Of a stretch of DNA of 64,000 nt, positions 1 through 64,000 are shown piece by piece. Both the position numbers and the translations under genes were made by a program. Every line of letters starts with the position of its first letter. The first letter of the stretch is position 1. The stretch comes from an uncultured Planctomycetales bacterium (GTDB lineage: Bacteria; Omnitrophota; Gorgyraeia; Zapsychrales; JANLHA01): positions 130 through 64,129 of the forward strand of contig CAZAXH010000008.1 of assembly GCA_964489065.1 (NCBI GenBank). The letters run 5' to 3'. The notes beneath the pieces are model-generated. The model ran no database searches. It saw only the letters and a list, made by a program, of their open reading frames with translations, and had not been told where the DNA came from.

Positions 1-35
1 TGCGGTTCATTGAGTCCGGACCTTGCTCTGGGGTT
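1..35 (+). repeat. Partial copy (outer end) of the dispersed ~150-bp structured repeat family R, truncated by the window edge
   Basis: tgcggttcattgagtccggaccttgctctgggg matches the outer end of copies at 16438-16588 (reverse complement) and 19201-19355 (ctgcggttccttgagcccagagcttgttctgggg). Confidence 0.6.
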
Positions 36-51
36 TATACCTTTGATTGGG

Positions 52-1449
52 ATGGAGAATTCCATGAAACTCTTATTAATTTGCCCGCGTTTTAAATATG
101 CCAGCGGCGATGTGCCTTTGGGCTTGGTGAGTCTCGCCACTTTTATCAAAAGCAGCATGCCGGATATTCAGATTACCCTTATCGATGGAGCTGTCCAGCG
201 GGATAAGGCTTCGGTGGGACAGTGGATAAGGGAAGCCCGCCCTCATATTGTGGGGATCTACGCCGATTCCTTGATGTACGATGACGCCATGTGGGTCGGC
301 GGTGTCGCTAAACAATATGGCGCCAATGTCATTATGGGTGGGCCTCACGCCACGGTGCTCCCGGATACCGTCATTTCAAAAAGTTTCATTGACGCTGTTT
401 GTGTGGGAGAGGGAGAACGGGTTCTAGTTGAGTATATCCAGGCTTATCCTGGTTCGCAAAGCTACCGGAACATCCCGGGCCTATGGTATAAAGAAAAGGG
501 GGGAGTTGTCAGGAACGAACGGACCGGCCATTATGAGGATTTGGACCTCCATCCAAGGCTGGATTTCGGATTCGTGAACCTCGAGTGTTATTTAAGAAAT
601 TGCATCCACCTGGATTCTTATAGCCCGAGGTTAAGAGTCCTGTCGGTCATGGCGTCCCGGGGTTGCCTCTATCATTGCGCTTATTGCCAGCCTGTCTTGA
701 GCGAGATATTCGGCCGTAAATTAAGAATCCGTTCCGCCGGAAAAATGATCGATGACCTCCTCGATTGGAGAGACCGCTATCGAATTAACGCGGCCTTTTT
801 TCAGGATGATACTTTAACTTTGTTCCCGGATTGGATGAGAGAATTCTGTGAACTGGCGATCAGGAAAAAACTGGGAATCGTTTGGGCGTGCAACAGCCGG
901 TCCGATACCCTGAATTATAAAATGCTGGATTTATACAGAGAGGCCGGGTGCGTTAAAGTCCGGCTTGGGATAGAAACAGCTTCCGACCGGGTCAGAAACG
1001 GCCTGTATAATAAAAAATTGAACCTGGATGTGATCCAGGAGTCGATCAGCCGGTTGAAAGAAAAAAACATCCAGGCTTCCGGTTATTTTATGATCGGCGC
1101 GCCGACCGAGACCGATGAGGATATACGAAGCACAATCCGTTTTGCCTGCGAATCCCGTCTGGATGAAGCCGTCTTTACGATATGCTCTCCGTTGCCCGGC
1201 ACATATCTTTACGTGAAGGCGGACGGCGCGGGAGAGAGCCATCCCGGGAAATTCGAAGATTTTGATTATTATAAGGCGAAGGCAGGACGGTTCCCTCCTG
1301 CGGACGTTCCGGCGGACCGGTTGAATTATTATAAAAAATTCGCGTATTGTTCATTTTACTGTCATCCTAAAAGGCTGGCCAGAACGATGAAGACGGTGTT
1401 GGCCGGAAACCCGGTTAAAACGATAAATAAATTAAAGGTCTACTTTTAA
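52..1449 (+). CDS. B12-binding domain radical SAM protein (class B rSAM); start uncertain (ATG at 10, 52 or 64)
   Basis: N-terminal Rossmann-like cobalamin-binding region (KLLLICPRF...GLVSLATF) then CxxxCxxC-like radical SAM motif (SRGCLYHCAYCQ); paralog of 49664..50959; stop overlaps next gene start (TAATG). Confidence 0.75.
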   Translation: MENSMKLLLICPRFKYASGDVPLGLVSLATFIKSSMPDIQITLIDGAVQRDKASVGQWIREARPHIVGIYADSLMYDDAMWVGGVAKQYGANVIMGGPHATVLPDTVISKSFIDAVCVGEGERVLVEYIQAYPGSQSYRNIPGLWYKEKGGVVRNERTGHYEDLDLHPRLDFGFVNLECYLRNCIHLDSYSPRLRVLSVMASRGCLYHCAYCQPVLSEIFGRKLRIRSAGKMIDDLLDWRDRYRINAAFFQDDTLTLFPDWMREFCELAIRKKLGIVWACNSRSDTLNYKMLDLYREAGCVKVRLGIETASDRVRNGLYNKKLNLDVIQESISRLKEKNIQASGYFMIGAPTETDEDIRSTIRFACESRLDEAVFTICSPLPGTYLYVKADGAGESHPGKFEDFDYYKAKAGRFPPADVPADRLNYYKKFAYCSFYCHPKRLARTMKTVLAGNPVKTINKLKVYF

Positions 1450-3920
1450 TGATGATGCCATCCTGGGAAATCACCCATCCCGTTTTAATGTTCGCTTTTA
1501 TGATGTTTCTGGTTCTGTTTTCACCGGCTGTTTTTAAACGGATCCGGTTGCCAGGTGTCGTCGGGTTGATTGTGGCCGGGATCATGGCGGGGCCCCATGC
1601 TTTTGGGATTCTGAAATCAACGCAGTCTTTGCAGTTGTTTTCTTCCGTAGGGCTGATTTACATTATGTTTCTTGCCGGGCTGGAAATCAACCTGAACGAA
1701 TTTGCCCGGCAGAGAAAAAGCAGCGTTCTTTTCGGGGCCCTGACGTTTGGCGTTCCTATGCTGGCCGGGACTCTGGGCGCGAAATATTTTTTCCCTCTAT
1801 CCTGGCCCGCGGCCCTGCTTTTGGCCAGCATGTTCGCGTCACACACCCTGATTCCGTTTCCTATCACCGCGCGTTTGGGGATCAACAAGGAACGGTCTGT
1901 GGTGGCTACAGTGGGCGGCACAATCATCACCGACACTGCGGCGATGCTGGTTTTGGCCGTCATTGCGGAAAGCGCGGTAACAAGGTTGACGGCGGTCTTC
2001 TGGACGCGGCAAATTATTTTTCTCCTGGCGCTTATCTGGTTCGCGTTATGGCTCTTGCCAAGGATCGCGTACACGCTTTTTAAGATATTCGCCCCTGATG
2101 GGGAAAGCGAATTCTTGCTCACGCTGGCCCTGGTCTTCCTCACGTCTTATTTCGCGCATCTGGCCGGGGTGGAGGCCATCATCGGGGCTTTTTTCTCCGG
2201 GCTATCCTTAAGCCGGCTGATATCGGACTCCAGCCCCTTGAAGAACCGGCTGGAATTCGTGGGCAACACATTTTTTATCCCGTTTTTTCTCATATCGGTG
2301 GGCATGCTTGTTAATCTGCGGGTCATGTTGTCGGGCTGGGAGGTCTGGGGCATGGCGTTGTTTATGGTTGTTTCCGTGATTGTGTTCAAATATGCGGCGG
2401 CGTTTATTTTCGCAAAAACAGCCCGGTTTACGGATGATGAAATGAACCTGATCTTCGGGCTTAGCGTCAACCAGGCGGCGGCAACCCTGGCGACGGTGAT
2501 TGTCGGCTTCCGCCTTGGGATTTTTAATGAGGCCATTTTGAACGGGACGATTTTTATGATCTTTATCACCTGCTTGGTCGGCCCCTGGTTCACGGAAAAG
2601 TTTGGACGAAAGGTCGCTCGCTCGTTGCATTTAAAGGCCGCCGAACACAAGCCGGAGGGCGGGACCCGGGTCATGGTCGCCGTCAGCCGTGATGAGTCAG
2701 CAGAATTCTTGACGGATGTGGCTTTAAGTCTACGGATGCCAGGGTCAAAAGAAGCGGTTTTCCCTCTATATGTGATTCAGGATGGCCTTGACGTTGACCG
2801 CCGTGTGACCTTGGGCGAGAAGGTGTTAAGCGGGGTTGTCGCCAGGGTTGTGGCTGCCGATGTTCCTGTTTCGCCGGTCACCAGGATCGATGTTAATATC
2901 CCGGGTGGAATTCTGCGGGCGGTTAAGGAGTGCCGCGCGGACGCGCTGGTGCTGGGGGTCAGCCCGTCCAGGGACATAGATTTCATGGCCCGGCTGTTTG
3001 ATGTTTCGGATAAAGTGTGTGATGAGAGTCACCAGCTTCTATTCATATGCCATATGGCCTGCGCTTTAAATATCGGGAAAAATCTTTTTGTCCTTATTCC
3101 GCCGGTCCTGGAGCGCCAGGAGGGGTTCGCTCGCGCACTGGAAACCGTAAAGAATTTGGCTGCCGGCAATAAACTGGGGCTTCGCCTGATCGGTGTGCCG
3201 GACACTGTCCGGTTCCTGCAACAAAGTTTATCGCAGACCTTCACCAGCGGTTGTGAGGTCACTTTCCATGTCCTGGATCAATGGAACGAGCTTCCTGCTA
3301 GTGTCAAAAAAGCAGGATTGCAGGACTCTGATTCTATTTTATTGATGGCGGCAAGAAAAGGACGGCTGGCCTGGCAGCCATCCATGAAACGGCTCGCGCA
3401 TGCTTTGAGCCTGCAATTCCCGGCGAACAATGTCATCCGGGTTTATCCGAAGGACGCCGGCTTAGATGATCATAAAGAGGAGGGTTTAGAAAACGCAGGT
3501 ACCACGGCCCGCGTGTTATTAAGCCGTCCCGCTGTTCCCATTGACAGTATGAACCTGGAGGAAGGGATCCGGCGGCTTTTGGAATCACAGTTCCCGCCGG
3601 GCTCTTTAATCTTGTCGGAAGTTATGGATAAGCTATCTCCGCTCGCTCCGGTGGCGTTGTCGTCCGGTATCCTTCTTTTTCACACGCATTCGGCCTATGT
3701 TACGGAACCTGTCATACTGCTGGGCTGCGGACGGGAGGGGCTGGCTTGTTCTTTTCTGGAGGAGAAAACGCGCGCTTTTTTTATCCTGATCAGCCCCGAG
3801 GCCCAGACCAGTGTCCATCTGCAGGCGTTGACTCAAGTGGCCCGTATGGCGCGTGAGATCGAAAATGAACAATGGAATATGCCCGAAGTATTGACTAAAA
3901 AGGGAAAGGATTCATTATGA
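1449..3920 (+). CDS. Cation/proton antiporter (CPA/Kef-like membrane domain) fused to tandem USP-like domains and a C-terminal PTS EIIA(Ntr/Fru type 2)-like domain
   Basis: ~400-aa polytopic N-terminal domain typical of Na+(K+)/H+ exchangers. The C-terminus (GILLFHTHS ... FFILISPEAQTSVHLQALTQVARMA) aligns with PtsN motifs GIAIPHG and LLFALLVP..THLHTLSLVAKRLA. Confidence 0.7.
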   Translation: MMMPSWEITHPVLMFAFMMFLVLFSPAVFKRIRLPGVVGLIVAGIMAGPHAFGILKSTQSLQLFSSVGLIYIMFLAGLEINLNEFARQRKSSVLFGALTFGVPMLAGTLGAKYFFPLSWPAALLLASMFASHTLIPFPITARLGINKERSVVATVGGTIITDTAAMLVLAVIAESAVTRLTAVFWTRQIIFLLALIWFALWLLPRIAYTLFKIFAPDGESEFLLTLALVFLTSYFAHLAGVEAIIGAFFSGLSLSRLISDSSPLKNRLEFVGNTFFIPFFLISVGMLVNLRVMLSGWEVWGMALFMVVSVIVFKYAAAFIFAKTARFTDDEMNLIFGLSVNQAAATLATVIVGFRLGIFNEAILNGTIFMIFITCLVGPWFTEKFGRKVARSLHLKAAEHKPEGGTRVMVAVSRDESAEFLTDVALSLRMPGSKEAVFPLYVIQDGLDVDRRVTLGEKVLSGVVARVVAADVPVSPVTRIDVNIPGGILRAVKECRADALVLGVSPSRDIDFMARLFDVSDKVCDESHQLLFICHMACALNIGKNLFVLIPPVLERQEGFARALETVKNLAAGNKLGLRLIGVPDTVRFLQQSLSQTFTSGCEVTFHVLDQWNELPASVKKAGLQDSDSILLMAARKGRLAWQPSMKRLAHALSLQFPANNVIRVYPKDAGLDDHKEEGLENAGTTARVLLSRPAVPIDSMNLEEGIRRLLESQFPPGSLILSEVMDKLSPLAPVALSSGILLFHTHSAYVTEPVILLGCGREGLACSFLEEKTRAFFILISPEAQTSVHLQALTQVARMAREIENEQWNMPEVLTKKGKDSL

Positions 3921-3954
3921 ACTTATCAGCAAGTGAAGCGAGCCAGCGGATGAA
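3896..3954 (+). repeat. Direct repeat copy A (~58 bp) flanking the IS200-like insertion; duplicate of the antiporter-stop/moxR-start junction
   Basis: aaaagggaaaggattcattatgaacttatcagcaagtgaagcgagccagcggatgaag is nearly identical (about 5 mismatches, 1 indel) to 4861-4921. Confidence 0.8.
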
Positions 3955-4006
3955 GTGGAAGGGTGAGAGGAAGAAGGTGGAAGTGGAAGGGGACAGTCCC
4001 CCATGA
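3917..4006 (+). pseudogene. 29-codon remnant duplicate of the moxR 5' end (MNLSASEASQRMK...) created by the insertion
   Basis: First 13 codons match the moxR N-terminus MTLSASEASQRMK. The frame then runs through the left-end hairpin of the IS to a TGA at 4004-4006. Confidence 0.7.
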
Positions 4007-4860
4007 GGGACAGGGCATTTTTATGCAGTTGAATAATGTGGAGAAATAGGTATAATATTTACATTCCCCTAATGTTTTCCCCTGGTAAACAGAAAGGGGA
4101 TTTTTTATGCCCAGAATCGCCAGAAGAGAGATATTATATGATGGGTGTTATGCACACATCATATCACGGTCGATCCGTAAAATGAAGCTGTTCAGGGAAA
4201 AAGCAGATTTTCAAGAGTTGTATCAATTATTTGCGGAGACAAAACGGCAGGCTTGTTTTAAAATTTATCATTATTGCTTCATGCATACCCATTTTCATTT
4301 AGCCGTCAGTATCCCCGATATTAAAGAGTTCTCAAACGCACTCCGGGATGTCAAGAGCCAATATAGCCATAAATTTCATGCCAAATATCATTTGAGTGGG
4401 CCTATATGGAATGACCGATACCGAGGTTTATTGATCGAGAATGAGGCTTATTTGCAGGCATGCGGGACATATATTGAAAATAATCCGGTAAAGGCAGGTT
4501 TCGTGAAGAAAGCAAACGATTGGAAATTTAGTTCGTCACGGCATTATCAGGGGGAAGGGCCTGATTTATTGGTTGATAATTATGCTGATTCTGATAATCT
4601 GAGCAGAGCCGTTGAGATTGACTTCGAAGAAGAAGAATTTTTTGAGCACGGACATGTTATAGGGTCTGCTTTTTATCGTTGGCAATTATATGAGAAAAAG
4701 AAGAGAAGTTGACCTGTCCCCCAATGGGGACTGTCCCTTGTAAAAAGCCATTTTGTCATGAATTTTTTGGTTTAACCCGAAAATAGAAGGTAAAATAATG
4801 GAGATTTTTTAAATTAGGCCGTCTTTATTGATTTTCGCGGGATAGGAGGAGAAGGGGCCA
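3955..4860 (+). mobile_element. IS200/IS605-family (Y1 HUH transposase) insertion unit with imperfect palindromic subterminal hairpins; RAYT-like alternative
   Basis: Left-end hairpin GGGGACAGTCCCCCATGAGGGACAGGGC (3989-4016). Right-end hairpin gacctgtcccccaatggggactgtccc (4711-4737) is its near reverse complement. A single tnpA lies between them, and the unit is bounded by the 58-bp direct repeats. Confidence 0.7.
4107..4712 (+). CDS. tnpA: Y1 (HUH) tyrosine transposase, IS200-like / REP-associated tyrosine transposase-like
   Basis: HUH motif HTHFHLAV; catalytic Tyr region PIWNDRYRG ... YIENNPV matching the PF01797 pattern (W-x3-Y ... YIEN); 201 aa. Confidence 0.8.
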   Translation: MPRIARREILYDGCYAHIISRSIRKMKLFREKADFQELYQLFAETKRQACFKIYHYCFMHTHFHLAVSIPDIKEFSNALRDVKSQYSHKFHAKYHLSGPIWNDRYRGLLIENEAYLQACGTYIENNPVKAGFVKKANDWKFSSSRHYQGEGPDLLVDNYADSDNLSRAVEIDFEEEEFFEHGHVIGSAFYRWQLYEKKKRS

Positions 4861-4921
4861 TAAAAAAGGGAAAGGGTTGATTATGACTTTATCGGCAAGT
4901 GAAGCGAGCCAGCGGATGAAA
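4861..4921 (+). repeat. Direct repeat copy B (original junction upstream of intact moxR)
   Basis: See copy A; contains the genuine moxR start ATG at 4883. Confidence 0.8.
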
Positions 4922-5830
4922 GCCGTTTGTGATAACCTCGCGCAGGTGATCTGCGGTAAGGAAGACAAAATTGAGCTGGTGGTGCTGGCCCTGGTCGCTG
5001 GCGGGCATGTCCTGATTGAAGACATCCCCGGCGTGGGCAAAACCACCCTGGCCCGGGCGCTGGCCAAAACCGTGGATGGCAAGTTTAACCGCATCCAGTT
5101 CACACCCGACCTTTTGCCGACGGATATCACTGGCATCAATATCTTCAACCAGCATGACAGCAGTTTTTCCTTCAGCCCGGGGCCGCTGTTCGCGCATATC
5201 CTGCTGGGCGACGAAATCAACCGCGCCTCGCCGCGCACGCAGTCCGCGTTGCTGGAGGCGATGAGCGAGGAGCAGGTGACGGTTGACGGCGTCAGCCATA
5301 AACTGCCGTCGCCGTTCATCGTCCTGGCCACGCAAAACCCGATCGATTATCACGGCACTTACCCACTTCCCGAAGCCCAGCTCGACCGCTTTATGCTGCA
5401 GATCGACCTCGGCTACCCGCCCCAGGATAAAGAGCAGGCGCTTTTACTGAACCGCACGCGCCAGGACCCGGTGGACCAGATCGGTCCGATCCTGTCTCTG
5501 GAATCCCTCGAACAGTTAAGGGCTGTGGTGGACATGATCCGGCTGGAGCTTTCGGTCAGTGAGTATCTTTTGAAGATCGTGCTGGCGTCCCGGGCGCATC
5601 CCCAGTTAAGGCTCGGGGTTTCCACCCGGGGCACGCTGCTTTACGGCCGCATCGCCCGGGCCCGCGCGGTCATGCAGGGGCGCGACTACGTGATTCCCGA
5701 AGACGTGAAAGATCTGGCGATCCCGGTTTTGGCGCACCGCATTCTGCTGGACACCAAAGCGCAGTACGGCGGCGTCGCCCGGGCGAATATCGTTTCCGAA
5801 ATTCTATCATCCATTAAAGTGCCACGATAA
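4883..5830 (+). CDS. moxR: MoxR-family AAA+ ATPase
   Basis: Walker A GVGKTTLARALAK; Walker B ILLGDEINRASPRTQSALLEAM; conserved MoxR C-terminal region; ATG at 4883 preferred over the tracked TTG at 4877. Confidence 0.9.
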   Translation: MTLSASEASQRMKAVCDNLAQVICGKEDKIELVVLALVAGGHVLIEDIPGVGKTTLARALAKTVDGKFNRIQFTPDLLPTDITGINIFNQHDSSFSFSPGPLFAHILLGDEINRASPRTQSALLEAMSEEQVTVDGVSHKLPSPFIVLATQNPIDYHGTYPLPEAQLDRFMLQIDLGYPPQDKEQALLLNRTRQDPVDQIGPILSLESLEQLRAVVDMIRLELSVSEYLLKIVLASRAHPQLRLGVSTRGTLLYGRIARARAVMQGRDYVIPEDVKDLAIPVLAHRILLDTKAQYGGVARANIVSEILSSIKVPR

Positions 5831-7074
5831 TGCCGAAACGCGCATATTCATTTTTTATGCCGGCGGAGGACCACGCGTTCATCAAAAGGGCGGTGGTTTA
5901 CACGCGCATGTGGCTCACGGATGCCGGCCGCATCCTGTGCGGCATCGCCTTTGTCGGCATCATGGTTTCTTCACCGGGCCTGCACATCTCCGCTTATCTT
6001 CTGCCGAGTTTCATCATCACTCTGTTTACGACCGCGTTTATGTTCGCGTTCTTCAGCAAGCCCAGGGTCGAGGTGAAACGGCTTCTGGCGCCCAGCCCCT
6101 GTGCCGGCGAGTATCTGGTGTATCAGGTGATCGTCAAGAACACCGGCAGGCATCCTCTGCGGGATTTGAATATCTGCGAAGATGTGCTCCCTTACGGGCT
6201 TTATGACGCGCCGGACCATCCGGAATACAACAGCACGGTCCCCTGGCTGGAGCCGGGGGAAAGCGTGGTGGTCAAACTCATCATCCGCTGCAAGTTCCGG
6301 GGGTGCTACGAACTGCCGCGTGTTCTGGTGGGAACAAGTTTCCCGTCGGGGCTGCTCCGCTGGCCGGTCCGCACGGGGCACAGGGCCCGGCTGATCGTTT
6401 ATCCCAAGTTCATTTCCCAAACCGATTTCCTGGTGCCGTTCAAGCGGGTTTACCAGCCTGGCGGCATCGCGGTCAGTTCGCATGTGGGGGACTCGAATGA
6501 ATTTTTAAGCACCCGGGAATACCGGCGGGGCGACCGCCTGAAAGACATCCACTGGGCCTCGTTCGCGCGCACCGGCCGGCTGATCGTCAAAGAATATGTG
6601 GATGAATATTTTATCCGGGTGGGGCTTTTCCTGGATACGGAACTGAAACGCCGGCAGAGTCAGAAATTTTTCGAGCGCCGCATTTCGATCGTGGCCGGCA
6701 TTGCGGACGCGATCGCCAAGAAAGATTACATTATCGACCTTTTCGCGGCCGGGGATGTGCTGCATCATTTTCAGATGGGCCGGGCCCTGGCGCACCTGGA
6801 GAATCTGCTGGAACTCTTGGCTTGCATCGAGGAGGCGCGGTCCGTTAACTTAAACCGGCTTACGGTGAGCCTAGAGCCTTATCTGGATAAATTGTCCTCC
6901 ATGATCATTCTGCTGGGTGACTGGGATGAGGAGCGGGCCGCGTTGTGCCGGATGATCGAGAGCCGCGGCACGAACATCCGGGTGATTGTCGTGAGAGACC
7001 AGCCGCTGTCGCTTGCCCCGGACCGGGAATTGACGGTGGTGGCGTCCGGAGATAATGAAGGGACCATCCGATGA
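5830..7074 (+). CDS. DUF58 (vWA-like) protein, MoxR partner
   Basis: Signature REYRRGDRLKDIHWASFARTGRLIVKEY; start overlaps moxR stop (TAATG); typical MoxR-DUF58 operon. Confidence 0.85.
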   Translation: MPKRAYSFFMPAEDHAFIKRAVVYTRMWLTDAGRILCGIAFVGIMVSSPGLHISAYLLPSFIITLFTTAFMFAFFSKPRVEVKRLLAPSPCAGEYLVYQVIVKNTGRHPLRDLNICEDVLPYGLYDAPDHPEYNSTVPWLEPGESVVVKLIIRCKFRGCYELPRVLVGTSFPSGLLRWPVRTGHRARLIVYPKFISQTDFLVPFKRVYQPGGIAVSSHVGDSNEFLSTREYRRGDRLKDIHWASFARTGRLIVKEYVDEYFIRVGLFLDTELKRRQSQKFFERRISIVAGIADAIAKKDYIIDLFAAGDVLHHFQMGRALAHLENLLELLACIEEARSVNLNRLTVSLEPYLDKLSSMIILLGDWDEERAALCRMIESRGTNIRVIVVRDQPLSLAPDRELTVVASGDNEGTIR

Positions 7075-9083
7075 TGAGCAAACGCGAACAGACCGAGGTC
7101 TTTATTTCGCTATTTTTGGCCTGGCTCGTTTATGCGTTCTGCCAGGGGGATTTCCTGGCCCCGGGTCTGGCGTTATTGCTGGTTTTCCCTTCCTACCTGA
7201 AACAGGTGTTTGGCCGGCCGTCCCGGAAGTCAGCGGTGAACATGTCATGGCGTTCGCTTATCAGCATGGCGGTGATTTTCGGCGGCACCTGGCGGAATTT
7301 TTTCGAGCCGCCGGACACGGCAGTGTCGTTTATCCCGATCCTGATCCCGGCTTTGCAGACCGCATCCATTGTGGTGGCTGTCCTTGCGTGGTTCCGTTTT
7401 GATTATCAATGGCGGGCGTATTACCTTAAATTTTTACCCTGGTTGACGGTCGCCTTGTCCGTGAACGTGCCGTTTAACGCCTTGACCCAGCTGGTTTTTT
7501 GGCTGTTCTGCTTTGTCAGCGTCGGGTTCATGGTCGCGCAATTGTATATTCCTGTTTCCGACGCTTCCAGGGAAGCGCTTAAAAGGTCGAAGCACAAAAA
7601 TCCTCTGATGTACGCGTATCCGGTTTTCCTGGCGGTGATCGCCATGGGGCTTTTTTCCGTACTGGTTCAGAGCATCAAGCTCGGGGACGATATCTTCATG
7701 ACGCTGATTCAGGATTATGTGGGCCGGCGGCACCTTAATCTGTTCGATTCAACCTTGAGCCTGGCAGGGTCTGGCAACACCCGCAGCGACGTCCGGCCTA
7801 TCCTTGAAATTGACCGGGGCGGGGTGGACACCGCTTATCTTATCGGGCAGGTGTTTGAGAATTACGGCAACGGCGTGTGGAAGGCGCCGGTTGACGTGCC
7901 GATGGCGCCGCTTCCGTCCGGCTTGTCGTCAGATACAAAGACGATTGAGCTGGTGATGTATGAGTATCTCGCGGATGTGATCCCGGTCCCGCAGGGCACA
8001 TCCGCCATGACGAGTAAAGGCGCTTCCTATAAAAAAGATCTGAACGGCATCGTCTATAATGTTGATAAAAAAATACCCAAGGCGAAATTGCAGGTTAAAG
8101 GCCCGTATCCAGAGGCGGTTTGGCGCGAGGCGGAGCGCGGGCGCCTGACCGCGGTGCCGGATTTCCTGCGTATGCATTTAAAGCCCCGCGATGATGCTAT
8201 TGTGGGGAAGGAAACCGATCCCTGGCGGGTGGCGAAACGCCTTGAGCGGTTTTTTAAAGAGAATTTTCAGTATAACCTGTATGTGGATTTTATCGGCGAT
8301 GACCGCGGGCTTTTGTATATGCTGGATTACCGCAAGCCGGCGTACTGTTCGTATTTCGCTTCGGCCATGACTTTAATGCTGCGCGAGCGGGGCATCCCGG
8401 CGCGAATGGTGGCCGGGTTTATGGCCACCGAGGTGTCCCGTTTAAGCGAAGAGAAGTATGTGGTGCGGGGCCGGGACGCGCACGCCTGGGTTGAGGCGTT
8501 GCTGCCGGTGCCGGTTAAGTCATCCGGGGAACCCGGATCGGACTCGCCGGCAGAACCGGGGCCGGTGCTCCAGCGCTGGATCCGGTTCGACCCCACGCCG
8601 CCTGATTTCCGTTTGGCCGCGATCCAGGCCGACAGCCGGTTGAATAAAATCGCGGACTGGATATGGTGTTCGCAAAAACGTTTGAAGGCGTTTATCCTGG
8701 ATATCGAAACCAAGACTCTGGTCGCGGTCCTGTTCGTCGTGGTGATCGCCATAGCCCTGGAAGAAGTCCTTAAAAAAGTGTTGGCCCGGTATTTTAAGAA
8801 AGGCAAATCCTCCCGGGAAAAAGGGGAAGACGGCCTGATGCGGAACGCGAATCCGTTTTTACCGGTGTACCGGCACTTTGAGCTGTTTCTTAAGAAAAAG
8901 CTGGATGTGGAGCGCCTGGAAACGGAAACGGATGCCGAGCTTATTCAAAGGCTGCGCGCCCTGCCGGGCGTCCCGGCTCGGCTGATCGGCGATATCGAAC
9001 ATTTTTTGGAGGAGTATCATCACGCCCGTTTTGGCGATAAGAAGGTGGAAGGGCTGGAGAATATTGTTAAACTTTTAAATTGA
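7071..9083 (+). CDS. Transglutaminase-like domain membrane protein (third gene of MoxR/DUF58/TGase operon)
   Basis: N-terminal TM helices; transglutaminase core Cys-His-Asp context (AYCSYFASAMTLMLRERGIPARMVAGF ... GRDAHAWVEA); overlaps upstream stop. Confidence 0.8.
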   Translation: MMSKREQTEVFISLFLAWLVYAFCQGDFLAPGLALLLVFPSYLKQVFGRPSRKSAVNMSWRSLISMAVIFGGTWRNFFEPPDTAVSFIPILIPALQTASIVVAVLAWFRFDYQWRAYYLKFLPWLTVALSVNVPFNALTQLVFWLFCFVSVGFMVAQLYIPVSDASREALKRSKHKNPLMYAYPVFLAVIAMGLFSVLVQSIKLGDDIFMTLIQDYVGRRHLNLFDSTLSLAGSGNTRSDVRPILEIDRGGVDTAYLIGQVFENYGNGVWKAPVDVPMAPLPSGLSSDTKTIELVMYEYLADVIPVPQGTSAMTSKGASYKKDLNGIVYNVDKKIPKAKLQVKGPYPEAVWREAERGRLTAVPDFLRMHLKPRDDAIVGKETDPWRVAKRLERFFKENFQYNLYVDFIGDDRGLLYMLDYRKPAYCSYFASAMTLMLRERGIPARMVAGFMATEVSRLSEEKYVVRGRDAHAWVEALLPVPVKSSGEPGSDSPAEPGPVLQRWIRFDPTPPDFRLAAIQADSRLNKIADWIWCSQKRLKAFILDIETKTLVAVLFVVVIAIALEEVLKKVLARYFKKGKSSREKGEDGLMRNANPFLPVYRHFELFLKKKLDVERLETETDAELIQRLRALPGVPARLIGDIEHFLEEYHHARFGDKKVEGLENIVKLLN

Positions 9084-9111
9084 AGGTGAAGATAGGCGGA
9101 GGCAGGCGGAT

Positions 9112-9166
9112 GGCGTTCAAGCGCCCCTGCTTTAGAAAACAAAAGGGCTAATTCACTTCATCCGCC
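9112..9166 (+). repeat. Solo copy of a ~50-bp repeat unit (caagcgc...ttagaaaacaaaagggctaattcacttcatcc)
   Basis: Direct copy of 9196-9253 and inverted copy of 9424-9480. Confidence 0.7.
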
Positions 9167-9195
9167 TGGCCTCTGCCCTTGGACACGACGCTTTC

Positions 9196-9480
9196 ACGCC
9201 TGGCCTCAAGCGCTTGTTTTAGAAAACAAAAGGGACTAATTCACTTCATCCACCGGCTTTTCTATTATGGAATACTGATTTTTGGGCCAGTTGACTCATA
9301 AATAAATGTTACCGAAGAAGACGGGGAGAGGGCCCCCTTTCCTGTTGACGGGTATAATACATTTTTATATAATGACTTCGTTTGATTTTTATCGTTTTGA
9401 TATTTTTGAAGATAAGAGGACGCAAGGGGTGCTGGAGTGAATTAGCCCCTTTTGTTTTTTTAATAAGGGCGCTTGAACGA
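9196..9480. mobile_element. MITE-like ~285-bp element bounded by ~45-bp imperfect terminal inverted repeats, carrying the acnA promoter
   Basis: Left TIR agcgcttgttttagaaaacaaaagggactaattcacttcatcca (9205-9251). Right TIR at 9433-9479 is its near reverse complement (ggagtgaattagccccttttgtttttttaataagggcgcttg). AT-rich interior. Confidence 0.55.
9345..9373 (+). promoter_or_regulatory. Strong sigma70-type promoter for acnA (TTGACG-17 bp-TATAAT)
   Basis: TTGACG at 9345-9350, 17-bp spacer, TATAAT at 9368-9373; ~165 nt upstream of the acnA ATG. Confidence 0.6.
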
Positions 9481-9537
9481 CGGCACTCTTTGCGTCCTCT
9501 TTTAATTAAATAATCTATAATATTCAAGGATTCACTT

Positions 9538-12219
9538 ATGCCCGCTTCCAATAAAGACACGTTTAAACTGTTAAAGGCCGGACAGAAAAGCGTCGGGATT
9601 TATCACCTGGCCAAACTGTCTAGGTTAGGCTTGCCTGCGCCGGATAAGCTGCCGTATTCCATCAAAGTTCTTCTGGAAAACGCCTTGCGCAACTGGGACG
9701 ATTATCAGGTGCAGTTCGAAGACGTCAAGAAACTGGCGTCCTGGCAGGGGCGTGGTTTGCCGCAGACTGAGATCGCGTTCAAGCCGGGCCGGGTGATCCT
9801 GCAGGATTTCACCGGCGTCCCCTGCGTGGTCGATCTGGCGGCGATGCGTTCCGCCATGAAGCGCCTGGGCGGGGATTACCGGAAAATCAATCCGCAGGTG
9901 CCGTGTGATCTTGTGATCGACCATTCCCTGCAGATCGACGCCTACGGTTCGTCCAAAGCGGCCGCGACGAATGTCCGCCAGGAATTCAGGCGCAACCGCG
10001 AGCGGTATGAATTTTTAAAATGGGGGCAGCGGGTGTTCCGGAATTTCCGGGTGGTGCCTCCCTCGACCGGGATTATTCACCAGGTCAACCTGGAATATCT
10101 CGCGCAGGGGGTGCTGATCAGGAAAGCCGGGAAAGACTCTGTGGCTTATCCGGACAGCCTGGTGGGGACGGACAGCCACACCACGATGATTAACGGGATT
10201 GGGATCGTGGGCTGGGGTGTCGGAGGCATTGAAGCTGAAGCCGTGATGCTGGGGGAGCCGATCTATATGCTGCTGCCGCAAGTGGTGGGCTTTAAACTGA
10301 CCGGCGAGCTGCCTGAAGGCGTGACCGCGACCGACCTAGTTTTGACGATTACCCAGACTTTAAGAAAGAAAGGGGTGGTGGGGAAATTCGTGGAGTTTTT
10401 CGGCCCGAGCCTGAAGACGTTAAGCCTGCCGGACCGGGCGACCGTAGCTAACATGGCGCCGGAGTACGGCGCGACGATGGGTATTTTCCCTATTGACGAA
10501 GAGACTCTTGATTATTACCGGCTTACGGGGCGCAAGCCGGCCCAGGTCGATCTGATTGAACGCTACGCCAAGGAACAGGGGATGTTTTACTCACCCCGGA
10601 CGCCTGTGGCGGATTACACTGAGATTCTGGAACTGGACCTGTCCTCGGTGGAGCCGTCGCTGGCCGGGCCCAAGCGGCCGCAGGACCGGGTTCTGTTAAA
10701 AGACATGCAGTCGTCATTCCGTAATGCTTTACGCGCTCCCCTTAAGGAGCGGGGGTTTGAATTGAAGGAAGACGCTTTACCGGCCCGCGCCGGCGGCATG
10801 GCGCACGGCGCGGTGGTGATCGCTTCGATCACCAGCTGTACCAACACCTCCAACCCGTCGGTGCTGATCGCGGCCGGGCTGCTGGCGAAGAAAGCCGTGG
10901 AACGGGGCTTAAGTGTGCCCGCGTATGTCAAGACAAGCCTGGCGCCGGGGTCATTGGTGGTGGAGGAATATCTGTCCGCTTCGGGTTTGCTGGCGTATCT
11001 GGAAAAGCTGCGGTTTCATATTGTCGGCTACGGGTGCGCGACGTGCATCGGCAACAGCGGGCCTCTGGCGCCGGGGATCGCCGACACGATTCAGGAACAC
11101 GACCTTGTCGCGGCCGCGGTCTTGAGCGGGAACCGGAATTTCGAGGGGCGGATTAATCCGCACACAAAAGCGAACTACCTCGCCAGCCCGCCGCTGGTCG
11201 TGGCCTACAGCCTGGCCGGGACCGTGGAAATTGATTTTATGACCCAGCCGGTCGGGCTGGATAAAGACGGGAAACCGGTGTTCCTGTCCGACCTCTGGCC
11301 GTCGCAGGAGGAAGTGCGGGGCGTGCTGCGGAAAACGGTCACGGCAAAGGCTTACGCGAAACGGTATAAAAATGTGTTCAGCGGCAACCAGGACTGGGAG
11401 AAGATTAAGGCGACGGAGAGCGACCTGTTCCGCTGGAAAGCCAAAAGTACGTATATCCAGGAACCGCCGTTTTTTATCGATATGACCCGTGAACCCGGCA
11501 CGATCCGGCCGGTCAGCGGAGCCAGGGTTCTGGTCAAGGTGGGGGATTCCATCACCACCGACCACATTTCCCCGGCGGGCGCGATCGCCCCGGACAGCGC
11601 GGCCGGTTCTTATCTGCGTTCGCTGGGGGTTGAGCCGCGTCAGTTTAACAGCTACGGGTCCCGCCGGGGGAATGACCGGGTTATGGTGCGGGGCACATTC
11701 GCCAATATCCGTTTGCGCAATCAGCTGGCGCCCGGCACCGAAGGGGCCTGGACCGTTCATTTCCCTTCGGGAGAAAAGATGACGATCTACGACGCCGCCC
11801 GGAAATATCAGGAGAGCCGGACGCCGCTTCTTGTCCTGGCGGGAAAAGAATACGGGACCGGGTCCAGCCGGGACTGGGCGGCCAAGGGCACGGCGCTGCT
11901 GGGCGTCAAAATCGTGCTGGCGCAGAGCTTTGAAAGGATTCACCGCAGCAATCTCGCGGGGATGGGGCTTCTGCCGCTCGAGTTTTTAGCGGGCGAATCC
12001 GCCGACACGCTGGGCCTGACCGGAGAAGAGATTTTCGAAGTGCCGGATCTGAATGAGGGCTTAAGGCCCCAGCAGGTCCTTAAGGTCCGGGCGCTTAAGG
12101 CGGACGGGAGCGTTAAGGAATTTTCCGGCCTCTGCCGCCTGGACACGCCGGTTGAGATCGATTATTACCGCAACGGCGGAGTGCTGCAGACCGTGTTGAG
12201 AAAACTGCTCGCCGGGTGA
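9538..12219 (+). CDS. acnA: Aconitate hydratase A
   Basis: 893 aa; aconitase motifs SCTNTSNP and GNRNFEGRI; cluster-ligand cysteines in CATCIGNSG. Confidence 0.93.
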
Positions 12220-12292
12220 GCCAGGCATTAATATACAGGCACGAGTGGTCCGGGATCTAAGCTTAAATTTAATTATGACTGAAGGAGCAACA

Positions 12293-13699
12293 ATGCCAAA
12301 AACATTATACGACAAAATATGGGACGCCCACATGGTTCGGGAAAGCCAGGACGATATTTCGCTCATTTATGTTGACCGCCAGCTCGTCCACGAAGTGACC
12401 AGCCCCCAGGCGTTCGAGGGACTGAGGATGAGCGGCCGGCAGGTGCGGTGCCGGTATAAAACTTTCGCCACCATGGACCATAACGTTTCGACCCGCACCC
12501 AGGACTGGTCCAAGCTCGGCGGGATGGCCCTCACGCAGATGGAAACTTTAAAAGAGAACTGCAAACAGTTCGGCGTGACGCTGTATGAGTTCGGCACCCC
12601 TGACCAGGGGATTGTCCACGTCATCGGCCCGGAAAAGGGGATCACCCAGCCGGGCATGGTGATCGTCTGCGGGGATTCCCACACCGCGACGCACGGCGCG
12701 TTCGGCGCCCTGGCCTTCGGGATCGGCACGTCGGAAGTGGAGCATGTCCTGGCGACCCAGACCCTGCAGCAGAACAAATCGAAGTCCATGCTGATCCGGG
12801 TGGACGGCGCGCTGGGCCGCGGGGTAACGGCGAAAGACGTTATTTTATATATCATCGGGAAAATAGGCACGGACGGCGCGACCGGGTATGTGATCGAATA
12901 CGCGGGCAGCGCGATCGAGAATTTGTCGATGGAAGGCCGTATGACGGTCTGCAACATGAGCATCGAAGCCGGCGCCCGGGCCGGGATGATCGCGCCTGAC
13001 GAGAAAACCTTTGAATATTTAAAGGGGCGGGAATTCGCGCCGCGGGGGGCGGATTGGGACAAGGCCGTCGCTTACTGGCGGACGCTTAAGACCGACGCGG
13101 GCGCGTCTTTCGACCGGGTCGTGGAGATTCAGGCGGAGGAGATCGCCCCGCAGGTGACGTGGGGGACCAGCCCGGGGCAGGTCACCTCGATCGACGGAGC
13201 TGTTCCGGACCCGGAAACCCTGGGAGACCCGGTGAAAACAGCCGCGGCGAAAAACGCCCTGTCCTATATGGACCTGAAACCGCTGACTCCGATGAAAGGG
13301 ATCCCGGTCACGAACGTGTTTATCGGGTCCTGCACCAACGGCCGGATCGAAGACCTGCGGGCCGCCGCGGAAGTGGTCAAGGGCAAGACCGTGCACGCCG
13401 GAGTGCAGGCGATCGTCGTGCCGGGTTCGGAACGGGTGCGGGCGCAGGCCCAGGAAGAAGGCCTGCATAAAATTTTCACGGACGCCGGCATGGAGTGGCG
13501 TTTTTCAGGGTGTTCCATGTGCCTTGGCATGAATGACGACCAGTTAAAACCCGGCGAACGGTGCGCCGCGACCAGTAACCGTAATTTCGAGGGCCGGCAG
13601 GGGCCGGGCGGCCGCACGCATCTGATGTCACCGGCCATGGCCGCTTTAGCCGCCATAAAAGGACATGTGGCGGATATCCGGGAGTATGATAATCAATAA
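12293..13699 (+). CDS. leuC: 3-isopropylmalate dehydratase large subunit
   Basis: N-terminus [15 protein letters not shown] (cf. E. coli MAKTLYEKLFDAHVV); aconitase-family CxxC motifs (CTNGR, CMCLGMN); RBS GGAG upstream of the ATG at 12293. Confidence 0.9.
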
Positions 13700-13729
13700 A
13701 AGCAGTTTTGAAATAAAAAGGAAAAGACT

Positions 13730-14344
13730 ATGAGACCTTTTATTCAGCATAAAGGCATTGCCGCCCCGTTGGACCGGGCGAATATTGACACTGACGCGAT
13801 CATCCCCAAACAGTTCCTGCGTAAAATCGAGCGCACTGGCTTTGGCAAACACCTGTTTCACGAATGGCGGTACGCGGATTATGACGGTAAAAACGAAAAT
13901 CCGGACTTTGTCCTTAATCAGAGAGAATACCGGCACGCGACGGTTTTGCTGGCGCGTGACAATTTCGGCTGCGGTTCCAGCCGGGAGCACGCGCCCTGGG
14001 CGCTGGCCGATTACGGCTTCCGGGTGATCATTGCGCCGAGCTTTGCGGATATTTTTTACAATAACTGCGGCAAGAACGGGATCCTCGCCGTGCGCTTGTC
14101 ACCCGAGAACGTGGAAAACCTGTTTCAGCAGGCGCAGAAATTCCCGGGGGTTGAAATAGCTGCCGATCTTCCCAAACAAATTATTATTGACCGAAGCGGC
14201 CGGGAATACCGGTTTGACATTCATCCGTTCATCAAATATTGTCTGATTAAAGGCCTGGATCAGATCGGCTGGACGATGCAGTTCGATGACCAGATTGATG
14301 CGTATGAAGCCAGGCTGAAGACCCAACAGCCCTGGCTGGTGTAA
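13730..14344 (+). CDS. leuD: 3-isopropylmalate dehydratase small subunit
   Basis: IAAPLDRANIDTDAIIPKQFL ... FGCGSSREHAPWAL typical of LeuD. Confidence 0.9.
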   Translation: MRPFIQHKGIAAPLDRANIDTDAIIPKQFLRKIERTGFGKHLFHEWRYADYDGKNENPDFVLNQREYRHATVLLARDNFGCGSSREHAPWALADYGFRVIIAPSFADIFYNNCGKNGILAVRLSPENVENLFQQAQKFPGVEIAADLPKQIIIDRSGREYRFDIHPFIKYCLIKGLDQIGWTMQFDDQIDAYEARLKTQQPWLV

Positions 14345-14474
14345 TTGTGGCTGCGTTTTTTTTTATGGAAGGACTGTTTGCGCTCATTTAAAACAGTGCT
14401 ATGATGGATATCATTGTTAATGTGCGATGAACAGCATAAGCGCGGCGCTTATCGGGCCGCGCGAGGAGAGACGC

Positions 14475-15542
14475 ATGGCAGGAAACACATTCGGAGAATT
14501 ATTCCGTATCATGACCTTCGGGGAGAGCCACGGCCCGGCCCTGGGGGTGGTGATCGATGGCGTGCCGCCCTTGCTGGAGCTTTGCGAAGCTGATGTGCAG
14601 GCGGACTTGGACCGCCGGCGCCCCGGGCAGAGTGAAATCACTACCCAGCGCCGGGAATCGGACCGGGTAGAAATTTTGTCGGGGGTTTTTGAAGGCAAGA
14701 CCACCGGAACCCCTTTGGCCATGCTGATCCAGAATCAGGACCAGCGGTCACAGGATTATTCCAACATCATGGACGCTTACCGGCCAGGGCACGCGGATTA
14801 CACGTACCAGATGAAGTACGGCATCCGGGATTACCGGGGCGGAGGCCGATCTTCCGGCCGGGAGACAGCGGCGCGGGTGGCGGCCGGCGCGGTGGCCAAA
14901 AAATATTTAGCCCAGGCCGGGATTAAAGTCACGGCCTACACGATCGCGGTCGGTTCGATCCGGACCGACAAGCGGGATTATGATGTCATTGAACAGAACC
15001 TGGTCAGGGCGCCGGATATGGACGCGGCCCAGCGGATGGTGCAGGTGATTGAGGATGCCCGCCGGGCCTGTGATTCGGTGGGCGGGGTCATTGAGGCACG
15101 GGTGCAGGGCTGTCCGCCCGGCTTGGGAGATCCTGTCTTTGGAAAGCTGAACGCCCGGCTGGCCCACGCGGTGATGTCTATCGGTACGATCCGGGGTATT
15201 GAATTTGGGGACGGTTTTGCCGCCGCGCTTTTAAAAGCCTCGGAACATAATGACCCGTTTATTGTGCAAGAAGGGCGGGCTGTTCCGGCGACAAACCACG
15301 CCGGCGGCATCCTGGGCGGGATTTCAACGGGCGCGGATATCCTTTTGCGGGCGGCGGTCAAACCGCCGTCATCCATTGCCTTGCATCAGAAAACCATTGA
15401 TAAAAATAATGAAGAAGTCGAAATTCAAGTCCGAGGGCGGCATGACCCGTGTTTATGCCCACGCATTGTTCCTGTCATCGAAGCTATGATCGCCCTGACG
15501 CTTGCGGACTGTTATCTGATCCAGAAAAGTATACGCGCGTAA
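14475..15542 (+). CDS. aroC: Chorismate synthase
   Basis: N-terminus MAGNTFGELFRIMTFGESHGPALGVVIDG matches AroC (E. coli [20 protein letters not shown]); start at 14475 rather than the upstream ATG. Confidence 0.9.
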   Translation: MAGNTFGELFRIMTFGESHGPALGVVIDGVPPLLELCEADVQADLDRRRPGQSEITTQRRESDRVEILSGVFEGKTTGTPLAMLIQNQDQRSQDYSNIMDAYRPGHADYTYQMKYGIRDYRGGGRSSGRETAARVAAGAVAKKYLAQAGIKVTAYTIAVGSIRTDKRDYDVIEQNLVRAPDMDAAQRMVQVIEDARRACDSVGGVIEARVQGCPPGLGDPVFGKLNARLAHAVMSIGTIRGIEFGDGFAAALLKASEHNDPFIVQEGRAVPATNHAGGILGGISTGADILLRAAVKPPSSIALHQKTIDKNNEEVEIQVRGRHDPCLCPRIVPVIEAMIALTLADCYLIQKSIRA

Positions 15543-16432
15543 TGGGCCAAAATATTTCCAATTCCCCGCAGATTGTTTTGATCACCGGCTGTTCCAGTGG
15601 GTTCGGGCTTCTGACGGCGGCCCGGTTGGCTTCCCAAGGGCACACGGTCGTTGCCACCATGCGCAACCTTGATAAACAGGGGCCGCTGCTCGAAGAATGC
15701 CAGCGCCGTAACGTGACCGTTCATGTCCTGCCGTGTGACGTGACCGACCGGCTTTCCGTGCATAACTGTTTTAAAGAGGTGGGGGCCCGGTACGGTTATC
15801 TGGATGTCCTGGTCAACAACGCCGGGCATGGGATCGCCGGGTTCTTTGAGGATTTGACCGACGAGGAAATCCGGGCTCAGATGGAAACGAATTTCTTCGG
15901 CGTTTTGAACGTCACCCGGGCCGCGATCCCGTTCATGCGGCCCAGGAAACGCGGGACAATAATTAATATTTCCAGCGTTTCCGGGTTTTCTGCGTCACCC
16001 TGTTTCAGCGCGTATTGCTCCAGCAAATGGGCGCTGGAAGGGTTTTCGGAAAGCCTGCGGTATGAGCTGAAACCTTTCGGGATCGATGTCTTCCTGATTG
16101 AGCCGGGCACGTATAAGACAAAAATATTTTATGAGAACGGCCGGTATGCCAAACATTTTCATGACGAGGACAGCCCTTATTACGAAATGTCCGCCTACAT
16201 GGAGAAAAAGGTCAAGGCCTTTGTGGATGACTGTTATAAAGACCCGGAAGATATTGCCGTTCTTGTCGAAAAGCTGATCCGCTCCCGGCAGCCGTCTTTC
16301 CGTAACCGCCCGGATATCGAAACCCAGACATTGTTTTTTTTAAGGAAATGCCTGCCTTTCCGCTTTTATAGTTTTCTTATCAATAAAGCGATCCCTCTCA
16401 ACAAAATCGTCGCCGGGAAATTAAAAGTATAA
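15542..16432 (+). CDS. Short-chain dehydrogenase/reductase (SDR)
   Basis: TGCSSGFGLLTAARL glycine-rich motif; NNAG; SSVSG; YxxxK (YCSSK); start overlaps aroC stop (TAATG). Confidence 0.85.
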   Translation: MGQNISNSPQIVLITGCSSGFGLLTAARLASQGHTVVATMRNLDKQGPLLEECQRRNVTVHVLPCDVTDRLSVHNCFKEVGARYGYLDVLVNNAGHGIAGFFEDLTDEEIRAQMETNFFGVLNVTRAAIPFMRPRKRGTIINISSVSGFSASPCFSAYCSSKWALEGFSESLRYELKPFGIDVFLIEPGTYKTKIFYENGRYAKHFHDEDSPYYEMSAYMEKKVKAFVDDCYKDPEDIAVLVEKLIRSRQPSFRNRPDIETQTLFFLRKCLPFRFYSFLINKAIPLNKIVAGKLKV

Positions 16433-16437
16433 ATCTA

Positions 16438-16588
16438 AAAACAAGCTCTGGACTCAATGAACCGCAGCAGGCCGCGGGGTATGAAATCACCATCCTTCGG
16501 CTCGTTCGCTTTAGCTCTCTCGCTGAAGGATCAATTCGCATTTCTAGTTTACACTCTCTGTGGTCGTGTAAACTAAATGCTCATTGAA
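16438..16588 (-). repeat. Copy R2 of dispersed ~150-bp structured repeat; its terminal hairpin plus a downstream T-tract forms a terminator-like structure after the SDR gene
   Basis: Near-identical reverse complement of 19201-19355. Contains stem GCATTTCTAGTTTACAC...GTGTAAACTAAATGC followed by ttttttattttt. Confidence 0.8.
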
Positions 16589-16592
16589 TTTT

Positions 16593-18275
16593 TTATTTTT
16601 CCCTTTCAAAAATAAGAACGTCCGGCCCGGAGCCGGTGTCGAAACGTTTGTGTATCCGGTACGGGAGTTGCCCTTCCAGGAGCAGCCGGTAGAACATAAG
16701 CCGGTTTTCTTCCAGCCGGTCCATGGCCGGGTCATCCCAGGCGGAAATGGCGGGGTTCTTGAAATACCGTTCGTAGCATGAAGCGGACGTGACCAGGTAG
16801 CGCGCGCGGCTGCGCGCAACTTCGGCCGGCTGATAAAAACGGTTGACCAGTGACGATGTCTGATAATATTTCATGTCTCCCCGGAAGGTCTTGATGATCG
16901 TGCGGTATAGGGATTCATGCCCGGGCCTGGGCGTGTGCAGTTCCGGTCGCTGGATGAATTTTGACACCCGTTTGACCTCAATGTTGGGGACGTAGGCCCA
17001 GTCCAGGAGAATGGATGCGCCGTCCGCGATATTCTCTTCAATCCATTCTTCCGCCAGCCGCTGGTTGTCGGGCCGGAGCCGGGCCTGGATAAAAACGGCT
17101 GTTTTTAACGTGAAGGTCAGCAAAAGGCCGGCGGTGGCGGCGTAAAATATCCTTCGTGCGGTTTTGCCCGTCAGTTTTTGTCCGAAGAAATGAAGTAATC
17201 CGGCAATTTGCATCGCTCCCAGGGGGAACAGAAAAAGGTAATAGGAAATTTTTTGTTGATTGAGGGAGCCCGTCACGAGAAGGGAGGATGCAAGGAGCGA
17301 TAGAAAAAAAATTTCGGAACGCCGTTTGAAAAAGGAGAAAACGATTGTCGGGAAAAGCAGAATGGTCAGGAGTGCTTCCTGCTGCCAGAGGCAAGATATC
17401 ATTCCCGCGATATTGCCGGTGAGTCCCCAGGGACGGTTTTGGTGAAGCAAGAGCTGTTTTTCAACCAGAATCCCTTTCAGAAACGCGTGCGGTGTGATCA
17501 GCAGGAACGGTGATCCCGCCAGGAATATGAGCATAAACACGAGGAACAGTTTTAGTGTCAAGAGAAGCCGGGCTGTTTGGTTTCTGAAGAGCCACGGCGC
17601 GAGCAAGACCGGGATCATCAGGAGGGCGCCGTTCAGTTTTAAGCCCGCCGCCAACCCGGCGAGGACAGCGGCGCCGTAAAGGGCCGGGGCAAGGCCGCCG
17701 CGGGCGTATTTTTCATACAGGCTGTATCCCGCGAGGGCTAACAGCGCGATGATAACGTCGGGAAGCGCCAGGCAGGCCTGCGGCAGAAGAATTTTATAAG
17801 GGTCCAGGATGATCAGTAAAGCCGCAACCAGGGCGGCCTGTGTCCCGTGACGCTGGGCCGTGAGACGGCCGGCCCAAATAACGATCGCGCCCCAGCTGAA
17901 CACCGAAAATAACCGGGATGTGATCAGCCAGACAGGCAGGTTTAAATCGAAAATAAGGCCGACTGCGTAAGGGTCCGGGTAGGTTTGTAAAGGAATCCGG
18001 CTTGCCGTTATCCCCCAGAATAAAAGCGAAACCGGCAGAGAGATAAAATAACTATATAGGCTGGGATAGTTGGTAAAGTAAGGCTGGAACGTCTGGAACG
18101 CGAGGAAATGCAGGCTGTTGGACAGGAAGCTGAATTCATCGTGAAAAACCGGCCTGGTAAAGGCGGAAAAAGCGAGGAAGCCCAAAACCCCCGTGCCCAG
18201 CAGCCCTGTGAAGACAGCCGGGAATCCATTTTTTTTAAAAAAGCCGTTGTGCGGGAGGCGGGTTAAAAAGTTCAT
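16593..18275 (-). CDS. ArnT/PMT-like GT-C fold membrane glycosyltransferase (GT39/GT83-like), paralog 1
   Basis: 560 aa polytopic; N-terminal loop acidic DE motif (VFHDEFSF); general architecture of 4-amino-arabinose / protein-O-mannosyl transferase family. Confidence 0.65.
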   Translation of the reverse strand: MNFLTRLPHNGFFKKNGFPAVFTGLLGTGVLGFLAFSAFTRPVFHDEFSFLSNSLHFLAFQTFQPYFTNYPSLYSYFISLPVSLLFWGITASRIPLQTYPDPYAVGLIFDLNLPVWLITSRLFSVFSWGAIVIWAGRLTAQRHGTQAALVAALLIILDPYKILLPQACLALPDVIIALLALAGYSLYEKYARGGLAPALYGAAVLAGLAAGLKLNGALLMIPVLLAPWLFRNQTARLLLTLKLFLVFMLIFLAGSPFLLITPHAFLKGILVEKQLLLHQNRPWGLTGNIAGMISCLWQQEALLTILLFPTIVFSFFKRRSEIFFLSLLASSLLVTGSLNQQKISYYLFLFPLGAMQIAGLLHFFGQKLTGKTARRIFYAATAGLLLTFTLKTAVFIQARLRPDNQRLAEEWIEENIADGASILLDWAYVPNIEVKRVSKFIQRPELHTPRPGHESLYRTIIKTFRGDMKYYQTSSLVNRFYQPAEVARSRARYLVTSASCYERYFKNPAISAWDDPAMDRLEENRLMFYRLLLEGQLPYRIHKRFDTGSGPDVLIFEREK

Positions 18276-18281
18276 GTGAAG

Positions 18282-18938
18282 TTACAGGTTTATCCCGATA
18301 CGGTCTGTCAGGAATTCTTCCAGAGAGTGGCACTGAAGGTACGGGTTCGTCTGTTTCTGCTCCCCCAGGGTCGCGGACGACGCGTCGCCGTAATCGTGCC
18401 CTGGATAAATCAGGGTAGATTCCGGAAGTTTCAGGATGACGTTGTATAAAGAGTCATACATCTGGCGGGCATTGCCTCCAGGAAGGTCGCAGCGGCCGCA
18501 GCATTCGAAAAAGAGCGTATCGCCGGTGAGCAGCCTGCCTTCGGTCAGAAAGCACTGTGAGCCGGGTGTGTGCCCGGGGGTGTGGAGGCACAGGATTTTA
18601 AGCCCGCCGATGTGGATTTCATCCTGGTGATCAACGAATCGGATCCCCGCGCAGTCCGGCCGGTAATAGTCCGCTTCATGTTTGGAAAGATACACCGGAA
18701 CGGGGTGCCGCTTCAGCAGTTCCGCGACCGCGTTTGCGTGGTCATAATGCCCGTGAGTCAGAAGCAGGGCCGCGATAATATAATTTTGGGCCTGACAGTA
18801 ATTAATAATGGCCGAAGCGCCCCATCCCGGGTCAACGATACCGACCTGTTGGGTTCCCGGATCGCCGATGACATAGGTGATATTACCCATCGGCCCCAGA
18901 GGCAGCTGATCAAGAATAATGGAATCTTTGCTTTTCAA
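18282..18938 (-). CDS. MBL-fold metallo-hydrolase (glyoxalase II / hydroxyacylglutathione hydrolase-like)
   Basis: HxHxDH motif (THGHYDHA), downstream His/Asp ligands (HTPGHTPGS, GDTLF). Confidence 0.85.
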   Translation of the reverse strand: MKSKDSIILDQLPLGPMGNITYVIGDPGTQQVGIVDPGWGASAIINYCQAQNYIIAALLLTHGHYDHANAVAELLKRHPVPVYLSKHEADYYRPDCAGIRFVDHQDEIHIGGLKILCLHTPGHTPGSQCFLTEGRLLTGDTLFFECCGRCDLPGGNARQMYDSLYNVILKLPESTLIYPGHDYGDASSATLGEQKQTNPYLQCHSLEEFLTDRIGINL

Positions 18939-19110
18939 GTGAATTCCTTTCCTTAAAGGTGTTTCTATTTGTCCGTTTTCAGGTTTTTCAAAAAAACAGG
19001 CTGAACCCCGGCCCGCTTAACCTGATACGGAAAGCAATATTATTATACACAAAGTTGTGTTTATGACCATGCAGAATCATGTATTGTGCGGCACCCTTTT
19101 TATAATATGC

Positions 19111-19138
19111 TTGACAGAAGAAAGGAGGCCCTTATAAT
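19111..19138 (+). promoter_or_regulatory. sigma70-like promoter (TTGACA-16 bp-TATAAT) driving a short leader/sRNA-like transcript
   Basis: TTGACA at 19111-19116, TATAAT at 19133-19138. Confidence 0.5.
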
Positions 19139-19156
19139 TATAAAAATTATAAAAAG

Positions 19157-19202
19157 GACGGGGAACAGACATAAAGCCCGTCCGGTGCGGGCTTGTTTTT
19201 TT
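19157..19202 (+). terminator. Rho-independent terminator-like hairpin with alternative upstream stem (attenuator-like) about 20 nt after the promoter
   Basis: GGACGGG(n12)CCCGTCC overlaps GCCCG-TCCGGTG-CGGGC followed by TTGTTTTTTT; the two stems are mutually exclusive. Confidence 0.5.
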
Positions 19203-19355
19203 CAATGAGCATTTAGTTTATGCGACCCAAGGGAGTGTAAATTAGAAATGCGAATTGATCCTTCAGCGAGAGAGCCAAAGCGAACGAGTCGAAGGATGGT
19301 GCTTGAATACCCTGCAGCTTGCTGCGGTTCCTTGAGCCCAGAGCTTGTTCTGGGG
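19201..19355 (+). repeat. Copy R3 of dispersed ~150-bp structured repeat (inverted relative to R2)
   Basis: ttcaatgagcatttagtttatgcgacccaagggagtgtaaattagaaatgcgaattgatcc...gctgcggttccttgagcccagagcttgttctgggg. Confidence 0.8.
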
Positions 19356-19389
19356 TTGGTGTCTTTTATTAAACGGGGTGAAATAAATC

Positions 19390-20559
19390 ATGGAATTTTT
19401 AAGCCGGATTTCAACGGCAACCGAACTGGACAAAATTTTCGTTGACCTTTCAGACGGAGTGTCCGGACACTGGGACATCGCGTTTATTTTTATCGCGGGG
19501 TTCAATGAAGACTCCACAAAACTCATCGCCAGCCATGTCCGTGAGGGGCTGGGGCTCGACCCTTTGATCGGCTGCGCGGGATACGGCGTGATCGGCCCGG
19601 GGAAAGAAGTCGAGGACTCCCCATCGGTGTCGTTGCTGCTGGCCCGGCTGCCGGGAGTGCGCTGTATGCCGTTTTATCTGGATCAGTCCCAGTATGAGTC
19701 CCTGACGTCCGAAGAAGAATGGTATGATCTCCTGGACGTCTATCCGAATGAGAAACCGAAGTTTGTCGTTTTTACGGAGTCGACCAACACGGCAATGAAC
19801 GCGTTTCTGGAGGGGATCAACCGGTCTTACCCCGACAGCCCGGTCGTGGGGGCTTTAACGGGCGTGGACAATAATCCGCGGGAGAATCTTTTTGTTTTCA
19901 ATCAGCAATATTATTCCCAGGGGCTCCTGGGCGTGTGCTTCATAGGGAACATCCATATCGAAACCATCGTTTCCCAGGGATGCCGCCCTGTCGGGGAAAG
20001 CTATATCGTGACCCAGGCGGAAGATAATGTCATTTATGAGCTCGCGGGCCGCCCTTTTTATGAAGTCCTGGAAGACGTTATTAATGACGCGACGGAACAG
20101 GAGCAGAAACTTGCCCAGGACGCGATCTTTATCGGGATCGCCATGAATGAGTATAAGCACAGAATGAAACAGGGTGATTTTATGATCCGGCTTCTGATGG
20201 GGATTGATGACGAGTCCGGTGCGGGCATCATCACGGATACCGTGCAGGTGGGGCAGACCGTCCGTTTTCATGTCCGTGACCCGGTGTCCGCCGATTTGGA
20301 TTTAAAAACCATGTTAAATGAGCACAAGAATGAACTCGTGCGCCTTGCTCCTCAAGGGGGACTGATTTTTTCCTGCAGTGCCCGGGGGGAGGAGCTGTTC
20401 GGGACGCAGAACCATGACACCGGGTTGTTGAATCAGTACCTTGGCCATATCCCGGTCGCGGGGTTTTTCAGCGCCGGAGAACTGGGGCCGGTGTACGGGA
20501 AAAATTATCTTCATGGCGTGTCGATTTGCATCGCCCTGTTTTATCCCGCAGAGAAGTGA
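19390..20559 (+). CDS. FIST (N- and C-domain) sensory protein
   Basis: 389 aa; C-terminal FIST_C signature GFFSAGELGPVYGKNYLHGVSICIALF. Confidence 0.65.
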   Translation: MEFLSRISTATELDKIFVDLSDGVSGHWDIAFIFIAGFNEDSTKLIASHVREGLGLDPLIGCAGYGVIGPGKEVEDSPSVSLLLARLPGVRCMPFYLDQSQYESLTSEEEWYDLLDVYPNEKPKFVVFTESTNTAMNAFLEGINRSYPDSPVVGALTGVDNNPRENLFVFNQQYYSQGLLGVCFIGNIHIETIVSQGCRPVGESYIVTQAEDNVIYELAGRPFYEVLEDVINDATEQEQKLAQDAIFIGIAMNEYKHRMKQGDFMIRLLMGIDDESGAGIITDTVQVGQTVRFHVRDPVSADLDLKTMLNEHKNELVRLAPQGGLIFSCSARGEELFGTQNHDTGLLNQYLGHIPVAGFFSAGELGPVYGKNYLHGVSICIALFYPAEK

Positions 20560-20562
20560 TAG

Positions 20563-22401
<1,839 letters not shown>

Positions 22402-22427
22402 GCTTTTAATCCTGTTGGAAATGTTCG

Positions 22428-24314
22428 TTAAGATTGGGCAGGGACCAGGAACGATTCAGGGCAGGTTTCCAGAAAACGGAATAATCGTTCCTTTTGGACG
22501 CGCAATTCCTCTTCAATGGCTGAAGCCTGCGCCCACCACTCCCGGAACTTTTCGGTTTTAACCAGATTCAGGTAATATTCGATCCCCTCGCACAGGTTGG
22601 CCTTGATTTCTTCAAGGTTTACGTCTTCGGCCTGAAGGTGAAAGAGCAGGGTTTTCTGGACGGTTTTAATGAAATATTTAATGTAGATTTCCGATTCCTG
22701 GACAAACATGTGCGGCCGGTTTGTGGCGGTTTCAAAGGCCTGGCGTCCGTAAATACGGTCCAGCATTTCGCGGAGAGAAAGAATCTTTGAATAATATTTC
22801 AGATTTGGCCCCGGGCAGACGGCCGGGCTTAAATTTGAGGACGACGGGACACCATGTTTTTTGAGCGCGCCGGCACCAAGATCGTGACAGATACAGGCTT
22901 TGTCTGTTATGGCTTCATATTGCCGTTGATATTCTTCCGGGGAGAGGTTCCTGGCCTTTAACTGGTCGATTTTCAGCTTCTGGTAAGCCCGCGACGCCGT
23001 GCAGATTGGCCTCTCCGTGAATTCCGTATTGTTCGCTAGGTGGCCCAGAGGGCAGGGGCTGCCGGGCCGGCCTTCTGCGGCGCGTTGTTTTTTCTTCTGC
23101 TCGGACGGGCTGGTCAAAAGGTTGTTAAAAGGGACCCCCAAGGGGGAAACGTCGCTTAGGTCGAGTTCTTTTTCTCCCGCCGCCTGCATGAGCCGCAGGG
23201 TTTCTTCATCAACCGCCGTCGTTTCCGGGCATAATAGGAAAGGCGTGCCCCATCCGGTGGCGTCGAGTTCATAGTAATCTTTTAAAAACTGGTCTTCGGC
23301 GTGCGTGCCGATTCCGCCCTGGGCGGTGATGGAGACAGGCAGGGGGTTGGAAAAGGCGACGCGGTTTTTGATTTTTAAGGCTTCCGAATAAATTTTATGG
23401 AGATTATTAATAAGCTCCTGCTTGCGGTTTTTAAATTCTTCCAGAATCGGCCCCAGCATCTGCCCGGACCCGACAAAGGCGTGCCCGCCGCAGTTTAACC
23501 CGGATTCAAAGCGGTATTCGGAAACCCACAGGCCCTTTTTAGCAAGGAACTTTCCTTGAATCAAAGAGGAACGGTAATCACTGACTTTTAAGATGATTTT
23601 TTTCTTGATGTACCCGGTCTTGTCCGCGTAAAAATCTTTGAACTCGCTAATATAATTATAAAGACGCCGGTTGAATCCGGCGGAAAACACGATAGCCGCG
23701 TGCAGGGTGCTTGCCGCGAAGCCTCTTAACGCGGCCAGAGCGTCTGAATATTCCTGGGGAAGAGGCTCTTTGGTTTTAGGGTCATAATTCGGCCTGTCCA
23801 GCTTGGTCATGATATTGACGTCGATACGGCCGATTTCCATGGAATTCCGCAATTGTTCTTGCAGGTCTTTTTTAAGGGCCGTATCTGTGGTGTGGAGCAT
23901 GGCCAGGTATTTTTCTTTAAGCGGAGAGGACTCCGGCAGCAGTTCGAAATACTTGGTGATTTCTGAGCCGATCTCAAAAGCGGATTGGCGGATCTCCTGA
24001 AACTGCTGTTTGACTATCTTGTCAATAAGGTTCAGGTACGCGGTAATGCGCCTGGCCCGGCAATCTTCGTCATCTTTACCGATGGCCTGGTAGGTTTCCC
24101 CGAATTGCGCGCAGTAGTGTTTGCGCATTTTTTCAATCAGGGTGTCATCAACCAGGGAAATGACCGATGATAGGCCATACTTGGCGGTGCGAAGAGGAGT
24201 GTCGACAGTGAACCCGGTCCCCATGACCGGAATAAATATCTTATGACCGATATAATCCATATCTAAAAATATTAGTACACCTATTATAAGAAAGCAAGCG
24301 ATATATTGAAACAA
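22428..24314 (-). CDS. Large nitronate-monooxygenase (NMO)-like FMN TIM-barrel family protein with an insertion and a Cys-rich segment; function unknown
   Basis: N-terminal IPVMGTGFT...SSVISL and C-terminal ITAQGGIGTHAEDQF...DATGWGTPFLLCPET resemble the NMO motifs (PMAGVS...AGGLG; AAGGI...GADGVQMGTRF). TTG start at the ORF top; an alternative ATG (MDYIGHK) lies about 54 nt downstream. Confidence 0.4.
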   Translation of the reverse strand: MFQYIACFLIIGVLIFLDMDYIGHKIFIPVMGTGFTVDTPLRTAKYGLSSVISLVDDTLIEKMRKHYCAQFGETYQAIGKDDEDCRARRITAYLNLIDKIVKQQFQEIRQSAFEIGSEITKYFELLPESSPLKEKYLAMLHTTDTALKKDLQEQLRNSMEIGRIDVNIMTKLDRPNYDPKTKEPLPQEYSDALAALRGFAASTLHAAIVFSAGFNRRLYNYISEFKDFYADKTGYIKKKIILKVSDYRSSLIQGKFLAKKGLWVSEYRFESGLNCGGHAFVGSGQMLGPILEEFKNRKQELINNLHKIYSEALKIKNRVAFSNPLPVSITAQGGIGTHAEDQFLKDYYELDATGWGTPFLLCPETTAVDEETLRLMQAAGEKELDLSDVSPLGVPFNNLLTSPSEQKKKQRAAEGRPGSPCPLGHLANNTEFTERPICTASRAYQKLKIDQLKARNLSPEEYQRQYEAITDKACICHDLGAGALKKHGVPSSSNLSPAVCPGPNLKYYSKILSLREMLDRIYGRQAFETATNRPHMFVQESEIYIKYFIKTVQKTLLFHLQAEDVNLEEIKANLCEGIEYYLNLVKTEKFREWWAQASAIEEELRVQKERLFRFLETCPESFLVPAQS

Positions 24315-24410
24315 TTCCGTCGTTTCTATTTAAAGTCTTTTCATTTGCGAAATTTAGGTCTATTATAAATAATATTAATTTATGTCCTTTTTCAATAATG
24401 GATTGGCTTC

Positions 24411-26708
24411 ATGTCCCCACCCGCAGAATATATCGCTCATGTTGCCCAAGCGGCCGATGCTTCACAGTGGAAAGTTCATGCTTTACAAGATCACCTGCAG
24501 AGCGTCGCTGCACAAGCGGGGGGATTCGCGGCAAAGTTTGGCAGCAGCGATTGGGCGGCATTGTGCGGTTCGTGGCACGATTTGGGCAAATTCCTCCCGG
24601 GGTGGCAGGCCTATATCCGTCGGCAAACGGGGTATGACGAAGATGCGCATATAGAAAACTATCCCGGCCGGCCTAACCACAGCTCCGCGGGCGCGGCATT
24701 GGCGATGCAGCGTTTTAATAAATCCCCTTTAGCAAGGCTCTTGGCTTATATTATCGCTGGTCACCACGCCGGCTTACCCGACTGGATGCCTGTGCCGGAA
24801 ATAGGCGGCGACCTGCAGACCCGGCTTTTTGATCCGCTTGAAAATATTCTAAAAACTCACGAGATCGAACAAATAGCAAACATACCTGCCGCTCAGGCCT
24901 TTTTCGATATTGACCTTCCTAAATCAATGCCTCTGGGGTGTACTAATCCCGAAGCTGCCCGGCAGAGCATGGAATATGTGCATCTGTGGATTCGTATGCT
25001 GTTTTCTTGTGTTGTTGATGCGGACTTTTTGGATACGGAAAAGTTTTGTACTCTCGAAAATTTCCATAAACGGGGCGGCTATCCCGATCTTAAAGAACTG
25101 GTAGCGCGGTTTGACACATATATGGCCAGGAAGCAAGCCGATGCTCCGGCCACAGACGTTAATAAATCGCGCGCTGATATTCTGCACTGTTGCCGAACGA
25201 AAGCGGGATCTCCGCCGGGCTTCTTTTCGCTTACGGTGCCTACTGGCGGGGGGAAAACTCTTTCGTCGATGGCTTTCGCATTAAATCATGCGATACAACA
25301 CAATAAACAACGCGTCATTATGGCGATTCCTTACACCAGTATCATCGAGCAAACAGCAGCAGTCTATAGGGAGGCCTTCGGGGAGGATACCGTGCTTGAA
25401 CATCACAGCAACCTTGATCCGGATAAAGAGACGCACAAAAGCCGGCTTGCCTCGGAAAACTGGGACGCTCCGGTCGTGGTAACAACCAACGTTCAGCTTT
25501 TTGAATCACTATTTGCCAGCCGTACATCCTCGTGCAGAAAACTTCATAATATAGTAAACAGTGTCATAATTCTCGATGAGGCGCAAATGCTTCCGCCGTC
25601 GTATTTGAGGCCTGTTTTGTCTGCCTTACAGGGGCTTGTGAAACATTTCGGCGCCACGGTTGTTTTTTGCACCGCTACACAGCCGGCCTTGTCTGCCCGG
25701 ATTGGCAGCGGCCTTGCTGTTTTTGACGGTCTGCCACCGGCTGTAGAAATTATGGATGAGCCGAAACATTATTTCACGGCCTTTAAGCGGGTAGATGTCG
25801 CTTTGCCTGCGCTCGGTTCCGTGTCGGATTGGCCTGCGCTCGCTGAAGATTTAAAAAAGCATGACCAGGTGTTGTGCGTGGTCAACACAAGAAACGATTG
25901 CCGTGCTTTGCATAAACTTATGCCCAAGGGCGCGGTTCATCTGTCGGCTAATATGTGCGGCGAAGAGCGCAGTGAAGTTATTGGCGAGGTCAAAAAGAAA
26001 CTGGAGCAGGGCCAACCGGTACGGGTCATAAGCACCCAGCTGGTGGAAGCCGGGGTCGATATGGATTTCCCTGTTGTTTACCGGGCACTGGCAGGTATTG
26101 ATTCCATTGTCCAGGCGGCCGGACGCTGCAACCGTGAAGGCCGTTTGAATCAAAAGGGGCGTTTGGGCAAAGTGGTGGTTTTTGTCCCGCCCAGGCCCGC
26201 GCCGCCTGGACTGCTGCGTAAGGGCGAAGATACTGCAAAAAGCATCTTGCAGGGCAAAACAGCCCTTGAGATGACCCCGGCACTTTTTAATGAGTATTTT
26301 AAGATTTTTTACAATGCCGTGAATGATTTTGACAATCCAGGGTTTCAGCCCCGCTTAGTTAGCGGCGCCGGTGAATGCGCGTTTCAATTTCGCTCGTTCG
26401 CCCGGGATTTCCGGCTGATTGACGATACTGCCCAACGCGGAATCATCGTCTGGTATAAAGGCAAATCCCGTGACAGTCTGGAATTGATAGCCATGCTACG
26501 CCGCAAAGGCCCTGAACCGTGGCTTATGCGCAAATTCCAACGCTTCATTGTCAACGTCCCGTTGCCGGTTTTCAATAAATTGGCAGAAGGTGATTATCTG
26601 GAAGATGTCCACGGTTACTGGGTACAAAAAGCCACAGGGCTTTATAAAAGTGGTTTAGGCCTGTTGCCCGATGCAGGAGAGTGGGATAGAGAAACATGGG
26701 TTTGTTAG
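24411..26708 (+). CDS. cas3: CRISPR-associated helicase/nuclease Cas3 (HD nuclease domain plus SF2 helicase), type I-C
   Basis: HD motif region (WHDLGKF ... HHAGLPD), Walker A (VPTGGGKT), DEAD-like (VIILDEAQ), helicase C motifs; first gene of the cas operon. Confidence 0.9.
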   Translation: MSPPAEYIAHVAQAADASQWKVHALQDHLQSVAAQAGGFAAKFGSSDWAALCGSWHDLGKFLPGWQAYIRRQTGYDEDAHIENYPGRPNHSSAGAALAMQRFNKSPLARLLAYIIAGHHAGLPDWMPVPEIGGDLQTRLFDPLENILKTHEIEQIANIPAAQAFFDIDLPKSMPLGCTNPEAARQSMEYVHLWIRMLFSCVVDADFLDTEKFCTLENFHKRGGYPDLKELVARFDTYMARKQADAPATDVNKSRADILHCCRTKAGSPPGFFSLTVPTGGGKTLSSMAFALNHAIQHNKQRVIMAIPYTSIIEQTAAVYREAFGEDTVLEHHSNLDPDKETHKSRLASENWDAPVVVTTNVQLFESLFASRTSSCRKLHNIVNSVIILDEAQMLPPSYLRPVLSALQGLVKHFGATVVFCTATQPALSARIGSGLAVFDGLPPAVEIMDEPKHYFTAFKRVDVALPALGSVSDWPALAEDLKKHDQVLCVVNTRNDCRALHKLMPKGAVHLSANMCGEERSEVIGEVKKKLEQGQPVRVISTQLVEAGVDMDFPVVYRALAGIDSIVQAAGRCNREGRLNQKGRLGKVVVFVPPRPAPPGLLRKGEDTAKSILQGKTALEMTPALFNEYFKIFYNAVNDFDNPGFQPRLVSGAGECAFQFRSFARDFRLIDDTAQRGIIVWYKGKSRDSLELIAMLRRKGPEPWLMRKFQRFIVNVPLPVFNKLAEGDYLEDVHGYWVQKATGLYKSGLGLLPDAGEWDRETWVC

Positions 26709-26731
26709 TTTTTATTTGAGAGGAGGTCTTT

Positions 26732-27457
26732 ATGACACAATTCTTTAATAAACCCTTCTGCCTCGAAGTCTGGGGTGATTACGCGTGTTTCACCCGTCCG
26801 GAGATGAAGGTGGAGCGGGTGAGTTATGACGTGATCACACCGTCGGCGGTGCGGGCGATATTCGAGGCGATTTTCTGGAAACCGGCAATTAAATGGAAGC
26901 CGACCAAGGTTGAAATCCTTAATCCCATCAAATGGATTTCCGTGCGGCGCAATGAGGTTGGCGCAGTGATAAGCCCGCGTTCAGACGGGTTGTTCATTGA
27001 GGAACATCGCCAGCAGCGCGCCGGGCTTTTCCTGCGTGATGTGAAGTATCGCATTCACGCGGAGCTTGAATACATTCCTATAAGTAAAAGAAGTAAAGTT
27101 CTTAATTCGGTTCCTGAATATCTGGTTGATACTGAAGAACTAGCGGAATTTGCCCGCGACCCTAAAGACGAGAACCCCGGCAAATACAACGCGATATTCA
27201 CCCGCCGTGCGAAAAAAGGGCAATGTTTCAACCGTCCCTATTTCGGATGCAGGGAGTTCTCCTGCATGTTTCGTTTTGTCGAGGACGTGGACAAAGAAGA
27301 ATTGAAGCCGATAACTGCGACTCGCGACCTTGGGTTTATGTTATATGACCTGGACTTTACTGATCTCAATGATCCGAAGCCTGCGTTCTTTAGAGCCGAA
27401 ATCAAGAATGGAATCCTTGCCATTCCTGACTGGATGAGTGAGGAGGTGCGGCGATGA
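26732..27457 (+). CDS. cas5c: Cas5c (Cas5d) pre-crRNA endoribonuclease, type I-C
   Basis: N-terminus FCLEVWGDYACFTRPEMKVERVSYDVITPSAVRAIFEAIFWKP is characteristic of Cas5d; position after cas3. Confidence 0.88.
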   Translation: MTQFFNKPFCLEVWGDYACFTRPEMKVERVSYDVITPSAVRAIFEAIFWKPAIKWKPTKVEILNPIKWISVRRNEVGAVISPRSDGLFIEEHRQQRAGLFLRDVKYRIHAELEYIPISKRSKVLNSVPEYLVDTEELAEFARDPKDENPGKYNAIFTRRAKKGQCFNRPYFGCREFSCMFRFVEDVDKEELKPITATRDLGFMLYDLDFTDLNDPKPAFFRAEIKNGILAIPDWMSEEVRR

Positions 27458-29235
27458 TCCTGCAATCGTTATACGAGTATTATCAGAGAAACAAAGGAAG
27501 ATTACCGCCCAAGGGTTTTCAGATTCAGGATATAAAATTTGTCATTGAAATAGACGAGGATGGACGGTTTTTAAATCTGGTTGATAAACGTGAAGGCAAA
27601 AAGGGAAAGCCGTATCTGTTGCCAAAGGCAAAGACCAGATCTGGTTCCAACTCTTACCAGACGACGTTTCTTTTATGGGATCATCACGGTTATCTGTTGG
27701 CTCATCCCAAGGAAGAATCTCCCAAGGCTGTCGAGATGGCTCAGAAACAGAAGACTACTTTTATCGCAGCTCTAGGAAGTCTCCCCGATACACTAAAGAC
27801 CGATAAAGGTGTCGCGGCTGTATTAAAGTTTTATGAGAAAGATGAATGGAAGAAAGTCAAAGAGCAGCCAGCTTGGCCTGACTGTGCCCGGCTGGCAGGT
27901 TGTAATATGACGTTTCAATTGGCAGGCGATGATTGTCTTGTTCCTGAACGGGCAGCTGTCAGGTTTTATCAGTCTTCAATCTCCGATGAAGACAGCCCTG
28001 AAGATGCAGAGGATAAGGGTAAAAGCATGTCTGGGATATGTTTGATAACCGGCAAAAAGGACTTTGTAAAGAGACTTCACTCGCCGACCCCTGTCTTGGG
28101 TTCCCGGCCGAACGCTAAGATACCCGGTTTTCAGAAGAATTCAGGATTTGATTCCTATGGTAAGGAGCAGGCATTCAATGCCCCTGTTTCTTCGGACGCG
28201 GAGGCCGCGTATACTACGGCGCTTAAATATCTAATCTCGTCGGAAAGTAATAAAGTCATAATCAGCGATACAACGATCGTCTTCTGGGCTCAGAAGACGC
28301 TTGAGGCGTTTGACCTTGAATCGAATTTTGTCTGGTTTTTCAAATCGGACAAGGATGACACTGAGAGAGGTGTTAACGCAGTCAAGGCCCTGTTTAATGC
28401 TGTTGAGAGCGGGCGTCTGCCGGTGGACGAGGATAACAGGTTTTTTGTCCTGGGACTCGCGCCGAACGCGGCGCGTATTTCTGTCAGATTCTGGAAGGCA
28501 GGGACGATTAAAGAATTTGCTGAAAAAATATATCAGCATTTTATTGATTTTGAAATTACGCGTCCTGTTCAGGATAAATACGAATATTTATCGCTGTACC
28601 AAATCCTCGGCGCGACAGTGTTGGATTACAAAATGGACAATGTCCCGCCGAATCTTGCCGGAGCGGTTGTCAGCAGTATTCTGGATGGTACGCCGTATCC
28701 GCGCACACTCTTGCATCAATGCATGCGTCGCATTCGTGCGGAACAGTCAAAGAAAGATTCGCGCACTGGTAAGTCGATTCAGAATGTCAATCGAATACGA
28801 GCATCAATTCTTAAAGCTTGTCTTAATCGGTTTAATCGAATTCATAACCCTCAAACCAAGGAGGTTCTCGTGTCTCTAGATAGAACAAACACCGACACAG
28901 GATACCGTGTGGGGCGGCTGTTCGCGGTTTTGGAAAAAATTCAGGAGGAGGCCAATCCCGGTATCAACACAACCATCCGCGACCGATTTTATGGTGCTGC
29001 TTCGTCAACACCAGTTACGGTTTTTCCCAGGCTTTTAGGACTTAAGAATCATCATCTGCCTAAATTGTCGCTGGGTCGCAAGGTGAATATGGAAAGAGAG
29101 ATTCAGGATATTATCGGTGAGATTAAAAGTTTCCCATCGCATCTGACCCTTGACCAGCAGGCCATGTTCGCGATTGGTTATTACCATCAGCGGCAGGCCT
29201 TTTTTGTGTCTAAAAAGGATTTGAATAACGAATAA
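27454..29235 (+). CDS. cas8c: Cas8c (Csd1) large subunit, type I-C
   Basis: 593 aa between cas5c and cas7c with overlapping start; family-typical size and position. Confidence 0.85.
   Translation: MILQSLYEYYQRNKGRLPPKGFQIQDIKFVIEIDEDGRFLNLVDKREGKKGKPYLLPKAKTRSGSNSYQTTFLLWDHHGYLLAHPKEESPKAVEMAQKQKTTFIAALGSLPDTLKTDKGVAAVLKFYEKDEWKKVKEQPAWPDCARLAGCNMTFQLAGDDCLVPERAAVRFYQSSISDEDSPEDAEDKGKSMSGICLITGKKDFVKRLHSPTPVLGSRPNAKIPGFQKNSGFDSYGKEQAFNAPVSSDAEAAYTTALKYLISSESNKVIISDTTIVFWAQKTLEAFDLESNFVWFFKSDKDDTERGVNAVKALFNAVESGRLPVDEDNRFFVLGLAPNAARISVRFWKAGTIKEFAEKIYQHFIDFEITRPVQDKYEYLSLYQILGATVLDYKMDNVPPNLAGAVVSSILDGTPYPRTLLHQCMRRIRAEQSKKDSRTGKSIQNVNRIRASILKACLNRFNRIHNPQTKEVLVSLDRTNTDTGYRVGRLFAVLEKIQEEANPGINTTIRDRFYGAASSTPVTVFPRLLGLKNHHLPKLSLGRKVNMEREIQDIIGEIKSFPSHLTLDQQAMFAIGYYHQRQAFFVSKKDLNNE
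28870..29235 (+). CDS. cas11c: Putative internally translated Cas11c small subunit (in-frame within the cas8c 3' end)
   Basis: In-frame GTG at 28870 preceded by a perfect RBS AAGGAGG (28858-28864, 5-nt spacer); predicted product 121 aa, the expected size of Cas11c produced by internal initiation in I-C cas8c genes. Confidence 0.45.
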   Translation: MSLDRTNTDTGYRVGRLFAVLEKIQEEANPGINTTIRDRFYGAASSTPVTVFPRLLGLKNHHLPKLSLGRKVNMEREIQDIIGEIKSFPSHLTLDQQAMFAIGYYHQRQAFFVSKKDLNNE

Positions 29236-29267
29236 TAACTTTATCATTCAGGGAGGAGATAGGTACC

Positions 29268-30185
29268 ATGACAACACCACTCACAAACCGTTACGACTTT
29301 GTTTTGTTTTTTGACGTACAGGACGGAAACCCCAACGGCGACCCCGATGCCGGTAACCTGCCGCGCATTGACGCGGAGACCGGCATGGGGTTGGTAACGG
29401 ATGTCTGCATTAAGCGAAAGGTGCGGAATTATGTGCAGATAGTCAAAGAAGGAAATGTCCCCTTTGATATTTTTGTGAAATCCAAAGAATTTTCCGGTCT
29501 AGAAACCGTTTTAAATAAGTTGATTCGAGATGGGTATCAAGAGATAGGCATTGATTTGGAGGCTGACAAGACAAAAGACGGAGAAAAAAGAAAAAGTAAA
29601 GGTGGAGCTCAAGGGGAAGAGGTCAACGAAGGCCGTCGGCACATGTGTTCGAAGTTTTTTGATATTCGTACTTTTGGAGCTGTTATGAGCACTGGTCCTA
29701 ACGCTGGACAAGTACGAGGGCCTGTTCAAATAACCTTTGCGAGATCTATTGAGCCTTTAGTTAGTTTGGAGCATGCGTTAACTGTTTGCGCTGCAAGGTC
29801 GGAAGATAAGAGCTACGAAGAGCAAGTTGGAATACAAGGTCGAAAATACACCGTTCCTTATGGCCTTTATCGCGTTCATGGTTTTGTGTCTGCTCATCTG
29901 GCAGCCCAGACAGGGTTTTCCAAGGAAGATTTAAATTTGTTCTGGGAGGCTTTGCAGAAAATGTTTGATCACGATCATTCCGCGGCCCGCGGCCTTATGA
30001 CAACACGGGCGCTTATAGTTTTTGAACATGGTACTGCTTTGGGCACAGCGAGTGCGGCATCTCTCTTTGACCGGGTGGAAGCCAAACGTGTTACTGAAGG
30101 CCCGGCCAGGAAGTTTAGCGATTACCAAATTTTGCTGGATAACCAGCCTGTCGTTGAATTACCAAAAATTGTCCGGGTGGGATAA
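29268..30185 (+). CDS. cas7c: Cas7c (Csd2) backbone subunit, type I-C
   Basis: N-terminus RYDFVLFFDVQDGNPNGDPDAGNLPRID is the Csd2/Cas7 signature. Confidence 0.9.
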   Translation: MTTPLTNRYDFVLFFDVQDGNPNGDPDAGNLPRIDAETGMGLVTDVCIKRKVRNYVQIVKEGNVPFDIFVKSKEFSGLETVLNKLIRDGYQEIGIDLEADKTKDGEKRKSKGGAQGEEVNEGRRHMCSKFFDIRTFGAVMSTGPNAGQVRGPVQITFARSIEPLVSLEHALTVCAARSEDKSYEEQVGIQGRKYTVPYGLYRVHGFVSAHLAAQTGFSKEDLNLFWEALQKMFDHDHSAARGLMTTRALIVFEHGTALGTASAASLFDRVEAKRVTEGPARKFSDYQILLDNQPVVELPKIVRVG

Positions 30186-30189
30186 TTTT

Positions 30190-30822
30190 ATGTTCTCCGA
30201 AGACAATCTTATTCAGCTTTCGGCTTTACAGCATTTTGTGTATTGCCCCCGGCAGTGCGCGCTGATCCACATCGAGCAGGTGTGGGTGGAAAATATGTTC
30301 ACGGCCGAAGGCAGGATCATGCATGATAAAGTGCATGAAGAGAGAGTGGAATACCGGGAAGGCGTCAAAATAGAGCGCGGCATGTTTCTTCGCTCGTTGG
30401 AGCTGGGCCTCATTGGTAAAGCAGATGTGGTGGAGTTTCATAGCGCTGCCGGCGGGGCTTGGCTTCCTTTTCCGGTAGAGTATAAAAGGGGAAAGCCCAA
30501 AAAAGACTCTTGCGACATGGTCCAGTTGTGCGCCCAGGCTTTCTGCCTGGAAGAGATGCTTAACGTAAAAATAGGAAAAGGCGCCTTGTATTATGGCCGC
30601 ACGCGGCATCGGCATGAAGTTGTTTTCGATGACGATTTGAGGGCCGTTACCCGTAACGCCGCATCCCAGGTGCGGGCGTTTCTTGAAAAGGGAGAAACGC
30701 CGTTCCCGGAATACTCGCCCAAGTGCAAGGCCTGCTCTATGCTTGCGGTATGCTTGCCGAAAGTCATGGGCCGGCATCAGTCTGTAACCTGTTACCTGGA
30801 GGAGCAACTGAAAGACCCGTGA
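30190..30822 (+). CDS. cas4: Cas4 RecB-like exonuclease with C-terminal Fe-S cysteines
   Basis: LQHFVYCPRQCALIHIE nuclease start, and a C-terminal Cx2C cluster (KCKACSMLAVC); follows cas7c by a 4-bp gap. Confidence 0.88.
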   Translation: MFSEDNLIQLSALQHFVYCPRQCALIHIEQVWVENMFTAEGRIMHDKVHEERVEYREGVKIERGMFLRSLELGLIGKADVVEFHSAAGGAWLPFPVEYKRGKPKKDSCDMVQLCAQAFCLEEMLNVKIGKGALYYGRTRHRHEVVFDDDLRAVTRNAASQVRAFLEKGETPFPEYSPKCKACSMLAVCLPKVMGRHQSVTCYLEEQLKDP

Positions 30823-31850
30823 AGAAATATTTAAATACTTTATATGTCACCACTCAAGGGGCCTATCTGTCGAAAGAGGGTGAAACGGTGGTTGTGAAGG
30901 TGGAAGAAGAAAAGCGCCTGCAAATCCCTGTCCATACCCTCGACGGAATCGTGTGTTTCGGGCAGGTGGGAATGAGCCCGTTTTTGATGGGGCATTGCGC
31001 CGAGAACAACGTGGCCGTTACTTTTTTAACCGAGTATGGCCGGTTTTTGGCAAGCCTGCGAGGGAAGGTTTGCGGTAATGTGCTGCTTCGGCGCCAGCAG
31101 TACCGCAAAGCGGACGATCCTGCCTTTTCGGCAGAGGTCGCGCGCAGCATTGTCCGGGGCAAGATCGCTAATGCCCGGGCTGTATTGCAGCGAAGATTGA
31201 GGGACCATCCCGAGAAAAATAATACTCCCGATGTCAAACAGGCCTCGGGGCGGTTGAGTTGTTCTCTGGATAAACTGACCCGGCCGCTTGACCTAGATAT
31301 GATCCGGGGCATAGAAGGCGAATGCGCGCACACGTATTTCAGTGTTTTTAATGATCTGATCGTCGCGCAAAAAAATGACTTTATTTTTGAGGAGCGTAAC
31401 CGCCGGCCGCCGCTGGACCGGGTGAATTGTCTTTTGTCTTTTATTTATACTTTGGTTATGCATGATGTGCGTTCCGCGCTCGAAACTGTAGGGCTTGATC
31501 CTGCCGTCGGGTTTTTGCATCGCGACCGGCCCGGCCGGCCTGGGTTGGCTTTGGATATGTTGGAAGAATTCCGGCCGTTTATGGCGGACAGGTTGGTCTT
31601 GTCTTTGATTAACCGGGAACAGGTGCAGGCCAAGGGCTTCATGCAGTCGGAATCGCGTGCCGTCACAATGGATGATGAGACCCGAAAAAGCATTCTTGTG
31701 GCCTATCAGAAAAGGAAGCAGGAAGAAATAACGCATCCCTATTTGCAGGAAACCGTGCCGGTAGGGCTTTTGTTTTATATCCAGGCATTGCTCATGGCAC
31801 GTTTTCTCCGGGAAGACATAGACGGCTATCCTGTATTTATCTGGAAATAA
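30819..31850 (+). CDS. cas1: Cas1 integrase
   Basis: GTG start overlapping cas4 stop; LNTLYVTTQGAYLSKEGETVVVK N-terminus and conserved Cas1 core. Confidence 0.9.
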   Translation: MKKYLNTLYVTTQGAYLSKEGETVVVKVEEEKRLQIPVHTLDGIVCFGQVGMSPFLMGHCAENNVAVTFLTEYGRFLASLRGKVCGNVLLRRQQYRKADDPAFSAEVARSIVRGKIANARAVLQRRLRDHPEKNNTPDVKQASGRLSCSLDKLTRPLDLDMIRGIEGECAHTYFSVFNDLIVAQKNDFIFEERNRRPPLDRVNCLLSFIYTLVMHDVRSALETVGLDPAVGFLHRDRPGRPGLALDMLEEFRPFMADRLVLSLINREQVQAKGFMQSESRAVTMDDETRKSILVAYQKRKQEEITHPYLQETVPVGLLFYIQALLMARFLREDIDGYPVFIWK

Positions 31851-31861
31851 GAAGGTGTCCC

Positions 31862-32152
31862 ATGCTGGTGTTGATCAGTTATGATGTAAAAATGGACGAC
31901 AGCGGTGGACCCCGGCGGTTACGCCGGGTGGCAAAGGCCTGCAAAAATTTTGGCCAGCGGGTGCAGTATTCTGTCTTTGAATGTAACGTAGATCCGGCCC
32001 AATGGGCCAAACTGCGCCAGCAACTGATTGATGAAATCGATTTGAAAAAAGACAGCCTCCGGTTTTATTTTTTAGGCTCCAACTGGAGACGGCGGGTTGA
32101 GCACATGGGGGCCAAGGAACCTGTTGACCTGGAAGGGCCGCTTGTCGCGTAG
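31862..32152 (+). CDS. cas2: Cas2
   Basis: MLVLISYDV...RVQYSVFEC classic Cas2; 96 aa. Confidence 0.92.
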   Translation: MLVLISYDVKMDDSGGPRRLRRVAKACKNFGQRVQYSVFECNVDPAQWAKLRQQLIDEIDLKKDSLRFYFLGSNWRRRVEHMGAKEPVDLEGPLVA

Positions 32153-32339
32153 TAATCTGCCGTGCGAACCATGAGAGCGTGTGCTGTATGCGGGACGTTC
32201 GCAGGGGAGACATGTTCTTTGACAACAATAATTTATTTCAATCCGATATATAATTTGTTTGTTTGATCGCAGCAAATCCGCCAAGGTTCGCGGAAATAGA
32301 AGTTTTAGTTATTGGTGTTGTAACAGATAGAAGAAGACA
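32153..32339 (+). promoter_or_regulatory. CRISPR leader (AT-rich) between cas2 and the first repeat
   Basis: AT-rich 187 bp (ttgacaacaataatttatttcaatccgatatataatttg...) immediately upstream of repeat 1; the degenerate repeat is at the distal end of the array. Confidence 0.7.
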
Positions 32340-33763
32340 GTCGCGCCCTTCGCGGGCGCGTGGATTGAAACTTTGCCGTTCAGAATAAAAAACGAGGTCG
32401 GGAAAGGTCGCGCCCTTCGCGGGCGCGTGGATTGAAACACGGGCAATCTGGAGATTTTGTGCATTTGTTTGGTCGCGCCCTTCGCGGGCGCGTGGATTGA
32501 AACAGGGGTAGCGCGCGCGGATGGTAAAGATGGTAAAGGTCGCGCCCTTCGCGGGCGCGTGGATTGAAACCTTGGAGGACGCTTGTCCATTATAACTGAT
32601 ACTGGTCGCGCCCTTCGCGGGCGCGTGGATTGAAACTTGTCCGCTCGGATGTGCGGATTTTGCGCAAGCTGTCGCGCCCTTCGCGGGCGCGTGGATTGAA
32701 ACTATCTATAAAAAGGAGGTAAAAAATGGGTCATATGTCGCGCCCTTCGCGGGCGCGTGGATTGAAACCTAATATCGCAACACTTTCGCCGGCGGAAAAA
32801 CTGTCGCGCCCTTCGCGGGCGCGTGGATTGAAACTTAAAAAAAGAGGTGAGGCCGATGAAGAAATAAGTCGCGCCCTTCGCGGGCGCGTGGATTGAAACA
32901 ACTTCATGGTCGTCGTCGATGTTGAGCGGAGACTGTCGCGCCCTTCGCGGGCGCGTGGATTGAAACTGGCGAACAACCTTATGGTTGTTCTGGTGGAGGC
33001 GTCGCGCCCTTCGCGGGCGCGTGGATTGAAACCAGCGCCGAGCGTGTTGCTCCGACCTGACGATGTCGCGCCCTTCGCGGGCGCGTGGATTGAAACACAG
33101 CGCGATCGCAGGCATGGGATAATTCATCGTGTCGCGCCCTTCGCGGGCGCGTGGATTGAAACGGCGAGTATGAAATACTCGTCAAAGCAGAAATCAAAGT
33201 CGCGCCCTTCGCGGGCGCGTGGATTGAAACGTAACAGACTTCGGTTTGCTATTGTTGGTTAGAGGGTCGCGCCCTTCGCGGGCGCGTGGATTGAAACTCA
33301 TCAGGAGTATCGCGCGCGGATGGTAAAGATGGTCGCGCCCTTCGCGGGCGCGTGGATTGAAACCGTCGCCCGGCGATTGTGTATCTCCTCACGCACGGTC
33401 GCGCCCTTCGCGGGCGCGTGGATTGAAACGACGCCGACACAAAAACTAAAAAATTAAACATTAAGTCGCGCCCTTCGCGGGCGCGTGGATTGAAACTTTA
33501 ATGCGTTTCAATTCTTTGTGCAGCCCCATGTCGCGCCCTTCGCGGGCGCGTGGATTGAAACCTGCACATGATTAAGAGCCAAAGCAACGCCCTGAGCGTC
33601 GCGCCCTTCGCGGGCGCGTGGATTGAAACTATCAAGGGTGTGTACTAGCTTGTCCTGGTGTGTCAGTCGCGCCCTTCGCGGGCGCGTGGATTGAAACGTC
33701 TATGGCTGGTAGGCTAGGCTGCCTAGGTACTGTCGCGCCCTTCGCGGGCGCGTGGTGATAACA
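32340..33763 (+). CRISPR. Type I-C CRISPR array: 22 repeats (21 intact plus 1 degenerate terminal), 21 spacers of 32-36 bp
   Basis: Repeat GTCGCGCCCTTCGCGGGCGCGTGGATTGAAAC (32 bp) with ~66-67 bp period. First repeat at 32340; terminal repeat at 33732 is degenerate (…GCGTGGTGATAACA). Confidence 0.97.
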
Positions 33764-33792
33764 AAGAGTTGGAGAATGAAATCAGCATGTTT

Positions 33793-33830
33793 AAAAAAAT
33801 AAGCCCAAACAGTTTTCAAGCTGTTTGGGC
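33793..33830 (-). terminator. Hairpin with perfect 10-bp stem (GCCCAAACAG/CTGTTTGGGC) just distal to the CRISPR array, with a T-tract on the minus-strand side
   Basis: aaaaaaataaGCCCAAACAGttttcaagCTGTTTGGGC; on the minus strand this reads as stem-loop followed by TTATTTTTTT. Confidence 0.45.
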
Positions 33831-34244
33831 AGAAAACGGGAAGGGAACCGCCAGTCTCCCTATCAGACCAGTTGGGGTTGAATCTTCCAAAGGTCAGGTG
33901 GCAGTGGGCGGGCTTTCTGCTCGTTCCTCGTCTCCTAAAAAATATACGGCAGTCCGCTACTCCTGTCAAGAGCAAGATTCCCCTGATATTCAATGAAGCG
34001 CTTTTCAATTTATTGACAGGATACAATGCTTGTTATATATCTATTAATGGCTTTTGGAGCGGAGGTCCTTTGTCAGCCACATAACTTCCAGAGGCCTTCG
34101 CCGGGTTGGACAAAACAGCCCGGTTAATTTTTTTTTATCGAATAAATCTTTATATTCGCGCCCTTGTCTTGAGGCCGCGGGGTTTTATTTGCTTTCAAAA
34201 GTTATTTATATTAGAATACACCCACGTTTTGACAAGGAGGAGGT

Positions 34245-35363
34245 GTGGAAGATTCTTTTTACAGTCAGATGGTCAGCGCCGGGTTGAATAAAGAGCCGCT
34301 TTCGGAAGCCCAATGTCTCGGTATATTGGAATCGCCCAAGATCCGTCTGCTCGCGCTGTTAGACGCCGCTTATCAGCTTCGGCACGCTTTTTATGGGAAG
34401 AAAGTTCTTATTCACATTATTGATAATGTCCAGAACGGGGCCTGTCCGGAAGACTGTCGCTATTGCGCCCAGTCACGGGAGGCGTCTGTTTCTATCGAGT
34501 CATACGGGTTTAAGTCGGATGAAGAGATTTTGGCTGAAGCCGCGCAGGCTTACAATTCGGGCGCTTTCCGCCATTGCCTGGTCTTTTCCGGGCGGGCCCC
34601 CTCTTCAAAACGTATAGAGCGACTTGCCGGGTTGGTCAGGGAGATGAAACGGCGTTATCAGCCTATGGAGATTTGTGTTTCTCCCGGCCTCCTTGACAGA
34701 GAGCAGGCCGAAATTCTCAAAGCCGCCGGGGTGGACCGCATTAACCATAATTTAAATACTTCCCGCCGGTTTTACCCGCGGATTTGTTCCACGCACACCT
34801 ATGAGGACCGCCTGGCCACGATCCGGACCGCCCAGTCCGTGGGGCTGCAGATTTGTTCGGGGATCATAGTGGGAATGGGGGAGAGCAGCCGGGACATTAT
34901 CGAAGTGGCACAGACGCTGGCCGCCTTGGGCGCGGATTCGATTCCCGTTAATTTTTTTATTCCTGTCGACGGGACACGGCTTGACGCTCCTTTGCATCTG
35001 ACCCCGGAATATTGCCTGCGGGTGCTTGCTTTGTTCAGGTTTCTTAATCCAGCGGTTGACCTCCGAGTGGCGGCCGGCCGGGAATTGTATTTGAGAGAAT
35101 TGGAGCCCCTGGCCCTGTACGCGGCGAACTCCCTATTTTTGACTGGATATTTGAATGTGCAGGGCGCGGCTCCCAATGCGACTTTACAGATGATCCGGTC
35201 CGCGGGGTTTGACATTCAGTCGGACATTAAACTTGAAGATTTGTTGGGCAGCGGGACGCCGCAGGATAAACCGGACCGGCCGTCAGGCATATCTTTAAAA
35301 GCTTTAAGTGAATTGAGGCCGGCGGGGCAGAGGAAACCCTCATGCCGCGGGTCCAAACAATAA
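34245..35363 (+). CDS. bioB: Biotin synthase-family radical SAM protein (BioB-like) with C-terminal extension
   Basis: [13 protein letters not shown] cluster motif as in BioB (GCPEDCKYCPQS); preceded by RBS AAGGAGG; start GTG 34245 or ATG 34270. Confidence 0.7.
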
Positions 35364-35380
35364 TTTTAACCGGAGGGGCC

Positions 35381-36322
35381 ATGGAAAAAGTTATTATTAT
35401 CGGGTCTGGGCCGTCGGCGCATACCGCCGCTATTTATCTGGGAAGGGCGCAGTGCGATCCCCTGCTTTTCGAAGGCATGATGGCCGGCGGGGTGGCGGCC
35501 GGCGGGCAGTTGACCACCACCACGGACATCGAAAACTTTCCCGGATTCCCGGACGGGATCCCCGGCCCGCAGTTGATGGAGGACATGCGCCGGCAGTCCA
35601 TAAAGTGCGGGGCGCGCATTAAGACCGAAACCGTCACGGCGGTTGATTTCAGCGGCCGGCCGTTGAAGGTTTTTGCGGAGGAAACGGAATATTCTGCTTC
35701 GGCTGTCATCATCGCGACGGGCGCGACCGCAAAGCGCATGCATGTCCCCGGAGAGGAACGGCTTTGGCAAAGGGGGATTTCCGCTTGCGCGGTGTGCGAC
35801 GGGGCGTTGCCTGTTTTCCGCAATAAAGTCCTGTTCGTGATCGGCGGGGGGGACACGGCGGCCGAGGAAGCGACCCACCTGACAAAATACGCCAGCCGGG
35901 TGTTTCTTGTCCACCGCCGGGACCAGCTGCGGGCGTCCCAGGTCATGCAAAAAAGGATATTTGCCAATAAAAAAATTTCCGTGATATGGGATTCGGTCCT
36001 GGCCGGCGTTCAGGGAGACAATCTCCTGAACGCCGTTGTGCTGAAAAATGTCAAGACCGGCGAAGAAACCACCCATGAGGCGGGAGGCCTTTTTTACGCG
36101 ATAGGGCACGCGCCGAACACCGCGTTTCTTCAAGGGCAGATTGATCTGGATGACGACGGATATATCCGGACCGCGCCGGGCGGGACGCTCACGAATGCCG
36201 AAGGTGTTTTCGCCTGCGGTGACGTGCAGGATAAAAAATACCGCCAGGCCATTACTGCGGCCGGGTCCGGCTGCATGGCCGCGCTGGATTGCGAACGTTA
36301 CCTTTCCTCACTGGGCGAATAA
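35381..36322 (+). CDS. trxB: Thioredoxin-disulfide reductase
   Basis: [22 protein letters not shown] motif; redox-active CAVCDG; NADPH-binding [10 protein letters not shown]. Confidence 0.9.
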
Positions 36323-36347
36323 TGTCCACAAGGAGGATGTCCTTTTC

Positions 36348-37088
36348 ATGAGGCCCGAAACCGTCAGCCCGACCGCGCAAGAATCCTGGCCGATGTTTGA
36401 AAGGATCGCTTCCCGTTATGACGCGGTTAACAGGATCCTGTCTCTGGGCATGGACCGGTCCTGGCGCCGCAGGCTCGCCGGAAAAGTGAACGGCCTGACG
36501 GGCGGGCGGATTCTTGACGTGGCCACGGGAACAGGCGATGTGCTGATGGAGCTAGCCCGCCATAGCGCGGCCCCGTTAAAGTTGTACGGGCTCGACCAGG
36601 CGGAAAGCATGCTCCAGATCGCCCGGGAGAAGTCCCGCCGTTTTTCCTGTCGGCATGTCGATTTCCTGAAAGCCGATGCCCTGCACCTGCCGTTTTCCGC
36701 GGATATTTTTGACGCGGTGACCATGGGATTCGGGATCCGGAATATGCCGGACCCCCCGGGGGTTTTACAGGAAATAGCCCGGGTTTTAAAACCGGGAGGC
36801 CGTGTCTTTATCCTGGAATTTTCCCTCCCGGCCAATAGGCTGATCCGCCGGGCCGCTTTGCTGTACCTGCGGGGCGTTGTGCCCGTTGTCGGCGGATTCT
36901 TTTCGGGAAACGTAAAGGCCTACCGATACTTAACCCGTTCGGTGGAATATTTCCCTTGTGGGGATAATTTTTGCCGCTGGCTCCGGCAGAATGAATTTGT
37001 GAATATCACCACGGATTCTGTTTTGTGGGGGATGGCTTCCATTTATTCGGCTCAGAAACCGGGAACCATCCGGCCGGATCCCGGATGA
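36348..37088 (+). CDS. ubiE: Demethylmenaquinone/ubiquinone methyltransferase (UbiE/MenG family)
   Basis: MFERIASRYDAVNRILSLGMDRSWRR and SAM-binding LDVATGTGD motifs; RBS AGGAGG before the ATG at 36348. Confidence 0.85.
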   Translation: MRPETVSPTAQESWPMFERIASRYDAVNRILSLGMDRSWRRRLAGKVNGLTGGRILDVATGTGDVLMELARHSAAPLKLYGLDQAESMLQIAREKSRRFSCRHVDFLKADALHLPFSADIFDAVTMGFGIRNMPDPPGVLQEIARVLKPGGRVFILEFSLPANRLIRRAALLYLRGVVPVVGGFFSGNVKAYRYLTRSVEYFPCGDNFCRWLRQNEFVNITTDSVLWGMASIYSAQKPGTIRPDPG

Positions 37089-37270
37089 CCCGCGGTTCAG
37101 CCATATATGAATTCCCTTGCGACGAAAAAATTCTTGGTTTATAGTAAATTAATTTGAGGCGATTTTTTAAGAATGGGGGGATTTGTAAAATACTCGGCCG
37201 ATACAAAAACCGTTTTTAGTGGGCGCTTCCCGGAAAATTGTCATAAGACTTTAATAAGGCAGAAAAAGGC

Positions 37271-38056
37271 ATGGCGAAATATCAATTGATCAAGACTCGG
37301 GGCGTTCCGGTCTTCCCCGATGGGTGTCCTATCTGCGGCTCGTCGGATGACTTGAACCGGATTGAAATGGAACACGAAGCGCGGTTCCTGGCTTCGCACA
37401 CTGTTCAGACCGTGACGATGGACGTTGATTTTTATAACGTGGCGAAGATCGGCTGGACATACAAATTCTGCAATCCGTGCGTTAAATTGTGGAACGAGTC
37501 ACGATCACCGAAGCTCACGCGTGCCCAAAATTCTTTATTGCTGGTACTTGCCCTGGTTGGGATTTTTCTCTCGGGCTTCGCCAGTTACCAGGTAGCCCGG
37601 GCTGACAACGTAAAAACGGCTGACCTTATCGCGACTGGCCAGTTTGACCAGACATCCCCATGGGATAGATGGGCACTCGATAGCCCTAAAGGGTTCGTGA
37701 TTACTGTCGTCATTTTCTCGATATTTTTTATCTTTTTTGGGGTTCTTCCTTTTTGTTTCGGCGTGTCGGAAGTTCTGACAAGGATTCAGAAGAAGCGTTT
37801 TTTCGACAGTCATCCGGGCTTACGGGAGTTGTTTAAGCGGAATGGCTCGCCCATCCCGGGGCATCCTGACTGCGGGGTGCGATTTGACGGCATCGAGAAA
37901 TACCTTGTCAATCTTCCCCCGGTATGCGATCAGCGGACATCGGCCATGTTATTGGCCACGGCGGCCAGCCAGGGACAATTTGTTGTGTTGTGGCAGATTC
38001 AAAATCCCCAATATGCCGAAGCTTTTAAACAGCTGAACAGCGCGATTCTGGTATGA
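37271..38056 (+). CDS. Hypothetical membrane protein with N-terminal zinc-ribbon-like Cys pairs
   Basis: CPICG ... CNPC followed by two hydrophobic segments; no recognisable family. Confidence 0.5.
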   Translation: MAKYQLIKTRGVPVFPDGCPICGSSDDLNRIEMEHEARFLASHTVQTVTMDVDFYNVAKIGWTYKFCNPCVKLWNESRSPKLTRAQNSLLLVLALVGIFLSGFASYQVARADNVKTADLIATGQFDQTSPWDRWALDSPKGFVITVVIFSIFFIFFGVLPFCFGVSEVLTRIQKKRFFDSHPGLRELFKRNGSPIPGHPDCGVRFDGIEKYLVNLPPVCDQRTSAMLLATAASQGQFVVLWQIQNPQYAEAFKQLNSAILV

Positions 38057-38133
38057 GCGGGATGGATCTCGGGGTATTATGAGGGTTAAATAACTTTACG
38101 GACCACAAAGATTTACTGAAGGGGTCATGCTCC

Positions 38134-39714
38134 ATGCAAGACAAGTTGCCGGATTCCATTAACACCCAGGATTTCGTTCCGTTGTTTGAGCGTATCGAAT
38201 ATGAAGAGAAACATTTTTTTATCACCGGGCGGGCAGGGACAGGGAAATCCACATTTCTGCTTTTTTACCGCCAGCGGACAGGCAAGAATCTGGTTGTCCT
38301 GGCGCCCACCGGCGTCGCCGCGCTGAATATCAAAGGGCAGACGATTCATTCTTTCTTTAATTTCCGGCCAGACATCACCGTTGACGGGGTCCGCACCGTG
38401 CGGTTCCACCCGAAGATGAAAAAGGTTTACCAAAATCTGGATACGATTATTATTGATGAAATTTCCATGGTGCGGGCCGATCTCCTGGACTGCATTGACG
38501 CGTTCCTGCGGATGTACGGGCCGCGGTCCGACAAACCGTTCGGCGGCGTGCAGATGATTTTTATCGGCGACTTGTATCAGCTGGCGCCGGTCGTGCGCCA
38601 GGATGAACAGTCCATTTTCAGCACGGTGTATGACAGCCCGTATTTTTTTTCGGCGAAATCCCTGCAAAAAATCGATATGCATTATGTTGAGCTCGAGCAG
38701 TCTTACCGCCAGAAAGACGACCGGTTTATCGACCTCCTGAACCGGATCCGCACCAACGCCGTGGAACAGGAGGATATCGACGCGTTCAACGAGCGGTATC
38801 AGCCGGATTTTGAGCCGGATATGGATAAATTTTTTATTTACCTGACGACCACCAACCGTCTCGCCGACCAGATCAACGAACGCCGGCTGAACGATATCGA
38901 CCGCAATTCATTTTCCGTGGAAGGCGTGTTGAAAGGCGAGTTCGACACCAAATTCCTGCCGACGCACGCGAATCTTGATTTAAAAATCGGTTCGCAGGTC
39001 ATGCTCCTGAATAATGACACGGAGAGGCGCTGGGTGAACGGCAGCATAGGAAAAATCCTTGACCTTTTTTTCGAGGGGGAAACACCGGTCTGTATTCTTG
39101 TTGAATTATCCGGGGGGCGCAAGGTGGAGGTCACGCCGTTCATCTGGGAGCTGTTTCAGTTTTATTATGATGAGGAGACCGAAACCATTGAAGCGCGCAC
39201 CGCAGGCTCTTTTCAGCAGTTTCCGCTTAAGCTGGCCTGGGCCGTGACGATTCATAAAGGCCAGGGCAAGACTTTTGACCATGTTATTGTGGATATCGGG
39301 GAAGGGACATTTTGTCACGGGCAGCTTTATGTCGCCTTGAGCCGCTGCACGACCTTGGAGGGGATCGTGCTCAAACGGCCGATTTCCCGTAAAGACGTTT
39401 TTATGGATGCCCGGATCGCTGAATTCTTGACCCAATTCCAGTACCAGCAGGCCGCCGCGCGGTTCCCGTTAAAGAAGCGCCAGGCGATCATTGAAACGGC
39501 CTTAACCCGGAATCAGACGCTCGAAATCACCTATTTGAAAGAAAATAACCAGAAGTTTTTACGCCGGGTTATTCCCCGGGTTTTACGGCAGGTGGAACAC
39601 AAGGGTGAGCCGTGCCTGGGGCTTGAGGCCTTTTGCCTAGACCGGCAGGCGAACTGGGTGTTCCGTTTGCCGTGTATTACGGATATTAAAGTTGTGGACC
39701 GCGAGTCGGTTTAA
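38134..39714 (+). CDS. PIF1-like / RecD-like SF1 DNA helicase (AAA_30 type) with C-terminal extension
   Basis: Walker A FFITGRAGTGKST, Walker B IIIDEISMV, and motifs TNRLADQINE and TIHKGQGKTFDHVIV typical of PIF1/RecD family. Confidence 0.8.
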   Translation: MQDKLPDSINTQDFVPLFERIEYEEKHFFITGRAGTGKSTFLLFYRQRTGKNLVVLAPTGVAALNIKGQTIHSFFNFRPDITVDGVRTVRFHPKMKKVYQNLDTIIIDEISMVRADLLDCIDAFLRMYGPRSDKPFGGVQMIFIGDLYQLAPVVRQDEQSIFSTVYDSPYFFSAKSLQKIDMHYVELEQSYRQKDDRFIDLLNRIRTNAVEQEDIDAFNERYQPDFEPDMDKFFIYLTTTNRLADQINERRLNDIDRNSFSVEGVLKGEFDTKFLPTHANLDLKIGSQVMLLNNDTERRWVNGSIGKILDLFFEGETPVCILVELSGGRKVEVTPFIWELFQFYYDEETETIEARTAGSFQQFPLKLAWAVTIHKGQGKTFDHVIVDIGEGTFCHGQLYVALSRCTTLEGIVLKRPISRKDVFMDARIAEFLTQFQYQQAAARFPLKKRQAIIETALTRNQTLEITYLKENNQKFLRRVIPRVLRQVEHKGEPCLGLEAFCLDRQANWVFRLPCITDIKVVDRESV

Positions 39715-39738
39715 ATGTCCTTTTAAATTTGTTTTGAG

Positions 39739-40623
39739 ATGAACCTTTCACCGTTAAAAATTTGGATTTTGGCTGTCCGGCCCCAGACGCTTTCAGCCAG
39801 CGTTGCGCCGGTTATCCTCGGCACGGCGATGGCGTGGGGTGACGGCGTATCGCATTGGCCGTCTGCCTGGCTGGCTCTTTTGGGGGCCCTGGGTCTGCAG
39901 ATCGGCACGAATCTGGTTAATGATTATTTTGATTTCAAGAATGGCGTGGACACGGAAGACCGTTTAGGCCCGTTGCGCGTTACGCAGACCGGGCTTGTGC
40001 ACCCCCGCAGGATGATAGGGGTGGCCACCTTGGTTTTCGGCTTTGCGGCCCTGATAAGCTCCTTTTTGGTCCTCCGGGCCGGCTGGCCGATTGCCGTGAT
40101 CGCCCTGACAGGGATTTTAGCAGGCATTTTTTATACGGCCGGGCCCCGGCCTCTTGGATATATCGGGTTGGGGGAAGCGCTCGTTTTTATTTTTTTCGGG
40201 CCGGTGGCGGTTATGGGAACCTATTATGTTCAATCTTTTGAAATGCATGCCGGAGTTTTTTTCGCCGGATTGGCCGCCGGATGTTTTTCCTCCGCGATCC
40301 TTGTCGTCAATAACTTGAGAGACATCGAAACAGACCGGCGTTCCGGCAAAAGAACTTTAGCCGTCCGGTTTGGGGCGTCATTTGCCAGGAAGGAATACTT
40401 CACGCTCATGTTTACTGGTTCTTTTCTTCCGGTTTTGCTTTATGTGCTCATTGAGGACCATCGTTGGATCCTTTTATCTCCGCTGGTCTGCCTGGCGTCA
40501 TTGCCTTGTCTGGAGACGGTTTTTTCCAGGACAGACGGCCCCTCCTTAAACAAAGCCCTCGCCTGGACCGGGATCTTGTTGCTTGTGTTCACGGGGCTCT
40601 TTTCGATCGGCTGGGCTTTCTGA
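39739..40623 (+). CDS. menA: 1,4-dihydroxy-2-naphthoate polyprenyltransferase (UbiA superfamily)
   Basis: Polytopic UbiA-type protein with Asp-rich motifs (NLVNDYFDFKNGVD; NNLRDIETDRRSGKRTLAV); located beside menC. Confidence 0.8.
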   Translation: MNLSPLKIWILAVRPQTLSASVAPVILGTAMAWGDGVSHWPSAWLALLGALGLQIGTNLVNDYFDFKNGVDTEDRLGPLRVTQTGLVHPRRMIGVATLVFGFAALISSFLVLRAGWPIAVIALTGILAGIFYTAGPRPLGYIGLGEALVFIFFGPVAVMGTYYVQSFEMHAGVFFAGLAAGCFSSAILVVNNLRDIETDRRSGKRTLAVRFGASFARKEYFTLMFTGSFLPVLLYVLIEDHRWILLSPLVCLASLPCLETVFSRTDGPSLNKALAWTGILLLVFTGLFSIGWAF

Positions 40624-41705
40624 TGATTAAAACCGCTGAAATTTTCCGTTATGCTATTCCTCTGCAACCTCCCGTGATGCTCGATGGCCGGCTCTTAAAA
40701 GAACGGGAGGGGTTCTTTATCAAGATTACGGATAATGCCGGAGCCGTGGGATGGGGGGAAGCGGCTTCTCTTCAAGATGGCCTAAAAGAAACCGAAGCGC
40801 AAATGATCAATGCCGCGGCGTTATTAAGGGATCAGCCTCTCCCGGAGGCGATGGAGGAGATGAACGCGATCTATATTAACGGCGTCGCCTTATCGGAGTA
40901 CAAGCCGGCTGTCCAATGGGCGGTTGAAACAGCTTTATTCACGCTCAAAGCCAACAGTCGGGGCCTTCCTTTAGCCAGGATGATTGACCGGCGTTCCGAG
41001 CTTCATGTTCCGGTTAACCGTTTTCTGGTCGGGACATTGGCGGATATTGTCTCTCAGGCCGAGGCCGCGCTGCGGCAGGGCTACCGGACACTTAAAATCA
41101 AAGCGGGGCAGGGGGGGGCGCTTGAGGACGATATTGAACGCGTCCGGGCGGTTAACACCGTCATTGAGAGCAAGGCCCTGCTTCGCGTTGACGCCAACCG
41201 CTCCTGGGAATTGCCGGAGGCGATTGAATTCATCCGGCAGGTCGGCCTGACGACGATTGAATATATAGAAGAGCCCTTGAAAGATCTTTCCCGGGTGGGG
41301 GAATTTTACCAGGAAACACTTATGCCTGTGGCCCTGGACGAATCCATCCAAACGCTGGATCTTGAGCGCATTCAGTCTCTGGACGGGGTTGAGGTCTTGG
41401 TTTTAAAGCCGGCGTTATTAGGCGGGTTTCATGAAACCTGGCAACTGGCCACCCGGGCCAAAGACCGGGGCTTGCGTGTTGTTTTCAGCTCGGTCTTTGA
41501 GTCGGGTTACGGGTTAACCGTGATCGCGCATATGGCCGCCTGCCTGACCAGAAATATTCCGGCCAGCCTGGACACCGGGAAGTTTTTTACCCAGGATGTC
41601 CTGACCGCCCCTTTGACATTTTCTCACGCCAGTATGTCCTTGCAACAGCACAACCTTTTGAATGTTAATTTCAATACGGCTCTTTTGGCCCGGTGCGGGA
41701 TTTAA
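40623..41705 (+). CDS. menC: o-succinylbenzoate synthase (enolase superfamily)
   Basis: Start overlaps menA stop (ATGA). Enolase-superfamily metal ligands (LKIKAG ... DANRSW ... EEP ... LDES) and size typical of MenC. Confidence 0.7.
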   Translation: MIKTAEIFRYAIPLQPPVMLDGRLLKEREGFFIKITDNAGAVGWGEAASLQDGLKETEAQMINAAALLRDQPLPEAMEEMNAIYINGVALSEYKPAVQWAVETALFTLKANSRGLPLARMIDRRSELHVPVNRFLVGTLADIVSQAEAALRQGYRTLKIKAGQGGALEDDIERVRAVNTVIESKALLRVDANRSWELPEAIEFIRQVGLTTIEYIEEPLKDLSRVGEFYQETLMPVALDESIQTLDLERIQSLDGVEVLVLKPALLGGFHETWQLATRAKDRGLRVVFSSVFESGYGLTVIAHMAACLTRNIPASLDTGKFFTQDVLTAPLTFSHASMSLQQHNLLNVNFNTALLARCGI

Positions 41706-41730
41706 CACTCCGTAGGGGCGAAGAAAAATT

Positions 41731-42189
41731 ATGGTTCCTTTAAAATACGCGGTGGTATATAATAAGCCCAGTGAGGATTTCTATATGCCCTGTAAAGATG
41801 CTGCATCCAATATGATCATCAGGCTGGATCATCAGGATCGTTTTATTTCCTTTGAATTCAGTAAAATGACCTGTAGAAGCCTTATTAACGGGGAAACCGG
41901 ATTTCAACGTCATTGCCGGGGAAAAAATATTTTTGAAATCCTGGATTATAATTTTTCTGACCTTGTCCGCGCTTTACACTTGGAAGAGGAAGAACAGCAG
42001 TATATTTTATATCTTGAATGGGATGCCTTAAGAGCCTCTTTGGCCGCTTTTTTTGGGATTGAGAAAACCAATGTCGATCCTGAACGCTGCCTGATTACTT
42101 CGGTGCAACACGACGAAGACGGGATTACTATTTCCGAAATTATCCTGCCCCCCCGGGATCTCCCCGAACTCGCGCCCCGCCCGGCATAA
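41731..42189 (+). CDS. Hypothetical protein, weak resemblance to NifU/IscU-like Fe-S scaffold N-terminal domain
   Basis: Three Cys in contexts PCKD ... MTCRSL ... RHCRG loosely resembling IscU CGD/GCGS/HC; low confidence. Confidence 0.3.
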   Translation: MVPLKYAVVYNKPSEDFYMPCKDAASNMIIRLDHQDRFISFEFSKMTCRSLINGETGFQRHCRGKNIFEILDYNFSDLVRALHLEEEEQQYILYLEWDALRASLAAFFGIEKTNVDPERCLITSVQHDEDGITISEIILPPRDLPELAPRPA

Positions 42190-42223
42190 AGTTTGCATAA
42201 TTTTTCAGCAGGGTCTCCGACCG

Positions 42224-42735
42224 TTAAGTTTCTGAATGGCCCAGAGCCATCACGATTTTCCCGGTCCGAACCATTTCTAAAATACCGTATTTTTTCATTA
42301 AAGCTTCAAACTCGTCCAGTTCGGCCGTCGGCCCAGTCTGCTCGACAATCAACGTGTTGTCGGAGTCGTCCAGGATGCGCGTGCGGTATTTCTTCATGAG
42401 TTTAAGCACGATCGGCCTGTTGGAGGACGACACCTTGATTTTGATCAGCGCTAATTCGGTATGGGTAGAGTCCTGTCCGGTATGCTCGCTGGCATGAATG
42501 ACGTCAATCAGTTTTTGGACCTGTTTAATGATTTGGTCCAGCGTTTCCGGGTCTCCCTGCGCGGTGATCGTCATCCGCGAATAGCGGGGGTTGTAGGCCG
42601 GGGACACGACAAGGGAGTCAATATTATAACCGCGCCGGGCAAAAATATGGGCTATCCGGACCAGAACCCCGGGTTTGTTGGCGACGGTCATACTGATGGT
42701 GTGGATATTTTTACGCTCGATGTTTTCTGATGACA
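42224..42735 (-). CDS. ilvH: Acetolactate synthase small (regulatory) subunit
   Basis: ACT domain start HTISMTVANKPGVLVRIAHIFARRGYNIDSLVV; ATG at 42735 gives ~170 aa, 13 bp after the ilvB stop. Confidence 0.88.
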
Positions 42736-42747
42736 TAGAATACCTCT

Positions 42748-44475
42748 TTATGTGCTGCCGGTTGGCTTCTCGAGTTTTGATTTCGGGGGTTCGATAATCA
42801 TATGATATGCTGATTTCCCCGCCGGGACCATGGGGAAGACGTTGTCTTCCTTGACGACTTCGCAATGCACCAGGGCCGGACCGTGGTGTTTAAGGGCCGC
42901 TTTCAGCACGCTTTCCGCTTCTTCAACTTTCCCGATGTGGTATCCTTTGACCTGGTAGGCCTCCGCCAGTTTGACAAAGTCGGGATTCCCCTCCAGATTC
43001 ACCCCGGAGAGGCGGTTGTCAAAAAACAGCTCCTGCCATTGCCGGACCATGCCGAGATATTTGTTGTCAATAATGATAATTTTCACCGGGAGTTTATGGA
43101 CGAACGCCGTGGCCAGTTCATAAAGCGTCATTTGAAAACCGCCGTCCCCGACAATGGCGACCACCAGTTCTTTGGGCCGCCCGAACTGGGCGCCGATGGC
43201 GGCCGGGAACCCGTAGCCCATTGTCCCGGCCCCGCCGGATGAGAGCCATTGGTCGCTCCGGTCGCAGCGATAAAATTGCGCGGCCCACATCTGATGCTGG
43301 CCGACATCCGTCACCACCGTGGCTGTCCCTTTGGTCAATCGGTAAACCGTATCAATGACATATTGAGCTGTCAGGCCGGCGTTGATGTCATAATGGAGCG
43401 GGAATTCATTTTTGTAATATTCCACTTCCTTGAGCCACTCGGCCGTGTCCAGTTTATCCACGTATTTGATCAGTTCTTTTAAAATAAGACGGGCGTCCCC
43501 GATCAAGGCGCTGTCCGGCTTAATCACTTTCCCGATTTCAGCCGGATCAATATCGATGTGCAGCTTTTTGGCGCCGATGCAGAATTCTTCAGTGTTTCCG
43601 TTGATCCGGTCGTCAAACCGCGACCCGATGGAACAAATAAGGTCGCAGTTGATAAGCGCTTTGTTGGAATACGCCGTGCCGTGCATCCCGATCATCCCGA
43701 GGGAAAGAGCGTGGGTTTCCGGGAAGGCCCCTTTCCCCAAGAGGGTGCAGATCACCGGGGCCTGGAGTTTTTCTGCCAGGGCCCGCACTTCCTGATCCGC
43801 TTTGGCAATGACGGCTCCGTGCCCCACCAGCAGGAGCGGCCGTTTAGCGCCTTTAAACATCCTGGCCATGGTTTTGATGCCTTTGATATTGACTTTGGCG
43901 GCGACGGAGTATCCGGGCAAGTCCATGGGAGGATTGATTGTTTGGGCCGTAAACGGGGCGGAGGAAATATCTTTGGGCAGATCAATCAAGACCGGGCCGG
44001 GCCGGTTGGTGTTCGCGATAAAAAACGCTTCTTTGATGATCCGCGGGATATCATTTGCGTCATGAACCAGATAGCTGTGCTTGACGACCGGCATAGTGAT
44101 GCCGACGATATCCGCTTCCTGGAACGCGTCTTTCCCCAGCATGGCCCGGATCGTCTGTCCCGTCAGGACAATGACCGGGACAGAATCCATCATGGCGGTC
44201 ATAATGCCGGTCACAGCGTTGGTGGCTCCGGGGCCGCTGGTTACGCAAACGACGCCGGGCCTTCCGGTCACGCGAGCGTAACCGTCGGCCATATGCACCG
44301 CCGCTTGTTCGTGCCGCACCAGGATCAGTTTAATTTTAGAGTTGACCAACGCGTCAAAAATGGGGATAACGGCGCCGCCGGAAAGCCCAAAAATATATTC
44401 AACCCCTTGTGCTTCCAGACATTTGATCAGAACCTCTGCGCCATTCAGCTGTTCTTTGGTGGTTTTCTGGGCCAT
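42748..44475 (-). CDS. ilvB: Acetolactate synthase large subunit
   Basis: 575 aa ThDP enzyme; motifs [11 protein letters not shown], and ThDP-binding GDGGFQM ... N. Confidence 0.92.
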
Positions 44476-44530
44476 AGAATCCTCGATTATTAATAAAATT
44501 ATTAAACCAACATCCTGCGGCTCGTTCGCT

Positions 44531-44628
44531 TGGACTCACTCGCGCAGGATCAATTCGCATTTTTAGTTTACACTCCCTTGGGTCGTGTAAACTAAATGTT
44601 CATTGAATAAAACGGGTTTCATCTTAGC
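44531..44628 (-). repeat. Copy R4 (inner ~100 bp) of the dispersed structured repeat, upstream of ilvB
   Basis: acatcctgcggctcgttcgcttggactcactcgcgcaggatcaattcgcatttttagtttacactcccttgggtcgtgtaaactaaatgttcattgaa aligns with the inner two-thirds of R2. Confidence 0.8.
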
Positions 44629-44852
44629 AAAACGTGTCGGGGAATGCAAGATTTTTGTCCATGCTGTACTTTTATTTCCCGGCAGGGACGCATTTTTAAG
44701 AATAATTCTGTTTGAGCCAATCCACGATCAGGTCTGTTTCGTACAGGGCCTGTCCGTTCGTTCATAAAGGACTCCTTTTGGCACAGCCGGAGGGGGGCAG
44801 GGCCCCGTGTGTGAGGTATTATGATATGATTTCTCTATTCTGTCGATACGTT

Positions 44853-45833
44853 TCAGCGGGCTCCCGGCTGTGTCTGATAGTGTGCCTGGTATGCCAGCAG
44901 GTTTTCCCGCAACAGGTCTAAATCTCCGATTTTAAACAAGGTCGCCCGGATATGCGCCGCTTCCGGAAAGCCCCGGATATAGCCGATAAAATGTTTCCGG
45001 AGGTGTACTGTGCCCCACCGGGGGCCTTTATATTGTTCAGCCAGGGTAAGGTGCTGGAGGCAGACTTCAAAACGCTCGGCCGGGGAAGGAGCGGCCGCTT
45101 CCTGTCCGGTTTCCAGATAATGCCGGGCTGTCTTAAAAATCCAGGGATGGATAATGGCTTCCCGCCCGATCATGACCCCGTCACAGCCCCAGTCAAGCAT
45201 GGCCCGCACATCTATGGCGGTTTGAACATCTCCGTTGCCGATGACCGGAATTGAAATTGATTTCTTAACTTCCCCTAGCCACCGCCAATCCGCGTTCCCT
45301 TTATAGGCCTGATTGCGTGTCCGGCAGTGGATGGTGAGGGCCTGCGCCCCGGCCTGCTCCACGATGCGGGCGACGTCCAGGATGACGATCGAATTTTGGT
45401 CCCAGCCCAGCCGGGTTTTAACGGTGACGGGGACAGGCGAAGTTTTTACAACCGCCGCAAGGATACGCTCCAGCAACGGGAGGTCTTTGAGCAGGGCCGC
45501 GCCCTCTCCCCGCTGGGCATGATTCCTGGCCCAGCAGCCGCAGTTAATATCGATGAAGTCCGGACGGAAACGGGAAACAATCTCGACGGCTTGCTGCATG
45601 GATTCGACGCGGCTGCCGAAAAGCTGTATCCCGACCGGGCGCTCTTCTTCCTCAATTCTGACGCGCACCAGGGATTTAGGGATGCTACGGATGAGGGCTT
45701 CACAGCTGGTGAATTCGGTCATGACCACGTCCGCCCCCAGTTGCTTGCATATCCGGCGGAAAGGGATGTCAGTCACATCGTCCATGGGGGCGAGGATAAG
45801 AGGAGTGTCCCGGTTGAAAAAATTTATTTTCAT
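44853..45833 (-). CDS. dus: tRNA-dihydrouridine synthase
   Basis: MKINFFNRDTPLILAPMDDVTDIPFRRICKQLGADVVMTEF; start at the ATG with RBS AAGG (MKINFF) rather than the upstream ATG. Confidence 0.88.
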   Translation of the reverse strand: MKINFFNRDTPLILAPMDDVTDIPFRRICKQLGADVVMTEFTSCEALIRSIPKSLVRVRIEEEERPVGIQLFGSRVESMQQAVEIVSRFRPDFIDINCGCWARNHAQRGEGAALLKDLPLLERILAAVVKTSPVPVTVKTRLGWDQNSIVILDVARIVEQAGAQALTIHCRTRNQAYKGNADWRWLGEVKKSISIPVIGNGDVQTAIDVRAMLDWGCDGVMIGREAIIHPWIFKTARHYLETGQEAAAPSPAERFEVCLQHLTLAEQYKGPRWGTVHLRKHFIGYIRGFPEAAHIRATLFKIGDLDLLRENLLAYQAHYQTQPGAR

Positions 45834-45943
45834 CGTGATTGCCTTAACTGGTTTTAGCCCGACCAATTATACTTGATTTTAGTTTGATTGCAAATATTCC
45901 TGAAATGGTGTATATGTAAGGTTGTTATTTTTAAAAAAGTTTT

Positions 45944-47236
45944 ATGAAAAAGACGACTATTTCTTTTTTTACCCTCGGGTGCCGGGTGAACCAGTCGGAA
46001 ACAGCGGTTTTGCAGACTCTTTTCGCGCAGGAGGGGTACCGGGTTGTGGCTTTTGGCGAGCCGGCGGACATTGTGGTCATCAATACCTGCACGGTTACGG
46101 CCAAAGGGGACGCCGATACCCGCAAAATGGTGAACAGGCTTGCCCGCGAATTCCCAGAAACCCGAATAGCTCTTATCGGTTGTCAGTCCCAGTTGCAGGG
46201 AGACGAACTCGCGCAGTTTAAGAATGTGCGCTGGGTGGTGGGAACAGCCGCCAAGCTGAAACTCTCGGAGATTATCCGGGAAAAATACCCGGAGACCGGG
46301 GCTCGTGTTATTGTCGAGCCTATCCCGCGGGAACCTTTTTCTCTTCCGCCGGCGGGGCGGGACCGGCAGCACACGCGGGCTATTTTAAAGATACAGGACG
46401 GGTGTGATTTTTTTTGCTCTTACTGTGAAGTGCCGTACGCCCGGGGGCGGGCCCGCAGCCGGTTTTATGGCGATGTGATACAGGCCGGACGGAATTTCGT
46501 GGCCGCCGGGCACAGGGAGATTGTCTTGACGGGAATTAATATAGGAATGTACCGGGATGGCTCGTTAAAATTGCCTGATGTGCTGGAGGGGCTGGAATCC
46601 GTGCCGGGGATTTCGCGTATCCGGATTTCTTCTATTGAATTCAAGACATTCAACCAAAGTCTTTTAAAAAAAATGTTTCCAAAAGGGAAGTTGTGCCGTT
46701 ATCTGCATGTGCCCTTACAGAGCGGGGATGATACGGTCTTACGTTTGATGAACCGCCGTTATTCTTCGGAGGATTTTGCCGTTTGGCTTCAAAAGGCCCA
46801 TGAACAGGTTGAAGATTTGTGCGTCGGCACGGATGTCATCGTTGGCTTTCCCGGAGAGACCCGCAGCCGTTTTAACGCGACCTGCTCCTTCCTGGAGGAA
46901 CAGCCGTTGCAGTATTTTCATGTTTTCAGCTATTCAGAGCGGAGGAACGCCAAGAGCAAAGATATGGCGGATTCCGTGAGTGCCGCAGAAATTCGCCGCC
47001 GCAGCGCCTTATTGCGGGACCTCTCCCGAAAAAAAAGAAAAACATATTACGAATCATTGTCCGGCAAGACCGTGGATGTCCTGTTTGAAGAAAAAAAAGG
47101 GGGGGGGTGGACAGGATTAAGCGATCATTTTGTCAGAGTTCAGGTGAAATCAAAAACTAATCTTGCAAACCATCTTGTCCCGGTGAAATTGCTTCATCTC
47201 CATGACCAGTTTATGACCGGGCAATTAGCCGGGTGA
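45944..47236 (+). CDS. mtaB: MiaB-family tRNA methylthiotransferase (MtaB-like)
   Basis: MTTase N-domain (FFTLGCRVNQSE), radical SAM CSYCEVP, TRAM C-terminal region. Confidence 0.85.
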   Translation: MKKTTISFFTLGCRVNQSETAVLQTLFAQEGYRVVAFGEPADIVVINTCTVTAKGDADTRKMVNRLAREFPETRIALIGCQSQLQGDELAQFKNVRWVVGTAAKLKLSEIIREKYPETGARVIVEPIPREPFSLPPAGRDRQHTRAILKIQDGCDFFCSYCEVPYARGRARSRFYGDVIQAGRNFVAAGHREIVLTGINIGMYRDGSLKLPDVLEGLESVPGISRIRISSIEFKTFNQSLLKKMFPKGKLCRYLHVPLQSGDDTVLRLMNRRYSSEDFAVWLQKAHEQVEDLCVGTDVIVGFPGETRSRFNATCSFLEEQPLQYFHVFSYSERRNAKSKDMADSVSAAEIRRRSALLRDLSRKKRKTYYESLSGKTVDVLFEEKKGGGWTGLSDHFVRVQVKSKTNLANHLVPVKLLHLHDQFMTGQLAG

Positions 47237-47239
47237 GCC

Positions 47240-47956
47240 ATGCTTTTTTCTGATTTTTTTAAAAAATGTTTTTTCCGTCCGCCTCAACCGGCCCAACCTG
47301 AACGAGAGGCCGATGCCACGGAGCCGGAAGAGTCGAAGTCCGGGGCAGCCGCTACGCCGGTAACTCCGGCGCAGCCGTTGCCGGAAAAGGGCGTGGCCAC
47401 CCCGGTTGTGCCGGCAGAACCTTCCTCTGTTGCGCCGGCGGCTTCGGAGAGCGAGCCGGTCCAGGGACCGCTCCCGGAGCCTTCACCGCTCGGGCCGGCC
47501 CCTGCGGTAAAAGCATCAGTCAAAAAGGTCTATTTCCTGGGGGGCAGCCAGGAGAAGCTTAATCAGAGGCTTCAGGATGAGTTGAAGAAGATGGGGTTCT
47601 CGTGGATCGATTTGTCTGCGGTTTATATGGAACGGGCTTTGGATGAAATTATGCGGAGCAACCCGGATGTCTTTTTTTCCGTGGTCGTCTTGTCCGGAGA
47701 TGAATTTGTTTACGATAAAAACAGCAAGCCATCGCAGGCCCGGGTTTGTTCCAAGCAAGATATTGTCTTTAAGCTGGGGTATTTGATCGGCCACCACGGG
47801 AAGAGCCACTGTTTTGTGCTTTATAAAGAACAAAAAAGTTTTGCACTGCCAACCAGTTTGATCCACGGTATTTTTACCGTGCTGGATGACGATGTCCGTT
47901 GGAAAGACATGTTGAGATCCCGTCTGGTCGGAGCCGGGTATTCTGTTCCGTGTTGA
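47240..47956 (+). CDS. TIR-like nucleotide-binding domain protein (COG4271/PF10137-like) with Pro/Ala/Glu-rich N-terminal linker
   Basis: KKVYFLGGSQE ... FSVVVLSGDEF ... QDIVFKLGYLIGHHGKSHCFVLY parallels the KVFIGSSSE ... FAIVLLTPDD ... RDNVIFELGLFIG pattern of the TIR-like family; starts 4 bp after mtaB stop. Confidence 0.55.
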   Translation: MLFSDFFKKCFFRPPQPAQPEREADATEPEESKSGAAATPVTPAQPLPEKGVATPVVPAEPSSVAPAASESEPVQGPLPEPSPLGPAPAVKASVKKVYFLGGSQEKLNQRLQDELKKMGFSWIDLSAVYMERALDEIMRSNPDVFFSVVVLSGDEFVYDKNSKPSQARVCSKQDIVFKLGYLIGHHGKSHCFVLYKEQKSFALPTSLIHGIFTVLDDDVRWKDMLRSRLVGAGYSVPC

Positions 47957-47973
47957 AGCGGGGAGGCCTCATT

Positions 47974-48519
47974 TTGAGACGTGGTTTTTTTAATCTGACT
48001 TTTTGGGTGGTGCTTTTCATTCCCGGGGCGGCCCTAGGGACGGCGTCTCCGGAAAATCCGGCGACGACCGCGACCAGCATTGATTTGATCGAATGCGGCG
48101 ATAAAAAATTAGAATTTAAAATTTTGTGCAATCCGCGCTGGCCGACCCAGCGCAATACGCAGAGTCTGAAGCTGATTATTGACGCCGCGGCTCAAGCCGA
48201 GGTTGCCGTGACCATCTATAAATCTGAGGAAGTGGGATTGGCTTTTTCTGACTTGACCCCGACCGCCTTAAAGCGTGTTTTTGAGTATTCGGATGAATTT
48301 AAATACGCCAGGACCTTTGTCAACGGGCAAAAAGCCGTTCGTGTCGAGGCGCAGCCCCAGGGGCAGCCGGGAACCTATCTTTTGGACTATTTTTTTATCC
48401 GGGATAGTCATTTGTACCGGATTAGCTATGCCGCCAGTAACTCCGGGCAGTTCCGGAAATATTTGCCGTTATTCGCGAAAATGATGAGGAGTTTTGAGTT
48501 TATAGATTTGAGTTTTTAG
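47974..48519 (+). CDS. Hypothetical secreted protein (signal peptide); start uncertain (TTG 47974 or ATG 47899)
   Basis: RRGFFNLTFWVVLFIPGAALGTASP signal-peptide-like N-terminus; no family recognised. Confidence 0.45.
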   Translation: MRRGFFNLTFWVVLFIPGAALGTASPENPATTATSIDLIECGDKKLEFKILCNPRWPTQRNTQSLKLIIDAAAQAEVAVTIYKSEEVGLAFSDLTPTALKRVFEYSDEFKYARTFVNGQKAVRVEAQPQGQPGTYLLDYFFIRDSHLYRISYAASNSGQFRKYLPLFAKMMRSFEFIDLSF

Positions 48520-48600
48520 ACCTTCTTTCTAAAAAAAATGAGGCGAAATAATGTGTGCTCGCCATAGACAAACCTTTAACTTTATGTTATAAATTTTATT

Positions 48601-49122
48601 ATGAAAAAAATACTTTTTACTATAACAATTTGCACGTTGTTAACCCAAACCGTGCCCGGGTATGCGGTCATGGTCCATTATTACGATGAGAACGGGAAGA
48701 TTCACTATGTGAATACTGCCGTGGCCCAGGTTCCTCCTCGGTACATGGATCAAGTCCGGCCTCAATTAGAGGCGGCTGAACGGGCACAAGCCGAAAAGGC
48801 GGAAGAACAAGCGACCTCCGAGATAGACGTCCCGGAAGAGTCGGGAGAGGGTGAAAGCCAGACGCCGAATCCTCCCCAAATTGTCCTTGATGTCCTGACG
48901 AGTTCACACTGCCGGGGATGCATGAGGCTTTTTGCTCAACTGCGCGTGAACAAAATTTTTTTCCGGTCCCACAATATCGAAACGAGTGCCCGGGGGAAAG
49001 AGTTGTACCAGCAGTATCAAGGAATGCCGCTTCCGATTACCATTATCGGCGATGAAGCCGTTTCCGGTCCCGACATCCTCAAGATCAAAGAACTTCTTGA
49101 GAAAATAGGAAAGGAAGAATAA
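48601..49122 (+). CDS. Secreted DUF4124-like protein with C-terminal glutaredoxin-like CxxC domain
   Basis: Signal peptide; VHYYDENGKIHYVNT (DUF4124-like); C-terminal SSHCRGCMRLFAQ ... ITIIGDEAVSG resembling Grx fold. Confidence 0.5.
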   Translation: MKKILFTITICTLLTQTVPGYAVMVHYYDENGKIHYVNTAVAQVPPRYMDQVRPQLEAAERAQAEKAEEQATSEIDVPEESGEGESQTPNPPQIVLDVLTSSHCRGCMRLFAQLRVNKIFFRSHNIETSARGKELYQQYQGMPLPITIIGDEAVSGPDILKIKELLEKIGKEE

Positions 49123-49166
49123 GCTTTTCGTTTCTTGGGTTAACTGGCAAATTAATTAAGGAAAAC

Positions 49167-49559
49167 GTGATGAGTCATAAGAAAACTGGATTTACTCTAG
49201 TTGAAGTGATGATTGTTATCGCTATTATCGCTCTTTTAGCCGTGATCGCTATCCCGAACCTTTTTCGGGCCCGGATCCAGGCCAATGCTTCGACAGCCCA
49301 GGCCCATTTGAAATCTATCGCCAATTCCCTGGAAAATTACGCGGCTATTCACAGTGTTTATCCCGCCAATACATCCCAACTCCTGGGAGCCAGCCCTCCT
49401 TATTTGAGTATCGACTTTTTTTCGGGAACCCATGCCGGATATTCCTTTACCAGTGTTCTGTCTGATTATGCTTACACGATTACCGCTTCGCCGGAGAATA
49501 CGACGTCCGGGACAAGCACGTTCACTTTGACGACAGGCGGCATCATTTCTGCTTTATAA
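49167..49559 (+). CDS. Prepilin-type N-terminal cleavage/methylation domain protein (type IV pilin / pseudopilin-like), Ser/Thr-rich C-terminus
   Basis: Leader MMSHKKTG|FTLVEVMIVIAIIALLAVIAIPNL (G-FTLVE class III signal). Confidence 0.85.
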   Translation: MMSHKKTGFTLVEVMIVIAIIALLAVIAIPNLFRARIQANASTAQAHLKSIANSLENYAAIHSVYPANTSQLLGASPPYLSIDFFSGTHAGYSFTSVLSDYAYTITASPENTTSGTSTFTLTTGGIISAL

Positions 49560-49663
49560 GTCATTTATATCATGTCCCTACGGGCTTTTTTCCCGCTTAG
49601 AAGCGCGGGGAGCCGGGGGAGTGTGCTATAATATTTCTTATCCGATAACTATTTTTTTATGAA

Positions 49664-50959
49664 ATGGCGCATTTCCTGTTTGTAAAACCCTGTTGGCCGT
49701 ATCCTTACAACAAAGGGGACCATACGTATAACCGTATATGGCCGCCGTTGTCTTTGCTGAATGGTGCGGCGATTTTAGAACGACAAGGTCATGTTGCCCA
49801 TGTTTTGGACGCCCATGCTTTGAGGCTGAATTTGGAGGATATTCCTTCCCGTCTGCAAGGCTACGATACAATTTTTATTACGTCCTCCTGCCTGGATCGC
49901 TGGCAATGCCCTCCTGCTGATATTACGCCGTTTTTGGAAACGGTCAAAAGGGCCAAGCAAGTCACGACCGAAATTTATGTGATGGGCTATCATGGGACGG
50001 TGGAGCCGGAGGGGGTGTTGAGACGCACGCAGGTCAAGGCTGTTTTAAGAGGCGAGCCCGAGCGGATGATTGAAGCTCTGGGAGCCGGGAAGCCTCATTC
50101 GGATATCCCAGGCTTGACATATTTTTCTGCAGGGGAAATAATTTCTTCCGGCGACGGGGAGGTTGTGGACTTGAGTTCCTTGCCCTTGCCGGCGTATCAT
50201 CGAATCGACCGCCGGTTGTATTCTTATGAAATCTTAGGGGATGATTTTGCGCTTTTTGAATTCAGCCGGGGGTGCCCCTATGATTGTAAATTTTGTAATA
50301 AAATCATGTATGGTTCTTCGTGGAGAACCAAAAGCCTCCCGCAGATCATGTCGGAAATTCAGACCGCGGTCGAGCAATATCATTACCGGACAGGATACTT
50401 TTTCGACCTCGAATTTCTCTCCGACCGGGGGCTGGCCGAAAAAATTTGCGATTTTTTAATATCCCAACATTATCCTTTCCAGTGGTGCTGTCAGACACGG
50501 GCTGATTCTCTGGACGCATTTATTCTGGATAAAATGAAACAGGCGGGATGCCGTTTGATCCACATGGGGTTGGAGAGCGCCCAGCAGAAATACTTGGATC
50601 TCTCCGGGAAAAACATGCGGTTGGCCCATGTCCGAGATGCGGTGAGCCGGTGCCGCTCGGCTGGTATTCAATCGCTGGTTTTTCTTCTTTTTGGGTTTGC
50701 CGGAGAAACCCCATCGGAACGGGAGGCCGCGCTGCGCTTCGTTCAGGAATGCGATCCAGATTATGTTTCATTTCATAAACTTTATCCTTACCGGGCAGGA
50801 GCTTTTTATCTCCCGGACTTAAACGAAAATCAGGAGATCGACCGGTTTATCCGAAAAGCTGTTTTGCGGTATTATCTGCGGCCGAAAATTTTACTTCGCA
50901 TGAACCGGGTAACACTGCTGCGTAGCGCCCGGCTTCTTCTGGGGCGCCTGCAATCATGA
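49664..50959 (+). CDS. B12-binding domain radical SAM protein (class B), paralog 2
   Basis: N-terminal B12-binding fold; FEFSRGCPYDCKFCNK radical SAM motif; extended -10 TGTGCTATAAT at 49629-49639; stop overlaps next gene. Confidence 0.75.
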   Translation: MAHFLFVKPCWPYPYNKGDHTYNRIWPPLSLLNGAAILERQGHVAHVLDAHALRLNLEDIPSRLQGYDTIFITSSCLDRWQCPPADITPFLETVKRAKQVTTEIYVMGYHGTVEPEGVLRRTQVKAVLRGEPERMIEALGAGKPHSDIPGLTYFSAGEIISSGDGEVVDLSSLPLPAYHRIDRRLYSYEILGDDFALFEFSRGCPYDCKFCNKIMYGSSWRTKSLPQIMSEIQTAVEQYHYRTGYFFDLEFLSDRGLAEKICDFLISQHYPFQWCCQTRADSLDAFILDKMKQAGCRLIHMGLESAQQKYLDLSGKNMRLAHVRDAVSRCRSAGIQSLVFLLFGFAGETPSEREAALRFVQECDPDYVSFHKLYPYRAGAFYLPDLNENQEIDRFIRKAVLRYYLRPKILLRMNRVTLLRSARLLLGRLQS

Positions 50960-52596
50960 CCTGTCCGTCCAATTCCCAACAACGAGCCCGTATTAAATTT
51001 TTAACCGCCATTGTTGTGTTGCTCTGGATGGCCTTCCTGATTTTTTTTCGTCTTGGCCATTATGCGTTATGGGACGACGAAGCGATCTGCGCTTTGTTCG
51101 GAAAAACTCTTTTTGAAACCGGCGACACATCCGCCGTCCTGGGCCGTAATATCATCGCCTTTAATGACGGGCGGGAACTGGAAAATCTGCGGCAGAGGTA
51201 TGTCCCGCCGTTGCAATTTTATCTTGTGGCCCCGTTGGCCGGGACCACTCGTCATTCGGCCTTTGCGGTTCGCTTCCCGTTTGCGCTCTGCGGGCTTTTT
51301 GCCGTGGCCGTGATCCTGTATTGGCTTTGGGGAACCCGAGCTCCGCTCAAGACCTGGCTCTTGATGTCGGCCGGACTGGCGGGCAATGTATCCCTGATTC
51401 TGTTTTTTCGGCAATGCCGGTATTATGCGCCGATGATGTTGTCTTCTCTTCTCTTAGCCTATGGGTATCTTAGTAACACCGCGAGCAGAAAAAGAATTTG
51501 GCTTATGGCGGGGGCGGCTATTTTGCTTTTGGCCTCAAATTATCTGGCTTATACCGCGGTTATGGCCTGCGGTCTTGTCCATTACCTGATATGGGGGAGA
51601 AAGGACCGCCCTCTTTCAGCATCGGAAGTGGGGTTTTTTGCCTTCACGCAATGTCTGGCCGGCGGGCTCATATTAAGCATTTATAACCCTTTTGGAAAGG
51701 ATGTCTGGGATTATTCCAGTCGTTTCTGGCTCCAGGAAAGGCTTTTGCTTCTTGGGTGGAATTTCCGTGATTTAAACTCCTGTGAAATGGGCATCGGTTT
51801 GTTCATAGGCATGGCCCCGTTATTGTATTTTTTTAAAAAAGACCGCCGACTTATTGAGGCCCCGGTTATGATTTATACTTATATCCTGACAATCTCGATT
51901 TTTTCTCCCCAGCCGGTTAATCAAATGTCAGTGGCTTTTGTCCGTTACCTCTGCCCGTTGATCCCGTTATGCATTTTTACGTCTGTCATCGTGATTCAGG
52001 CCCTGACGGTTAAAGTGCCGTACCTGGCCTTTCCTCTGGCCTTATTGTGTTTTATGACGAATAGTGTGCACGGCGGTTTGTTCTTTCAGCATCCCGATGG
52101 GACGGCTTTCTCTCATGTTATTCAGAGCCGCCCCTGGCGTTCGACGGTTGTGGACTTTTTGCGCGAACTGGCAGCGCCTCGTGAAGGGCCTTATCGTATG
52201 GCGGCTGATTGGATCAAAAGGAATGTGAAGGAGGGGGCAAGCGTCCTAGCCGTCCCCGGCTACACCGTTTACCCGCTGATTTTTCATGCCCCTCACGCGG
52301 TCTATGCCTGGCAGCTCTCGGGAAACGAAACGGGCCGGCAGTTTCAGCATTTGCCGGATATCCATTTCCGGGGCCGGGTCCGGCCTGATTATATTATTGT
52401 TTTTGGGCCGTCGATCGAGGTTGCCGGTTTGCTTGACCAACAAACCGGCGCAGCAAGATATATTGCTGTTGAGCGCCTGGATGTTTACTGGGCTGACCTT
52501 ATCCGGCCGGAACTTTTCTGGCATTCTTTTTCCCCTGTCAGGAATTATAACCCGGATACGGAATCGATTGTTATTTACAAGAAGGCATCCCGTTGA
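50956..52596 (+). CDS. ArnT/PMT-like GT-C fold membrane glycosyltransferase, paralog 2
   Basis: Polytopic; N-terminal periplasmic-loop acidic motif LWDDEAICALFGKTLFETGD and YVPPLQFYLVA resembling PMT_2/ArnT signatures; translationally coupled to the rSAM gene (ATGA). Confidence 0.65.
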   Translation: MTCPSNSQQRARIKFLTAIVVLLWMAFLIFFRLGHYALWDDEAICALFGKTLFETGDTSAVLGRNIIAFNDGRELENLRQRYVPPLQFYLVAPLAGTTRHSAFAVRFPFALCGLFAVAVILYWLWGTRAPLKTWLLMSAGLAGNVSLILFFRQCRYYAPMMLSSLLLAYGYLSNTASRKRIWLMAGAAILLLASNYLAYTAVMACGLVHYLIWGRKDRPLSASEVGFFAFTQCLAGGLILSIYNPFGKDVWDYSSRFWLQERLLLLGWNFRDLNSCEMGIGLFIGMAPLLYFFKKDRRLIEAPVMIYTYILTISIFSPQPVNQMSVAFVRYLCPLIPLCIFTSVIVIQALTVKVPYLAFPLALLCFMTNSVHGGLFFQHPDGTAFSHVIQSRPWRSTVVDFLRELAAPREGPYRMAADWIKRNVKEGASVLAVPGYTVYPLIFHAPHAVYAWQLSGNETGRQFQHLPDIHFRGRVRPDYIIVFGPSIEVAGLLDQQTGAARYIAVERLDVYWADLIRPELFWHSFSPVRNYNPDTESIVIYKKASR

Positions 52597-52895
52597 AAAT
52601 TACCGATTATTTCAGCCATTTTATCCCGCCTTCGCGGAAGACCATGGGCATGCCCGTGGATGAATACGAGAGGTTCGCGGGGTCTTCTTCTTTGGGGATG
52701 TTCGCACGCATGTTAAGCGCTCTCAGATTGCTCCGCAAAAAGAGTTGTTAACAGAAGATCCCTGTCTCCCAAGGGCGTGGGGCTCCATAAACAAAATAAA
52801 AAAGTAATGGTTAATGAAAGAATATGAGGTAAAATTTGAAGTCAAGTTCTTTGAGAGGCCGATGAAGGGAGAACGGCACACTTCCGGATAAGCGT

Positions 52896-53600
52896 ATGCA
52901 ACAACCTTTTTTTTCAATATCTGTCATCCTGCCCGTTTATAATGAGGGGGAAAACATCGCGGACACGGTTGCCCACGTCGCCAGCTTTTTAAACGGGCAG
53001 CCGGTTTTCGATAAGCATGAAATCATCGTGATTGATGACGGGAGTGCGGATGACACTCCGGCCATATTAAATACCCTTTGTCAGCGGTATCCAAATTTAA
53101 AAACTTTTCGGCATAACAAAAATCTTGGATACGGGGCTGCCCTTGTGTCGGGGATCAAACAGGCTGTTTCAGAATGGGTCCTTCTGATGGATGCGGACGG
53201 GCAATTTAAACTTGACGCCCTGCTGGACATGATTCCGTATCTTGATCATTATGATATCCTGGCAGGATTCCGGGCGAAAAGGACAGATTCGCTCTATAGA
53301 ATCGTTTTGGGGCGGACTTACAGCCGCCTGGTAGCCCTGTTGTTCAAGCTTGATCTTCTTGATATTAATTGCGGGTTTAAACTTTTTAGAAGAAACAGTA
53401 TCAATGTGGAAACGCTTAATGCGCACGGCGGCGTTTTTTACACGGATTTCTTTATCAAAGCCCGTAACCAGGGCTGCCGGGTCAAACAGATTCCGGTTGC
53501 GCACTTCCCCCGGGAGAAAGGGAAACAAACCGGGGCGAGTATCAAGGTTATTTTTGCCGCTGTGGTTGATATTGTCCGTCTCCTGTCTGGCCGGGAATGA
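52896..53600 (+). CDS. GT2 family glycosyltransferase (polyprenyl-phosphate sugar synthase, Dpm1/ArnC-like)
   Basis: ISVILPVYNEGENI ... VIDDGSADDT ... LMDADGQ (DXD); size and motifs of polyisoprenyl-phosphate glycosyltransferases. Confidence 0.8.
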   Translation: MQQPFFSISVILPVYNEGENIADTVAHVASFLNGQPVFDKHEIIVIDDGSADDTPAILNTLCQRYPNLKTFRHNKNLGYGAALVSGIKQAVSEWVLLMDADGQFKLDALLDMIPYLDHYDILAGFRAKRTDSLYRIVLGRTYSRLVALLFKLDLLDINCGFKLFRRNSINVETLNAHGGVFYTDFFIKARNQGCRVKQIPVAHFPREKGKQTGASIKVIFAAVVDIVRLLSGRE

Positions 53601-53672
53601 AGTTTTCAGGCCGGGTGACAAGAATAAAATTCATTGTGATTTTTTTGTTTCATAAAAAATTCCGGAGAAATT

Positions 53673-54914
53673 ATGACGGTAGGATTGATGCGCAGACTGG
53701 ACTTCTGGATCGGGGTTCCCTTTTGCTTTCTTTTGTCTATTTTTCAGCTTCTGCAAAAACCTTTCCAGAAGGGCCCGGTACCGGGCAAGCCTCTCAAGAA
53801 GGTGCTTTTCCTGGAGTTATCTGAAATAGGAAGCACGATCCTGTCTTATCCGGCCATGCAAAAACTGAAAGAGCTGTATCCTGAAAACGAATTGTATTTT
53901 TGGATCTTTGCTGATAATCAGGATGCGGTTCATGTGCTTGGCACGGTTGCCAGAGAAAATGTCTTGACCATACGGACCGGCAGTTTTTTGGCCTTTTGTA
54001 ATGATATTGTCCGCAATCTTCAGAGGATCCGGCGGGAACAGATTGACGCCATCGTGGATATGGAGCTTTTTTCAAGGTCCAGCAGTATTTTGGCTTTTCT
54101 GACCCGGGCCCGCATCCGTATCGGATTTGGGACCTTCGCGCAAGAGGGACTTTATCGGGGAAGTTTACGCACGCATGAGGTTTCTTATAACCCTTATCAG
54201 CATATTGCCCAGAATTATGTCGCCTTGATTTATGCTTTGAAATCCTCCCCCGGGCAATTTCCCTGCGTGAAAGAAAACTGGCAATCATCGCCGGCGCCGT
54301 TAACGTTACCGGTGCTTGAGTCTCCCGAAGGACGAAAGGCGGCGATGATGGATATTCTGCGTCGGGAAAATCCTCACATCGACCATTGCCGGCAAAAAGT
54401 CGTGATTCACCCCGGGATTCATGAGGCGTTACCTCTGCGTCAGTGGCCGATTGAGAACTACTTGAAGTTGGCGGAAAAATTATCTTCCCGGCCGGACGTA
54501 ATGATTATATTCGCCGGGGTGACTGGCAAGGCGAAGGACGCCGGGGGATACCATGAAAAGCTGCGCGGCCTCCGGACAATTAATTTGATCGGGAAAACCC
54601 GTATCCCGGATTTGATCGATTTGTTCAATCTGTCTAATTTGTTGATAAGCCATGATGGGGGCATCATTCATATTGCTTCCCTGACACGGATTCCTGTTAT
54701 CGCTATTTTCGGGCCGGAAACGCCTGTTTTATATGGCCCGCTTAAAGAGAATAAAATTATTTTTTATAAACCTTTTTCATGCAGCCCGTGCCTGACAGCT
54801 TATAATCATCGCATATCTCATTGTAAAGAAAATCGTTGTGTGCGTTCAATTCCTGTGGAGGATGTGTATCAAGGCGCAGTAAAAATTTTGAATCAAGAGT
54901 TGGCTATGCTTTAA
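53673..54914 (+). CDS. GT9 family glycosyltransferase (heptosyltransferase-like)
   Basis: KKVLFLELSEIGSTILSYPAMQ N-terminus and C-terminal GxDGG-like ISHDGGIIHIASL ... IFGPETP pattern of ADP-heptose:LPS heptosyltransferases. Confidence 0.7.
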   Translation: MTVGLMRRLDFWIGVPFCFLLSIFQLLQKPFQKGPVPGKPLKKVLFLELSEIGSTILSYPAMQKLKELYPENELYFWIFADNQDAVHVLGTVARENVLTIRTGSFLAFCNDIVRNLQRIRREQIDAIVDMELFSRSSSILAFLTRARIRIGFGTFAQEGLYRGSLRTHEVSYNPYQHIAQNYVALIYALKSSPGQFPCVKENWQSSPAPLTLPVLESPEGRKAAMMDILRRENPHIDHCRQKVVIHPGIHEALPLRQWPIENYLKLAEKLSSRPDVMIIFAGVTGKAKDAGGYHEKLRGLRTINLIGKTRIPDLIDLFNLSNLLISHDGGIIHIASLTRIPVIAIFGPETPVLYGPLKENKIIFYKPFSCSPCLTAYNHRISHCKENRCVRSIPVEDVYQGAVKILNQELAML

Positions 54915-55230
54915 ATATTTGAAAAATATGTGGTTATTTTTTCTTTGGGGAAGCTGTCCCTGCGGGGGGATTTATAAAATGAACTTGCTGTCTGTGCTCC
55001 TACAAATTATACTTATATTGTAATAAAAGATTAAGTTTTCTTACTGCCGTCTGGTATATTTTAAAGAATGAAAATAGGTGGGGTTATTTCTAAAAAATCC
55101 TTTGATTTTTCGTTTTTTACATGCTTAAATGATACTGGGTTTAATTATATTTTTTATCAGTAATATCCTCTAGATTTCATGAGTTTTTCAGGAAATTAAC
55201 GCAGAACAAGGGGAAGGGGGGGGGCGCCGG

Positions 55231-55503
55231 ATGTCACGGAAAAAACGTTTGTGGTTTGGCGGGATTCTGGTTTTCGTGCAGTTACTGATAATATTGAGCC
55301 TGTCCCTCGTTGGCCCCAAAACACCCATAACTCCCGTTAAAGAAGCAGATGCTCAATGTATGACTTTTTGGCTGAGTGCCGCCAATAACGCTGTGCCCAC
55401 ATGTCCCAGTGGTACTCTTTTGGGGTATGCATATACTGGCATAGTGGCGGTGTATGGAGGAACGGCAACTCGATACGTCGGATTATGCGCAAGGGATTTG
55501 TAA
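55231..55503 (+). CDS. Small secreted Cys-containing peptide, paralog A (90 aa precursor)
   Basis: Sec-type signal peptide; shared core TPVKEADAQC.xFWL.AANN.VP.C..G......Y..G.V.VYGG.A.RYV.LC with the adjacent paralog. Confidence 0.55.
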   Translation: MSRKKRLWFGGILVFVQLLIILSLSLVGPKTPITPVKEADAQCMTFWLSAANNAVPTCPSGTLLGYAYTGIVAVYGGTATRYVGLCARDL

Positions 55504-55535
55504 TTTATCGCCAATGTTCAAAAGGAGGCTGTTTG

Positions 55536-55802
55536 ATGTTAAGGGAAAAAATTCTTTGGTGTGCGGCAGCCCTAGTTATTCTTCAGTTATTTTTGGTTTT
55601 AGGCACGACCCTCACCGAAACGCAAACATCCGTAACTCCGGTGAAGGAAGCTGACGCGCAATGTATCCGATTCTGGCTTGATGCCGCCAACAACACTGTT
55701 CCGGGCTGCTCCGGCGGCGTCGTTGTCAGTTATGTCCAAAGCGGTACGGTTCCGGTCTATGGGGGCTCCGCGGCTCGATACGTCGCGTTGTGTTCCATCT
55801 AA
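55536..55802 (+). CDS. Small secreted Cys-containing peptide, paralog B (88 aa precursor)
   Basis: RBS AAGGAGG before the ATG at 55536; about 50% identity to paralog A including all three Cys positions. Confidence 0.55.
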   Translation: MLREKILWCAAALVILQLFLVLGTTLTETQTSVTPVKEADAQCIRFWLDAANNTVPGCSGGVVVSYVQSGTVPVYGGSAARYVALCSI

Positions 55803-55892
55803 GGCACGATTTATGACCGTTATTTTTCCCGAACCGCTGAAAGAAATGATAACGTACCGTGTCCCCCGATACTGCCCGCATATGTTTAAGGC

Positions 55893-57584
55893 ATGCTGAA
55901 TTTGCAGACAGCTTCTTCATTATTTCCTCAAACACAATTTAACAGGTTGAAAACTTCCCTTACAGTTTCTCTTCTGGCCAAGGTGATCCTGATTTTATTC
56001 CTTCTTGTGGCTGCTGGAATTTTCAGGTTTTACAATCTTGGCCTGTACGACCTGACCTTCGATGAACTCGGGACAGAAATGTACACTTTTCAGGCCGTGG
56101 ATAAAGTGGCACGTTTATCCGGGCAGAGCCATTTTACTGTTTTGTCCGAACAGATGAAAAATGATCCGCATTCTCCACTTTATTATTTTATTATTTATTA
56201 TTTCAGCAAATATGGGGGGGATGATGGGGCGCGTCTGCGCCTGTTATCGGTGATTTTGAGCCTGAGTACATGCTTGCTTTTTTTCTGTTTTTCGACACTG
56301 TTCCTTAACTTCCGCGGGAGCGTTCTGGGCATGGGCTTGCTGGCGATTCATCCCTTGCACATCTGGTATGCCCAGGAAGCCAGGATGTACGCGTCGGTCG
56401 GCTTTTTTGTCCTTTTGATGGCGACGATGTTTGTATTGGCGGTGCGTACAGATAAGATTCGGCTTTGGATCCTGTTCCTCGTGACAGGGGCGCTTGCTTT
56501 GGTGGCCAGTTATTTTACCGTTTTCTTATTAATAGCCATGGGGTTAGTCGTGTTGCTGCCCAATAACCGCCGTTATTTATGGAAATGGACTTTTTCGGTG
56601 ATAGGGATGGTTGTTATCCTCTTGTTGTTGCGGCCGATTTTTTTCAGCCAGTTTAACTTTGTAAAACACAGTTTCTGGATACCACAGCCTTCCTTTGTAA
56701 CCCTCTTCCTCACCCAAATGATTTTTCATCAGGGATTTTCGGCGACATGTTCCCAGTATTTTTCCGGCCTGATCCTGTTCTCCAGTCTTTTCGTCCTTGG
56801 GGTGTTATCTTTATTTTCTTTAAACCGCAAGAAAACGTTTATTCTGTTCATTTTTATCGCCGTCCCGTTCTCCTTGGCGTATTTTATTTCCAAGTATTAT
56901 GTCCCGATTTATATTCATCGGCAGCTAATGGTTTTTTCGCCTTTTTACTATCTTGGCATAGCCCAGGGAATAGAAAGGATTTTACCCCGCCGTTATGGGC
57001 CCCTAGTTTTTCTTCTAGCTGCGGCCCTGCTGTTAAGCAGCCTCCGGAATTATTATGCCGGGTATATGTTTTCCCATCCTTTTCGGGCGGATCTGCTCGG
57101 TGGCGTATATCCCAAAAAACGCTACCAGGAACTGTTCCGCTCTTTGAACCAGGCGGCCCTTAAGAACGATTCGCTGATTGCTGGCGACCTGCAGTCTTAT
57201 ATCTTATTGCGGGCCTATCTTGAAAGACAGGAGGGACGAGGGAATCTGTCCCCGGACAGGTTATGGTTCGTGTTCGCCCCGCAATATGTTTTTCAGTATG
57301 ATCAGCGTTATATGGGTATTGATGCCCCTGTGAAACAACTGTCACCCTCCCAATTTAAAAATTTTTACGCCTATCAGTTGCCCCCGGACCGGGCGATCAC
57401 GATGCATCCTGCTCAGTTAAAGCCCATGACATTGGGACGATTATGGGTGGTGACCTCCAGTTGGGATATGGACAGATCCTTGGGAATGGATGCTGAAGAG
57501 CTTTTAATCCAATTAAGGCAGCTTTCTCATCGGCAGTCTTCTAGCTGTAAAGACGGTATTTGTGTTGACCTCTTTGCCCCCTGA
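55893..57584 (+). CDS. ArnT/PMT-like GT-C fold membrane glycosyltransferase, paralog 3
   Basis: 563-aa polytopic protein; N-terminal loop YDLTFDELGTEMY acidic motif; similar topology to the other two. Confidence 0.55.
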   Translation: MLNLQTASSLFPQTQFNRLKTSLTVSLLAKVILILFLLVAAGIFRFYNLGLYDLTFDELGTEMYTFQAVDKVARLSGQSHFTVLSEQMKNDPHSPLYYFIIYYFSKYGGDDGARLRLLSVILSLSTCLLFFCFSTLFLNFRGSVLGMGLLAIHPLHIWYAQEARMYASVGFFVLLMATMFVLAVRTDKIRLWILFLVTGALALVASYFTVFLLIAMGLVVLLPNNRRYLWKWTFSVIGMVVILLLLRPIFFSQFNFVKHSFWIPQPSFVTLFLTQMIFHQGFSATCSQYFSGLILFSSLFVLGVLSLFSLNRKKTFILFIFIAVPFSLAYFISKYYVPIYIHRQLMVFSPFYYLGIAQGIERILPRRYGPLVFLLAAALLLSSLRNYYAGYMFSHPFRADLLGGVYPKKRYQELFRSLNQAALKNDSLIAGDLQSYILLRAYLERQEGRGNLSPDRLWFVFAPQYVFQYDQRYMGIDAPVKQLSPSQFKNFYAYQLPPDRAITMHPAQLKPMTLGRLWVVTSSWDMDRSLGMDAEELLIQLRQLSHRQSSSCKDGICVDLFAP

Positions 57585-57611
57585 CTCCTCTTCTGGGGCC
57601 GACCGATTCGC

Positions 57612-57640
57612 TTGACATTAAATATAAGGAAAATTATAAT
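57612..57640 (+). promoter_or_regulatory. Perfect consensus sigma70 promoter (TTGACA-17 bp-TATAAT) upstream of the OLD-family gene
   Basis: TTGACA 57612-57617; TATAAT 57635-57640. Confidence 0.6.
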
Positions 57641-57731
57641 GCGGAAGTATATCGGAAGGCGGCCTTTGGTTTGTTCCTGGAGTGTGTTGGTAAAATATCA
57701 GAGATAACCTGCGTCAAGTGAGGGGAATTTC

Positions 57732-59702
57732 ATGAAATTAAAAAAGTTTAAAATAACCCATTATAAATCTATCGTAGACAGCGGCTATTGCTGTCTTTCC
57801 TCTGACCTGACGATTTTGCTGGGGAAAAATGAATCGGGGAAAACGGCTATTTTGGAGGCCCTGCGCGATTTTGACCGGCAAAGCATGTCAATCTCCGGGG
57901 ATGCCTTCCCGGTCAGTGGTAATGGGGACGAGCCTAAACTTGAAATGGTTTTTTCGATGAGGGGAGAGGAGTTGAAGTCCATTCAGGAAACAACAGGCAT
58001 AAAATTGGAAGGAAAAATATCCGATCATGTGCTTGAAAACGGCGTCGTGCTAGAAAAGGATTGCCGGGGTTCGTATGATTTAAAAGACGAAAAACTGGCG
58101 GGACTTCTTGAGGCAGCTAATCAGGGCCAACGCTATTTTATCCGCTGTGAAGAAAAAAAACTTGTTGAGCTTCTAAAAGGGTATTCTGTGCCTGATTTAA
58201 ACCTGGAGGCCCCGGTCCCGGTGATCCAAGACAGAGTGCAACAACTTTTTGTCACCATTAAATCCTTGCTGCCGCTGCTGAAGGACGAGAAGCTGCAGCA
58301 GGCGGTCATTGAGTCGCTGCGTTTTATTAAACAGGAGTCCAAAAATCTTCCGGAAAAAGAACAGGAAAGGGATGTGATGTCCCTCTTTTTAAACACAGTC
58401 GTTGAACGGCTGCCGCATTTTATCCTTTTTAATGAGTTTAACGGCATGCTGCCTTTTGAGATTGCGCTGGCTGACATAAAATCTAATCAGGCCGTCATGG
58501 ATTTCGCTAAGATTGCCCGGCTTGATATTGACAAGGTCATTGCCACCGAGGACACCCAGAAACGTTTAAATATCCTGAATCGTCATTCCGCCTGCATTAG
58601 CGGGGATTTTCTTAATTATTGGGGACAGAATAAAATGGAACTGGTCATCTGGCCGGAGGGGGATAAGCTGCTTTTTGGAGTTAAAGAATCCGGCAAGACT
58701 GAAATTTTTAAAGTGGAACAACGCAGTAAAGGTTTCCAGTGGTTTCTGTCCTTTTATCTTCGTCTGAACAGCCAGCGGGGGAGCAACAATATCATCCTCA
58801 TTGATGAGCCGGGAATGAACCTTCATGCCAAAGCCCAGTTAGAAATCATTAAAGTGCTTGAAAGCATGAGCGCCGAGGATAACCAGATTATTTTCAGCAC
58901 GCATTCGCCGTATCTGATCGATGCCCTGCGTCTTGACCGGCTTCGGTTAGTTGTAAAAGATGCGCAGAAGGGGAGCGTTATTGAAAGCAATCTGAGTGTC
59001 AATGCGGATAATGAAACCTTGATGCCGTTGGTGTCGGTTTTAAATATGAATTTAAACCAGAATTTGTTCGGGATTGATGACGGGCGCACGCATGTTATCG
59101 TAGACGGCCTGGCGAATTATTATTTCCTTGAAGGTTTGCGGATATGCATCAAAGATATTCCTTGGGGCCAATATCATTTTATCCCGTCTGCGGACCGGAC
59201 CAATGTCCGCCAGATCGCCTCTTATATGGTCGGGTGCGATATGCCGTTTAAAGTCGTCTTAGAGCATGACGCCGACGGCCAGGCCCTGGCCGTTCTCCTA
59301 AAAGACACTTTTGGGCTGGAGAACTCCCGTGTTATTTTTATCGGCCCGGTTTTGGGGGAGCGGTTTGAGGACCTTTTTTCCCGGGAGGACTTTTTTAAAT
59401 ATTTCTTGGAAGAGCCTTTTGAGGATATGCCTCCCGGTTCTAATTCGAATTTTTCTGAAAATAAGAATCGTGTTTGGCTTGCCAAAAAATTTTCAGAACG
59501 CGCTACAAATCAACAGGATATTTTGACGCTATCTGACAAAACCCACACATCATTCCATAATTTTTCAAGGCAACTGCTCGGCGAACTCCCAGGGGAAGCC
59601 CCGGGCACTAAAAAGAAATCTTTGTTGTCTGAGATAAGGCGTTTCCCGTTCTTCCCCTTTCCTAAAAGAAGTCATGAGATGACGGAAACAATCAGGCCAT
59701 AA
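57732..59702 (+). CDS. OLD-family ATP-dependent endonuclease-like protein (ABC/AAA_15-21 ATPase N-domain plus C-terminal TOPRIM-like domain); candidate antiphage defence protein (class 1 OLD or fused PARIS AriA-AriB-like)
   Basis: P-loop LLGKNESGKTAILEAL; Walker B/D-loop IILIDEPGMNLH; H-loop FSTHSPY; C-terminal HVIVDGLANYYFLEG and VLEHDADGQ (DxD) consistent with TOPRIM; lower GC than flanks. Confidence 0.6.
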   Translation: MKLKKFKITHYKSIVDSGYCCLSSDLTILLGKNESGKTAILEALRDFDRQSMSISGDAFPVSGNGDEPKLEMVFSMRGEELKSIQETTGIKLEGKISDHVLENGVVLEKDCRGSYDLKDEKLAGLLEAANQGQRYFIRCEEKKLVELLKGYSVPDLNLEAPVPVIQDRVQQLFVTIKSLLPLLKDEKLQQAVIESLRFIKQESKNLPEKEQERDVMSLFLNTVVERLPHFILFNEFNGMLPFEIALADIKSNQAVMDFAKIARLDIDKVIATEDTQKRLNILNRHSACISGDFLNYWGQNKMELVIWPEGDKLLFGVKESGKTEIFKVEQRSKGFQWFLSFYLRLNSQRGSNNIILIDEPGMNLHAKAQLEIIKVLESMSAEDNQIIFSTHSPYLIDALRLDRLRLVVKDAQKGSVIESNLSVNADNETLMPLVSVLNMNLNQNLFGIDDGRTHVIVDGLANYYFLEGLRICIKDIPWGQYHFIPSADRTNVRQIASYMVGCDMPFKVVLEHDADGQALAVLLKDTFGLENSRVIFIGPVLGERFEDLFSREDFFKYFLEEPFEDMPPGSNSNFSENKNRVWLAKKFSERATNQQDILTLSDKTHTSFHNFSRQLLGELPGEAPGTKKKSLLSEIRRFPFFPFPKRSHEMTETIRP

Positions 59703-59841
59703 CGACATATTTTGCCCTTTGCTCCATGGCATATATCCCATGCCTGCCATAAATATTGGTGCGTAAATTAAAGGTTCATGTCTTTATTTTCTATTTGAAT
59801 TGAGATATAATTATTTTTCATGTAGATGTTTCCTGAGATAG

Positions 59842-59870
59842 GATGGCTTTTCAATTTTTGAAAAGCCATC
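59842..59870. promoter_or_regulatory. Perfect 29-bp palindrome (13-bp arms) immediately upstream of the small membrane protein gene
   Basis: GATGGCTTTTCAATTTTTGAAAAGCCATC. Confidence 0.5.
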
Positions 59871-59877
59871 ATGGAGT

Positions 59878-60222
59878 ATGATTAATTTACTTAAAATTCA
59901 AGAGGGGGCCATGTCAGACAAGCGCAATTTGAGAAAAACTCTTCAGCTAACAGTTGTTGTTTCCCTGGCGTCGTCCGTGGGAGCGTTTTTGATTCAAAGT
60001 CGCGCCAATACATTGACAAGTGCCTGCAGCTACTTGGATCCTGTCACCATCGATGTCGTTGCGGTTTTATTTGGTTTGTTTTTAGTGATTGACGGGCTAA
60101 ATGACATTTACCGCTATCGCCTCAGTGCGATCCAGGAACAGTGGCCCAAGAGTATCCGGGTCGCTATCGGAACCAGCATTCTGCTCATCCATATTATGCA
60201 GTTTTTCCACAAAAATATATAA
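59878..60222 (+). CDS. Hypothetical small membrane protein (2-3 TM)
   Basis: 114 aa with hydrophobic segments TVVVSLASSVGAFLI and VVAVLFGLFLVIDGL. Confidence 0.45.
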   Translation: MINLLKIQEGAMSDKRNLRKTLQLTVVVSLASSVGAFLIQSRANTLTSACSYLDPVTIDVVAVLFGLFLVIDGLNDIYRYRLSAIQEQWPKSIRVAIGTSILLIHIMQFFHKNI

Positions 60223-60490
60223 TTCTATCGCAGCCGTTCCGGGCCGTCCCCCATACAGGATTGCTTACGGCTTCTGTCAATCCCGCCTTTTTGATCCCCC
60301 TTTGCAAAGACCACAGACATGCCGCGGATGATGCCTAACAGCGTCTTCTGCGCCGGGATGTTCGCCTATATATTAAGAAATCAGATTATTCCGCGAAGTG
60401 AATTGATAATAGATGCCGGTCTCTGGCATAGCCGGGGCCCGATATATTTTAGGTAATTTTGTGTTCTGAATTAAAAAATGACATATAATA

Positions 60491-62761
60491 TTGCAAGGAA
60501 TTTTAAATTTGTGTTTTGAAGTAAAATTTTCTAAAAACATGATTTTCTCCGGCATGAATTCTTTAATCAAAAAACTGTTCCGCAAGGTGGACATCCCTTT
60601 CCTCTGGTTCCACCTCTACACCGTGCTTTATTACTCATCTATTTTGGCGTTTTTGCTTCATTTCGTTTTCTTCTTTATCTTCAAATTCATCCATGTCGAA
60701 TTCATGTCTTTTTTCAATCTTATCAGCTGCTCTTTGTTTATTCTCTGTTCCATCCTGTGCCGGAAGGGACAACTTAAGCTGGCTTTGATTTTTTTTATGA
60801 CCGAAGTCATTACTCATGCCGCATTCAGTGTCATCTTTGTCGGTTGGGACAGTGGGTTTCATATTTATATTATTTGCATGGGCCCGTTATTGTTTTTTCA
60901 TCCGACACTTTCTGCCTGGCGGCGTATAGGTATGATCATGTTGTTATGCGGCACATACATTTTCCTTAATTATGAGGTGGCTGGCCGGTACCTAATTCCA
61001 ATTGCCCCGGAGATTTTACAAAAGATCCGTTTCCTGAATTTTGTCAGCTTCTTTGCTTTTTTGTCATCGTATTCGTTTTTTTATAGGCGCGCTTCCCGTT
61101 ATACCGAAAATCAGGTTATTCAGCAGAATGTGAAACTCGAAGAAGCCCACCGGCTGCTTCGAAAAGAAGGCGAAGAACGAAAGCACGCCTTGGCCGCCCT
61201 CCAGAGAAGCGAAGAGATTTTCCGGACAATTGTCACCAATTCGTTGCCGATCATATTTTGTATTGATAGAAACGGTGTTTTCACGCTTGCGGAAGGCAAG
61301 TCTTTGGAAGCGTTGGGACAGCGCCCGGGAGAGTTGGTCGGGAAGTCTCTCCAGGAATTTTCTGAAAATTATCCTAATATTTTTAAAGGTGTCCAGGTCG
61401 CCATTGAAGGAAAAGTTTTCAAGGACACAATCTGCCTGCAGGGAGCGAAAGAAGAGGTGTGTTTTGATGTTTTCTATTCGCCTTACCGGGATTCGGAGGG
61501 GCACGTTGTAGGCACCATTCTTATAGCCAACGACATAACGGAACGCAAAAAGGCGGAGCGGGAAAACAAAAAGTTGGCCGAACAGCTTCAGCGGTCCGAG
61601 AAAATGGAGGCTCTCGGAATGCTGGCAGGGGGCGTTGCGCACGATTTAAATAATATCCTTGCCGGTGTTGTGGGGTATCCAGATTTATTGCTCATGGAGC
61701 TCCCTGCCGATAATCCTTTGCGCCAGCCTATTGAAATCATTAAAGAATCCGGACAGAAAGCGGCTGAGGTTGTTCAGGATCTTTTAACCTTGGCGCGGAG
61801 AGGCGTTCCAAAACGGGAAGTCGTGAATTTAAACACTATTGTCCGTGAATATTGGCGCAGCCCCGAATGCGAACAACTGAAGTCGTGTCATCCTCATGTT
61901 CAATTTGACCTTCAAATTGATGAAGGGCTTTTTAATATGCAGGGTTCACGGCTGCATATATTTAAAACTATTATGAATCTGGTTTCCAACGCCGCCGAAG
62001 CGATCTCCCAAAAAGGAGAAATCCTGGTTAAGACAGAAAACCGCTATGTTGACCGGCCTTTGAACACTTACGAACATATTCCGGAGGGTGAATATGTGAC
62101 GATTTCGGTCGCCGATACCGGTATTGGGGTTTCTCCAGAAGACTATAAAAGGATTTTTGAGCCTTTTTATACAAAGAAAGTCATGGGACGCAGCGGGACC
62201 GGTCTGGGGCTAGCGGTTGTCTGGGGTACAGTAAAAGATCATAAAGGATTCCTTGACCTTGTAAGTCATGAAAGGCAGGGGACGACCTTTACTTTGTTTT
62301 TCCCTGCCAATCATGAGGGGCTGGGGGCAGAGGAACTGCCTTTTTCGTTAAATGAATATCGGGGCCACGGAGAAACAATTTTAGTTATTGATGATATCGC
62401 GCAACAACGCGATGTTGCCGTGCAAATGTTGACTTTCTTGGGATATTCTGTTACAAGTGTCGAAAGCGGCGAAGCCGCCGTCGAGTTTATGAGGAACCAT
62501 GCCGCTGATCTGCTTTTACTGGACATGATTATGGATCCGGGCATGGATGGCCTTGATTGTTATAAAGACATCATCAAAATACATCCTTGTCAGAAGGCGA
62601 TTGTTGCCAGCGGGTATTCGGAAACTCAACGTGTCCGGGAATTACAGAATTTAGGAGGCGGGGCGTATCTTAGAAAACCGTATACTATTGATAAACTCGC
62701 CCGGGTTGTGAAATCCGAACTTCAAAAAAACTTTTCCAGCGGGTCTGAGGATGCCCGATAG
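60491..62761 (+). CDS. Hybrid sensor histidine kinase / response regulator (polytopic N-terminal sensor, PAS, HisKA, HATPase_c, REC)
   Basis: H-box GVAHDLNNIL; N/G boxes (NLVSNAAEA, GTGLGLAVV); receiver domain with LLLDMIMDPGMDG; ~6 N-terminal TM helices. Confidence 0.85.
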   Translation: MQGILNLCFEVKFSKNMIFSGMNSLIKKLFRKVDIPFLWFHLYTVLYYSSILAFLLHFVFFFIFKFIHVEFMSFFNLISCSLFILCSILCRKGQLKLALIFFMTEVITHAAFSVIFVGWDSGFHIYIICMGPLLFFHPTLSAWRRIGMIMLLCGTYIFLNYEVAGRYLIPIAPEILQKIRFLNFVSFFAFLSSYSFFYRRASRYTENQVIQQNVKLEEAHRLLRKEGEERKHALAALQRSEEIFRTIVTNSLPIIFCIDRNGVFTLAEGKSLEALGQRPGELVGKSLQEFSENYPNIFKGVQVAIEGKVFKDTICLQGAKEEVCFDVFYSPYRDSEGHVVGTILIANDITERKKAERENKKLAEQLQRSEKMEALGMLAGGVAHDLNNILAGVVGYPDLLLMELPADNPLRQPIEIIKESGQKAAEVVQDLLTLARRGVPKREVVNLNTIVREYWRSPECEQLKSCHPHVQFDLQIDEGLFNMQGSRLHIFKTIMNLVSNAAEAISQKGEILVKTENRYVDRPLNTYEHIPEGEYVTISVADTGIGVSPEDYKRIFEPFYTKKVMGRSGTGLGLAVVWGTVKDHKGFLDLVSHERQGTTFTLFFPANHEGLGAEELPFSLNEYRGHGETILVIDDIAQQRDVAVQMLTFLGYSVTSVESGEAAVEFMRNHAADLLLLDMIMDPGMDGLDCYKDIIKIHPCQKAIVASGYSETQRVRELQNLGGGAYLRKPYTIDKLARVVKSELQKNFSSGSEDAR

Positions 62762-62863
62762 TTCCGGCGAATAATATTTATTATTTTTTTGATCCTACAA
62801 ATATATTTTTGAATTATGTTTTGAAATATATCTTGACAGGAAAAATATTTCTTTTTAAACTAT

Positions 62864-62882
62864 AATGAAAACCATTTTCATT
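62864..62882. promoter_or_regulatory. Fur-box-like 19-bp (9-1-9) palindrome overlapping the promoter of the Fur-family gene
   Basis: AATGAAAAC-C-ATTTTCATT (8 of 9 arm matches), immediately after a TATAAT at 62861-62866. Confidence 0.5.
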
Positions 62883-62895
62883 AATAGGGGGATAT

Positions 62896-63369
62896 ATGCC
62901 TAATCAAGGCAGAATGAGACCATTGTGGTGGCATGGAAAATTTCGAGGGTGCGGTTACAGAATTACGTTGGCACGGGAAGTTATTCTCGGAGTATTATCA
63001 AAAACAGCCGATCATTTGAGTGCCGAAGATATTTATAGCCACATTCATCCCCAATATCCCCATATCGGGCTGACCACGATTTACCGCACCTTGGAAGTGC
63101 TTTCTAATTTAGGACTTGTTTACAAATTTGACTTCGGTGATAAAAGGGCGCGCTATGAGCTTGCGGAAGGTCCTAAAGGCACTCCTCACCATCATCATTT
63201 GGTGTGTACCGCCTGCAATCGAGTCATTGATTACACAGATTTTTTTGATGAAGAAGTGAAACTGTTGCAGGAAACAGAGAAAGGCCTTTCCCAAAAGTAT
63301 AATTTTAAAATTACGAACCATTTGATCCAGTTTTATGGATTGTGCGAAAATTGCCAGCAGAAAATTTAG
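62896..63369 (+). CDS. Fur-family metalloregulator (Fur/Zur/PerR)
   Basis: Winged-helix DNA-binding helix, then His-rich metal site HHHHLVCTACNRVIDY and C-terminal CENC. Confidence 0.8.
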   Translation: MPNQGRMRPLWWHGKFRGCGYRITLAREVILGVLSKTADHLSAEDIYSHIHPQYPHIGLTTIYRTLEVLSNLGLVYKFDFGDKRARYELAEGPKGTPHHHHLVCTACNRVIDYTDFFDEEVKLLQETEKGLSQKYNFKITNHLIQFYGLCENCQQKI

Positions 63370-63400
63370 GCCATTTTTAAATTAATAACAGGAGGTGAAA

Positions 63401-63772
63401 ATGAGGGTTGGGATAACATTAGAAGATGAACGCGGTCTTGAAAGCAAAGTTTCGGAACATTTCGGCCAATGTCGATATTTTCTTATCGTTGACATTAAAG
63501 ATAATCAGATGGCGACAACGAAAGTCGTGCCCAACAATGCTCAACATGGAGGCGGGGGCTGCCTCGCCGTTGATGATATGCTCGCTCATAAAGTTGATTA
63601 TGTGATTGCTGGGGGCATGGGAGGCGGGGCGCAACAGAAATTTATGCGTGCGAATGTAAAGATTTGCGGTTATTCTGGGAAAGCGCAGGATGCCATCAGA
63701 GATTTTCTCAAGGGCCCGCTAGCCAGTTTAGGCACTTGCCATGAACATGGCCATTCCGGGGAGTGTCAATAA
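63401..63772 (+). CDS. NifX/NafY/NifB-C-like (dinitrogenase FeMo-cofactor-binding fold, PF02579) protein with His/Cys-rich C-terminus
   Basis: VSEHFGQCRYFLIVD ... VDYVIAGGMGGGAQQKFMRANVKI matches the MTH1175-like family; tail CHEHGHSGEC. Confidence 0.7.
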   Translation: MRVGITLEDERGLESKVSEHFGQCRYFLIVDIKDNQMATTKVVPNNAQHGGGGCLAVDDMLAHKVDYVIAGGMGGGAQQKFMRANVKICGYSGKAQDAIRDFLKGPLASLGTCHEHGHSGECQ

Positions 63773-63909
63773 ACATTTTAAACAGAACTGCCTGACCCGG
63801 ACCGGCGCCCGCACGGGGCTTGGCCGTAAGATGGGCTTCTTCCGGGCAGGGGGTAATTTTTGCCTTTGAAATCGTAAATGACGATTCCATAATAATAGAG
63901 GAGGCAAAC

Positions 63910-64000
63910 ATGGACGAGGCACAGAGAAAGCAGAAGGCTTTTGGCTACGAACTTTTATTGGATTTTTATCATTGTAAACCAGGTGTTTGTGATAACTTGG
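63910..64000 (+). CDS. 5' end of an unidentified CDS truncated by the window edge
   Basis: RBS AGAGGAGG then ATG at 63910 (MDEAQRKQKAFGYEL...). Confidence 0.3.
   Translation, partial: MDEAQRKQKAFGYELLLDFYHCKPGVCDNL

Follow-up and report, generated by a model that had tools for sequence, protein, structure and literature searches.

A modular family of non-coding interspersed repeats in intergenic regions of a Candidatus Omnitrophota lineage

The window (the whole 64-kb stretch of DNA analyzed) contains four copies of a structured repeat, which were recovered with a profile built from the copies (nhmmer, E-values from 1e-10 to 1e-63); no fifth copy was detected with this profile over the whole window (Table 1). 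A repeat search of the window paired the same loci, with inverted arms at 16419-16588 and 19201-19370 (170 nt, 85% complementary), and with matches between 19195-19262 and 44546-44613 (91%) and between 1-48 and 16419-16466 (81%). In the initial annotation the copies had been placed at 1-35, 16438-16588, 19201-19355 and 44531-44628; all four are real and the loci were correct, with limits slightly short or shifted. The long imperfect hairpin and second stem described there are both present in the sequence. The ~150-bp repeat held up as a repeat, but not as a single unit, its architecture being modular, and c44k, which had been taken for the inner part only, comprises both the 5' arm and one unit; what it lacks is the 3' module. 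The gene map of the window bore out that all copies are intergenic. Their position near gene ends and promoters had been recognized, but not that three of the four lie directly upstream of a start codon on the same strand.

Table 1. Repeat copies and associated features in the window.
Feature	Coordinates	Strand	Profile match (nhmmer)	E-value	Description
c1	1-48	+	1-49	2e-10	3' module only, truncated at the window edge (module positions 19-64, last 46 nt): 3' half of P3, UUCAUUGAG, P4 hairpin, tail ...CCTTTGATT
c16k	16419-16592	-	16594-16414	5e-62	Complete single-unit element: hairpin P1 16588-16531, stem P2 16531-16492, 3' module 16482-16421
c19k	19197-19370	+	19192-19375	3e-63	In the FIST-thiC operon leader; complete, with a single unit: P1 19201-19258, P2 19258-19297, P3 19312-19327, P4 19337-19355
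c44k	44500-44613	-	44617-44496	9e-40	5' arm and one unit, without 3' module
Host sigma70-type promoter	19111-19138	+			TTGACA-16-TATAAT, 12/12
Terminator-like hairpin + T7	19174-19200	+			Adjoins the 5' junction of c19k
Scanner-called promoter	44846-44818				TCGACA-17-CATAAT, upstream of c44k
Y1/RAYT-like gene	4107-4712				Flanked by GGGACAGTCCCC-type inverted repeats

A B12-binding radical-SAM gene follows c1, its GGAG/ATG (64) lying 15 nt beyond the end of the copy; the Logan contig of this region begins at window position 382, past c1. c16k sits between the convergent stops of a gene for a 560-aa PMT_2-like membrane protein (16593) and an SDR gene (16432), and the final codons and stop of the SDR gene fall within its 3' end. 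c19k finishes in a terminal TTTTATT at 19370, with the downstream ATG at 19390. The host promoter ahead of it would transcribe c19k in sense, and is kept in the relatives L080 and L081, where it drives ahpC-FIST-thiC; the hairpin and T7 between promoter and repeat are host or flank sequence, outside the repeat. c44k lies between dus and ilvB, with the ilvB ATG (44475) 25 nt downstream of it. Besides the promoter called upstream of it, TTGCAT-17-TAAGAT had been picked by eye as a c44k promoter; this failed the scanner and was rejected.

Public genome and metagenome scans gave a total of 158 units in 84 arrays, which reduce to 51 distinct loci of 1 to 9 units each. The family architecture consists of a 5' arm (TTTATTCAATGAGCATTTAGTT), 1-9 tandem units of 89-91 nt and a 64-nt 3' module, which is optional and terminates in ...CTCTGGGGTTTATACCTTTGATT; the module junctions are conserved across copies. 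Twenty-three loci came from the genome scan, all in Omnitrophota MAGs; the metagenome scan gave 54, of which 8 were chance matches and the remainder mostly belonged to the same population. Across genomes and metagenomes, scans with the element core matched only Omnitrophota-labelled or unlabelled sludge contigs. No plasmid or phage match to the element was found, and no Rfam family matched at gathering or permissive thresholds.

Within arrays the units abut directly, without spacers; array-specific unit variants exist, and each copy has unique flanks. Unit identity was 94.3% within arrays vs. 79.3% between arrays (p = 2e-17). In L005, a related MAG with 94% identity to window 38.1-44.6 kb, the ilvB leader carries 5 units vs. 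1 in the window. Arrays of 2-4 units were identical in two independent assemblies and one array differed between assemblies (4 vs. 3 units); the unit counts of long arrays rest on short-read assemblies with 4-8x coverage. Local duplication or loss of units makes the arrays longer or shorter, in the manner of a VNTR. As array periods of 89, 90 and 91 nt occur, a coding tandem repeat (90 nt = 30 codons) was excluded. The units, being contiguous and lacking unique spacers, are not a CRISPR array; a genuine type I-C CRISPR array lies elsewhere in the window.

The consensus folded with a minimum free energy of -66.5 kcal/mol (z = -6.3), and the fold of the sense strand was more stable than that of the antisense strand by ~9.5 kcal/mol. 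The predicted structure consists of imperfect hairpins in a row (P1, P2, P3 and P4) with a possible 5'-3' closing helix (P0). Two tandem G·A motifs are carried by P2, their positions conserved in 56-61 of 61 units, and conservation estimates of this kind are partly biased because exact patterns taken from the conserved core served to find the loci. The blocks ATTGATCCT, GAGTGTAAA and GCGAACGAG and the G·A motifs are highly conserved in internal units even without a pairing partner, and were conserved even in six by-catch units. Pairing was observed in about 91% of cells vs. 34-43% with the partners slid, double (compensatory) changes were present at 4-5 base pairs, and the covariation score exceeded 499-500 of 500 shuffles. 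G·U and A·C mismatches were equally frequent (23:22 and 9:14 in two counts), therefore individual copies decay neutrally, without preference for RNA-compatible G·U mismatches. Both GGA motifs were predicted inside helices (P1 tip and P2 3' strand), and in L001 the adjacent G·A pairs are converted to Watson-Crick pairs.

Copies are kept almost only in sense orientation relative to transcription of the neighboring genes. The downstream gene was on the same strand in 36 cases vs. 8 (p = 3e-5), and between co-directional gene pairs 23 copies were sense vs. 3 antisense (p = 9e-5). Strand asymmetry of the target motif was rejected as the cause, since at only 1.5-1.7:1 it is too small for the orientation bias (p = 0.0016). 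In many copies the distance from the end to the start codon downstream is 13-45 nt, and in 10 copies that have a 3' module it is 2-45 nt. The genes downstream have unrelated functions (radical-SAM, FIST/thiC, ilvB, leuB-like, response regulators and others). Sequence conservation stops at the 5' junction, the upstream flanks not being conserved, hence there is no conserved promoter. Inside the element the scanner called neither a sigma70-like promoter nor a terminator consensus (terminators on either strand, inside arrays), and an outward promoter in the 3' module was rejected for want of a sigma70-like site. A TAnnTTTG match (TACCTTTG) was likewise dismissed as a promoter, as it has no upstream TTTG and the lineage uses TTGACA/TATAAT.

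The copies are dispersed insertions, absent from orthologous sites of more distant relatives. In L080 and L081 the gene order SDR / membrane protein / MBL / FIST / thiC is kept, 3 nt stand at the site of c16k, and no element copy was present in 2 x 21.7 kb. Because these relatives have only ~60% protein identity to the window, exact insertion boundaries and any duplication are unreadable from their empty sites; no clean filled-vs-empty pair between close strains was obtained, and in an intermediate relative (P0003) the contig ends within the gene and is uninformative. In the L012/L013 haplotypes, orthologous copies differ about as much as their flanks (flank identity 89.5%). A composite transposon formed by the inverted c16k and c19k was rejected: the genes of the 2.6-kb interval, for the PMT_2-like polytopic membrane protein and an MBL-fold hydrolase, are ordered as they are in relatives without the element.

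The element begins with TTTATTCAATGAG and ends with CCTTTGATT. No terminal inverted repeats were found, the sole inverted match being TTCAATGAG with TTCATTGAG ~35 nt inside the 3' end, and comparison of junctions and flanks, with clean empty/filled pairs lacking, gave no matching direct repeat per copy that would indicate a target-site duplication. The hairpins are subterminal (P1 near the 5' end, P4 at a distance of 17 nt from the 3' end). At the 5' junction stands a conserved (T)TTTATT to which the 3' flanks are unrelated; its TTTAT|T resembles the element's own 3' terminus, TTGAT|T, and the head-to-tail junction has the common motif. No terminal match to a known insertion sequence was seen. 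Of the two findings that the initial annotation would have taken as refutation, this one thus did not occur, and the other, stems without compensatory conservation, applied only in part, as some such changes are present. Of the origins suggested in the initial annotation, a MITE was right in spirit, as the repeat is small, non-coding, multi-copy (51 loci), dispersed, lineage-specific and highly base-paired, with neutral stem decay, empty orthologous sites (presence/absence polymorphism) and varying unit number; the strict definition fails, because terminal inverted repeats and target-site duplication are both absent. Subterminal hairpins, the missing repeats and duplication, and the junction motif are consistent with an IS200/IS605-derived PATE, though not specific to PATEs. 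No autonomous TnpA/TnpB partner was detected by tblastn in ~680 kb around copies, with approximate query sequences. The sole Y1/RAYT-like gene is the one in the window; its flank showed no similarity to the element above chance, its hairpin type was not dispersed in the sampled DNA, and it was rejected as the cognate transposase, having no sequence in common with the element. A target made of a hairpin and T-run (a terminator) was also rejected, since upstream 45-mers were no more structured than controls (-7.3 vs. -7.2 kcal/mol). Given the absent terminal repeats and duplication, the subterminal hairpins and a T-rich junction like the element's own 3' end, single-strand transposition of HUH/Y1 type or recombination at a short core would be the likeliest mode of spread, a plausible but unproven one.

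By its architecture, the element most closely resembles the pneumococcal BOX and mycobacterial MIRU repeats. BOX elements of S. pneumoniae and S. suis are arranged as boxA - boxB(n) - boxC, with boxB folding independently (PMC3049150). Shared with them are unique 5' and 3' modules around variable tandem internal modules, an intergenic location at dozens to >100 copies, a self-folding internal module with end modules able to pair (here the predicted P0), a strain-variable module number and co-transcription with neighbors. The host phylum differs, and no sequence relationship is expected or was seen in the scans with the element core; the unit is ~90 nt here vs. 45 nt for boxB. BOX has terminal inverted repeats similar to ISSpn2, whereas the inverted repeat of the present element is short, imperfect and subterminal at the 3' end. 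Pneumococcal repeats are over-represented between convergent genes (PMC3049150), whereas this element is found mostly at co-directional or leader sites with a strong sense bias. The likeness to MIRU-VNTRs lies in tandem units of 40-100 bp at ~40-50 dispersed intergenic loci, transcription in polycistronic mRNAs, strain-variable unit number and empty sites in related species (PMC3184786). MIRUs, however, have small ORFs overlapping the flanking genes and 4-nt direct repeats, whereas the present element is non-coding (periods 89/90/91 nt) and has distinct 5' and 3' end modules.

With REP/REPIN-RAYT systems and PATEs the element shares a hairpin-based structure without terminal inverted repeats or target-site duplication, strand-specific insertion or retention, a 5' junction motif resembling its own 3' end, and a RAYT-like Y1 transposase in the same window. 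In contrast to REPINs, the RAYT gene is flanked by the other, GGGACAGTCCCC-type hairpin and not by the dispersed repeat; the element is far longer than REP, has tandem units, and its orientation tracks transcription instead of a single replication direction. Unlike a PATE, it has no cognate TnpA/TnpB with matching ends in the ~680 kb searched with approximate queries. ERIC and Correia (NEMIS) elements are structured intergenic repeats of comparable length (~125-155 bp), which enter mRNAs by transcription and influence mRNA processing and stability according to their orientation (PMC3049150). These have clear terminal inverted repeats (with TA duplications in Correia), no tandem internal units and no sequence similarity to the element.

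The family is probably a lineage-specific, non-coding, modular interspersed selfish repeat, BOX/MIRU-like, at no fewer than about 50 intergenic sites of one Candidatus Omnitrophota lineage. We infer that a selfish, non-autonomous repeat of BOX/MIRU/REPIN type would ride in mRNA leaders and intercistronic spacers and be co-transcribed with host genes, where its hairpins might incidentally alter mRNA stability or translation; antisense insertions would be removed by selection or never made. A purely selfish model leaves unexplained the sense bias together with the frequent sites just upstream of ribosome-binding sites, and also the uneven conservation of the blocks and G·A positions. These three features leave room for a function at the RNA level or in protein binding. 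A functional cis-acting RNA module (an mRNA stabilizer, RNase-processing site, translational modulator or protein docking platform, with unit number tuning the downstream gene) is possible but rather unlikely. It would fit the orientation counts (36:8 and 23:3), which target-motif asymmetry does not explain, the many copies ending 13-45 nt ahead of a start codon, the ~9.5 kcal/mol advantage of the sense fold, the internal blocks and G·A motifs conserved without a pairing partner, some compensatory changes and the analogy with BOX modules, which alter downstream gene expression (PMC3049150). Against this, the downstream genes have no function in common, mismatches follow a neutral spectrum, the L012/L013 copies diverge about as much as their flanks (89.5% identity), relatives with the same operons have empty sites, one copy lies between convergent genes, and nucleotide identity between copies is far above that usual for independently evolving regulatory RNAs. 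The element could also be a transcription-coupled single-strand mobile element, its sense RNA or DNA a specific ligand of a host or element-encoded protein and its unit number in leaders (ilvB) a heritable expression rheostat, but this has a slim chance of being correct. The tandem G·A motifs and an invariant AUUGAUCCU block would then be the recognition site, and in one version a RAYT/HUH enzyme or RNA-guided TnpB-like nuclease would use the last unit and 3' module as a scaffold reading into the flank; such a ligand would account for the 23:3 sense bias, for the location just ahead of ribosome-binding sites and for the conserved blocks without a pairing partner.

A riboswitch or a small-RNA gene is not supported as a reading of the element. 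A riboswitch or leader RNA was rejected on the unrelated downstream genes, the lack of an Rfam match, the neutral mismatches and the 79-94% identity of copies. The initial annotation had offered a small structured RNA family and advised an Rfam scan; no family was matched, neither the upstream flanks nor the functions of downstream genes are conserved, and an excess of G·U over A·C is absent. Independent small-RNA genes, e.g., a multi-copy CsrB/Rsm-type sponge, are very improbable: each tandem unit does hold two GGA-containing motifs (AAGGGAG and GAAGGAU), the 3' module terminates in a hairpin and U-rich tail, and some copies lie just downstream of strong host promoters, but there is no sigma70-like site inside the element, no terminator was called at its 3' end, and CsrB/Rsm families gave no Rfam match. 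The 3' module is not an efficient terminator, since 10 copies lie 2-45 nt upstream of start codons, and CsrA binding at AAGGGAG and GAAGGAUG was rejected because both motifs are in predicted helices and L001 turns the flanking G·A into Watson-Crick pairs. Little more credible is a REP-like terminator or insulator ending upstream transcripts, as had been proposed for the 16.4-kb copy and the SDR gene. There the antisense P1 hairpin is followed by TTTTTTATTTTT on the + strand ~150 nt after the SDR stop, and many copies lie just past gene ends; that T-run, however, is flank, which the hairpin happens to abut, and the 5' flank TTTATT of other copies reads AAUAAA in antisense. Termination of the SDR gene can hold at most at this copy, and even there, as in every element on either strand and inside arrays, the scanner called no terminator. 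Most copies, moreover, stand between co-transcribed genes or between promoter and gene, where a terminator would shut off essential genes, ilvB among them. It is hardly credible at all that assembly of low-coverage metagenome bins produced the family, or its tandem arrays, as an artefact: arrays do break contigs, and one had 4 vs. 3 units, but the loci recur, 100% identical, in assemblies of independent origin (the GenBank MAG, the ENA UPTA01 assembly, JGI contigs and Logan contigs), arrays of 2-4 units agree in two assemblies, and each copy has unique flanks and arrays their own unit variants.

Descriptions of small interspersed repeats come mainly from cultured Proteobacteria, Firmicutes, Actinobacteria and cyanobacteria. 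A literature search found no description of one in Omnitrophota, and the present family, which has no Rfam entry, is previously undescribed. For genomes of this lineage the repeat has practical consequences, as its arrays break short-read assemblies, it creates spurious ORFs which gene callers may annotate, and it alters gene ends, as with the SDR stop codon inside c16k. For the lineage, which is common in sludge digesters, the repeat can also serve as a source of VNTR-type strain markers. The near-exclusive sense orientation, together with 1 vs. 5 units in the leader of the essential ilvB, provides a usable natural test case, which could show how far bacterial mRNAs tolerate structured 5'-UTR 'cargo' and whether such cargo is domesticated as an expression modulator.

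The initial annotation had reported four copies of a dispersed repeat of about 150 bp, all intergenic and each carrying two stems. Repeat detection and a profile search of the 64 kb recovered all four copies, in which both stems and the intergenic placement held, and the extents were corrected to those tabulated below. Positions 16419-16588 paired with 19201-19370 over 170 nt (85% complementary), 19195-19262 with 44546-44613 (91%), and 1-48 with 16419-16466 (81%). A profile made from the copies returned E = 3e-63, 5e-62, 9e-40 and 2e-10 for c19k, c16k, c44k and c1, and this search of the 64-kb window found no fifth copy. In a common orientation, three of the four immediately preceded a start codon on the same strand.

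Copies, modules and predicted helices of the element, and other features of the window (positions are those of the window)
Feature	Position	Strand	Description
Copy c1	1-48	+	Last 46 nt of 3' module; upstream of B12/radical-SAM gene, ATG at 64
Copy c16k	16419-16592	-	Complete single-unit element; between convergent stops of SDR gene and 560-aa membrane protein gene
Copy c19k	19197-19370	+	Complete single-unit element; upstream of FIST-domain gene then thiC, ATG at 19390
Copy c44k	44500-44613	-	Without 3' module; upstream of ilvB-ilvN, ATG at 44475, minus strand
5' arm			TTTATTCAATGAGCATTTAGTT
Units			89-91 nt each, 1 to 9 head-to-tail
3' module			64 nt, optional; AATACCCCGCAGCTTGCTGCGGTTCATTGAGTCCAGAGCTTGCTCTGGGGTTTATACCTTTGATT
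P1, outer part			Predicted; long hairpin with UCAAU/AUUGA, G-A/G-A internal loop, GCAUUU/AAAUGC, AG bulge
P1, upper part			Predicted; AGUUUACAC/GUGUAAACU, G·A, A·G, CC/GG around 3-4-nt loop
P2			Predicted; AUCCUUC/GAAGGAU, then GC, tandem G·A, GU/AC, tandem G·A, GC, variable loop
P3			Predicted; CCGCAG/CUGCGG
P4			Predicted; CCAGAG/CUCUGG, then U-rich tail
P0			Alternative closing helix, 5' UUCAAUGAG with 3'-module UUCAUUGAG; present in consensus MFE
Y1 transposase gene	4107-4712		Pfam Y1_Tnp
GGGACAGTCCCC-type inverted hairpins	3990-4017, 4710-4737		Border the Y1 transposase gene
58-nt direct duplication	3897-3954, 4863-4920		RBS and first codons of MoxR-type gene; leaves 29-aa stub ORF
Second repeat set	9114-9160, 9218-9254, 9433-9479		Inverted and direct, 31-47 nt, 79-87% match; CGTTCAAGCGCCCCTGCTTTAGAAAACAAAAGGGCTAATTCACTTCA; just upstream of aconitase gene (9538-12219)
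560-aa protein gene	16593-18275	-	Polytopic membrane protein, unmatched in Pfam and NCBIfam; a homologue at 60% identity matches PMT_2 glycosyltransferase weakly
628-aa protein gene	22428-24314	-	No Pfam or NCBIfam match; adjoins cas3
Type I-C CRISPR-Cas locus	24411-33763		cas3, cas5d, csd1, cas7 and further genes at 24411-32152
CRISPR array	32340-33763		22 repeats, GTCGCGCCCTTCGCGGGCGCGTGGATTGAAAC
Near-identical spacers	32503-32534, 33302-33333		Two spacers of the array

Genomes (one per species, GTDB) were scanned with an exact pattern from the conserved core, which matched 23 loci, all in two Candidatus Omnitrophota MAGs. With a looser two-block pattern, 54 loci were matched in metagenomes, 8 of them by chance. 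Most metagenome contigs (ENA UPTA01, Ga0116141, Ga0209604) were 100% identical to the JAGOJP MAG, and the extra loci therefore come from one population rather than from new lineages. After de-duplication, 51 distinct element loci were retained. Elsewhere the window strain was represented only by fragmented Logan contigs starting or stopping within the repeat, indicating that the element breaks assemblies. No match was obtained in plasmid and phage collections or in Rfam, a scan proposed in the initial annotation, at gathering or permissive thresholds, and no earlier description of such repeats was found in the literature for Omnitrophota.

The element was modular, with a 5' arm, head-to-tail units and an optional 3' module. 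One unit was present in 28 of the 51 loci, two in 10, three in 5, four in 3, five in 3, and seven and nine in one locus each. The period varied among arrays (89, 90 or 91 nt), which excludes a coding repeat. Whole elements also occurred head-to-tail, with ...CCTTTTATT followed by CAATGAG... at the junction, and 3' modules were found solo. At one locus (L022, 2630-2757, -) a unit was parted from its 3' module by an insert of ~125 nt made of three further hairpins, small and GC-rich (e.g. CCACGGCTTTTAGCCGTGG), which may be another nested small repeat. At L010 6210-6290, a tRNA gene was followed 8 nt past its 3' end, right after its T-run, by the start of a seven-unit array. Long spurious ORFs crossed arrays on the antisense strand (L005 359-1030, -; L010 6306-6986, -; window 19263-19526, -); in all-versus-all BLASTP they resembled a multi-copy 'protein family', and gene callers may therefore annotate them.

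Comparisons with related sequences support an inserted repeat whose arrays can expand. L005, L046 and L037, which share synteny with window 36.4-54.0 kb (91-94% identity), carried five units in the ilvB leader vs. one in the window. Units were more alike within arrays than between them (94.3% vs. 79.3% identity, P = 2e-17) and some variants were specific to single arrays, indicating that arrays grew in place. Two relatives, L080 and L081, encoded a protein ~60% identical to the 560-aa protein and shared the window's gene order (SDR, membrane protein, MBL hydrolase, FIST, thiC). The spacer between the convergent stops was 3 nt in these relatives vs. 160 nt in the window, where it holds c16k and where the final SDR codons and stop fall within that copy. 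No module of the element was found in the 2 x 21.7 kb of L080 and L081 searched.

The consensus folded at -66.5 kcal/mol on the sense strand (z = -6.3) and at -57.0 kcal/mol on the antisense strand (z = -5.0); the drifted sequence of c19k itself gave only z = -1.6. Upper P1 and extended P2 were recovered independently by RNAalifold. Across the 15 complete elements, ~91% of cells paired vs. 34-43% with partner columns slid, and the covariation score exceeded that of 499-500 of 500 shuffles. The initial annotation had proposed covariation of the stems as a check, and two-sided changes were indeed seen in 4-5 pairs, including G-C to A-U in P1, U-A to G-C in P2 and, in two sequences, A-U to C-G in P0; as the model was derived from those same, closely related sequences, this covariation is supportive and not conclusive. 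In P2, the four non-canonical G·A positions were kept in 56-61 of 61 unique units, and the G·A pairs at the P1 tip were replaced by Watson-Crick pairs in L001. In L047 (973-1080) the 5' and 3' arms of hairpin 1 were perfectly complementary, without the AG bulge and G-A/G-A loop typical of the family, which suggests hairpin-templated palindrome correction at the DNA level.

A transition at a paired site yields either G·U, tolerated in the RNA of that strand, or A·C, for which the opposite strand would have G·U. Counted over every helix of the 15 elements, non-consensus G·U vs. A·C stood at 23:22; in P2 of the 61 unique units it stood at 9:14. No strand signature was present, so individual copies appear to decay neutrally. 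One locus was represented by two haplotypes, L012 and L013, in which divergence of the element was about that of the flanks (89.5% identical). Conservation along the unit was uneven: ATTGATCCT, GAGTGTAAA, GCGAACGAG and AGGAT were nearly invariant, and persisted even in internal units lacking the 5' arm, the predicted partner of some of this sequence. This is partly ascertainment, because the search patterns were taken from that core; in six units outside both patterns the same blocks were still the most conserved. A purely neutral model does not account for this conservation of the blocks.

Gene context was scored at the 51 loci with the longest ORF as gene proxy. The downstream gene was on the element's strand in 36 cases and on the opposite strand in 8 (P = 3e-5), and between co-directional genes 23 elements were sense and 3 antisense (P = 9e-5). 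Window copies alternated +, -, +, - along with local genes, so orientation follows transcription and not the replication arm. In intergenic DNA free of the element, the T-rich junction motif was only 1.5-1.7x commoner on the sense strand, an asymmetry insufficient to cause the 23:3 bias (P = 0.0016); the bias would therefore require either insertion linked to transcription or removal of antisense copies by selection. The median distance to the downstream start was 74 nt, and 17 loci lay within 2-53 nt. Efficient termination by the 3' module is excluded, since at 10 of these 17 it adjoined the ribosome-binding site. Inside arrays, neither strand had a called sigma70-like promoter or canonical terminator, and hairpins upstream of the 5' junction were not enriched over control 45-mers.

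Upstream of c19k lay a perfect TTGACA-16-TATAAT promoter, kept in L080 and L081, where it drives ahpC-FIST-thiC; the window is without ahpC at this site and has a terminator-like hairpin and the element instead. The ahpC/peroxiredoxin gene of the relatives sits between MBL hydrolase and FIST (L080 8541-9340, L081 8482-9283, vs. window 18939-19389). Within window 19111-19200 the promoter is followed within ~35 nt by the terminator-like AAGCCCG...CGGGCUU and U7, whose 5' strand can instead pair with an upstream GGACGGG, an attenuator-like layout before FIST-thiC. Rfam detected no TPP riboswitch before FIST-thiC. A comparable order of promoter, hairpin, element and gene occurred at L011 (2150-2730).

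Among the origins named in the initial annotation, a MITE-like element came closest to the evidence; the strict definition does not apply, since no terminal inverted repeats were present and no per-copy target duplication was found. The 5' junction was conserved as (T)TTTAT before T and the 3' terminus as TT(G/T/A)AT before T, with hairpins near both ends. These ends and the head-to-tail junction would fit spread by single-strand transposition of HUH/Y1 type, as in IS200/IS605, PATE or REPIN; recombination at a short core would fit them as well. The Y1 transposase of the window best matched the NCBIfam model for REP-associated tyrosine transposase (75.9 bits, below the cut-off of 80). The hairpins bordering this RAYT-like gene were unlike the element and were not dispersed in sampled DNA, and the gene's flanks had nothing significant in common with the element, which was not found beside it; the flanking test for a REPIN-RAYT system thus failed. 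A MoxR-type AAA gene has the RAYT-like cassette (~0.9 kb) at its 5' end. No match to IS608 TnpA or ISDra2 TnpB (approximate query sequences) was obtained by tblastn in ~680 kb. Any mechanism of movement is thus hypothetical.

Neither the terminator nor the small RNA that the initial annotation had also suggested was supported as a general explanation, and the element failed membership tests for riboswitches, Csr-type sponges and CRISPR. A genuine RNA-level role in leaders is unlikely, and is kept in consideration because the orientation bias and block conservation are unexplained. Among known repeats the pneumococcal BOX element comes nearest; it consists of boxA, a variable number of tandem boxB and boxC, with boxB folding independently, the ends of BOX pairing, module number varying between strains, and effects on co-transcribed genes (PMC3049150). 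Dispersed-minisatellite behaviour within operons and empty sites in related species recall MIRU (PMC3184786). On balance, the element is probably a BOX/MIRU-like interspersed repeat without per-copy function, and is best filed as a new bacterial small interspersed structured repeat.

Follow-up and report, generated by a model that had tools for sequence, protein, structure and literature searches.

Between a cation:proton antiporter gene and a moxR gene of an uncultured bacterium lies a gene for a Y1 HUH nuclease, which is enclosed by inverted repeats and, farther out, by two direct copies of the moxR start (Table 1). Is this outer repeat the footprint of the event that brought the nuclease gene to the locus? 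The earlier note supposed that an IS200/IS605-type transposase unit had been inserted at the antiporter/moxR junction and had left the repeat behind. In our reading, to which we give a probability of about 70%, 3987-4739 is a RAYT/TIRYT cassette and an old resident of the locus, and the 58-bp repeat is a secondary copy of the moxR start and no target-site duplication. The finding would then be largely ordinary, since the repeat is a later local duplication and not a transposition footprint.

Table 1. Features upstream of and including moxR, the first gene of a moxR-DUF58-transglutaminase cluster, in the window (the whole 64-kb stretch of DNA that was analysed)
Feature	Position	Strand	Remark
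CPA2-type cation:proton antiporter, 823 aa	1449..3920	+	Pfam Na_H_Exchanger 1.7e-56; C-terminal PTS_EIIA_2 domain
Antiporter tail WNMPEVLT, 24 nt	3873..3896	+	missing from the 91% sister lineage
Direct-repeat copy A, diverged moxR ribosome-binding site and codons 1-13	3897..3954	+	53/58 identical to 4863-4920
Fossil ORF, 29 codons (MNLSASEASQRMK and 16 unrelated codons)	3917..4006	+	
Purine-rich stutter (GTGGAAGG GTGAGAGG AAGAAG GTGGAAG ...)	3955..3986	+	similar to the left repeat at its outer end
Left terminal inverted repeat/REP-like hairpin (AAGGGGACAGTCCCCCATGAGGGACAGGGCA)	3987..4017	+	inverted-repeat pair I1
Sigma-70-like promoter TTGAAT-16-TATAAT, in the cassette, pointing to the nuclease gene	4029..4056	+	consensus match only
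Leader stem-loop (UCCCCU...AGGGGA), then U6 and AUG	4065..4106	+	RNA fold -14.6 kcal/mol, z = -2.1
RAYT/TIRYT-type Y1 HUH nuclease gene, 201 aa	4107..4712	+	Pfam Y1_Tnp; NCBIfam REP_Tyr_transpos; PDB 4ER8
Right terminal inverted repeat (TGACCTGTCCCCCAATGGGGACTGTCCCTT)	4710..4739	+	overlaps the nuclease stop codon
Native moxR upstream region	4740..4862	+	conserved from ~4790 onward in all four locus architectures
Direct-repeat copy B, functional moxR ribosome-binding site and codons 1-13	4863..4920	+	
MoxR-family AAA+ ATPase, 315 aa	4883..5830	+	Pfam AAA_3 7e-64; AAA_lid_2

The nuclease ORF, described earlier as a 201-aa HUH tyrosine protein, is indeed intact; it matches Pfam Y1_Tnp at 2e-13 and carries HTHFH, with the HUH motif at H62-F-H64, and YIENNP, with the catalytic Y122. 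T61, H62, H64, Y122, N126 and P127 are invariant in 24 homologues. The IS200/IS605 label does not stand: the profile search that the earlier note had proposed favours RAYT over IS200, with 75.9 bits for NCBIfam REP_Tyr_transpos, just under its curated cut-off of 80, versus 21 bits for the NCBIfam IS200 model, whose cut-off is 55. More fitting is the name that the note offered as its last option, a RAYT-like domesticated element, and the RAYT model is matched by all 24 family members tested. The protein shares the HUH/Y1 superfamily and subterminal hairpins with IS200, IS608 and ISDra2 of the IS200/IS605 family, for which likewise no target-site duplication is expected, but its tyrosine motif is Y---NP and not Y---Q, its hairpins are in inverted and not direct orientation, and multiple near-identical copies were not found; neither tnpB nor a second nuclease copy is present in the window. 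Y---NP is the class-2 signature (Quentin et al., 2018; PMC6006769). The sole related solved structure is that of E. coli TnpA_REP (PDB 4ER8, 8e-10), with which the HUH and catalytic Tyr residues align and Y---NP is shared, although the window protein has about 60 additional C-terminal residues (140-201), which are conserved within its own family. Judged by motifs and profiles, the nuclease is a member of the RAYT family (TnpA_REP, class 2), closest to the TIRYT type, and not an IS200/IS605 transposase. TIRYTs have been equated mostly with subclass 2.1, which has a median length of 238 aa, a C-terminal HTH, NH[VYF]H and Y[IV](E/H)LNP (PMC6006769), and this subclass is not matched by a protein of 201 aa with THFH, WN and YIENNP motifs and no HTH domain.

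The near-reverse-complementary hairpins reported earlier on both sides of the gene are likewise real: two inverted arms of 28 nt (3990-4017 and 4710-4737) are 86% complementary. Their 25-mer core occurs at just these two sites in the window (0 expected), and the search for extra hairpin copies suggested in the earlier note yields none beyond the two arms within the 64 kb. Taken alone, the left arm forms a hairpin that is weak (-4.1 kcal/mol) and not more stable than those of shuffled sequences, and the right arm forms a moderate one (-7.6 kcal/mol, z = -2.9). The inverted repeats of ~30 nt that bound the cassette have the core GGGGACAGTCCCC-N5-GGGACAGG and lack the canonical GT[AG]G REP foot, and the core GGGGACAG conforms to GGGGWSAS, the consensus of TIRYT/TIRtron repeats (Di Nocera et al., 2013; PMC3733652). 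As in TIRtrons, a RAYT-like HUH/Tyr gene stands within terminal inverted repeats instead of GTAG REPs, the 3′ repeat extends into the end of the gene, and repeat copies occur in some genomes singly, as dimers or as small families. In contrast to TIRtrons, the window cassette lies close to a secondary duplication of 58 bp, and its host phylum, Omnitrophota, is not in the published surveys (PMC3733652; PMC6006769). With the E. coli REPtron it shares a single-copy gene bracketed by inverted palindromic repeats, in that case REP/BIME, but it has neither the GT[AG]G foot nor an abundant dispersed REP population (none in 64 kb). The cassette is a compact element of REPtron/TIRtron type with a single-copy class-2 Y1 HUH nuclease gene, and its G+C content of 40.6% versus 51.2% for the window suggests a foreign origin at some point.

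Within the cassette, the promoter-like sequence matches the consensus at 10 of 12 positions and is the best such site in 3700-5100; the Shine-Dalgarno sequence likely lies within the 3′ arm of the leader stem-loop. This hairpin probably keeps outside transcription from reading into the gene and hides the nuclease ribosome-binding site, and is reminiscent of IS200, in which a leader hairpin masks the ribosome-binding site. By analogy with TnpA_REP and IS608 TnpA, the nuclease is expected to bind the repeats when they fold in single-stranded DNA, and would cut and rejoin beside them via Tyr122 and a His62/His64 metal site.

Comparable cassettes are found elsewhere. Nuclease homologues 63-67% identical occur in three unrelated loci (L015, L016 and L017), each with the same flanking inverted repeats and the core GGGGACAG; a long direct repeat around the cassette is missing at all three. 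In the window locus, L016 and L017 the right arm overlaps or abuts the nuclease stop codon, and in L015 it lies 6 nt beyond the called gene end. L016 and L017 have the same leader stem-loop architecture with different inner-stem sequences; in L015 only the leader motif GAAAGGGGAUUUUUUAUG is kept and the fold is not significant. In a Planctomycetota locus (L067), a homologue 27% identical has the same core on either side, in inverted orientation. Gene-less copies of the core are dispersed in many genomes, with a homologue within 8 kb at only 3 of more than 120 loci, and another Omnitrophota genome (L031) contains one gene-less doublet of left and right repeats.

The direct repeat was also described correctly, as two ~58-bp copies around the unit: 53 of its 58 nt are identical (91%; 8.6% divergence). 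Its last 26 nt are fully identical and occur twice in 64 kb (0 expected), and all five differences fall within the first 32 nt (p about 0.05), a clustering that could mark a recombination or gene-conversion boundary. The five changes in copy A are absent from every functional moxR start; in a five-way alignment (A1), GTGAAGCGAGCC is common to copies A and B, and the sister lineage, L221 and L223 carry GTGAGGCGAGTC. Copy A supplies the last 8 codons and the stop of the antiporter (3897-3920), and with it goes the 29-codon MoxR-like remnant noticed before, whose start codon shares an ATGA with the antiporter stop and whose TGA falls within the left hairpin loop. What does not stand is the derivation of the repeat from an insertion at the junction. 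The copies lie 32 nt (copy A) and 123 nt (copy B) outside the inverted repeats and therefore do not abut the cassette, and the spacers are host sequence, homologous to relatives without copy A.

The relatives tell the same of copy A, which is absent from all those compared: the sister lineage with an antiporter 91% identical (R91), the 80% lineage (R80), L221 and L223. Eight identical R91-type contigs run from the antiporter through the stutter, the left repeat and ~50 bp of cassette interior, with the TTGAAT promoter box, directly into the equivalent of 4791 onward; they lack 3873-3962, about 4063-4790, and 4827-4861. R91 thus has a cassette remnant but no nuclease gene, right repeat or copy A; the stutter is common to both lineages except for its first 8 nt, and the R91 antiporter orthologue, 811 aa long, ends in ...ENEQVRE. 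Since the window locus and R80 share 4730-4882 contiguously (93% identical), the R91 state arose by deletion. The 24-nt antiporter tail is probably ancestral: anchored and aligned without gaps, it agrees with the R80 tail at 12 of 24 nt (p = 0.018). At the start of copy A the agreement drops to 5 of 24, and the antiporter-tail homology with R80 ends exactly there. Known R80-type loci have no cassette, and a third lineage has MBOAT and another gene at the cassette site. Four different architectures are found upstream of moxR. The earlier note predicted an empty site with a single 58-mer, which no relative examined shows. More distantly, antiporter homologues 63-65% identical have no moxR downstream and moxR homologues 73-75% identical have no antiporter upstream; there is therefore no demonstrable single junction to duplicate.

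Informative sites give the locus a mixed ancestry. Of those within moxR, 66 group the window locus with R80 and 31 with R91, compared with 139 and 223, respectively, downstream of moxR (Fisher p = 2.8e-7). The antiporter is R91-like, the upstream region and moxR from 4730 to about 5780 are R80-like, and the sequence downstream is R91-like again, a pattern by which the locus is a recombination mosaic.

The cassette would thus be an old resident of a variable region upstream of moxR and no fresh insertion. Of the cassette, R91 would have kept the left repeat and ~50 bp of interior, after losing by deletion the nuclease gene and the right repeat along with some of the sequence upstream of moxR. 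Because R91 retains part of the cassette without copy A, and no empty site is found, copy A is taken as a lineage-specific copy of the moxR start (ribosome-binding site and 13 codons), and copy B as the native one. Copy A would have been placed behind antiporter codon 815, would since have diverged by 5 substitutions, and would now provide the antiporter's end, with the fossil ORF as a by-product. No convincing microhomology is seen at the junctions of copy A, so that we infer the mechanism and polarity of the duplication. The likeliest route would be illegitimate, microhomology-level recombination or template switching in a recombination-prone spot, either as a one-step templated insertion or as a ~966 bp tandem duplication whose first copy was then mostly deleted; copy A may have arisen in the window lineage once the two lineages had separated, or R91 may have lost it in a 90-bp deletion. 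REP sequences are reportedly associated with chromosomal rearrangements, and homology-facilitated illegitimate recombination is said to occur in bacteria. The window locus resembles such cases in having a short duplication or join beside palindromic repeats in a mosaic-ancestry locus, but its join points lie outside the palindromes and no intermediate is observed.

An unlikely alternative, though the best placed of the rivals, is that homology-facilitated illegitimate recombination restored the cassette and the moxR 5′ half in an ancestor of the window lineage, a scheme that takes up the homology-mediated capture named as one option in the earlier note. This ancestor would first have lost the interval from the antiporter tail to the moxR ribosome-binding site, which gave an antiporter-ATGA-moxR junction, now copy A; donor DNA of a related lineage would then have brought everything from the stutter through the cassette and the upstream region to the 5′ half of moxR, with a homologous right crossover inside or after moxR and an illegitimate left join behind codon 13 of the recipient. 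On this view the moxR start of the recipient, with a predicted allele ...TATTGACTAAAAAGGGAAAGGATTCATTATGAACTTATCAGCAAGTGAAGCGAGCCAGCGGATGAAAGCCG, would survive as copy A, and that of the donor as copy B. The change of ancestry across the element fits this scheme, as do a divergence between the copies close to that between lineages, coding changes in copy A that resemble differences among functional alleles (the lineage-variable residue 2 and one synonymous TCG-to-TCA), and the 26-nt identical block beside the join, a possible conversion tract. However, it needs two events and an unsampled donor with both cassette and R80-like moxR; the derived-looking variants of copy A are shared with copy B and not with R91, a MoxR allele beginning MNLSAS occurs in 0 of 14 cluster members, and the cassette-less tail-moxR allele was not found.

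Less probable still is a repair scar, in which the nuclease would have nicked the outer foot of the left repeat and repair synthesis would briefly have copied 58 nt of the moxR start from about 900 bp downstream as a templated insertion. Copy A stops right before GTGGAAGG, a copy of the left repeat's outer boundary (GTGGAAGGGGACAG), and stuttered partial copies of the repeat end precede the left repeat in the window locus, in R91 and, as a comparable (GAGAACG)n, in the unrelated L015, which suggests recurrent local mis-repair. On the other hand, L016, L017 and L031 are stutter-free, the purine-rich similarity is of low complexity and could be chance, and such templated insertions are not an established outcome of Y1 nucleases.

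The IS200/IS605-type insertion, with fill-in of a 58-bp staggered break into a long target-site duplication at a pre-existing junction of antiporter stop and moxR start, is very improbable. The repeat does bracket the nuclease gene, and copy A with its ATGA overlap resembles an operon junction, but besides the RAYT-class protein, the offset copies, the shared host spacers, the R91 remnant, the missing empty site and the three cassettes without such repeats, the 8.6% divergence speaks against a single recent fill-in. A read mis-join, conceivable in a metagenome-assembled genome, can practically be dismissed, because copies differing at 5 positions are not collapsed or duplicated reads of one locus and the structure recurs in three independent Logan assemblies from different runs (L001, identical to the window; L002, with 2 SNPs in 1.6 kb; and L003, spanning 3853-4830).

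The features listed by the earlier note (direct and inverted repeats, a 201-aa ORF and a 29-aa ORF) were all recovered from the sequence. An assembly artefact was ruled out, since three independent assemblies carry the structure: L001 is identical to the window, L002 differs by two SNPs over 1.6 kb and L003 covers 3853-4830. The final 26 nt of the direct repeat are identical in both copies and occur twice in the window, against an expectation of zero by chance. The inverted arms are 28 nt long with 86% complementarity, and their 25-nt core has no further copy in the 64 kb, relaxed patterns included. Folded alone, the left arm (-4.1 kcal/mol) is not better than shuffled sequence, and the right arm folds moderately (-7.6 kcal/mol, z = -2.9).

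The 201-aa protein contains HTHFH and YIENNP, and its sole Pfam domain is Y1_Tnp. In the comparison of IS200 and RAYT profiles that the note had proposed, the RAYT side prevailed without reaching its threshold: the NCBIfam REP_Tyr_transpos model gave 75.9 bits (E = 2.8e-21), just under the curated cut-off of 80, and the IS200/IS605 model NF033573, whose cut-off is 55, gave 21 bits. Of the 24 homologues tested, every one matches the RAYT model (E <= 1e-3) and six match the IS200 model weakly. A sequence search for solved structures returned E. coli TnpA_REP (4ER8) alone (8e-10), the HUH histidines and catalytic Tyr being aligned (H62-F-H64 and Y122IENNP), and no match to IS608 or ISDra2 TnpA even at E = 1. 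T61, H62, H64, W101, R104, Y122, N126 and P127 are invariant over the 24 homologues. Y---NP is the signature of class 2 (TnpA_REP-like), whereas IS200 proteins have Y---Q (Y[IV]ENQ) (Quentin et al., 2018, PMC6006769); all 24 homologues carry Y122-I-E-N-N126-P127. The window contains no second copy of the nuclease gene, no tnpB adjoins it, and the exact protein occurs at one locus only across the sequence collection, its closest homologue being 67% identical. Failing on the curated model, the Y---Q motif and the multicopy/tnpB traits, membership of IS200/IS605 (TnpA_IS200, subclass 1.1) was rejected, and with it the label that the note had preferred; its RAYT-like alternative held. From its sequence, the protein is best classed as RAYT-family and TIRYT-like. 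No subclass is given, because its motifs and length (201 aa, THFH, YIENNP, Y1_Tnp only) misfit subclass 2.1, which has about 238 aa, a C-terminal HTH, NH[VYF]H and Y[IV](E/H)LNP (PMC6006769, Table 1).

Table. Features of the moxR locus and of related loci; positions are those of the window unless a locus is named.
Feature	Position	Description
Antiporter gene	1449-3920 (+)	
Copy A of direct repeat	3897-3954	58 nt, 53 identical to copy B
Fossil ORF	3917-4006	29 aa, begins MNLSASEASQRMK; ATGA overlap with antiporter stop; ends within left hairpin loop
Purine-rich stutter, just upstream of left repeat	3955-3986; L004:7425-7450; L015:1276-1354	resembles outer end of left repeat; (GTGGAAG)-like units in W and R91, (GAGAACG)n in L015
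Cassette	3987-4739	about 753 bp; G+C 40.6% vs 51.2% in the window
Left arm	3990-4017	
Promoter	4029-4056	TTGAAT-16-TATAAT, predicted from a near-consensus match
Leader stem-loop (CCCC...GGGG) and U6 before nuclease AUG	4065-4106; L016:4959-5000; L017:244-287	
Leader motif of L015	L015, about 1520-1540	motif kept, fold not significant
Nuclease gene	4107-4712 (+)	201 aa
Right arm	4710-4737	
Copy B of direct repeat	4863-4920	
moxR	4883-5830 (+)	
Mosaic stretch, vs L004/L141	4730-9083	4730 to about 5780 closer to R80; antiporter and DUF58/transglutaminase genes closer to R91
moxR-upstream architecture, W	1-4882	antiporter + cassette
moxR-upstream architecture, R91	L004	antiporter + solo repeat
moxR-upstream architecture, R80	L012/L221	antiporter + MBOAT + 409-aa gene
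moxR-upstream architecture, fourth lineage	L223	OMP + HipBA toxin-antitoxin
Homologue neighbourhood	L015	between DUF5674 gene and DEAD helicase; homologue 63-67% identical
Homologue neighbourhood	L016	between two giant surface proteins; homologue 63-67% identical
Homologue neighbourhood	L017	upstream of porin gene; homologue 63-67% identical
Solo left repeat of R91	L004:7451-7478 (= 3989-4017)	perfect 8-bp GC-rich stem CCGGTCCC/GGGACCGG
Radical-SAM remnant	L004:4794-4998	frameshifted, last ~67 codons
Unrelated segments just 3′ of antiporter stop	L012:4213-4290; L221:2971-3085	~80-115 bp; R80-type loci otherwise 95-98% identical
Arm doublet	L031:985-1065	left and right arm inverted, 23 nt apart, no gene between
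Direct copies with W-type core	L053:1330-1450; L053:2320-2440	~110 nt, about 990 bp apart
Inverted pair	44155-44183	CTGTCCCG...CGGGACAG, 8-nt arms, 13-nt spacer, contains GGGACAG

The cassette was delimited as in the table because arms, leader and promoter are arranged as one unit, the promoter sitting between the left arm and the leader in the lineage of the window (W). In W and at the three loci with close homologues (L015, L016 and L017), the gene is bracketed by inverted repeats of one core, (R)AAGGGGACAG-KCCCC-N4-6-GGGACAGG. With the sequence TGACCTGTCCC, the right arm touches or overlaps the nuclease stop codon in W, L016 and L017; it begins 6 nt beyond the called gene end in L015. Directly 5′ of the AUG, all four have the motif AAAGGGG(A/U)UUUUUUAUG, and in three of them (W, L016 and L017) it closes a stem-loop of constant architecture, the inner stems varying in sequence. 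In these three, the likely Shine-Dalgarno sequence sits in the 3′ arm of the stem-loop. This suggests insulation from read-in transcription together with masking of the ribosome-binding site, the latter recalling IS200. The purine-rich stutter is absent upstream of the left repeat in L016, L017 and L031, another Omnitrophota genome.

The outer part of both arms, GGGGACAG, fits GGGGWSAS, the consensus of the inverted repeats of TIRYT genes, or 'TIRtrons' (Di Nocera et al., 2013, PMC3733652). As in TIRtrons, a RAYT-like gene lies between terminal inverted repeats with GGGGWSAS, although the W protein differs from subclass 2.1; as in REPtrons, palindromic repeats are inverted around the gene in W, L015, L016, L017 and L067. 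The unit shares HUH, Y---NP and inverted repeats with RAYT/TnpA_REP but lacks the GT[AG]G foot, neither GTAG nor GTGG adjoining the stem at either arm (GGAAGGGGACAG...), and no REP family, nor any extra copy of the repeat, was seen in the 64 kb. Abundant REPINs are reported for RAYT groups 2 and 3 only (Bertels et al., 2017, PMC5581495), so a RAYT with few repeats is no exception. RAYT/TIRYT cassettes (REPtrons/TIRtrons) are therefore the best class for the unit, which by analogy may work as they do. This extends to Omnitrophota the RAYT/TIRYT 'TIRtron' architecture, which combines a gene with a conserved leader hairpin and inverted GGGGWSAS repeats; the host of W is a Candidatus Omnitrophota bacterium.

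The direct repeat had been tied to insertion of the unit, and this connection is not borne out. Copy A lies 32 nt left of the left arm and copy B 123 nt right of the right arm; as a target-site duplication would abut the element, the repeat is not one. The DNA between the copies and the arms is host sequence common to relatives, and no long bracketing repeat exists at the three other cassettes. Before a direct repeat that flanks a Y1 gene is called a target-site duplication, it should hence be compared with relatives. Copy B is the native ribosome-binding site of moxR plus its first 13 codons and is present in every lineage, and copy A is found in W only. An empty site holding a single 58-mer, which the note expected in relatives, was sought at the antiporter/moxR overlap via antiporter orthologues (P0121, P0122, P0123 and P0124) and members of the MoxR cluster (P0254, P0256 and P0258), and none was found. 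A disrupted start was suspected in P0256/P0261 (304-aa MoxR), and the difference proved to be one of gene-caller choice.

Relatives at the locus fall into a sister lineage (R91), another whose antiporter is 80% identical (R80) and a fourth (L223) with HipBA at this position. In R91, eight contigs are identical over the intergenic stretch, and the antiporter is 91% identical to that of W. It is followed by a purine-rich run, the left arm (GGGGCCGGTCCCCATTTAGGGACCGGGC), about 50 bp of cassette interior homologous to W 4018-4062, TTGAAT box included, and, directly after this, the equivalent of 4791-4826 and the start of moxR. Missing from R91 are W 3873-3962, about 4063-4790 and 4827-4861. In R80, the antiporter, MBOAT and 409-aa genes are followed by DNA with 93% identity to W; this starts at 4730, within the outer end of the right arm, and continues via the upstream region into moxR. 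Because W and R80 share 4738-4862 contiguous with moxR and R91 keeps cassette interior, R91 is a deletion derivative and the cassette is older than the W/R91 split. AAATAG..TAWAAT is a plausible microhomology at the borders of the deletion that removed the gene. The outermost 8-10 nt are all that R80 shares with the right repeat, and its local alignments with the left repeat or with the 3′ part of the RAYT gene did not surpass those of shuffled sequence (p = 0.12-0.17). At this one locus the cassette is seen intact, reduced to a solo repeat and replaced by other genes, a three-way natural experiment that illustrates decay of such cassettes and possible reuse of leftover hairpins, a terminator-like structure being one example.

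The 24 nt before copy A (3873-3896) are identical to the R80 antiporter tail at 12 of 24 positions in an anchored comparison (p = 0.018), and identity falls to 5/24 exactly at the start of copy A. Since the homology stops there, copy A was joined to an existing antiporter tail. Both copies read GTGAAGCGAGCC where R91, L221 and L223 have GTGAGGCGAGTC, which points to a B-like source for copy A. Of its five private changes, two abolish an in-frame TGA that copy B would offer the antiporter frame. The duplication is old, because the 8.6% divergence between the copies roughly equals the neutral divergence that each lineage has accumulated since W and R91 separated (shared non-coding stretch 81% identical). 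Either copy A was lost from R91 in its 90-bp deletion, or W acquired it once the two lineages had separated.

For the origin of the duplication, an in-situ illegitimate event ranks first, which would be a templated insertion or else a tandem duplication of 966 bp with later deletion. All the routes ranked are candidates, because the junctions of copy A lack convincing microhomology. The neighbouring duplication is probably incidental. Ranked second is homology-facilitated illegitimate recombination that would have brought the cassette back in. It would account for the mosaic ancestry of the locus as well: inside moxR, 66 sites group W with R80 to the exclusion of R91 and 31 group it with R91 to the exclusion of R80, and downstream of moxR these numbers are 139 and 223 (Fisher p = 2.8e-7). 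This route predicts a deletion allele joining tail and moxR, copy A being continued by AGCCGTTTG; a metagenome scan with MoxR found, among close relatives, only the known R91 and R80 types. A repair scar left by the cassette's own nuclease cutting at the left foot ranks third and is improbable. Two observations suggest it: GTGGAAGG, which duplicates the repeat's outer end, directly adjoins copy A, and W, R91 and the unrelated cassette L015 all have partial repeat ends in stuttered form. If it were true, a single-copy 'domesticated' RAYT-type enzyme would be producing local templated duplications and thereby rewiring genes nearby; in this case it would have given the antiporter a new C-terminus and stop and created a translationally coupled mini-ORF. 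The locus opens no new mechanism and settles no open question.

The DNA just upstream of moxR is a hot spot of variation: four architectures occur there, and in all of them conservation begins at W 4790; the moxR-DUF58-transglutaminase-aconitase side is conserved. Farther away, antiporter homologues of 63-65% identity have other genes downstream, the adjacency being broken, and MoxR homologues of 73-75% identity lack the antiporter upstream. The solo repeat of R91 (-11.8 kcal/mol, z = -3.5), followed by GCATTTTTAT, lies some 30 nt beyond the antiporter stop; compared with W, changes on both arms have turned the A.A mismatch into G:C. It looks like a left-over repeat that now serves as an intrinsic terminator. 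In R91, only a remnant is left of the B12-binding radical-SAM gene found ahead of the antiporter in W and R80, another deletion at the locus. Two R80-type loci carry unrelated segments after the antiporter (table).

A GTDB scan of one genome per species with the pattern GGGACAGTCCCC-N3-7-GGGACAG gave at least 120 loci in many phyla, with at least 16 Omnitrophota genomes among the matches listed; only three of the loci listed have a nuclease homologue within 8 kb. In L067 (Planctomycetota), copies of the core in inverted orientation flank a homologue of 27% identity. Longer palindromes, GGGACAGTCCCC-loop-GGGGACAGTCCC, account for 136 of the 144 matches listed, and the W type for 8. These palindromes (L018-L137 among the matches listed) have a 12-bp stem with a central A.A mismatch, occur in phyla including Actinomycetota, Planctomycetota, Myxococcota, Omnitrophota and Acidobacteriota, with several copies in some genomes, and almost none of those listed has a Y1 gene within 8 kb. 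Gene-less copies of the core exist in other genomes, and there are none in the 64 kb of W. A family profile scan of viral contigs returned one 26-residue fragment only. GGGACAG itself is about threefold over-represented in the window (18 observed vs 5.7 expected), and the inverted pair that contains it is probably due to chance. The L031 doublet is either REPIN-like or an internally deleted cassette. L121 has eight tandem palindrome copies with a period of 18 nt, and the L053 copies bracket a small opposite-strand gene, which may be a different cargo on the same kind of ends.

What the first reader, a model, noticed from the sequence alone, without database searches (positions are those of the whole stretch)
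24411..33763. Complete canonical type I-C CRISPR-Cas locus with a 22-repeat array
The gene order cas3-cas5c-cas8c-cas7c-cas4-cas1-cas2 is present, with translationally coupled or overlapping junctions. It is followed by an AT-rich leader and 22 copies of the classic I-C repeat GTCGCGCCCTTCGCGGGCGCGTGGATTGAAAC. The degenerate repeat sits at the leader-distal end, which fixes array polarity. cas4, cas1 and cas2 are intact and there are 21 spacers, so the system looks adaptation-competent. It is the dominant accessory system in the window. Spacer 7 (tatctataaaaaggaggtaaaaaatgggtcatat) looks like a phage gene start with an RBS.
Basis: partly seen in the sequence, partly recalled or inferred. Interest (0 to 1): 0.55.

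Follow-up and report, generated by a model that had tools for sequence, protein, structure and literature searches.

The report
Canonical type I-C CRISPR-Cas, mosaic Cascade genes
This is an ordinary, intact type I-C CRISPR-Cas immune locus in an uncultured Omnitrophota bacterium, and its only unusual feature is that its target-recognition genes were swapped by recombination relative to sister strains that keep the same spacer-acquisition genes and repeat.

Summary
The genes cas3-cas5c-cas8c-cas7c-cas4-cas1-cas2 lie at 24411-32152 on the + strand. A 187-nt AT-rich leader follows, then 22 repeats (32340-33763) and 21 spacers.

All seven proteins score best on type I-C-specific profiles. All pass a curated NCBIfam cut-off, four on I-C-specific models and three on general Cas3, Cas4 and Cas2 models. 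The repeat matches those beside Cas8c homologues elsewhere, and its hairpin covaries.

Two corrections apply. The "RBS-like" spacer is spacer 6, not 7. An eighth product, Cas11c, is probably translated from inside cas8c (AAGGAGG, then GTG at 28870).

No target or PAM was found for any window spacer.

The host is a Candidatus Omnitrophota genome assembled from a metagenome. Sister strains carry the locus at the same chromosomal site with an identical Cas2, a near-identical Cas4 and Cas1, and the same repeat. They carry three different interference modules.

In the window, the Cas8c N-terminal (PAM-reading) domain and the central part of Cas7 come from another I-C lineage. Synonymous sites there are saturated while dN/dS is about 0.1, which points to recombination rather than rapid in-place evolution.

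Verdict: a new member of a known kind, of low-to-moderate interest.

The parts
24338..24373 (+). Promoter-like sites just upstream of cas3
   Evidence: Two overlapping sigma-70-like matches, 9 of 12 positions each. This proximal region is conserved in all three strain variants. Function is not shown.
24411..26708 (+). cas3 (765 aa), fused HD nuclease and SF2 helicase
   Evidence: The cas3_HD and cas3_core models pass their cut-offs. PADLOC Cas3c scores 708 bits. It matches I-C Cas3 structures 8zns_A and 8g9u_P at E = 1e-160 and 3e-154, with the HD, PTGGGKT and DEAQ motifs present.
26732..27457 (+). cas5c (241 aa), predicted pre-crRNA endonuclease and Cascade subunit
   Evidence: TIGR01876 scores 237 bits against a cut-off of 85. 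It matches 8g9t_N 'pre-crRNA processing endonuclease' at E = 5e-62.
27454..29235 (+). cas8c/csd1 (593 aa), large subunit; its N-terminal ~280 aa is of a different I-C lineage from that of sister strains
   Evidence: TIGR01863 scores 510 bits against a cut-off of 219. It matches 8g9u_H at E = 3e-121. The segment identities show a chimera.
28857..28863 (+). Internal Shine-Dalgarno sequence AAGGAGG inside cas8c
   Evidence: It is followed by TTCTC and then GTG at 28870. The same sequence is present in variant B.
28870..29235 (+). cas11c (121 aa), small subunit predicted to be translated in frame from within cas8c
   Evidence: Separately deposited Cas11 chains align from query residues 473-475 (7kha_K, 9jhb_B, 8g9s_H). 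Internal translation has been shown for D. vulgaris I-C (10.1101/2020.04.18.045682). Translation is not shown here.
29268..30185 (+). cas7c/csd2 (305 aa), crRNA backbone subunit; its central part (residues ~51-200) is of a different lineage from that of sister strains
   Evidence: TIGR02589 scores 350 bits against a cut-off of 182.
30190..30822 (+). cas4 (210 aa)
   Evidence: TIGR00372 scores 138 bits against a cut-off of 65. PADLOC Cas4c scores 284 bits. It matches the Cas4 chain of PDB 8d3l at E = 8e-48, with four Cys and the E-x-K motif present.
30819..31850 (+). cas1c (343 aa); GTG start overlapping the cas4 stop (GTGA)
   Evidence: TIGR03640 scores 521 bits against a cut-off of 385. The start was read and the length matches the 343-aa genes called in sister loci.
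31862..32152 (+). cas2 (96 aa)
   Evidence: TIGR01573 scores 68 bits against a cut-off of 24.5. PADLOC Cas2c scores 142 bits. An identical protein was read on 23 contigs.
32153..32339 (+). Leader, AT-rich
   Evidence: GC is 41%, and 33% in the proximal 124 nt, against 51% for the window. It is 91-97% identical to the leader of variant B. No confident promoter was called.
32340..33763 (+). CRISPR array: 22 repeats of 32 nt and 21 spacers of 32-36 nt
   Evidence: The repeat folds into a 7-bp hairpin (bases 3-9 with 15-21, -14.6 kcal/mol). That hairpin is 98% paired, with 3 of its 7 pairs showing compensatory changes, across 22 distinct related repeats.
33732..33763 (+). Degenerate terminal repeat (GTCGCGCCCTTCGCGGGCGCGTGGTGATAACA)
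   Evidence: It has 6 mismatches, all in the final 8 bases.
26450..30100 (+). Recombinant, high-divergence block relative to sister strains of variant B (cas3 3' end, cas5c, cas8c, cas7c); the boundaries are approximate
   Evidence: Nucleotide identity falls from 91-97% to 22-75%. The proportion of synonymous differences (pS) is 0.67-1.0 here against 0.13-0.25 in the flanks and cas4-cas2, while dN/dS is about 0.1.

Best explanation
This is a chromosomal, intact and probably active type I-C (Dvulg) CRISPR-Cas system of a Candidatus Omnitrophota bacterium.

**Mechanism inferred by homology**
1. The array is transcribed from the leader.
2. Cas5c cuts each repeat at the 3' base of its 7-bp hairpin. 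This leaves crRNAs with an 11-nt 5' handle (UGGAUUGAAAC) and a 3' hairpin.
3. Each crRNA assembles with Cas5c, about seven Cas7c, one Cas8c and two Cas11c into Cascade. Cas11c is made from an internal start in cas8c.
4. The Cas8c N-terminal domain reads a PAM, expected to be 5'-TTC, on double-stranded DNA. An R-loop forms and Cas3 is recruited to degrade the target.
5. Cas1-Cas2, with Cas4 selecting the PAM, insert new spacers at the leader end.

**What is shown and what is inferred**
- Shown: gene content, intact motifs, the repeat family and its hairpin covariation, purifying selection, and spacer gain at the leader end in a sister strain.
- Inferred: expression, crRNA processing, the PAM, and interference.

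**Added finding**
The interference genes are a recombination mosaic. Relative to sister strains, the window carries a foreign Cas8c N-terminal domain and a foreign central part of Cas7c. Its cas4-cas1-cas2, leader and repeat are unchanged.
For: **Subtype.** The curated I-C-specific models pass their cut-offs, and the best PADLOC model for every protein is the I-C one.

**Solved I-C homologues.**
- Cas5: 8g9t, E = 5e-62.
- Cas8: 8g9u, E = 3e-121, plus 8dej and 7kha.
- Cas3: 8zns, E = 1e-160, and 8g9u, E = 3e-154.
- Cas4: 8d3l, E = 8e-48.

**Cas11c.** AAGGAGG followed by GTG falls at the residue where the solved Cas11 chains begin.

**Repeats.** 21 copies are perfect and none is expected by chance. 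The hairpin covaries. D. vulgaris pDV, an annotated I-C locus, has the same gene order and a repeat differing from the window's at 5 positions.

**Selection.** dN/dS between the window and sister strains is 0.06-0.13 across the six cas genes for which it could be computed.

**Chromosomal site.** The locus sits between thiC plus a hypothetical gene on one side and a radical-SAM gene on the other in every strain whose contig reaches both sides. Where only one flank is on the contig, it is the same one.

**Activity.** Sister strain L046 has one extra spacer at the leader end, and L045 and L048 show internal spacer losses.

**Mosaic.**
Against: - There is no expression or processing data.
- No protospacer was found for any of the 21 window spacers in INPHARED phages or PLSDB plasmids. 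Eight spacers were also tried as exact patterns in IMG/VR (7 scans) and two of them in JGI metagenomes (2 scans), again with nothing. Neither the PAM nor the targets are therefore known.
- The only PAM hints are not TTC. Spacer 15 gives ATC upstream of the spacer-3 protospacer. Distant microvirus matches of sister-strain spacers give TGC, TCA and ATC.
- No confident promoter was found in the leader.
- The catalytic residues of Cas5c and Cas1 were not checked individually.
Confidence: 0.9

Rival explanations
1. The locus is a recently inactivated relic. The genes look intact but the system no longer acquires spacers or interferes.
For: No target was found for any window spacer. The array is short, 21 spacers against 53-56 in variant-B strains. 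The window lacks about 135 bp of the cas3 upstream region that is present in the other two variants.
Against: All ORFs are full length with their motifs intact. dN/dS is about 0.1. All 21 repeats are identical. The proximal promoter-like region is conserved. Unmatched spacers are the norm for uncultured lineages (established knowledge).
Confidence: 0.07
2. The locus is carried by, or recently arrived on, a mobile element rather than being a stable chromosomal system.
For: GC across the cas genes is 46-49% against 51-57% in the adjacent flanks. The interference genes show repeated horizontal replacement. I-C loci do occur on plasmids, for example D. vulgaris pDV.
Against: The insertion site, between thiC plus a hypothetical gene and radical-SAM/menaquinone genes, is the same in every strain lineage, with flanks 91-97% identical. 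The immediate flanking genes searched against Pfam showed no integrase, transposase or relaxase.
Confidence: 0.03
3. The high divergence of cas5c-cas8c-cas7c between strains reflects rapid in-place positive selection rather than recombination.
For: [quoted passage not shown] Published work places the PAM-recognition surface and the AcrIC4 and AcrIF2 binding sites on the Cas8c N-terminus, its hinge and the interface between Cas8c and the adjacent Cas7 (10.1101/2022.06.15.496202).
Against: Synonymous sites are saturated in exactly these blocks (pS 0.67-1.0 against 0.13-0.25 in the flanks), and dN/dS is about 0.1. Over Cas8c residues 1-280 the window is closer to a Chlorobi genome (58%) than to its sister strain (38%), while the sister strain is 76% identical to another Omnitrophota genome. 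Cas7 residues 51-200 show the same pattern.
Confidence: 0.05

Closest known systems
Desulfovibrio (Nitratidesulfovibrio) vulgaris Hildenborough type I-C system on plasmid pDV (the 'Dvulg' subtype; Cascade structures 7KHA, 8DEJ)
   Same: The gene order is identical: cas3-cas5c-cas8c-cas7c-cas4-cas1c-cas2, followed by the array. The repeat is 32 nt and differs from the window's at 5 positions, with the same 3' GCGTGGATTGAAAC. Cas11c lies within cas8c at the equivalent position.
   Different: Cas8c is only about 39% identical overall. The window locus is chromosomal in Omnitrophota rather than on a megaplasmid. The loop aligned to the PAM-contacting N72 is longer and lacks that Asn at the aligned position.
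Neisseria lactamica type I-C Cascade-Cas3 (PDB 8G9S-8GAN)
   Same: These are the best-scoring solved homologues of Cas5c (E = 5e-62) and Cas8c (E = 3e-121), and the second best of Cas3 (E = 3e-154). A separate Cas11 chain aligns to Cas8c residues 475-586.
   Different: The sequences are diverged. The Cas11c start is GTG here, where the Neisseria protein has a Met a few residues upstream in the alignment.
Cas4-Cas1-Cas2 adaptation complex of PDB 8D3L (from my own knowledge, a type I-C complex of Alkalihalobacillus halodurans)
   Same: Cas4 is stand-alone and aligns end to end at E = 8e-48, with the Cys cluster and nuclease motif retained. Cas1 passes the I-C-specific model.
   Different: PAM selection was not tested here, and the weak PAM hints are not TTC.
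Modular evolution ('module shuffling') of CRISPR-Cas adaptation and effector modules (Koonin and Makarova 2019, PMC6452270)
   Same: A conserved adaptation module, leader and repeat are combined with different effector modules.
   Different: Here the exchange is seen within one subtype, at one chromosomal site, among strains whose flanks are 91-97% identical (variants A and B). Breakpoints fall inside cas3, cas8c and cas7c, and one variant retains a 119-codon remnant of the replaced cas3.

Membership tests
Type I-C (Dvulg) CRISPR-Cas | Signature large subunit Cas8c/Csd1 | tested here: met
   TIGR01863 equivalog scores 510 bits against a cut-off of 218.65, covering 586 of 588 model positions. 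All four PADLOC hits are Cas8c models.
Type I-C (Dvulg) CRISPR-Cas | Cas5c (Cas5d) present and no Cas6 in the operon | tested here: met
   TIGR01876 scores 237 bits against a cut-off of 85. The seven contiguous genes leave no room for another ORF (gaps of 32 nt or less), and none of them matches Cas6. The rest of the window was not scanned for cas6.
Type I-C (Dvulg) CRISPR-Cas | Cas7c/Csd2 backbone subunit | tested here: met
   TIGR02589 scores 350 bits against a cut-off of 182. The I-B Cas7 model scores 103, below its cut-off of 172.
Type I-C (Dvulg) CRISPR-Cas | Single-chain Cas3 (HD plus helicase) at the head of the operon | tested here: met
   Both Cas3 domain models pass their cut-offs. 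PADLOC Cas3c scores 708 bits against 358 for the best Cas3b model. It matches the I-C Cas3 structure 8g9u_P at E = 3e-154.
Type I-C (Dvulg) CRISPR-Cas | Adaptation module cas4-cas1c-cas2 with an I-C-type Cas1 | tested here: met
   TIGR03640 cas1_DVULG scores 521 bits against a cut-off of 385. Cas4 and Cas2 pass their own cut-offs. The best PADLOC models are Cas4c, Cas1c and Cas2c.
Type I-C (Dvulg) CRISPR-Cas | Gene order cas3-cas5-cas8c-cas7-cas4-cas1-cas2-array on one strand | tested here: met
   The order is the same as in the annotated D. vulgaris pDV locus.
Type I-C (Dvulg) CRISPR-Cas | Repeat of about 32 nt with a GC-rich hairpin and a conserved 3' ...GTGGATTGAAAC | tested here: met
   Arrays beside Cas8c homologues in 26 other loci (25 metagenome-assembled genomes and D. 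vulgaris pDV) have repeats 1-10 substitutions from the window's. In the 22 distinct repeats aligned, 7 of the last 11 positions are invariant and 2 more nearly so. The hairpin is 98% paired, 3 of its 7 pairs show compensatory changes, and 0 of 500 shuffles reached the covariation score.
Type I-C (Dvulg) CRISPR-Cas | Small subunit Cas11c produced by internal translation within cas8c | tested here: inconclusive
   The sequence prerequisites are present: AAGGAGG, five bases, then GTG at residue 473, where the solved Cas11 chains begin. Translation itself cannot be tested with these tools.
Type I-C (Dvulg) CRISPR-Cas | 5'-TTC PAM | tested here: inconclusive
   No protospacer was found for the window spacers. 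Indirect hints give ATC, TGC and TCA, drawn from an overlapping spacer pair and from diverged microvirus matches.
Type I-C (Dvulg) CRISPR-Cas | Cas5c-dependent pre-crRNA cleavage giving an 11-nt 5' handle | not testable with these tools
   The hairpin ends at repeat base 21, leaving 11 nt, which is consistent with the feature. Cleavage needs RNA-seq or biochemistry.

The most novel reading that the evidence does not exclude
In this Omnitrophota population a single CRISPR memory system (identical Cas2, near-identical Cas4 and Cas1, the same leader and repeat) is served by interchangeable interference modules. Recombination has replaced the Cascade surfaces that published work identifies as the PAM reader and anti-CRISPR targets, namely the Cas8c N-terminal domain and parts of Cas7 (variant A against B). 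In variant C it has replaced the whole cas3-cas7 block. The reading is that this is a natural way to escape anti-CRISPRs, or to change PAM tolerance, without losing stored spacers.
Probability: 0.25. Interest if true: 0.5.

Novelty: new member of a known kind. Interest (0 to 1): 0.3.

Why it matters
As a CRISPR-Cas locus it adds nothing new in kind. It is a textbook type I-C system and should be annotated as such, with cas11c added.

Its modest value lies elsewhere. It is a well-resolved natural example of effector genes being exchanged behind a fixed adaptation module, with breakpoints inside genes, in a poorly known phylum of uncultured bacteria. The three alleles offer a ready-made comparison for testing whether swaps of Cas8c and Cas7 surfaces change PAM use or anti-CRISPR sensitivity.

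Sister-strain spacers matching Microviridae capsid and pilot-protein genes also suggest a virus-host link for Omnitrophota.

Tried and rejected
**Spacer targets**
- The whole window array was compared with INPHARED phages and PLSDB plasmids. Only repeat-to-repeat matches to other arrays came back.
- Seven exact-pattern scans of IMG/VR found nothing. They used the shared core of spacers 3 and 15, and spacers 6, 1, 13, 9, 19 and 4.
- Two JGI metagenome scans were run. The shared core of spacers 3 and 15 found nothing.
- The 22-nt core of spacer 6 found 14 contigs. All are starts of genes beginning MGQKVNPHGLRVG (which I read as rpsC), with 8-10 mismatches over the full spacer, so they were rejected as chance matches to a generic RBS and start codon.
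- No spacer matches the window elsewhere with 6 or fewer mismatches. None of the 118 distinct spacers matches any of the 52 loci fetched by then, apart from one chance 16-nt hit.

**PAM**
- Microvirus matches of sister-strain spacers gave TGC, TCA and ATC. The matches are too diverged to decide.
- The overlapping spacer pairs give only one hint, ATC.

**Other checks**
- Rfam found nothing at gathering thresholds in the window. In the array trailer it found only sub-threshold hits driven by the terminator.
- The 628-aa gene divergent from cas3 has no Pfam or PADLOC hit. It is absent from 41 other I-C loci and from pDV, so it was treated as a core-genome flank rather than part of the system.
- No confident sigma-70 match was found for a leader promoter.
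- The aligned residue at D. vulgaris Q212 is not Q in any of the three variants. Alignment in that variable region is unreliable, so this was not used.
- The thiC row was computed in the wrong reading frame and is ignored.

Full report
**1. Observation**

The ORF list shows a co-directional gene run on the + strand from 24411 to 32152.

Reading the junctions fixes two starts. cas4 begins at ATG 30190, four bases after the cas7c stop. cas1 begins at GTG 30819 and overlaps the cas4 stop as GTGA. These give 210 and 343 aa, the lengths called for the same genes in sister contigs.

Junctions:

| Junction | Gap or overlap |
|---|---|
| cas3 / cas5c | 23-nt gap |
| cas5c / cas8c | 4-nt overlap |
| cas8c / cas7c | 32-nt gap |
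| cas7c / cas4 | 4-nt gap |
| cas4 / cas1 | 4-nt overlap |
| cas1 / cas2 | 11-nt gap |

The array holds 21 perfect copies of GTCGCGCCCTTCGCGGGCGCGTGGATTGAAAC. A last copy at 33732-33763 differs at 6 positions, all in its final 8 bases. Spacers are 32-36 nt. No shuffle of the window produced a single match, and there is no copy on the other strand.

The leader (32153-32339) is 41% GC, and 33% in the 124 nt next to the array, against 51% for the window.

The spacer quoted as number 7 is actually number 6 (32703-32736).

**2. What it is**

NCBIfam I-C-specific models pass their curated cut-offs:

| Protein | Bits | Cut-off |
|---|---|---|
| Cas5c | 237 | 85 |
| Cas8c/Csd1 | 510 | 219 |
| Cas7/Csd2 | 350 | 182 |
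| Cas1c | 521 | 385 |

Cas3 passes both of its domain models, and Cas4 and Cas2 pass theirs. In PADLOC the top model for every protein is the I-C one: Cas3c (708 bits), Cas5c, Cas8c, Cas7c, Cas4c, Cas1c and Cas2c.

Against solved structures:
- Cas5c, Cas8c and Cas3 match the Neisseria lactamica I-C complex (8g9t, 8g9u).
- Cas5c and Cas8c also match the D. vulgaris I-C Cascade (7kha, 8dej).
- Cas4 matches the Cas4 chain of 8d3l.

The alignments show these motifs present:
- in Cas3, the HD motif, PTGGGKT, DEAQ and the motif VI arginine;
- in Cas4, the N-terminal Cys, the C-terminal CxxCxxxxxC and the E-x-K motif.

**3. The repeat**

The repeat folds into a 7-bp hairpin (bases 3-9 with 15-21, 5-nt loop, -14.6 kcal/mol), leaving 11 unpaired 3' bases.

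I fetched 41 loci encoding Cas8c relatives. Twenty-five of them have arrays downstream on the same strand with repeats 1-10 substitutions from this one.

D. vulgaris pDV has the same gene order and a repeat differing at 5 positions.

Across 22 distinct repeats:
- the hairpin is 98% paired;
- 3 of the 7 pairs carry compensatory changes (for example G-C to A-U or C-G at pair 6-18);
- 0 of 500 shuffles reach the covariation score;
- slid controls collapse;
- the 3' TGGATTGAAAC is nearly invariant.

This fits the I-C mechanism in which Cas5c, rather than Cas6, processes the pre-crRNA (PMC7684278). The 11-nt handle length comes from my own knowledge of the I-C literature.

**4. A hidden eighth product**

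Separately deposited Cas11 chains of the I-C structures align to Cas8c from residues 473-475. At that point the DNA reads AAGGAGG-TTCTC-GTG, with the GTG at 28870 (residue V473), giving a 121-aa product.

The same signal is present in sister variant B. Variant C has an AGGAGG before an in-frame ATG 140 codons from the end.

Internal translation of Cas11c from cas8c has been demonstrated for D. vulgaris (10.1101/2020.04.18.045682). The complex there is Cas7(7) Cas8c(1) Cas5c(1) Cas11c(2) crRNA(1) (PMC7684278). Translation in this organism is inferred.

**5. Host and context**

Exact-sequence look-ups place the window's proteins on a 138,674-bp NCBI contig. Their 90%-identity clusters are named Candidatus Omnitrophota.

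The immediate flanks are ordinary chromosomal genes:
- upstream: a FIST-domain gene, thiC and a 628-aa hypothetical gene;
- downstream: radical-SAM/BATS, a flavin-dependent disulphide oxidoreductase, and UbiE.

The closest Cas8c among the GTDB species representatives is only 61% identical.

**6. Population comparison (the main addition)**

The identical Cas2 protein was read on 23 contigs. Wherever the contig reaches a flank, it is the same one as in the window. The interference genes come in three forms:

| Variant | Loci | Cas3 / Cas5 / Cas8c / Cas7 (aa) |
|---|---|---|
| A | the window, L001 | 765 / 241 / 593 / 305 |
| B | L043, L044, L045, L047 | 765 / 241 / 569 / 283 |
| C | L049, L050 | 729 / 237 / 637 / 373, preceded by a 119-aa Cas3 fragment |

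All three pass the I-C cut-offs.

Amino-acid identity to the window:

| Protein | A vs B (%) | A vs C (%) |
|---|---|---|
| flanking hypothetical gene | 94 | 86 |
| Cas3 | 89.5 | 42 |
| Cas5 | 80 | 44 |
| Cas8c | 66 | 30 |
| Cas7 | 77 | 52 |
| Cas4 | 96 | 91 |
| Cas1 | 98 | 96 |
| Cas2 | 100 | 100 |
| radical-SAM gene | 91 | not available |

*Variant C.* DNA homology to the window stops at 24728, which is cas3 codon 106. It resumes at 30189, one base before the cas4 start. The 119-aa remnant is 90.6% identical to the N-terminus of the A and B Cas3. C is therefore a clean replacement of cas3 through cas7c that left a stub of the old cas3.

*Variant A against B.* A sliding-window profile shows:
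- 91-97% identity in the flanks, in cas4-cas2 and in the leader;
- about 88-91% across most of cas3, with a drop from about 26450;
- decay through cas5c;
- essentially no alignment across cas8c 27491-28293;
- an island of 92% at 28819-28968, which is the Cas11c start;
- 39-63% in the middle of cas7c;
- recovery by about 30100.

*Synonymous differences.* The proportion of synonymous differences (pS) is 0.13-0.25 in the flanks and the adaptation genes. It is 0.67-1.0, which is saturated, across cas5c, cas8c and cas7c. dN/dS is about 0.1 throughout. This rules out rapid in-place evolution and points to recombination with a diverged I-C donor.

*Segment identities.* Cas8c:

| Residues | A vs B (%) | A vs Chlorobi genome L002 (%) | B vs Omnitrophota genome L017 (%) |
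|---|---|---|---|
| 1-280 | 38 | 58 | 76 |
| 281-593 | 86 | 67 | 70 |

Cas7 residues 51-200 behave the same way. A is closer to a Holophagaceae genome (64-82%) than to B (55-62%), while the two ends are 93-98% identical between A and B.

*Where the swapped parts lie.* Published structural work on the D. vulgaris complex assigns PAM recognition to the Cas8c N-terminus. It places AcrIF2 at the Cas8c hinge and AcrIC4 between Cas8c and the adjacent Cas7 (10.1101/2022.06.15.496202). The loop aligned to PAM-contacting N72 differs between A and B, and A has a 3-residue insertion shared with L002.

Whether this changes PAM use or anti-CRISPR sensitivity is untested. Exchange of adaptation and effector modules is an established theme (PMC6452270). 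This is a fine-scale instance of it, not a new principle.

**7. Arrays and activity**

The window shares no spacer with the 53-56-spacer arrays of variant B. Its last spacer and degenerate repeat recur only in L051, a contig from the same sample.

Within B, L046 has one extra spacer at the leader end. L045 and L048 have internal losses. This is direct natural evidence that this adaptation module adds spacers at the leader end.

Spacers 3 and 15 of the window overlap the same protospacer, offset by 5 nt with 2 mismatches. That means two acquisitions from related targets.

**8. Targets**

No window spacer matched phage or plasmid records. Eight of them, tried as exact patterns, matched nothing in IMG/VR, and the only metagenome hits were chance matches.

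The 22-nt core of spacer 6 hit 14 metagenome contigs. All are starts of genes beginning MGQKVNPHGLRVG (which I read as rpsC), with 8-10 mismatches over the 34 nt. The spacer does look like an RBS plus start codon, but its source is unknown.

Variant-B spacers 5, 7 and 8 match Microviridae major-capsid and DNA-pilot genes with 2-5 mismatches. This suggests that microviruses infect this lineage. The matches are too diverged to read a PAM (TGC, TCA, ATC).

**9. Verdict**

The finding is real and correctly interpreted. It is a canonical type I-C locus, intact and under purifying selection, and so a new member of a known kind.

Corrections: the spacer numbering, and the unannotated cas11c.

The one feature beyond the routine is the recombination mosaic of the interference genes among sister strains. 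That feature is well supported as recombination, but its functional meaning is speculative.

Noticed in passing
window 33764-34180 (candidate transcript 33936->33795, minus strand; partial repeat 34156-34165): About 400 bp between the degenerate last repeat and the conserved flank is absent from variant-B strains, where a perfect repeat abuts the flank. It holds a near-consensus minus-strand promoter (TTGACA-17-TATATT, 33969->33941), a ~140-nt unit ending in a 10-bp-stem terminator (fold z = -3.3), and no Rfam match. A 10-nt repeat fragment, TCGCGCCCTT, at 34156 is the only copy outside the array. This may be a small RNA, or an insertion into the old end of the array.
   Followed up: partly
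L044 10479-14156 (sister-strain array), spacers 5, 7 and 8; L053-L056: Sister-strain spacers match Microviridae major-capsid (VP1) and DNA-pilot (VP2) genes with 2-5 mismatches per 34-35 nt. This suggests that microviruses infect this Omnitrophota lineage. No window spacer does the same.
   Followed up: partly
window 24316-24328, against L044 ~2466-2604 and L050 ~1790-1934: Variants B and C carry a GC-rich insert of about 135-145 bp between the hypothetical gene and cas3, which the window lacks. The proximal cas3 upstream region is conserved in all three.
   Followed up: no
window 37101-38086 (ORF 37271-38056, 261 aa): This is an insertion relative to variant B. It encodes a protein with no Pfam or PADLOC match and sits just upstream of a PIF1-like helicase (38134-39714). 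That helicase has a weak WYL hit and partial matches to the PADLOC candidate-system models PDC-S68 and PDC-M16A.
   Followed up: no
window 32504-32538 and 33298-33331: Spacers 3 and 15 overlap the same protospacer, offset by 5 nt with 2 mismatches. Spacer 15 implies ATC, not TTC, upstream of the spacer-3 protospacer. One reading frame gives ...RADGKDGK, which resembles a Gly-X-Y repeat (the frame reading is my own inference).
   Followed up: partly
L052 1660-6850: This contig carries the same Cas2 and repeat with 42 different spacers. A block of 36 of them is duplicated, probably through an assembly loop. Spacers 27 and 33 overlap the same target on opposite strands with no mismatch.
   Followed up: no
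window 22428-24314 (minus strand): This 628-aa gene, divergent from cas3, is conserved in all three variants. It has no Pfam or PADLOC hit and is absent from 41 other I-C loci and from pDV. It looks like a lineage-specific core gene of unknown function.
   Followed up: partly
L049/L050 2023-2382: A 119-codon ORF, 90.6% identical to the first 106 residues of the window's Cas3, survives upstream of the replacement cas3 in variant C. It marks the left breakpoint of the module swap.
   Followed up: yes
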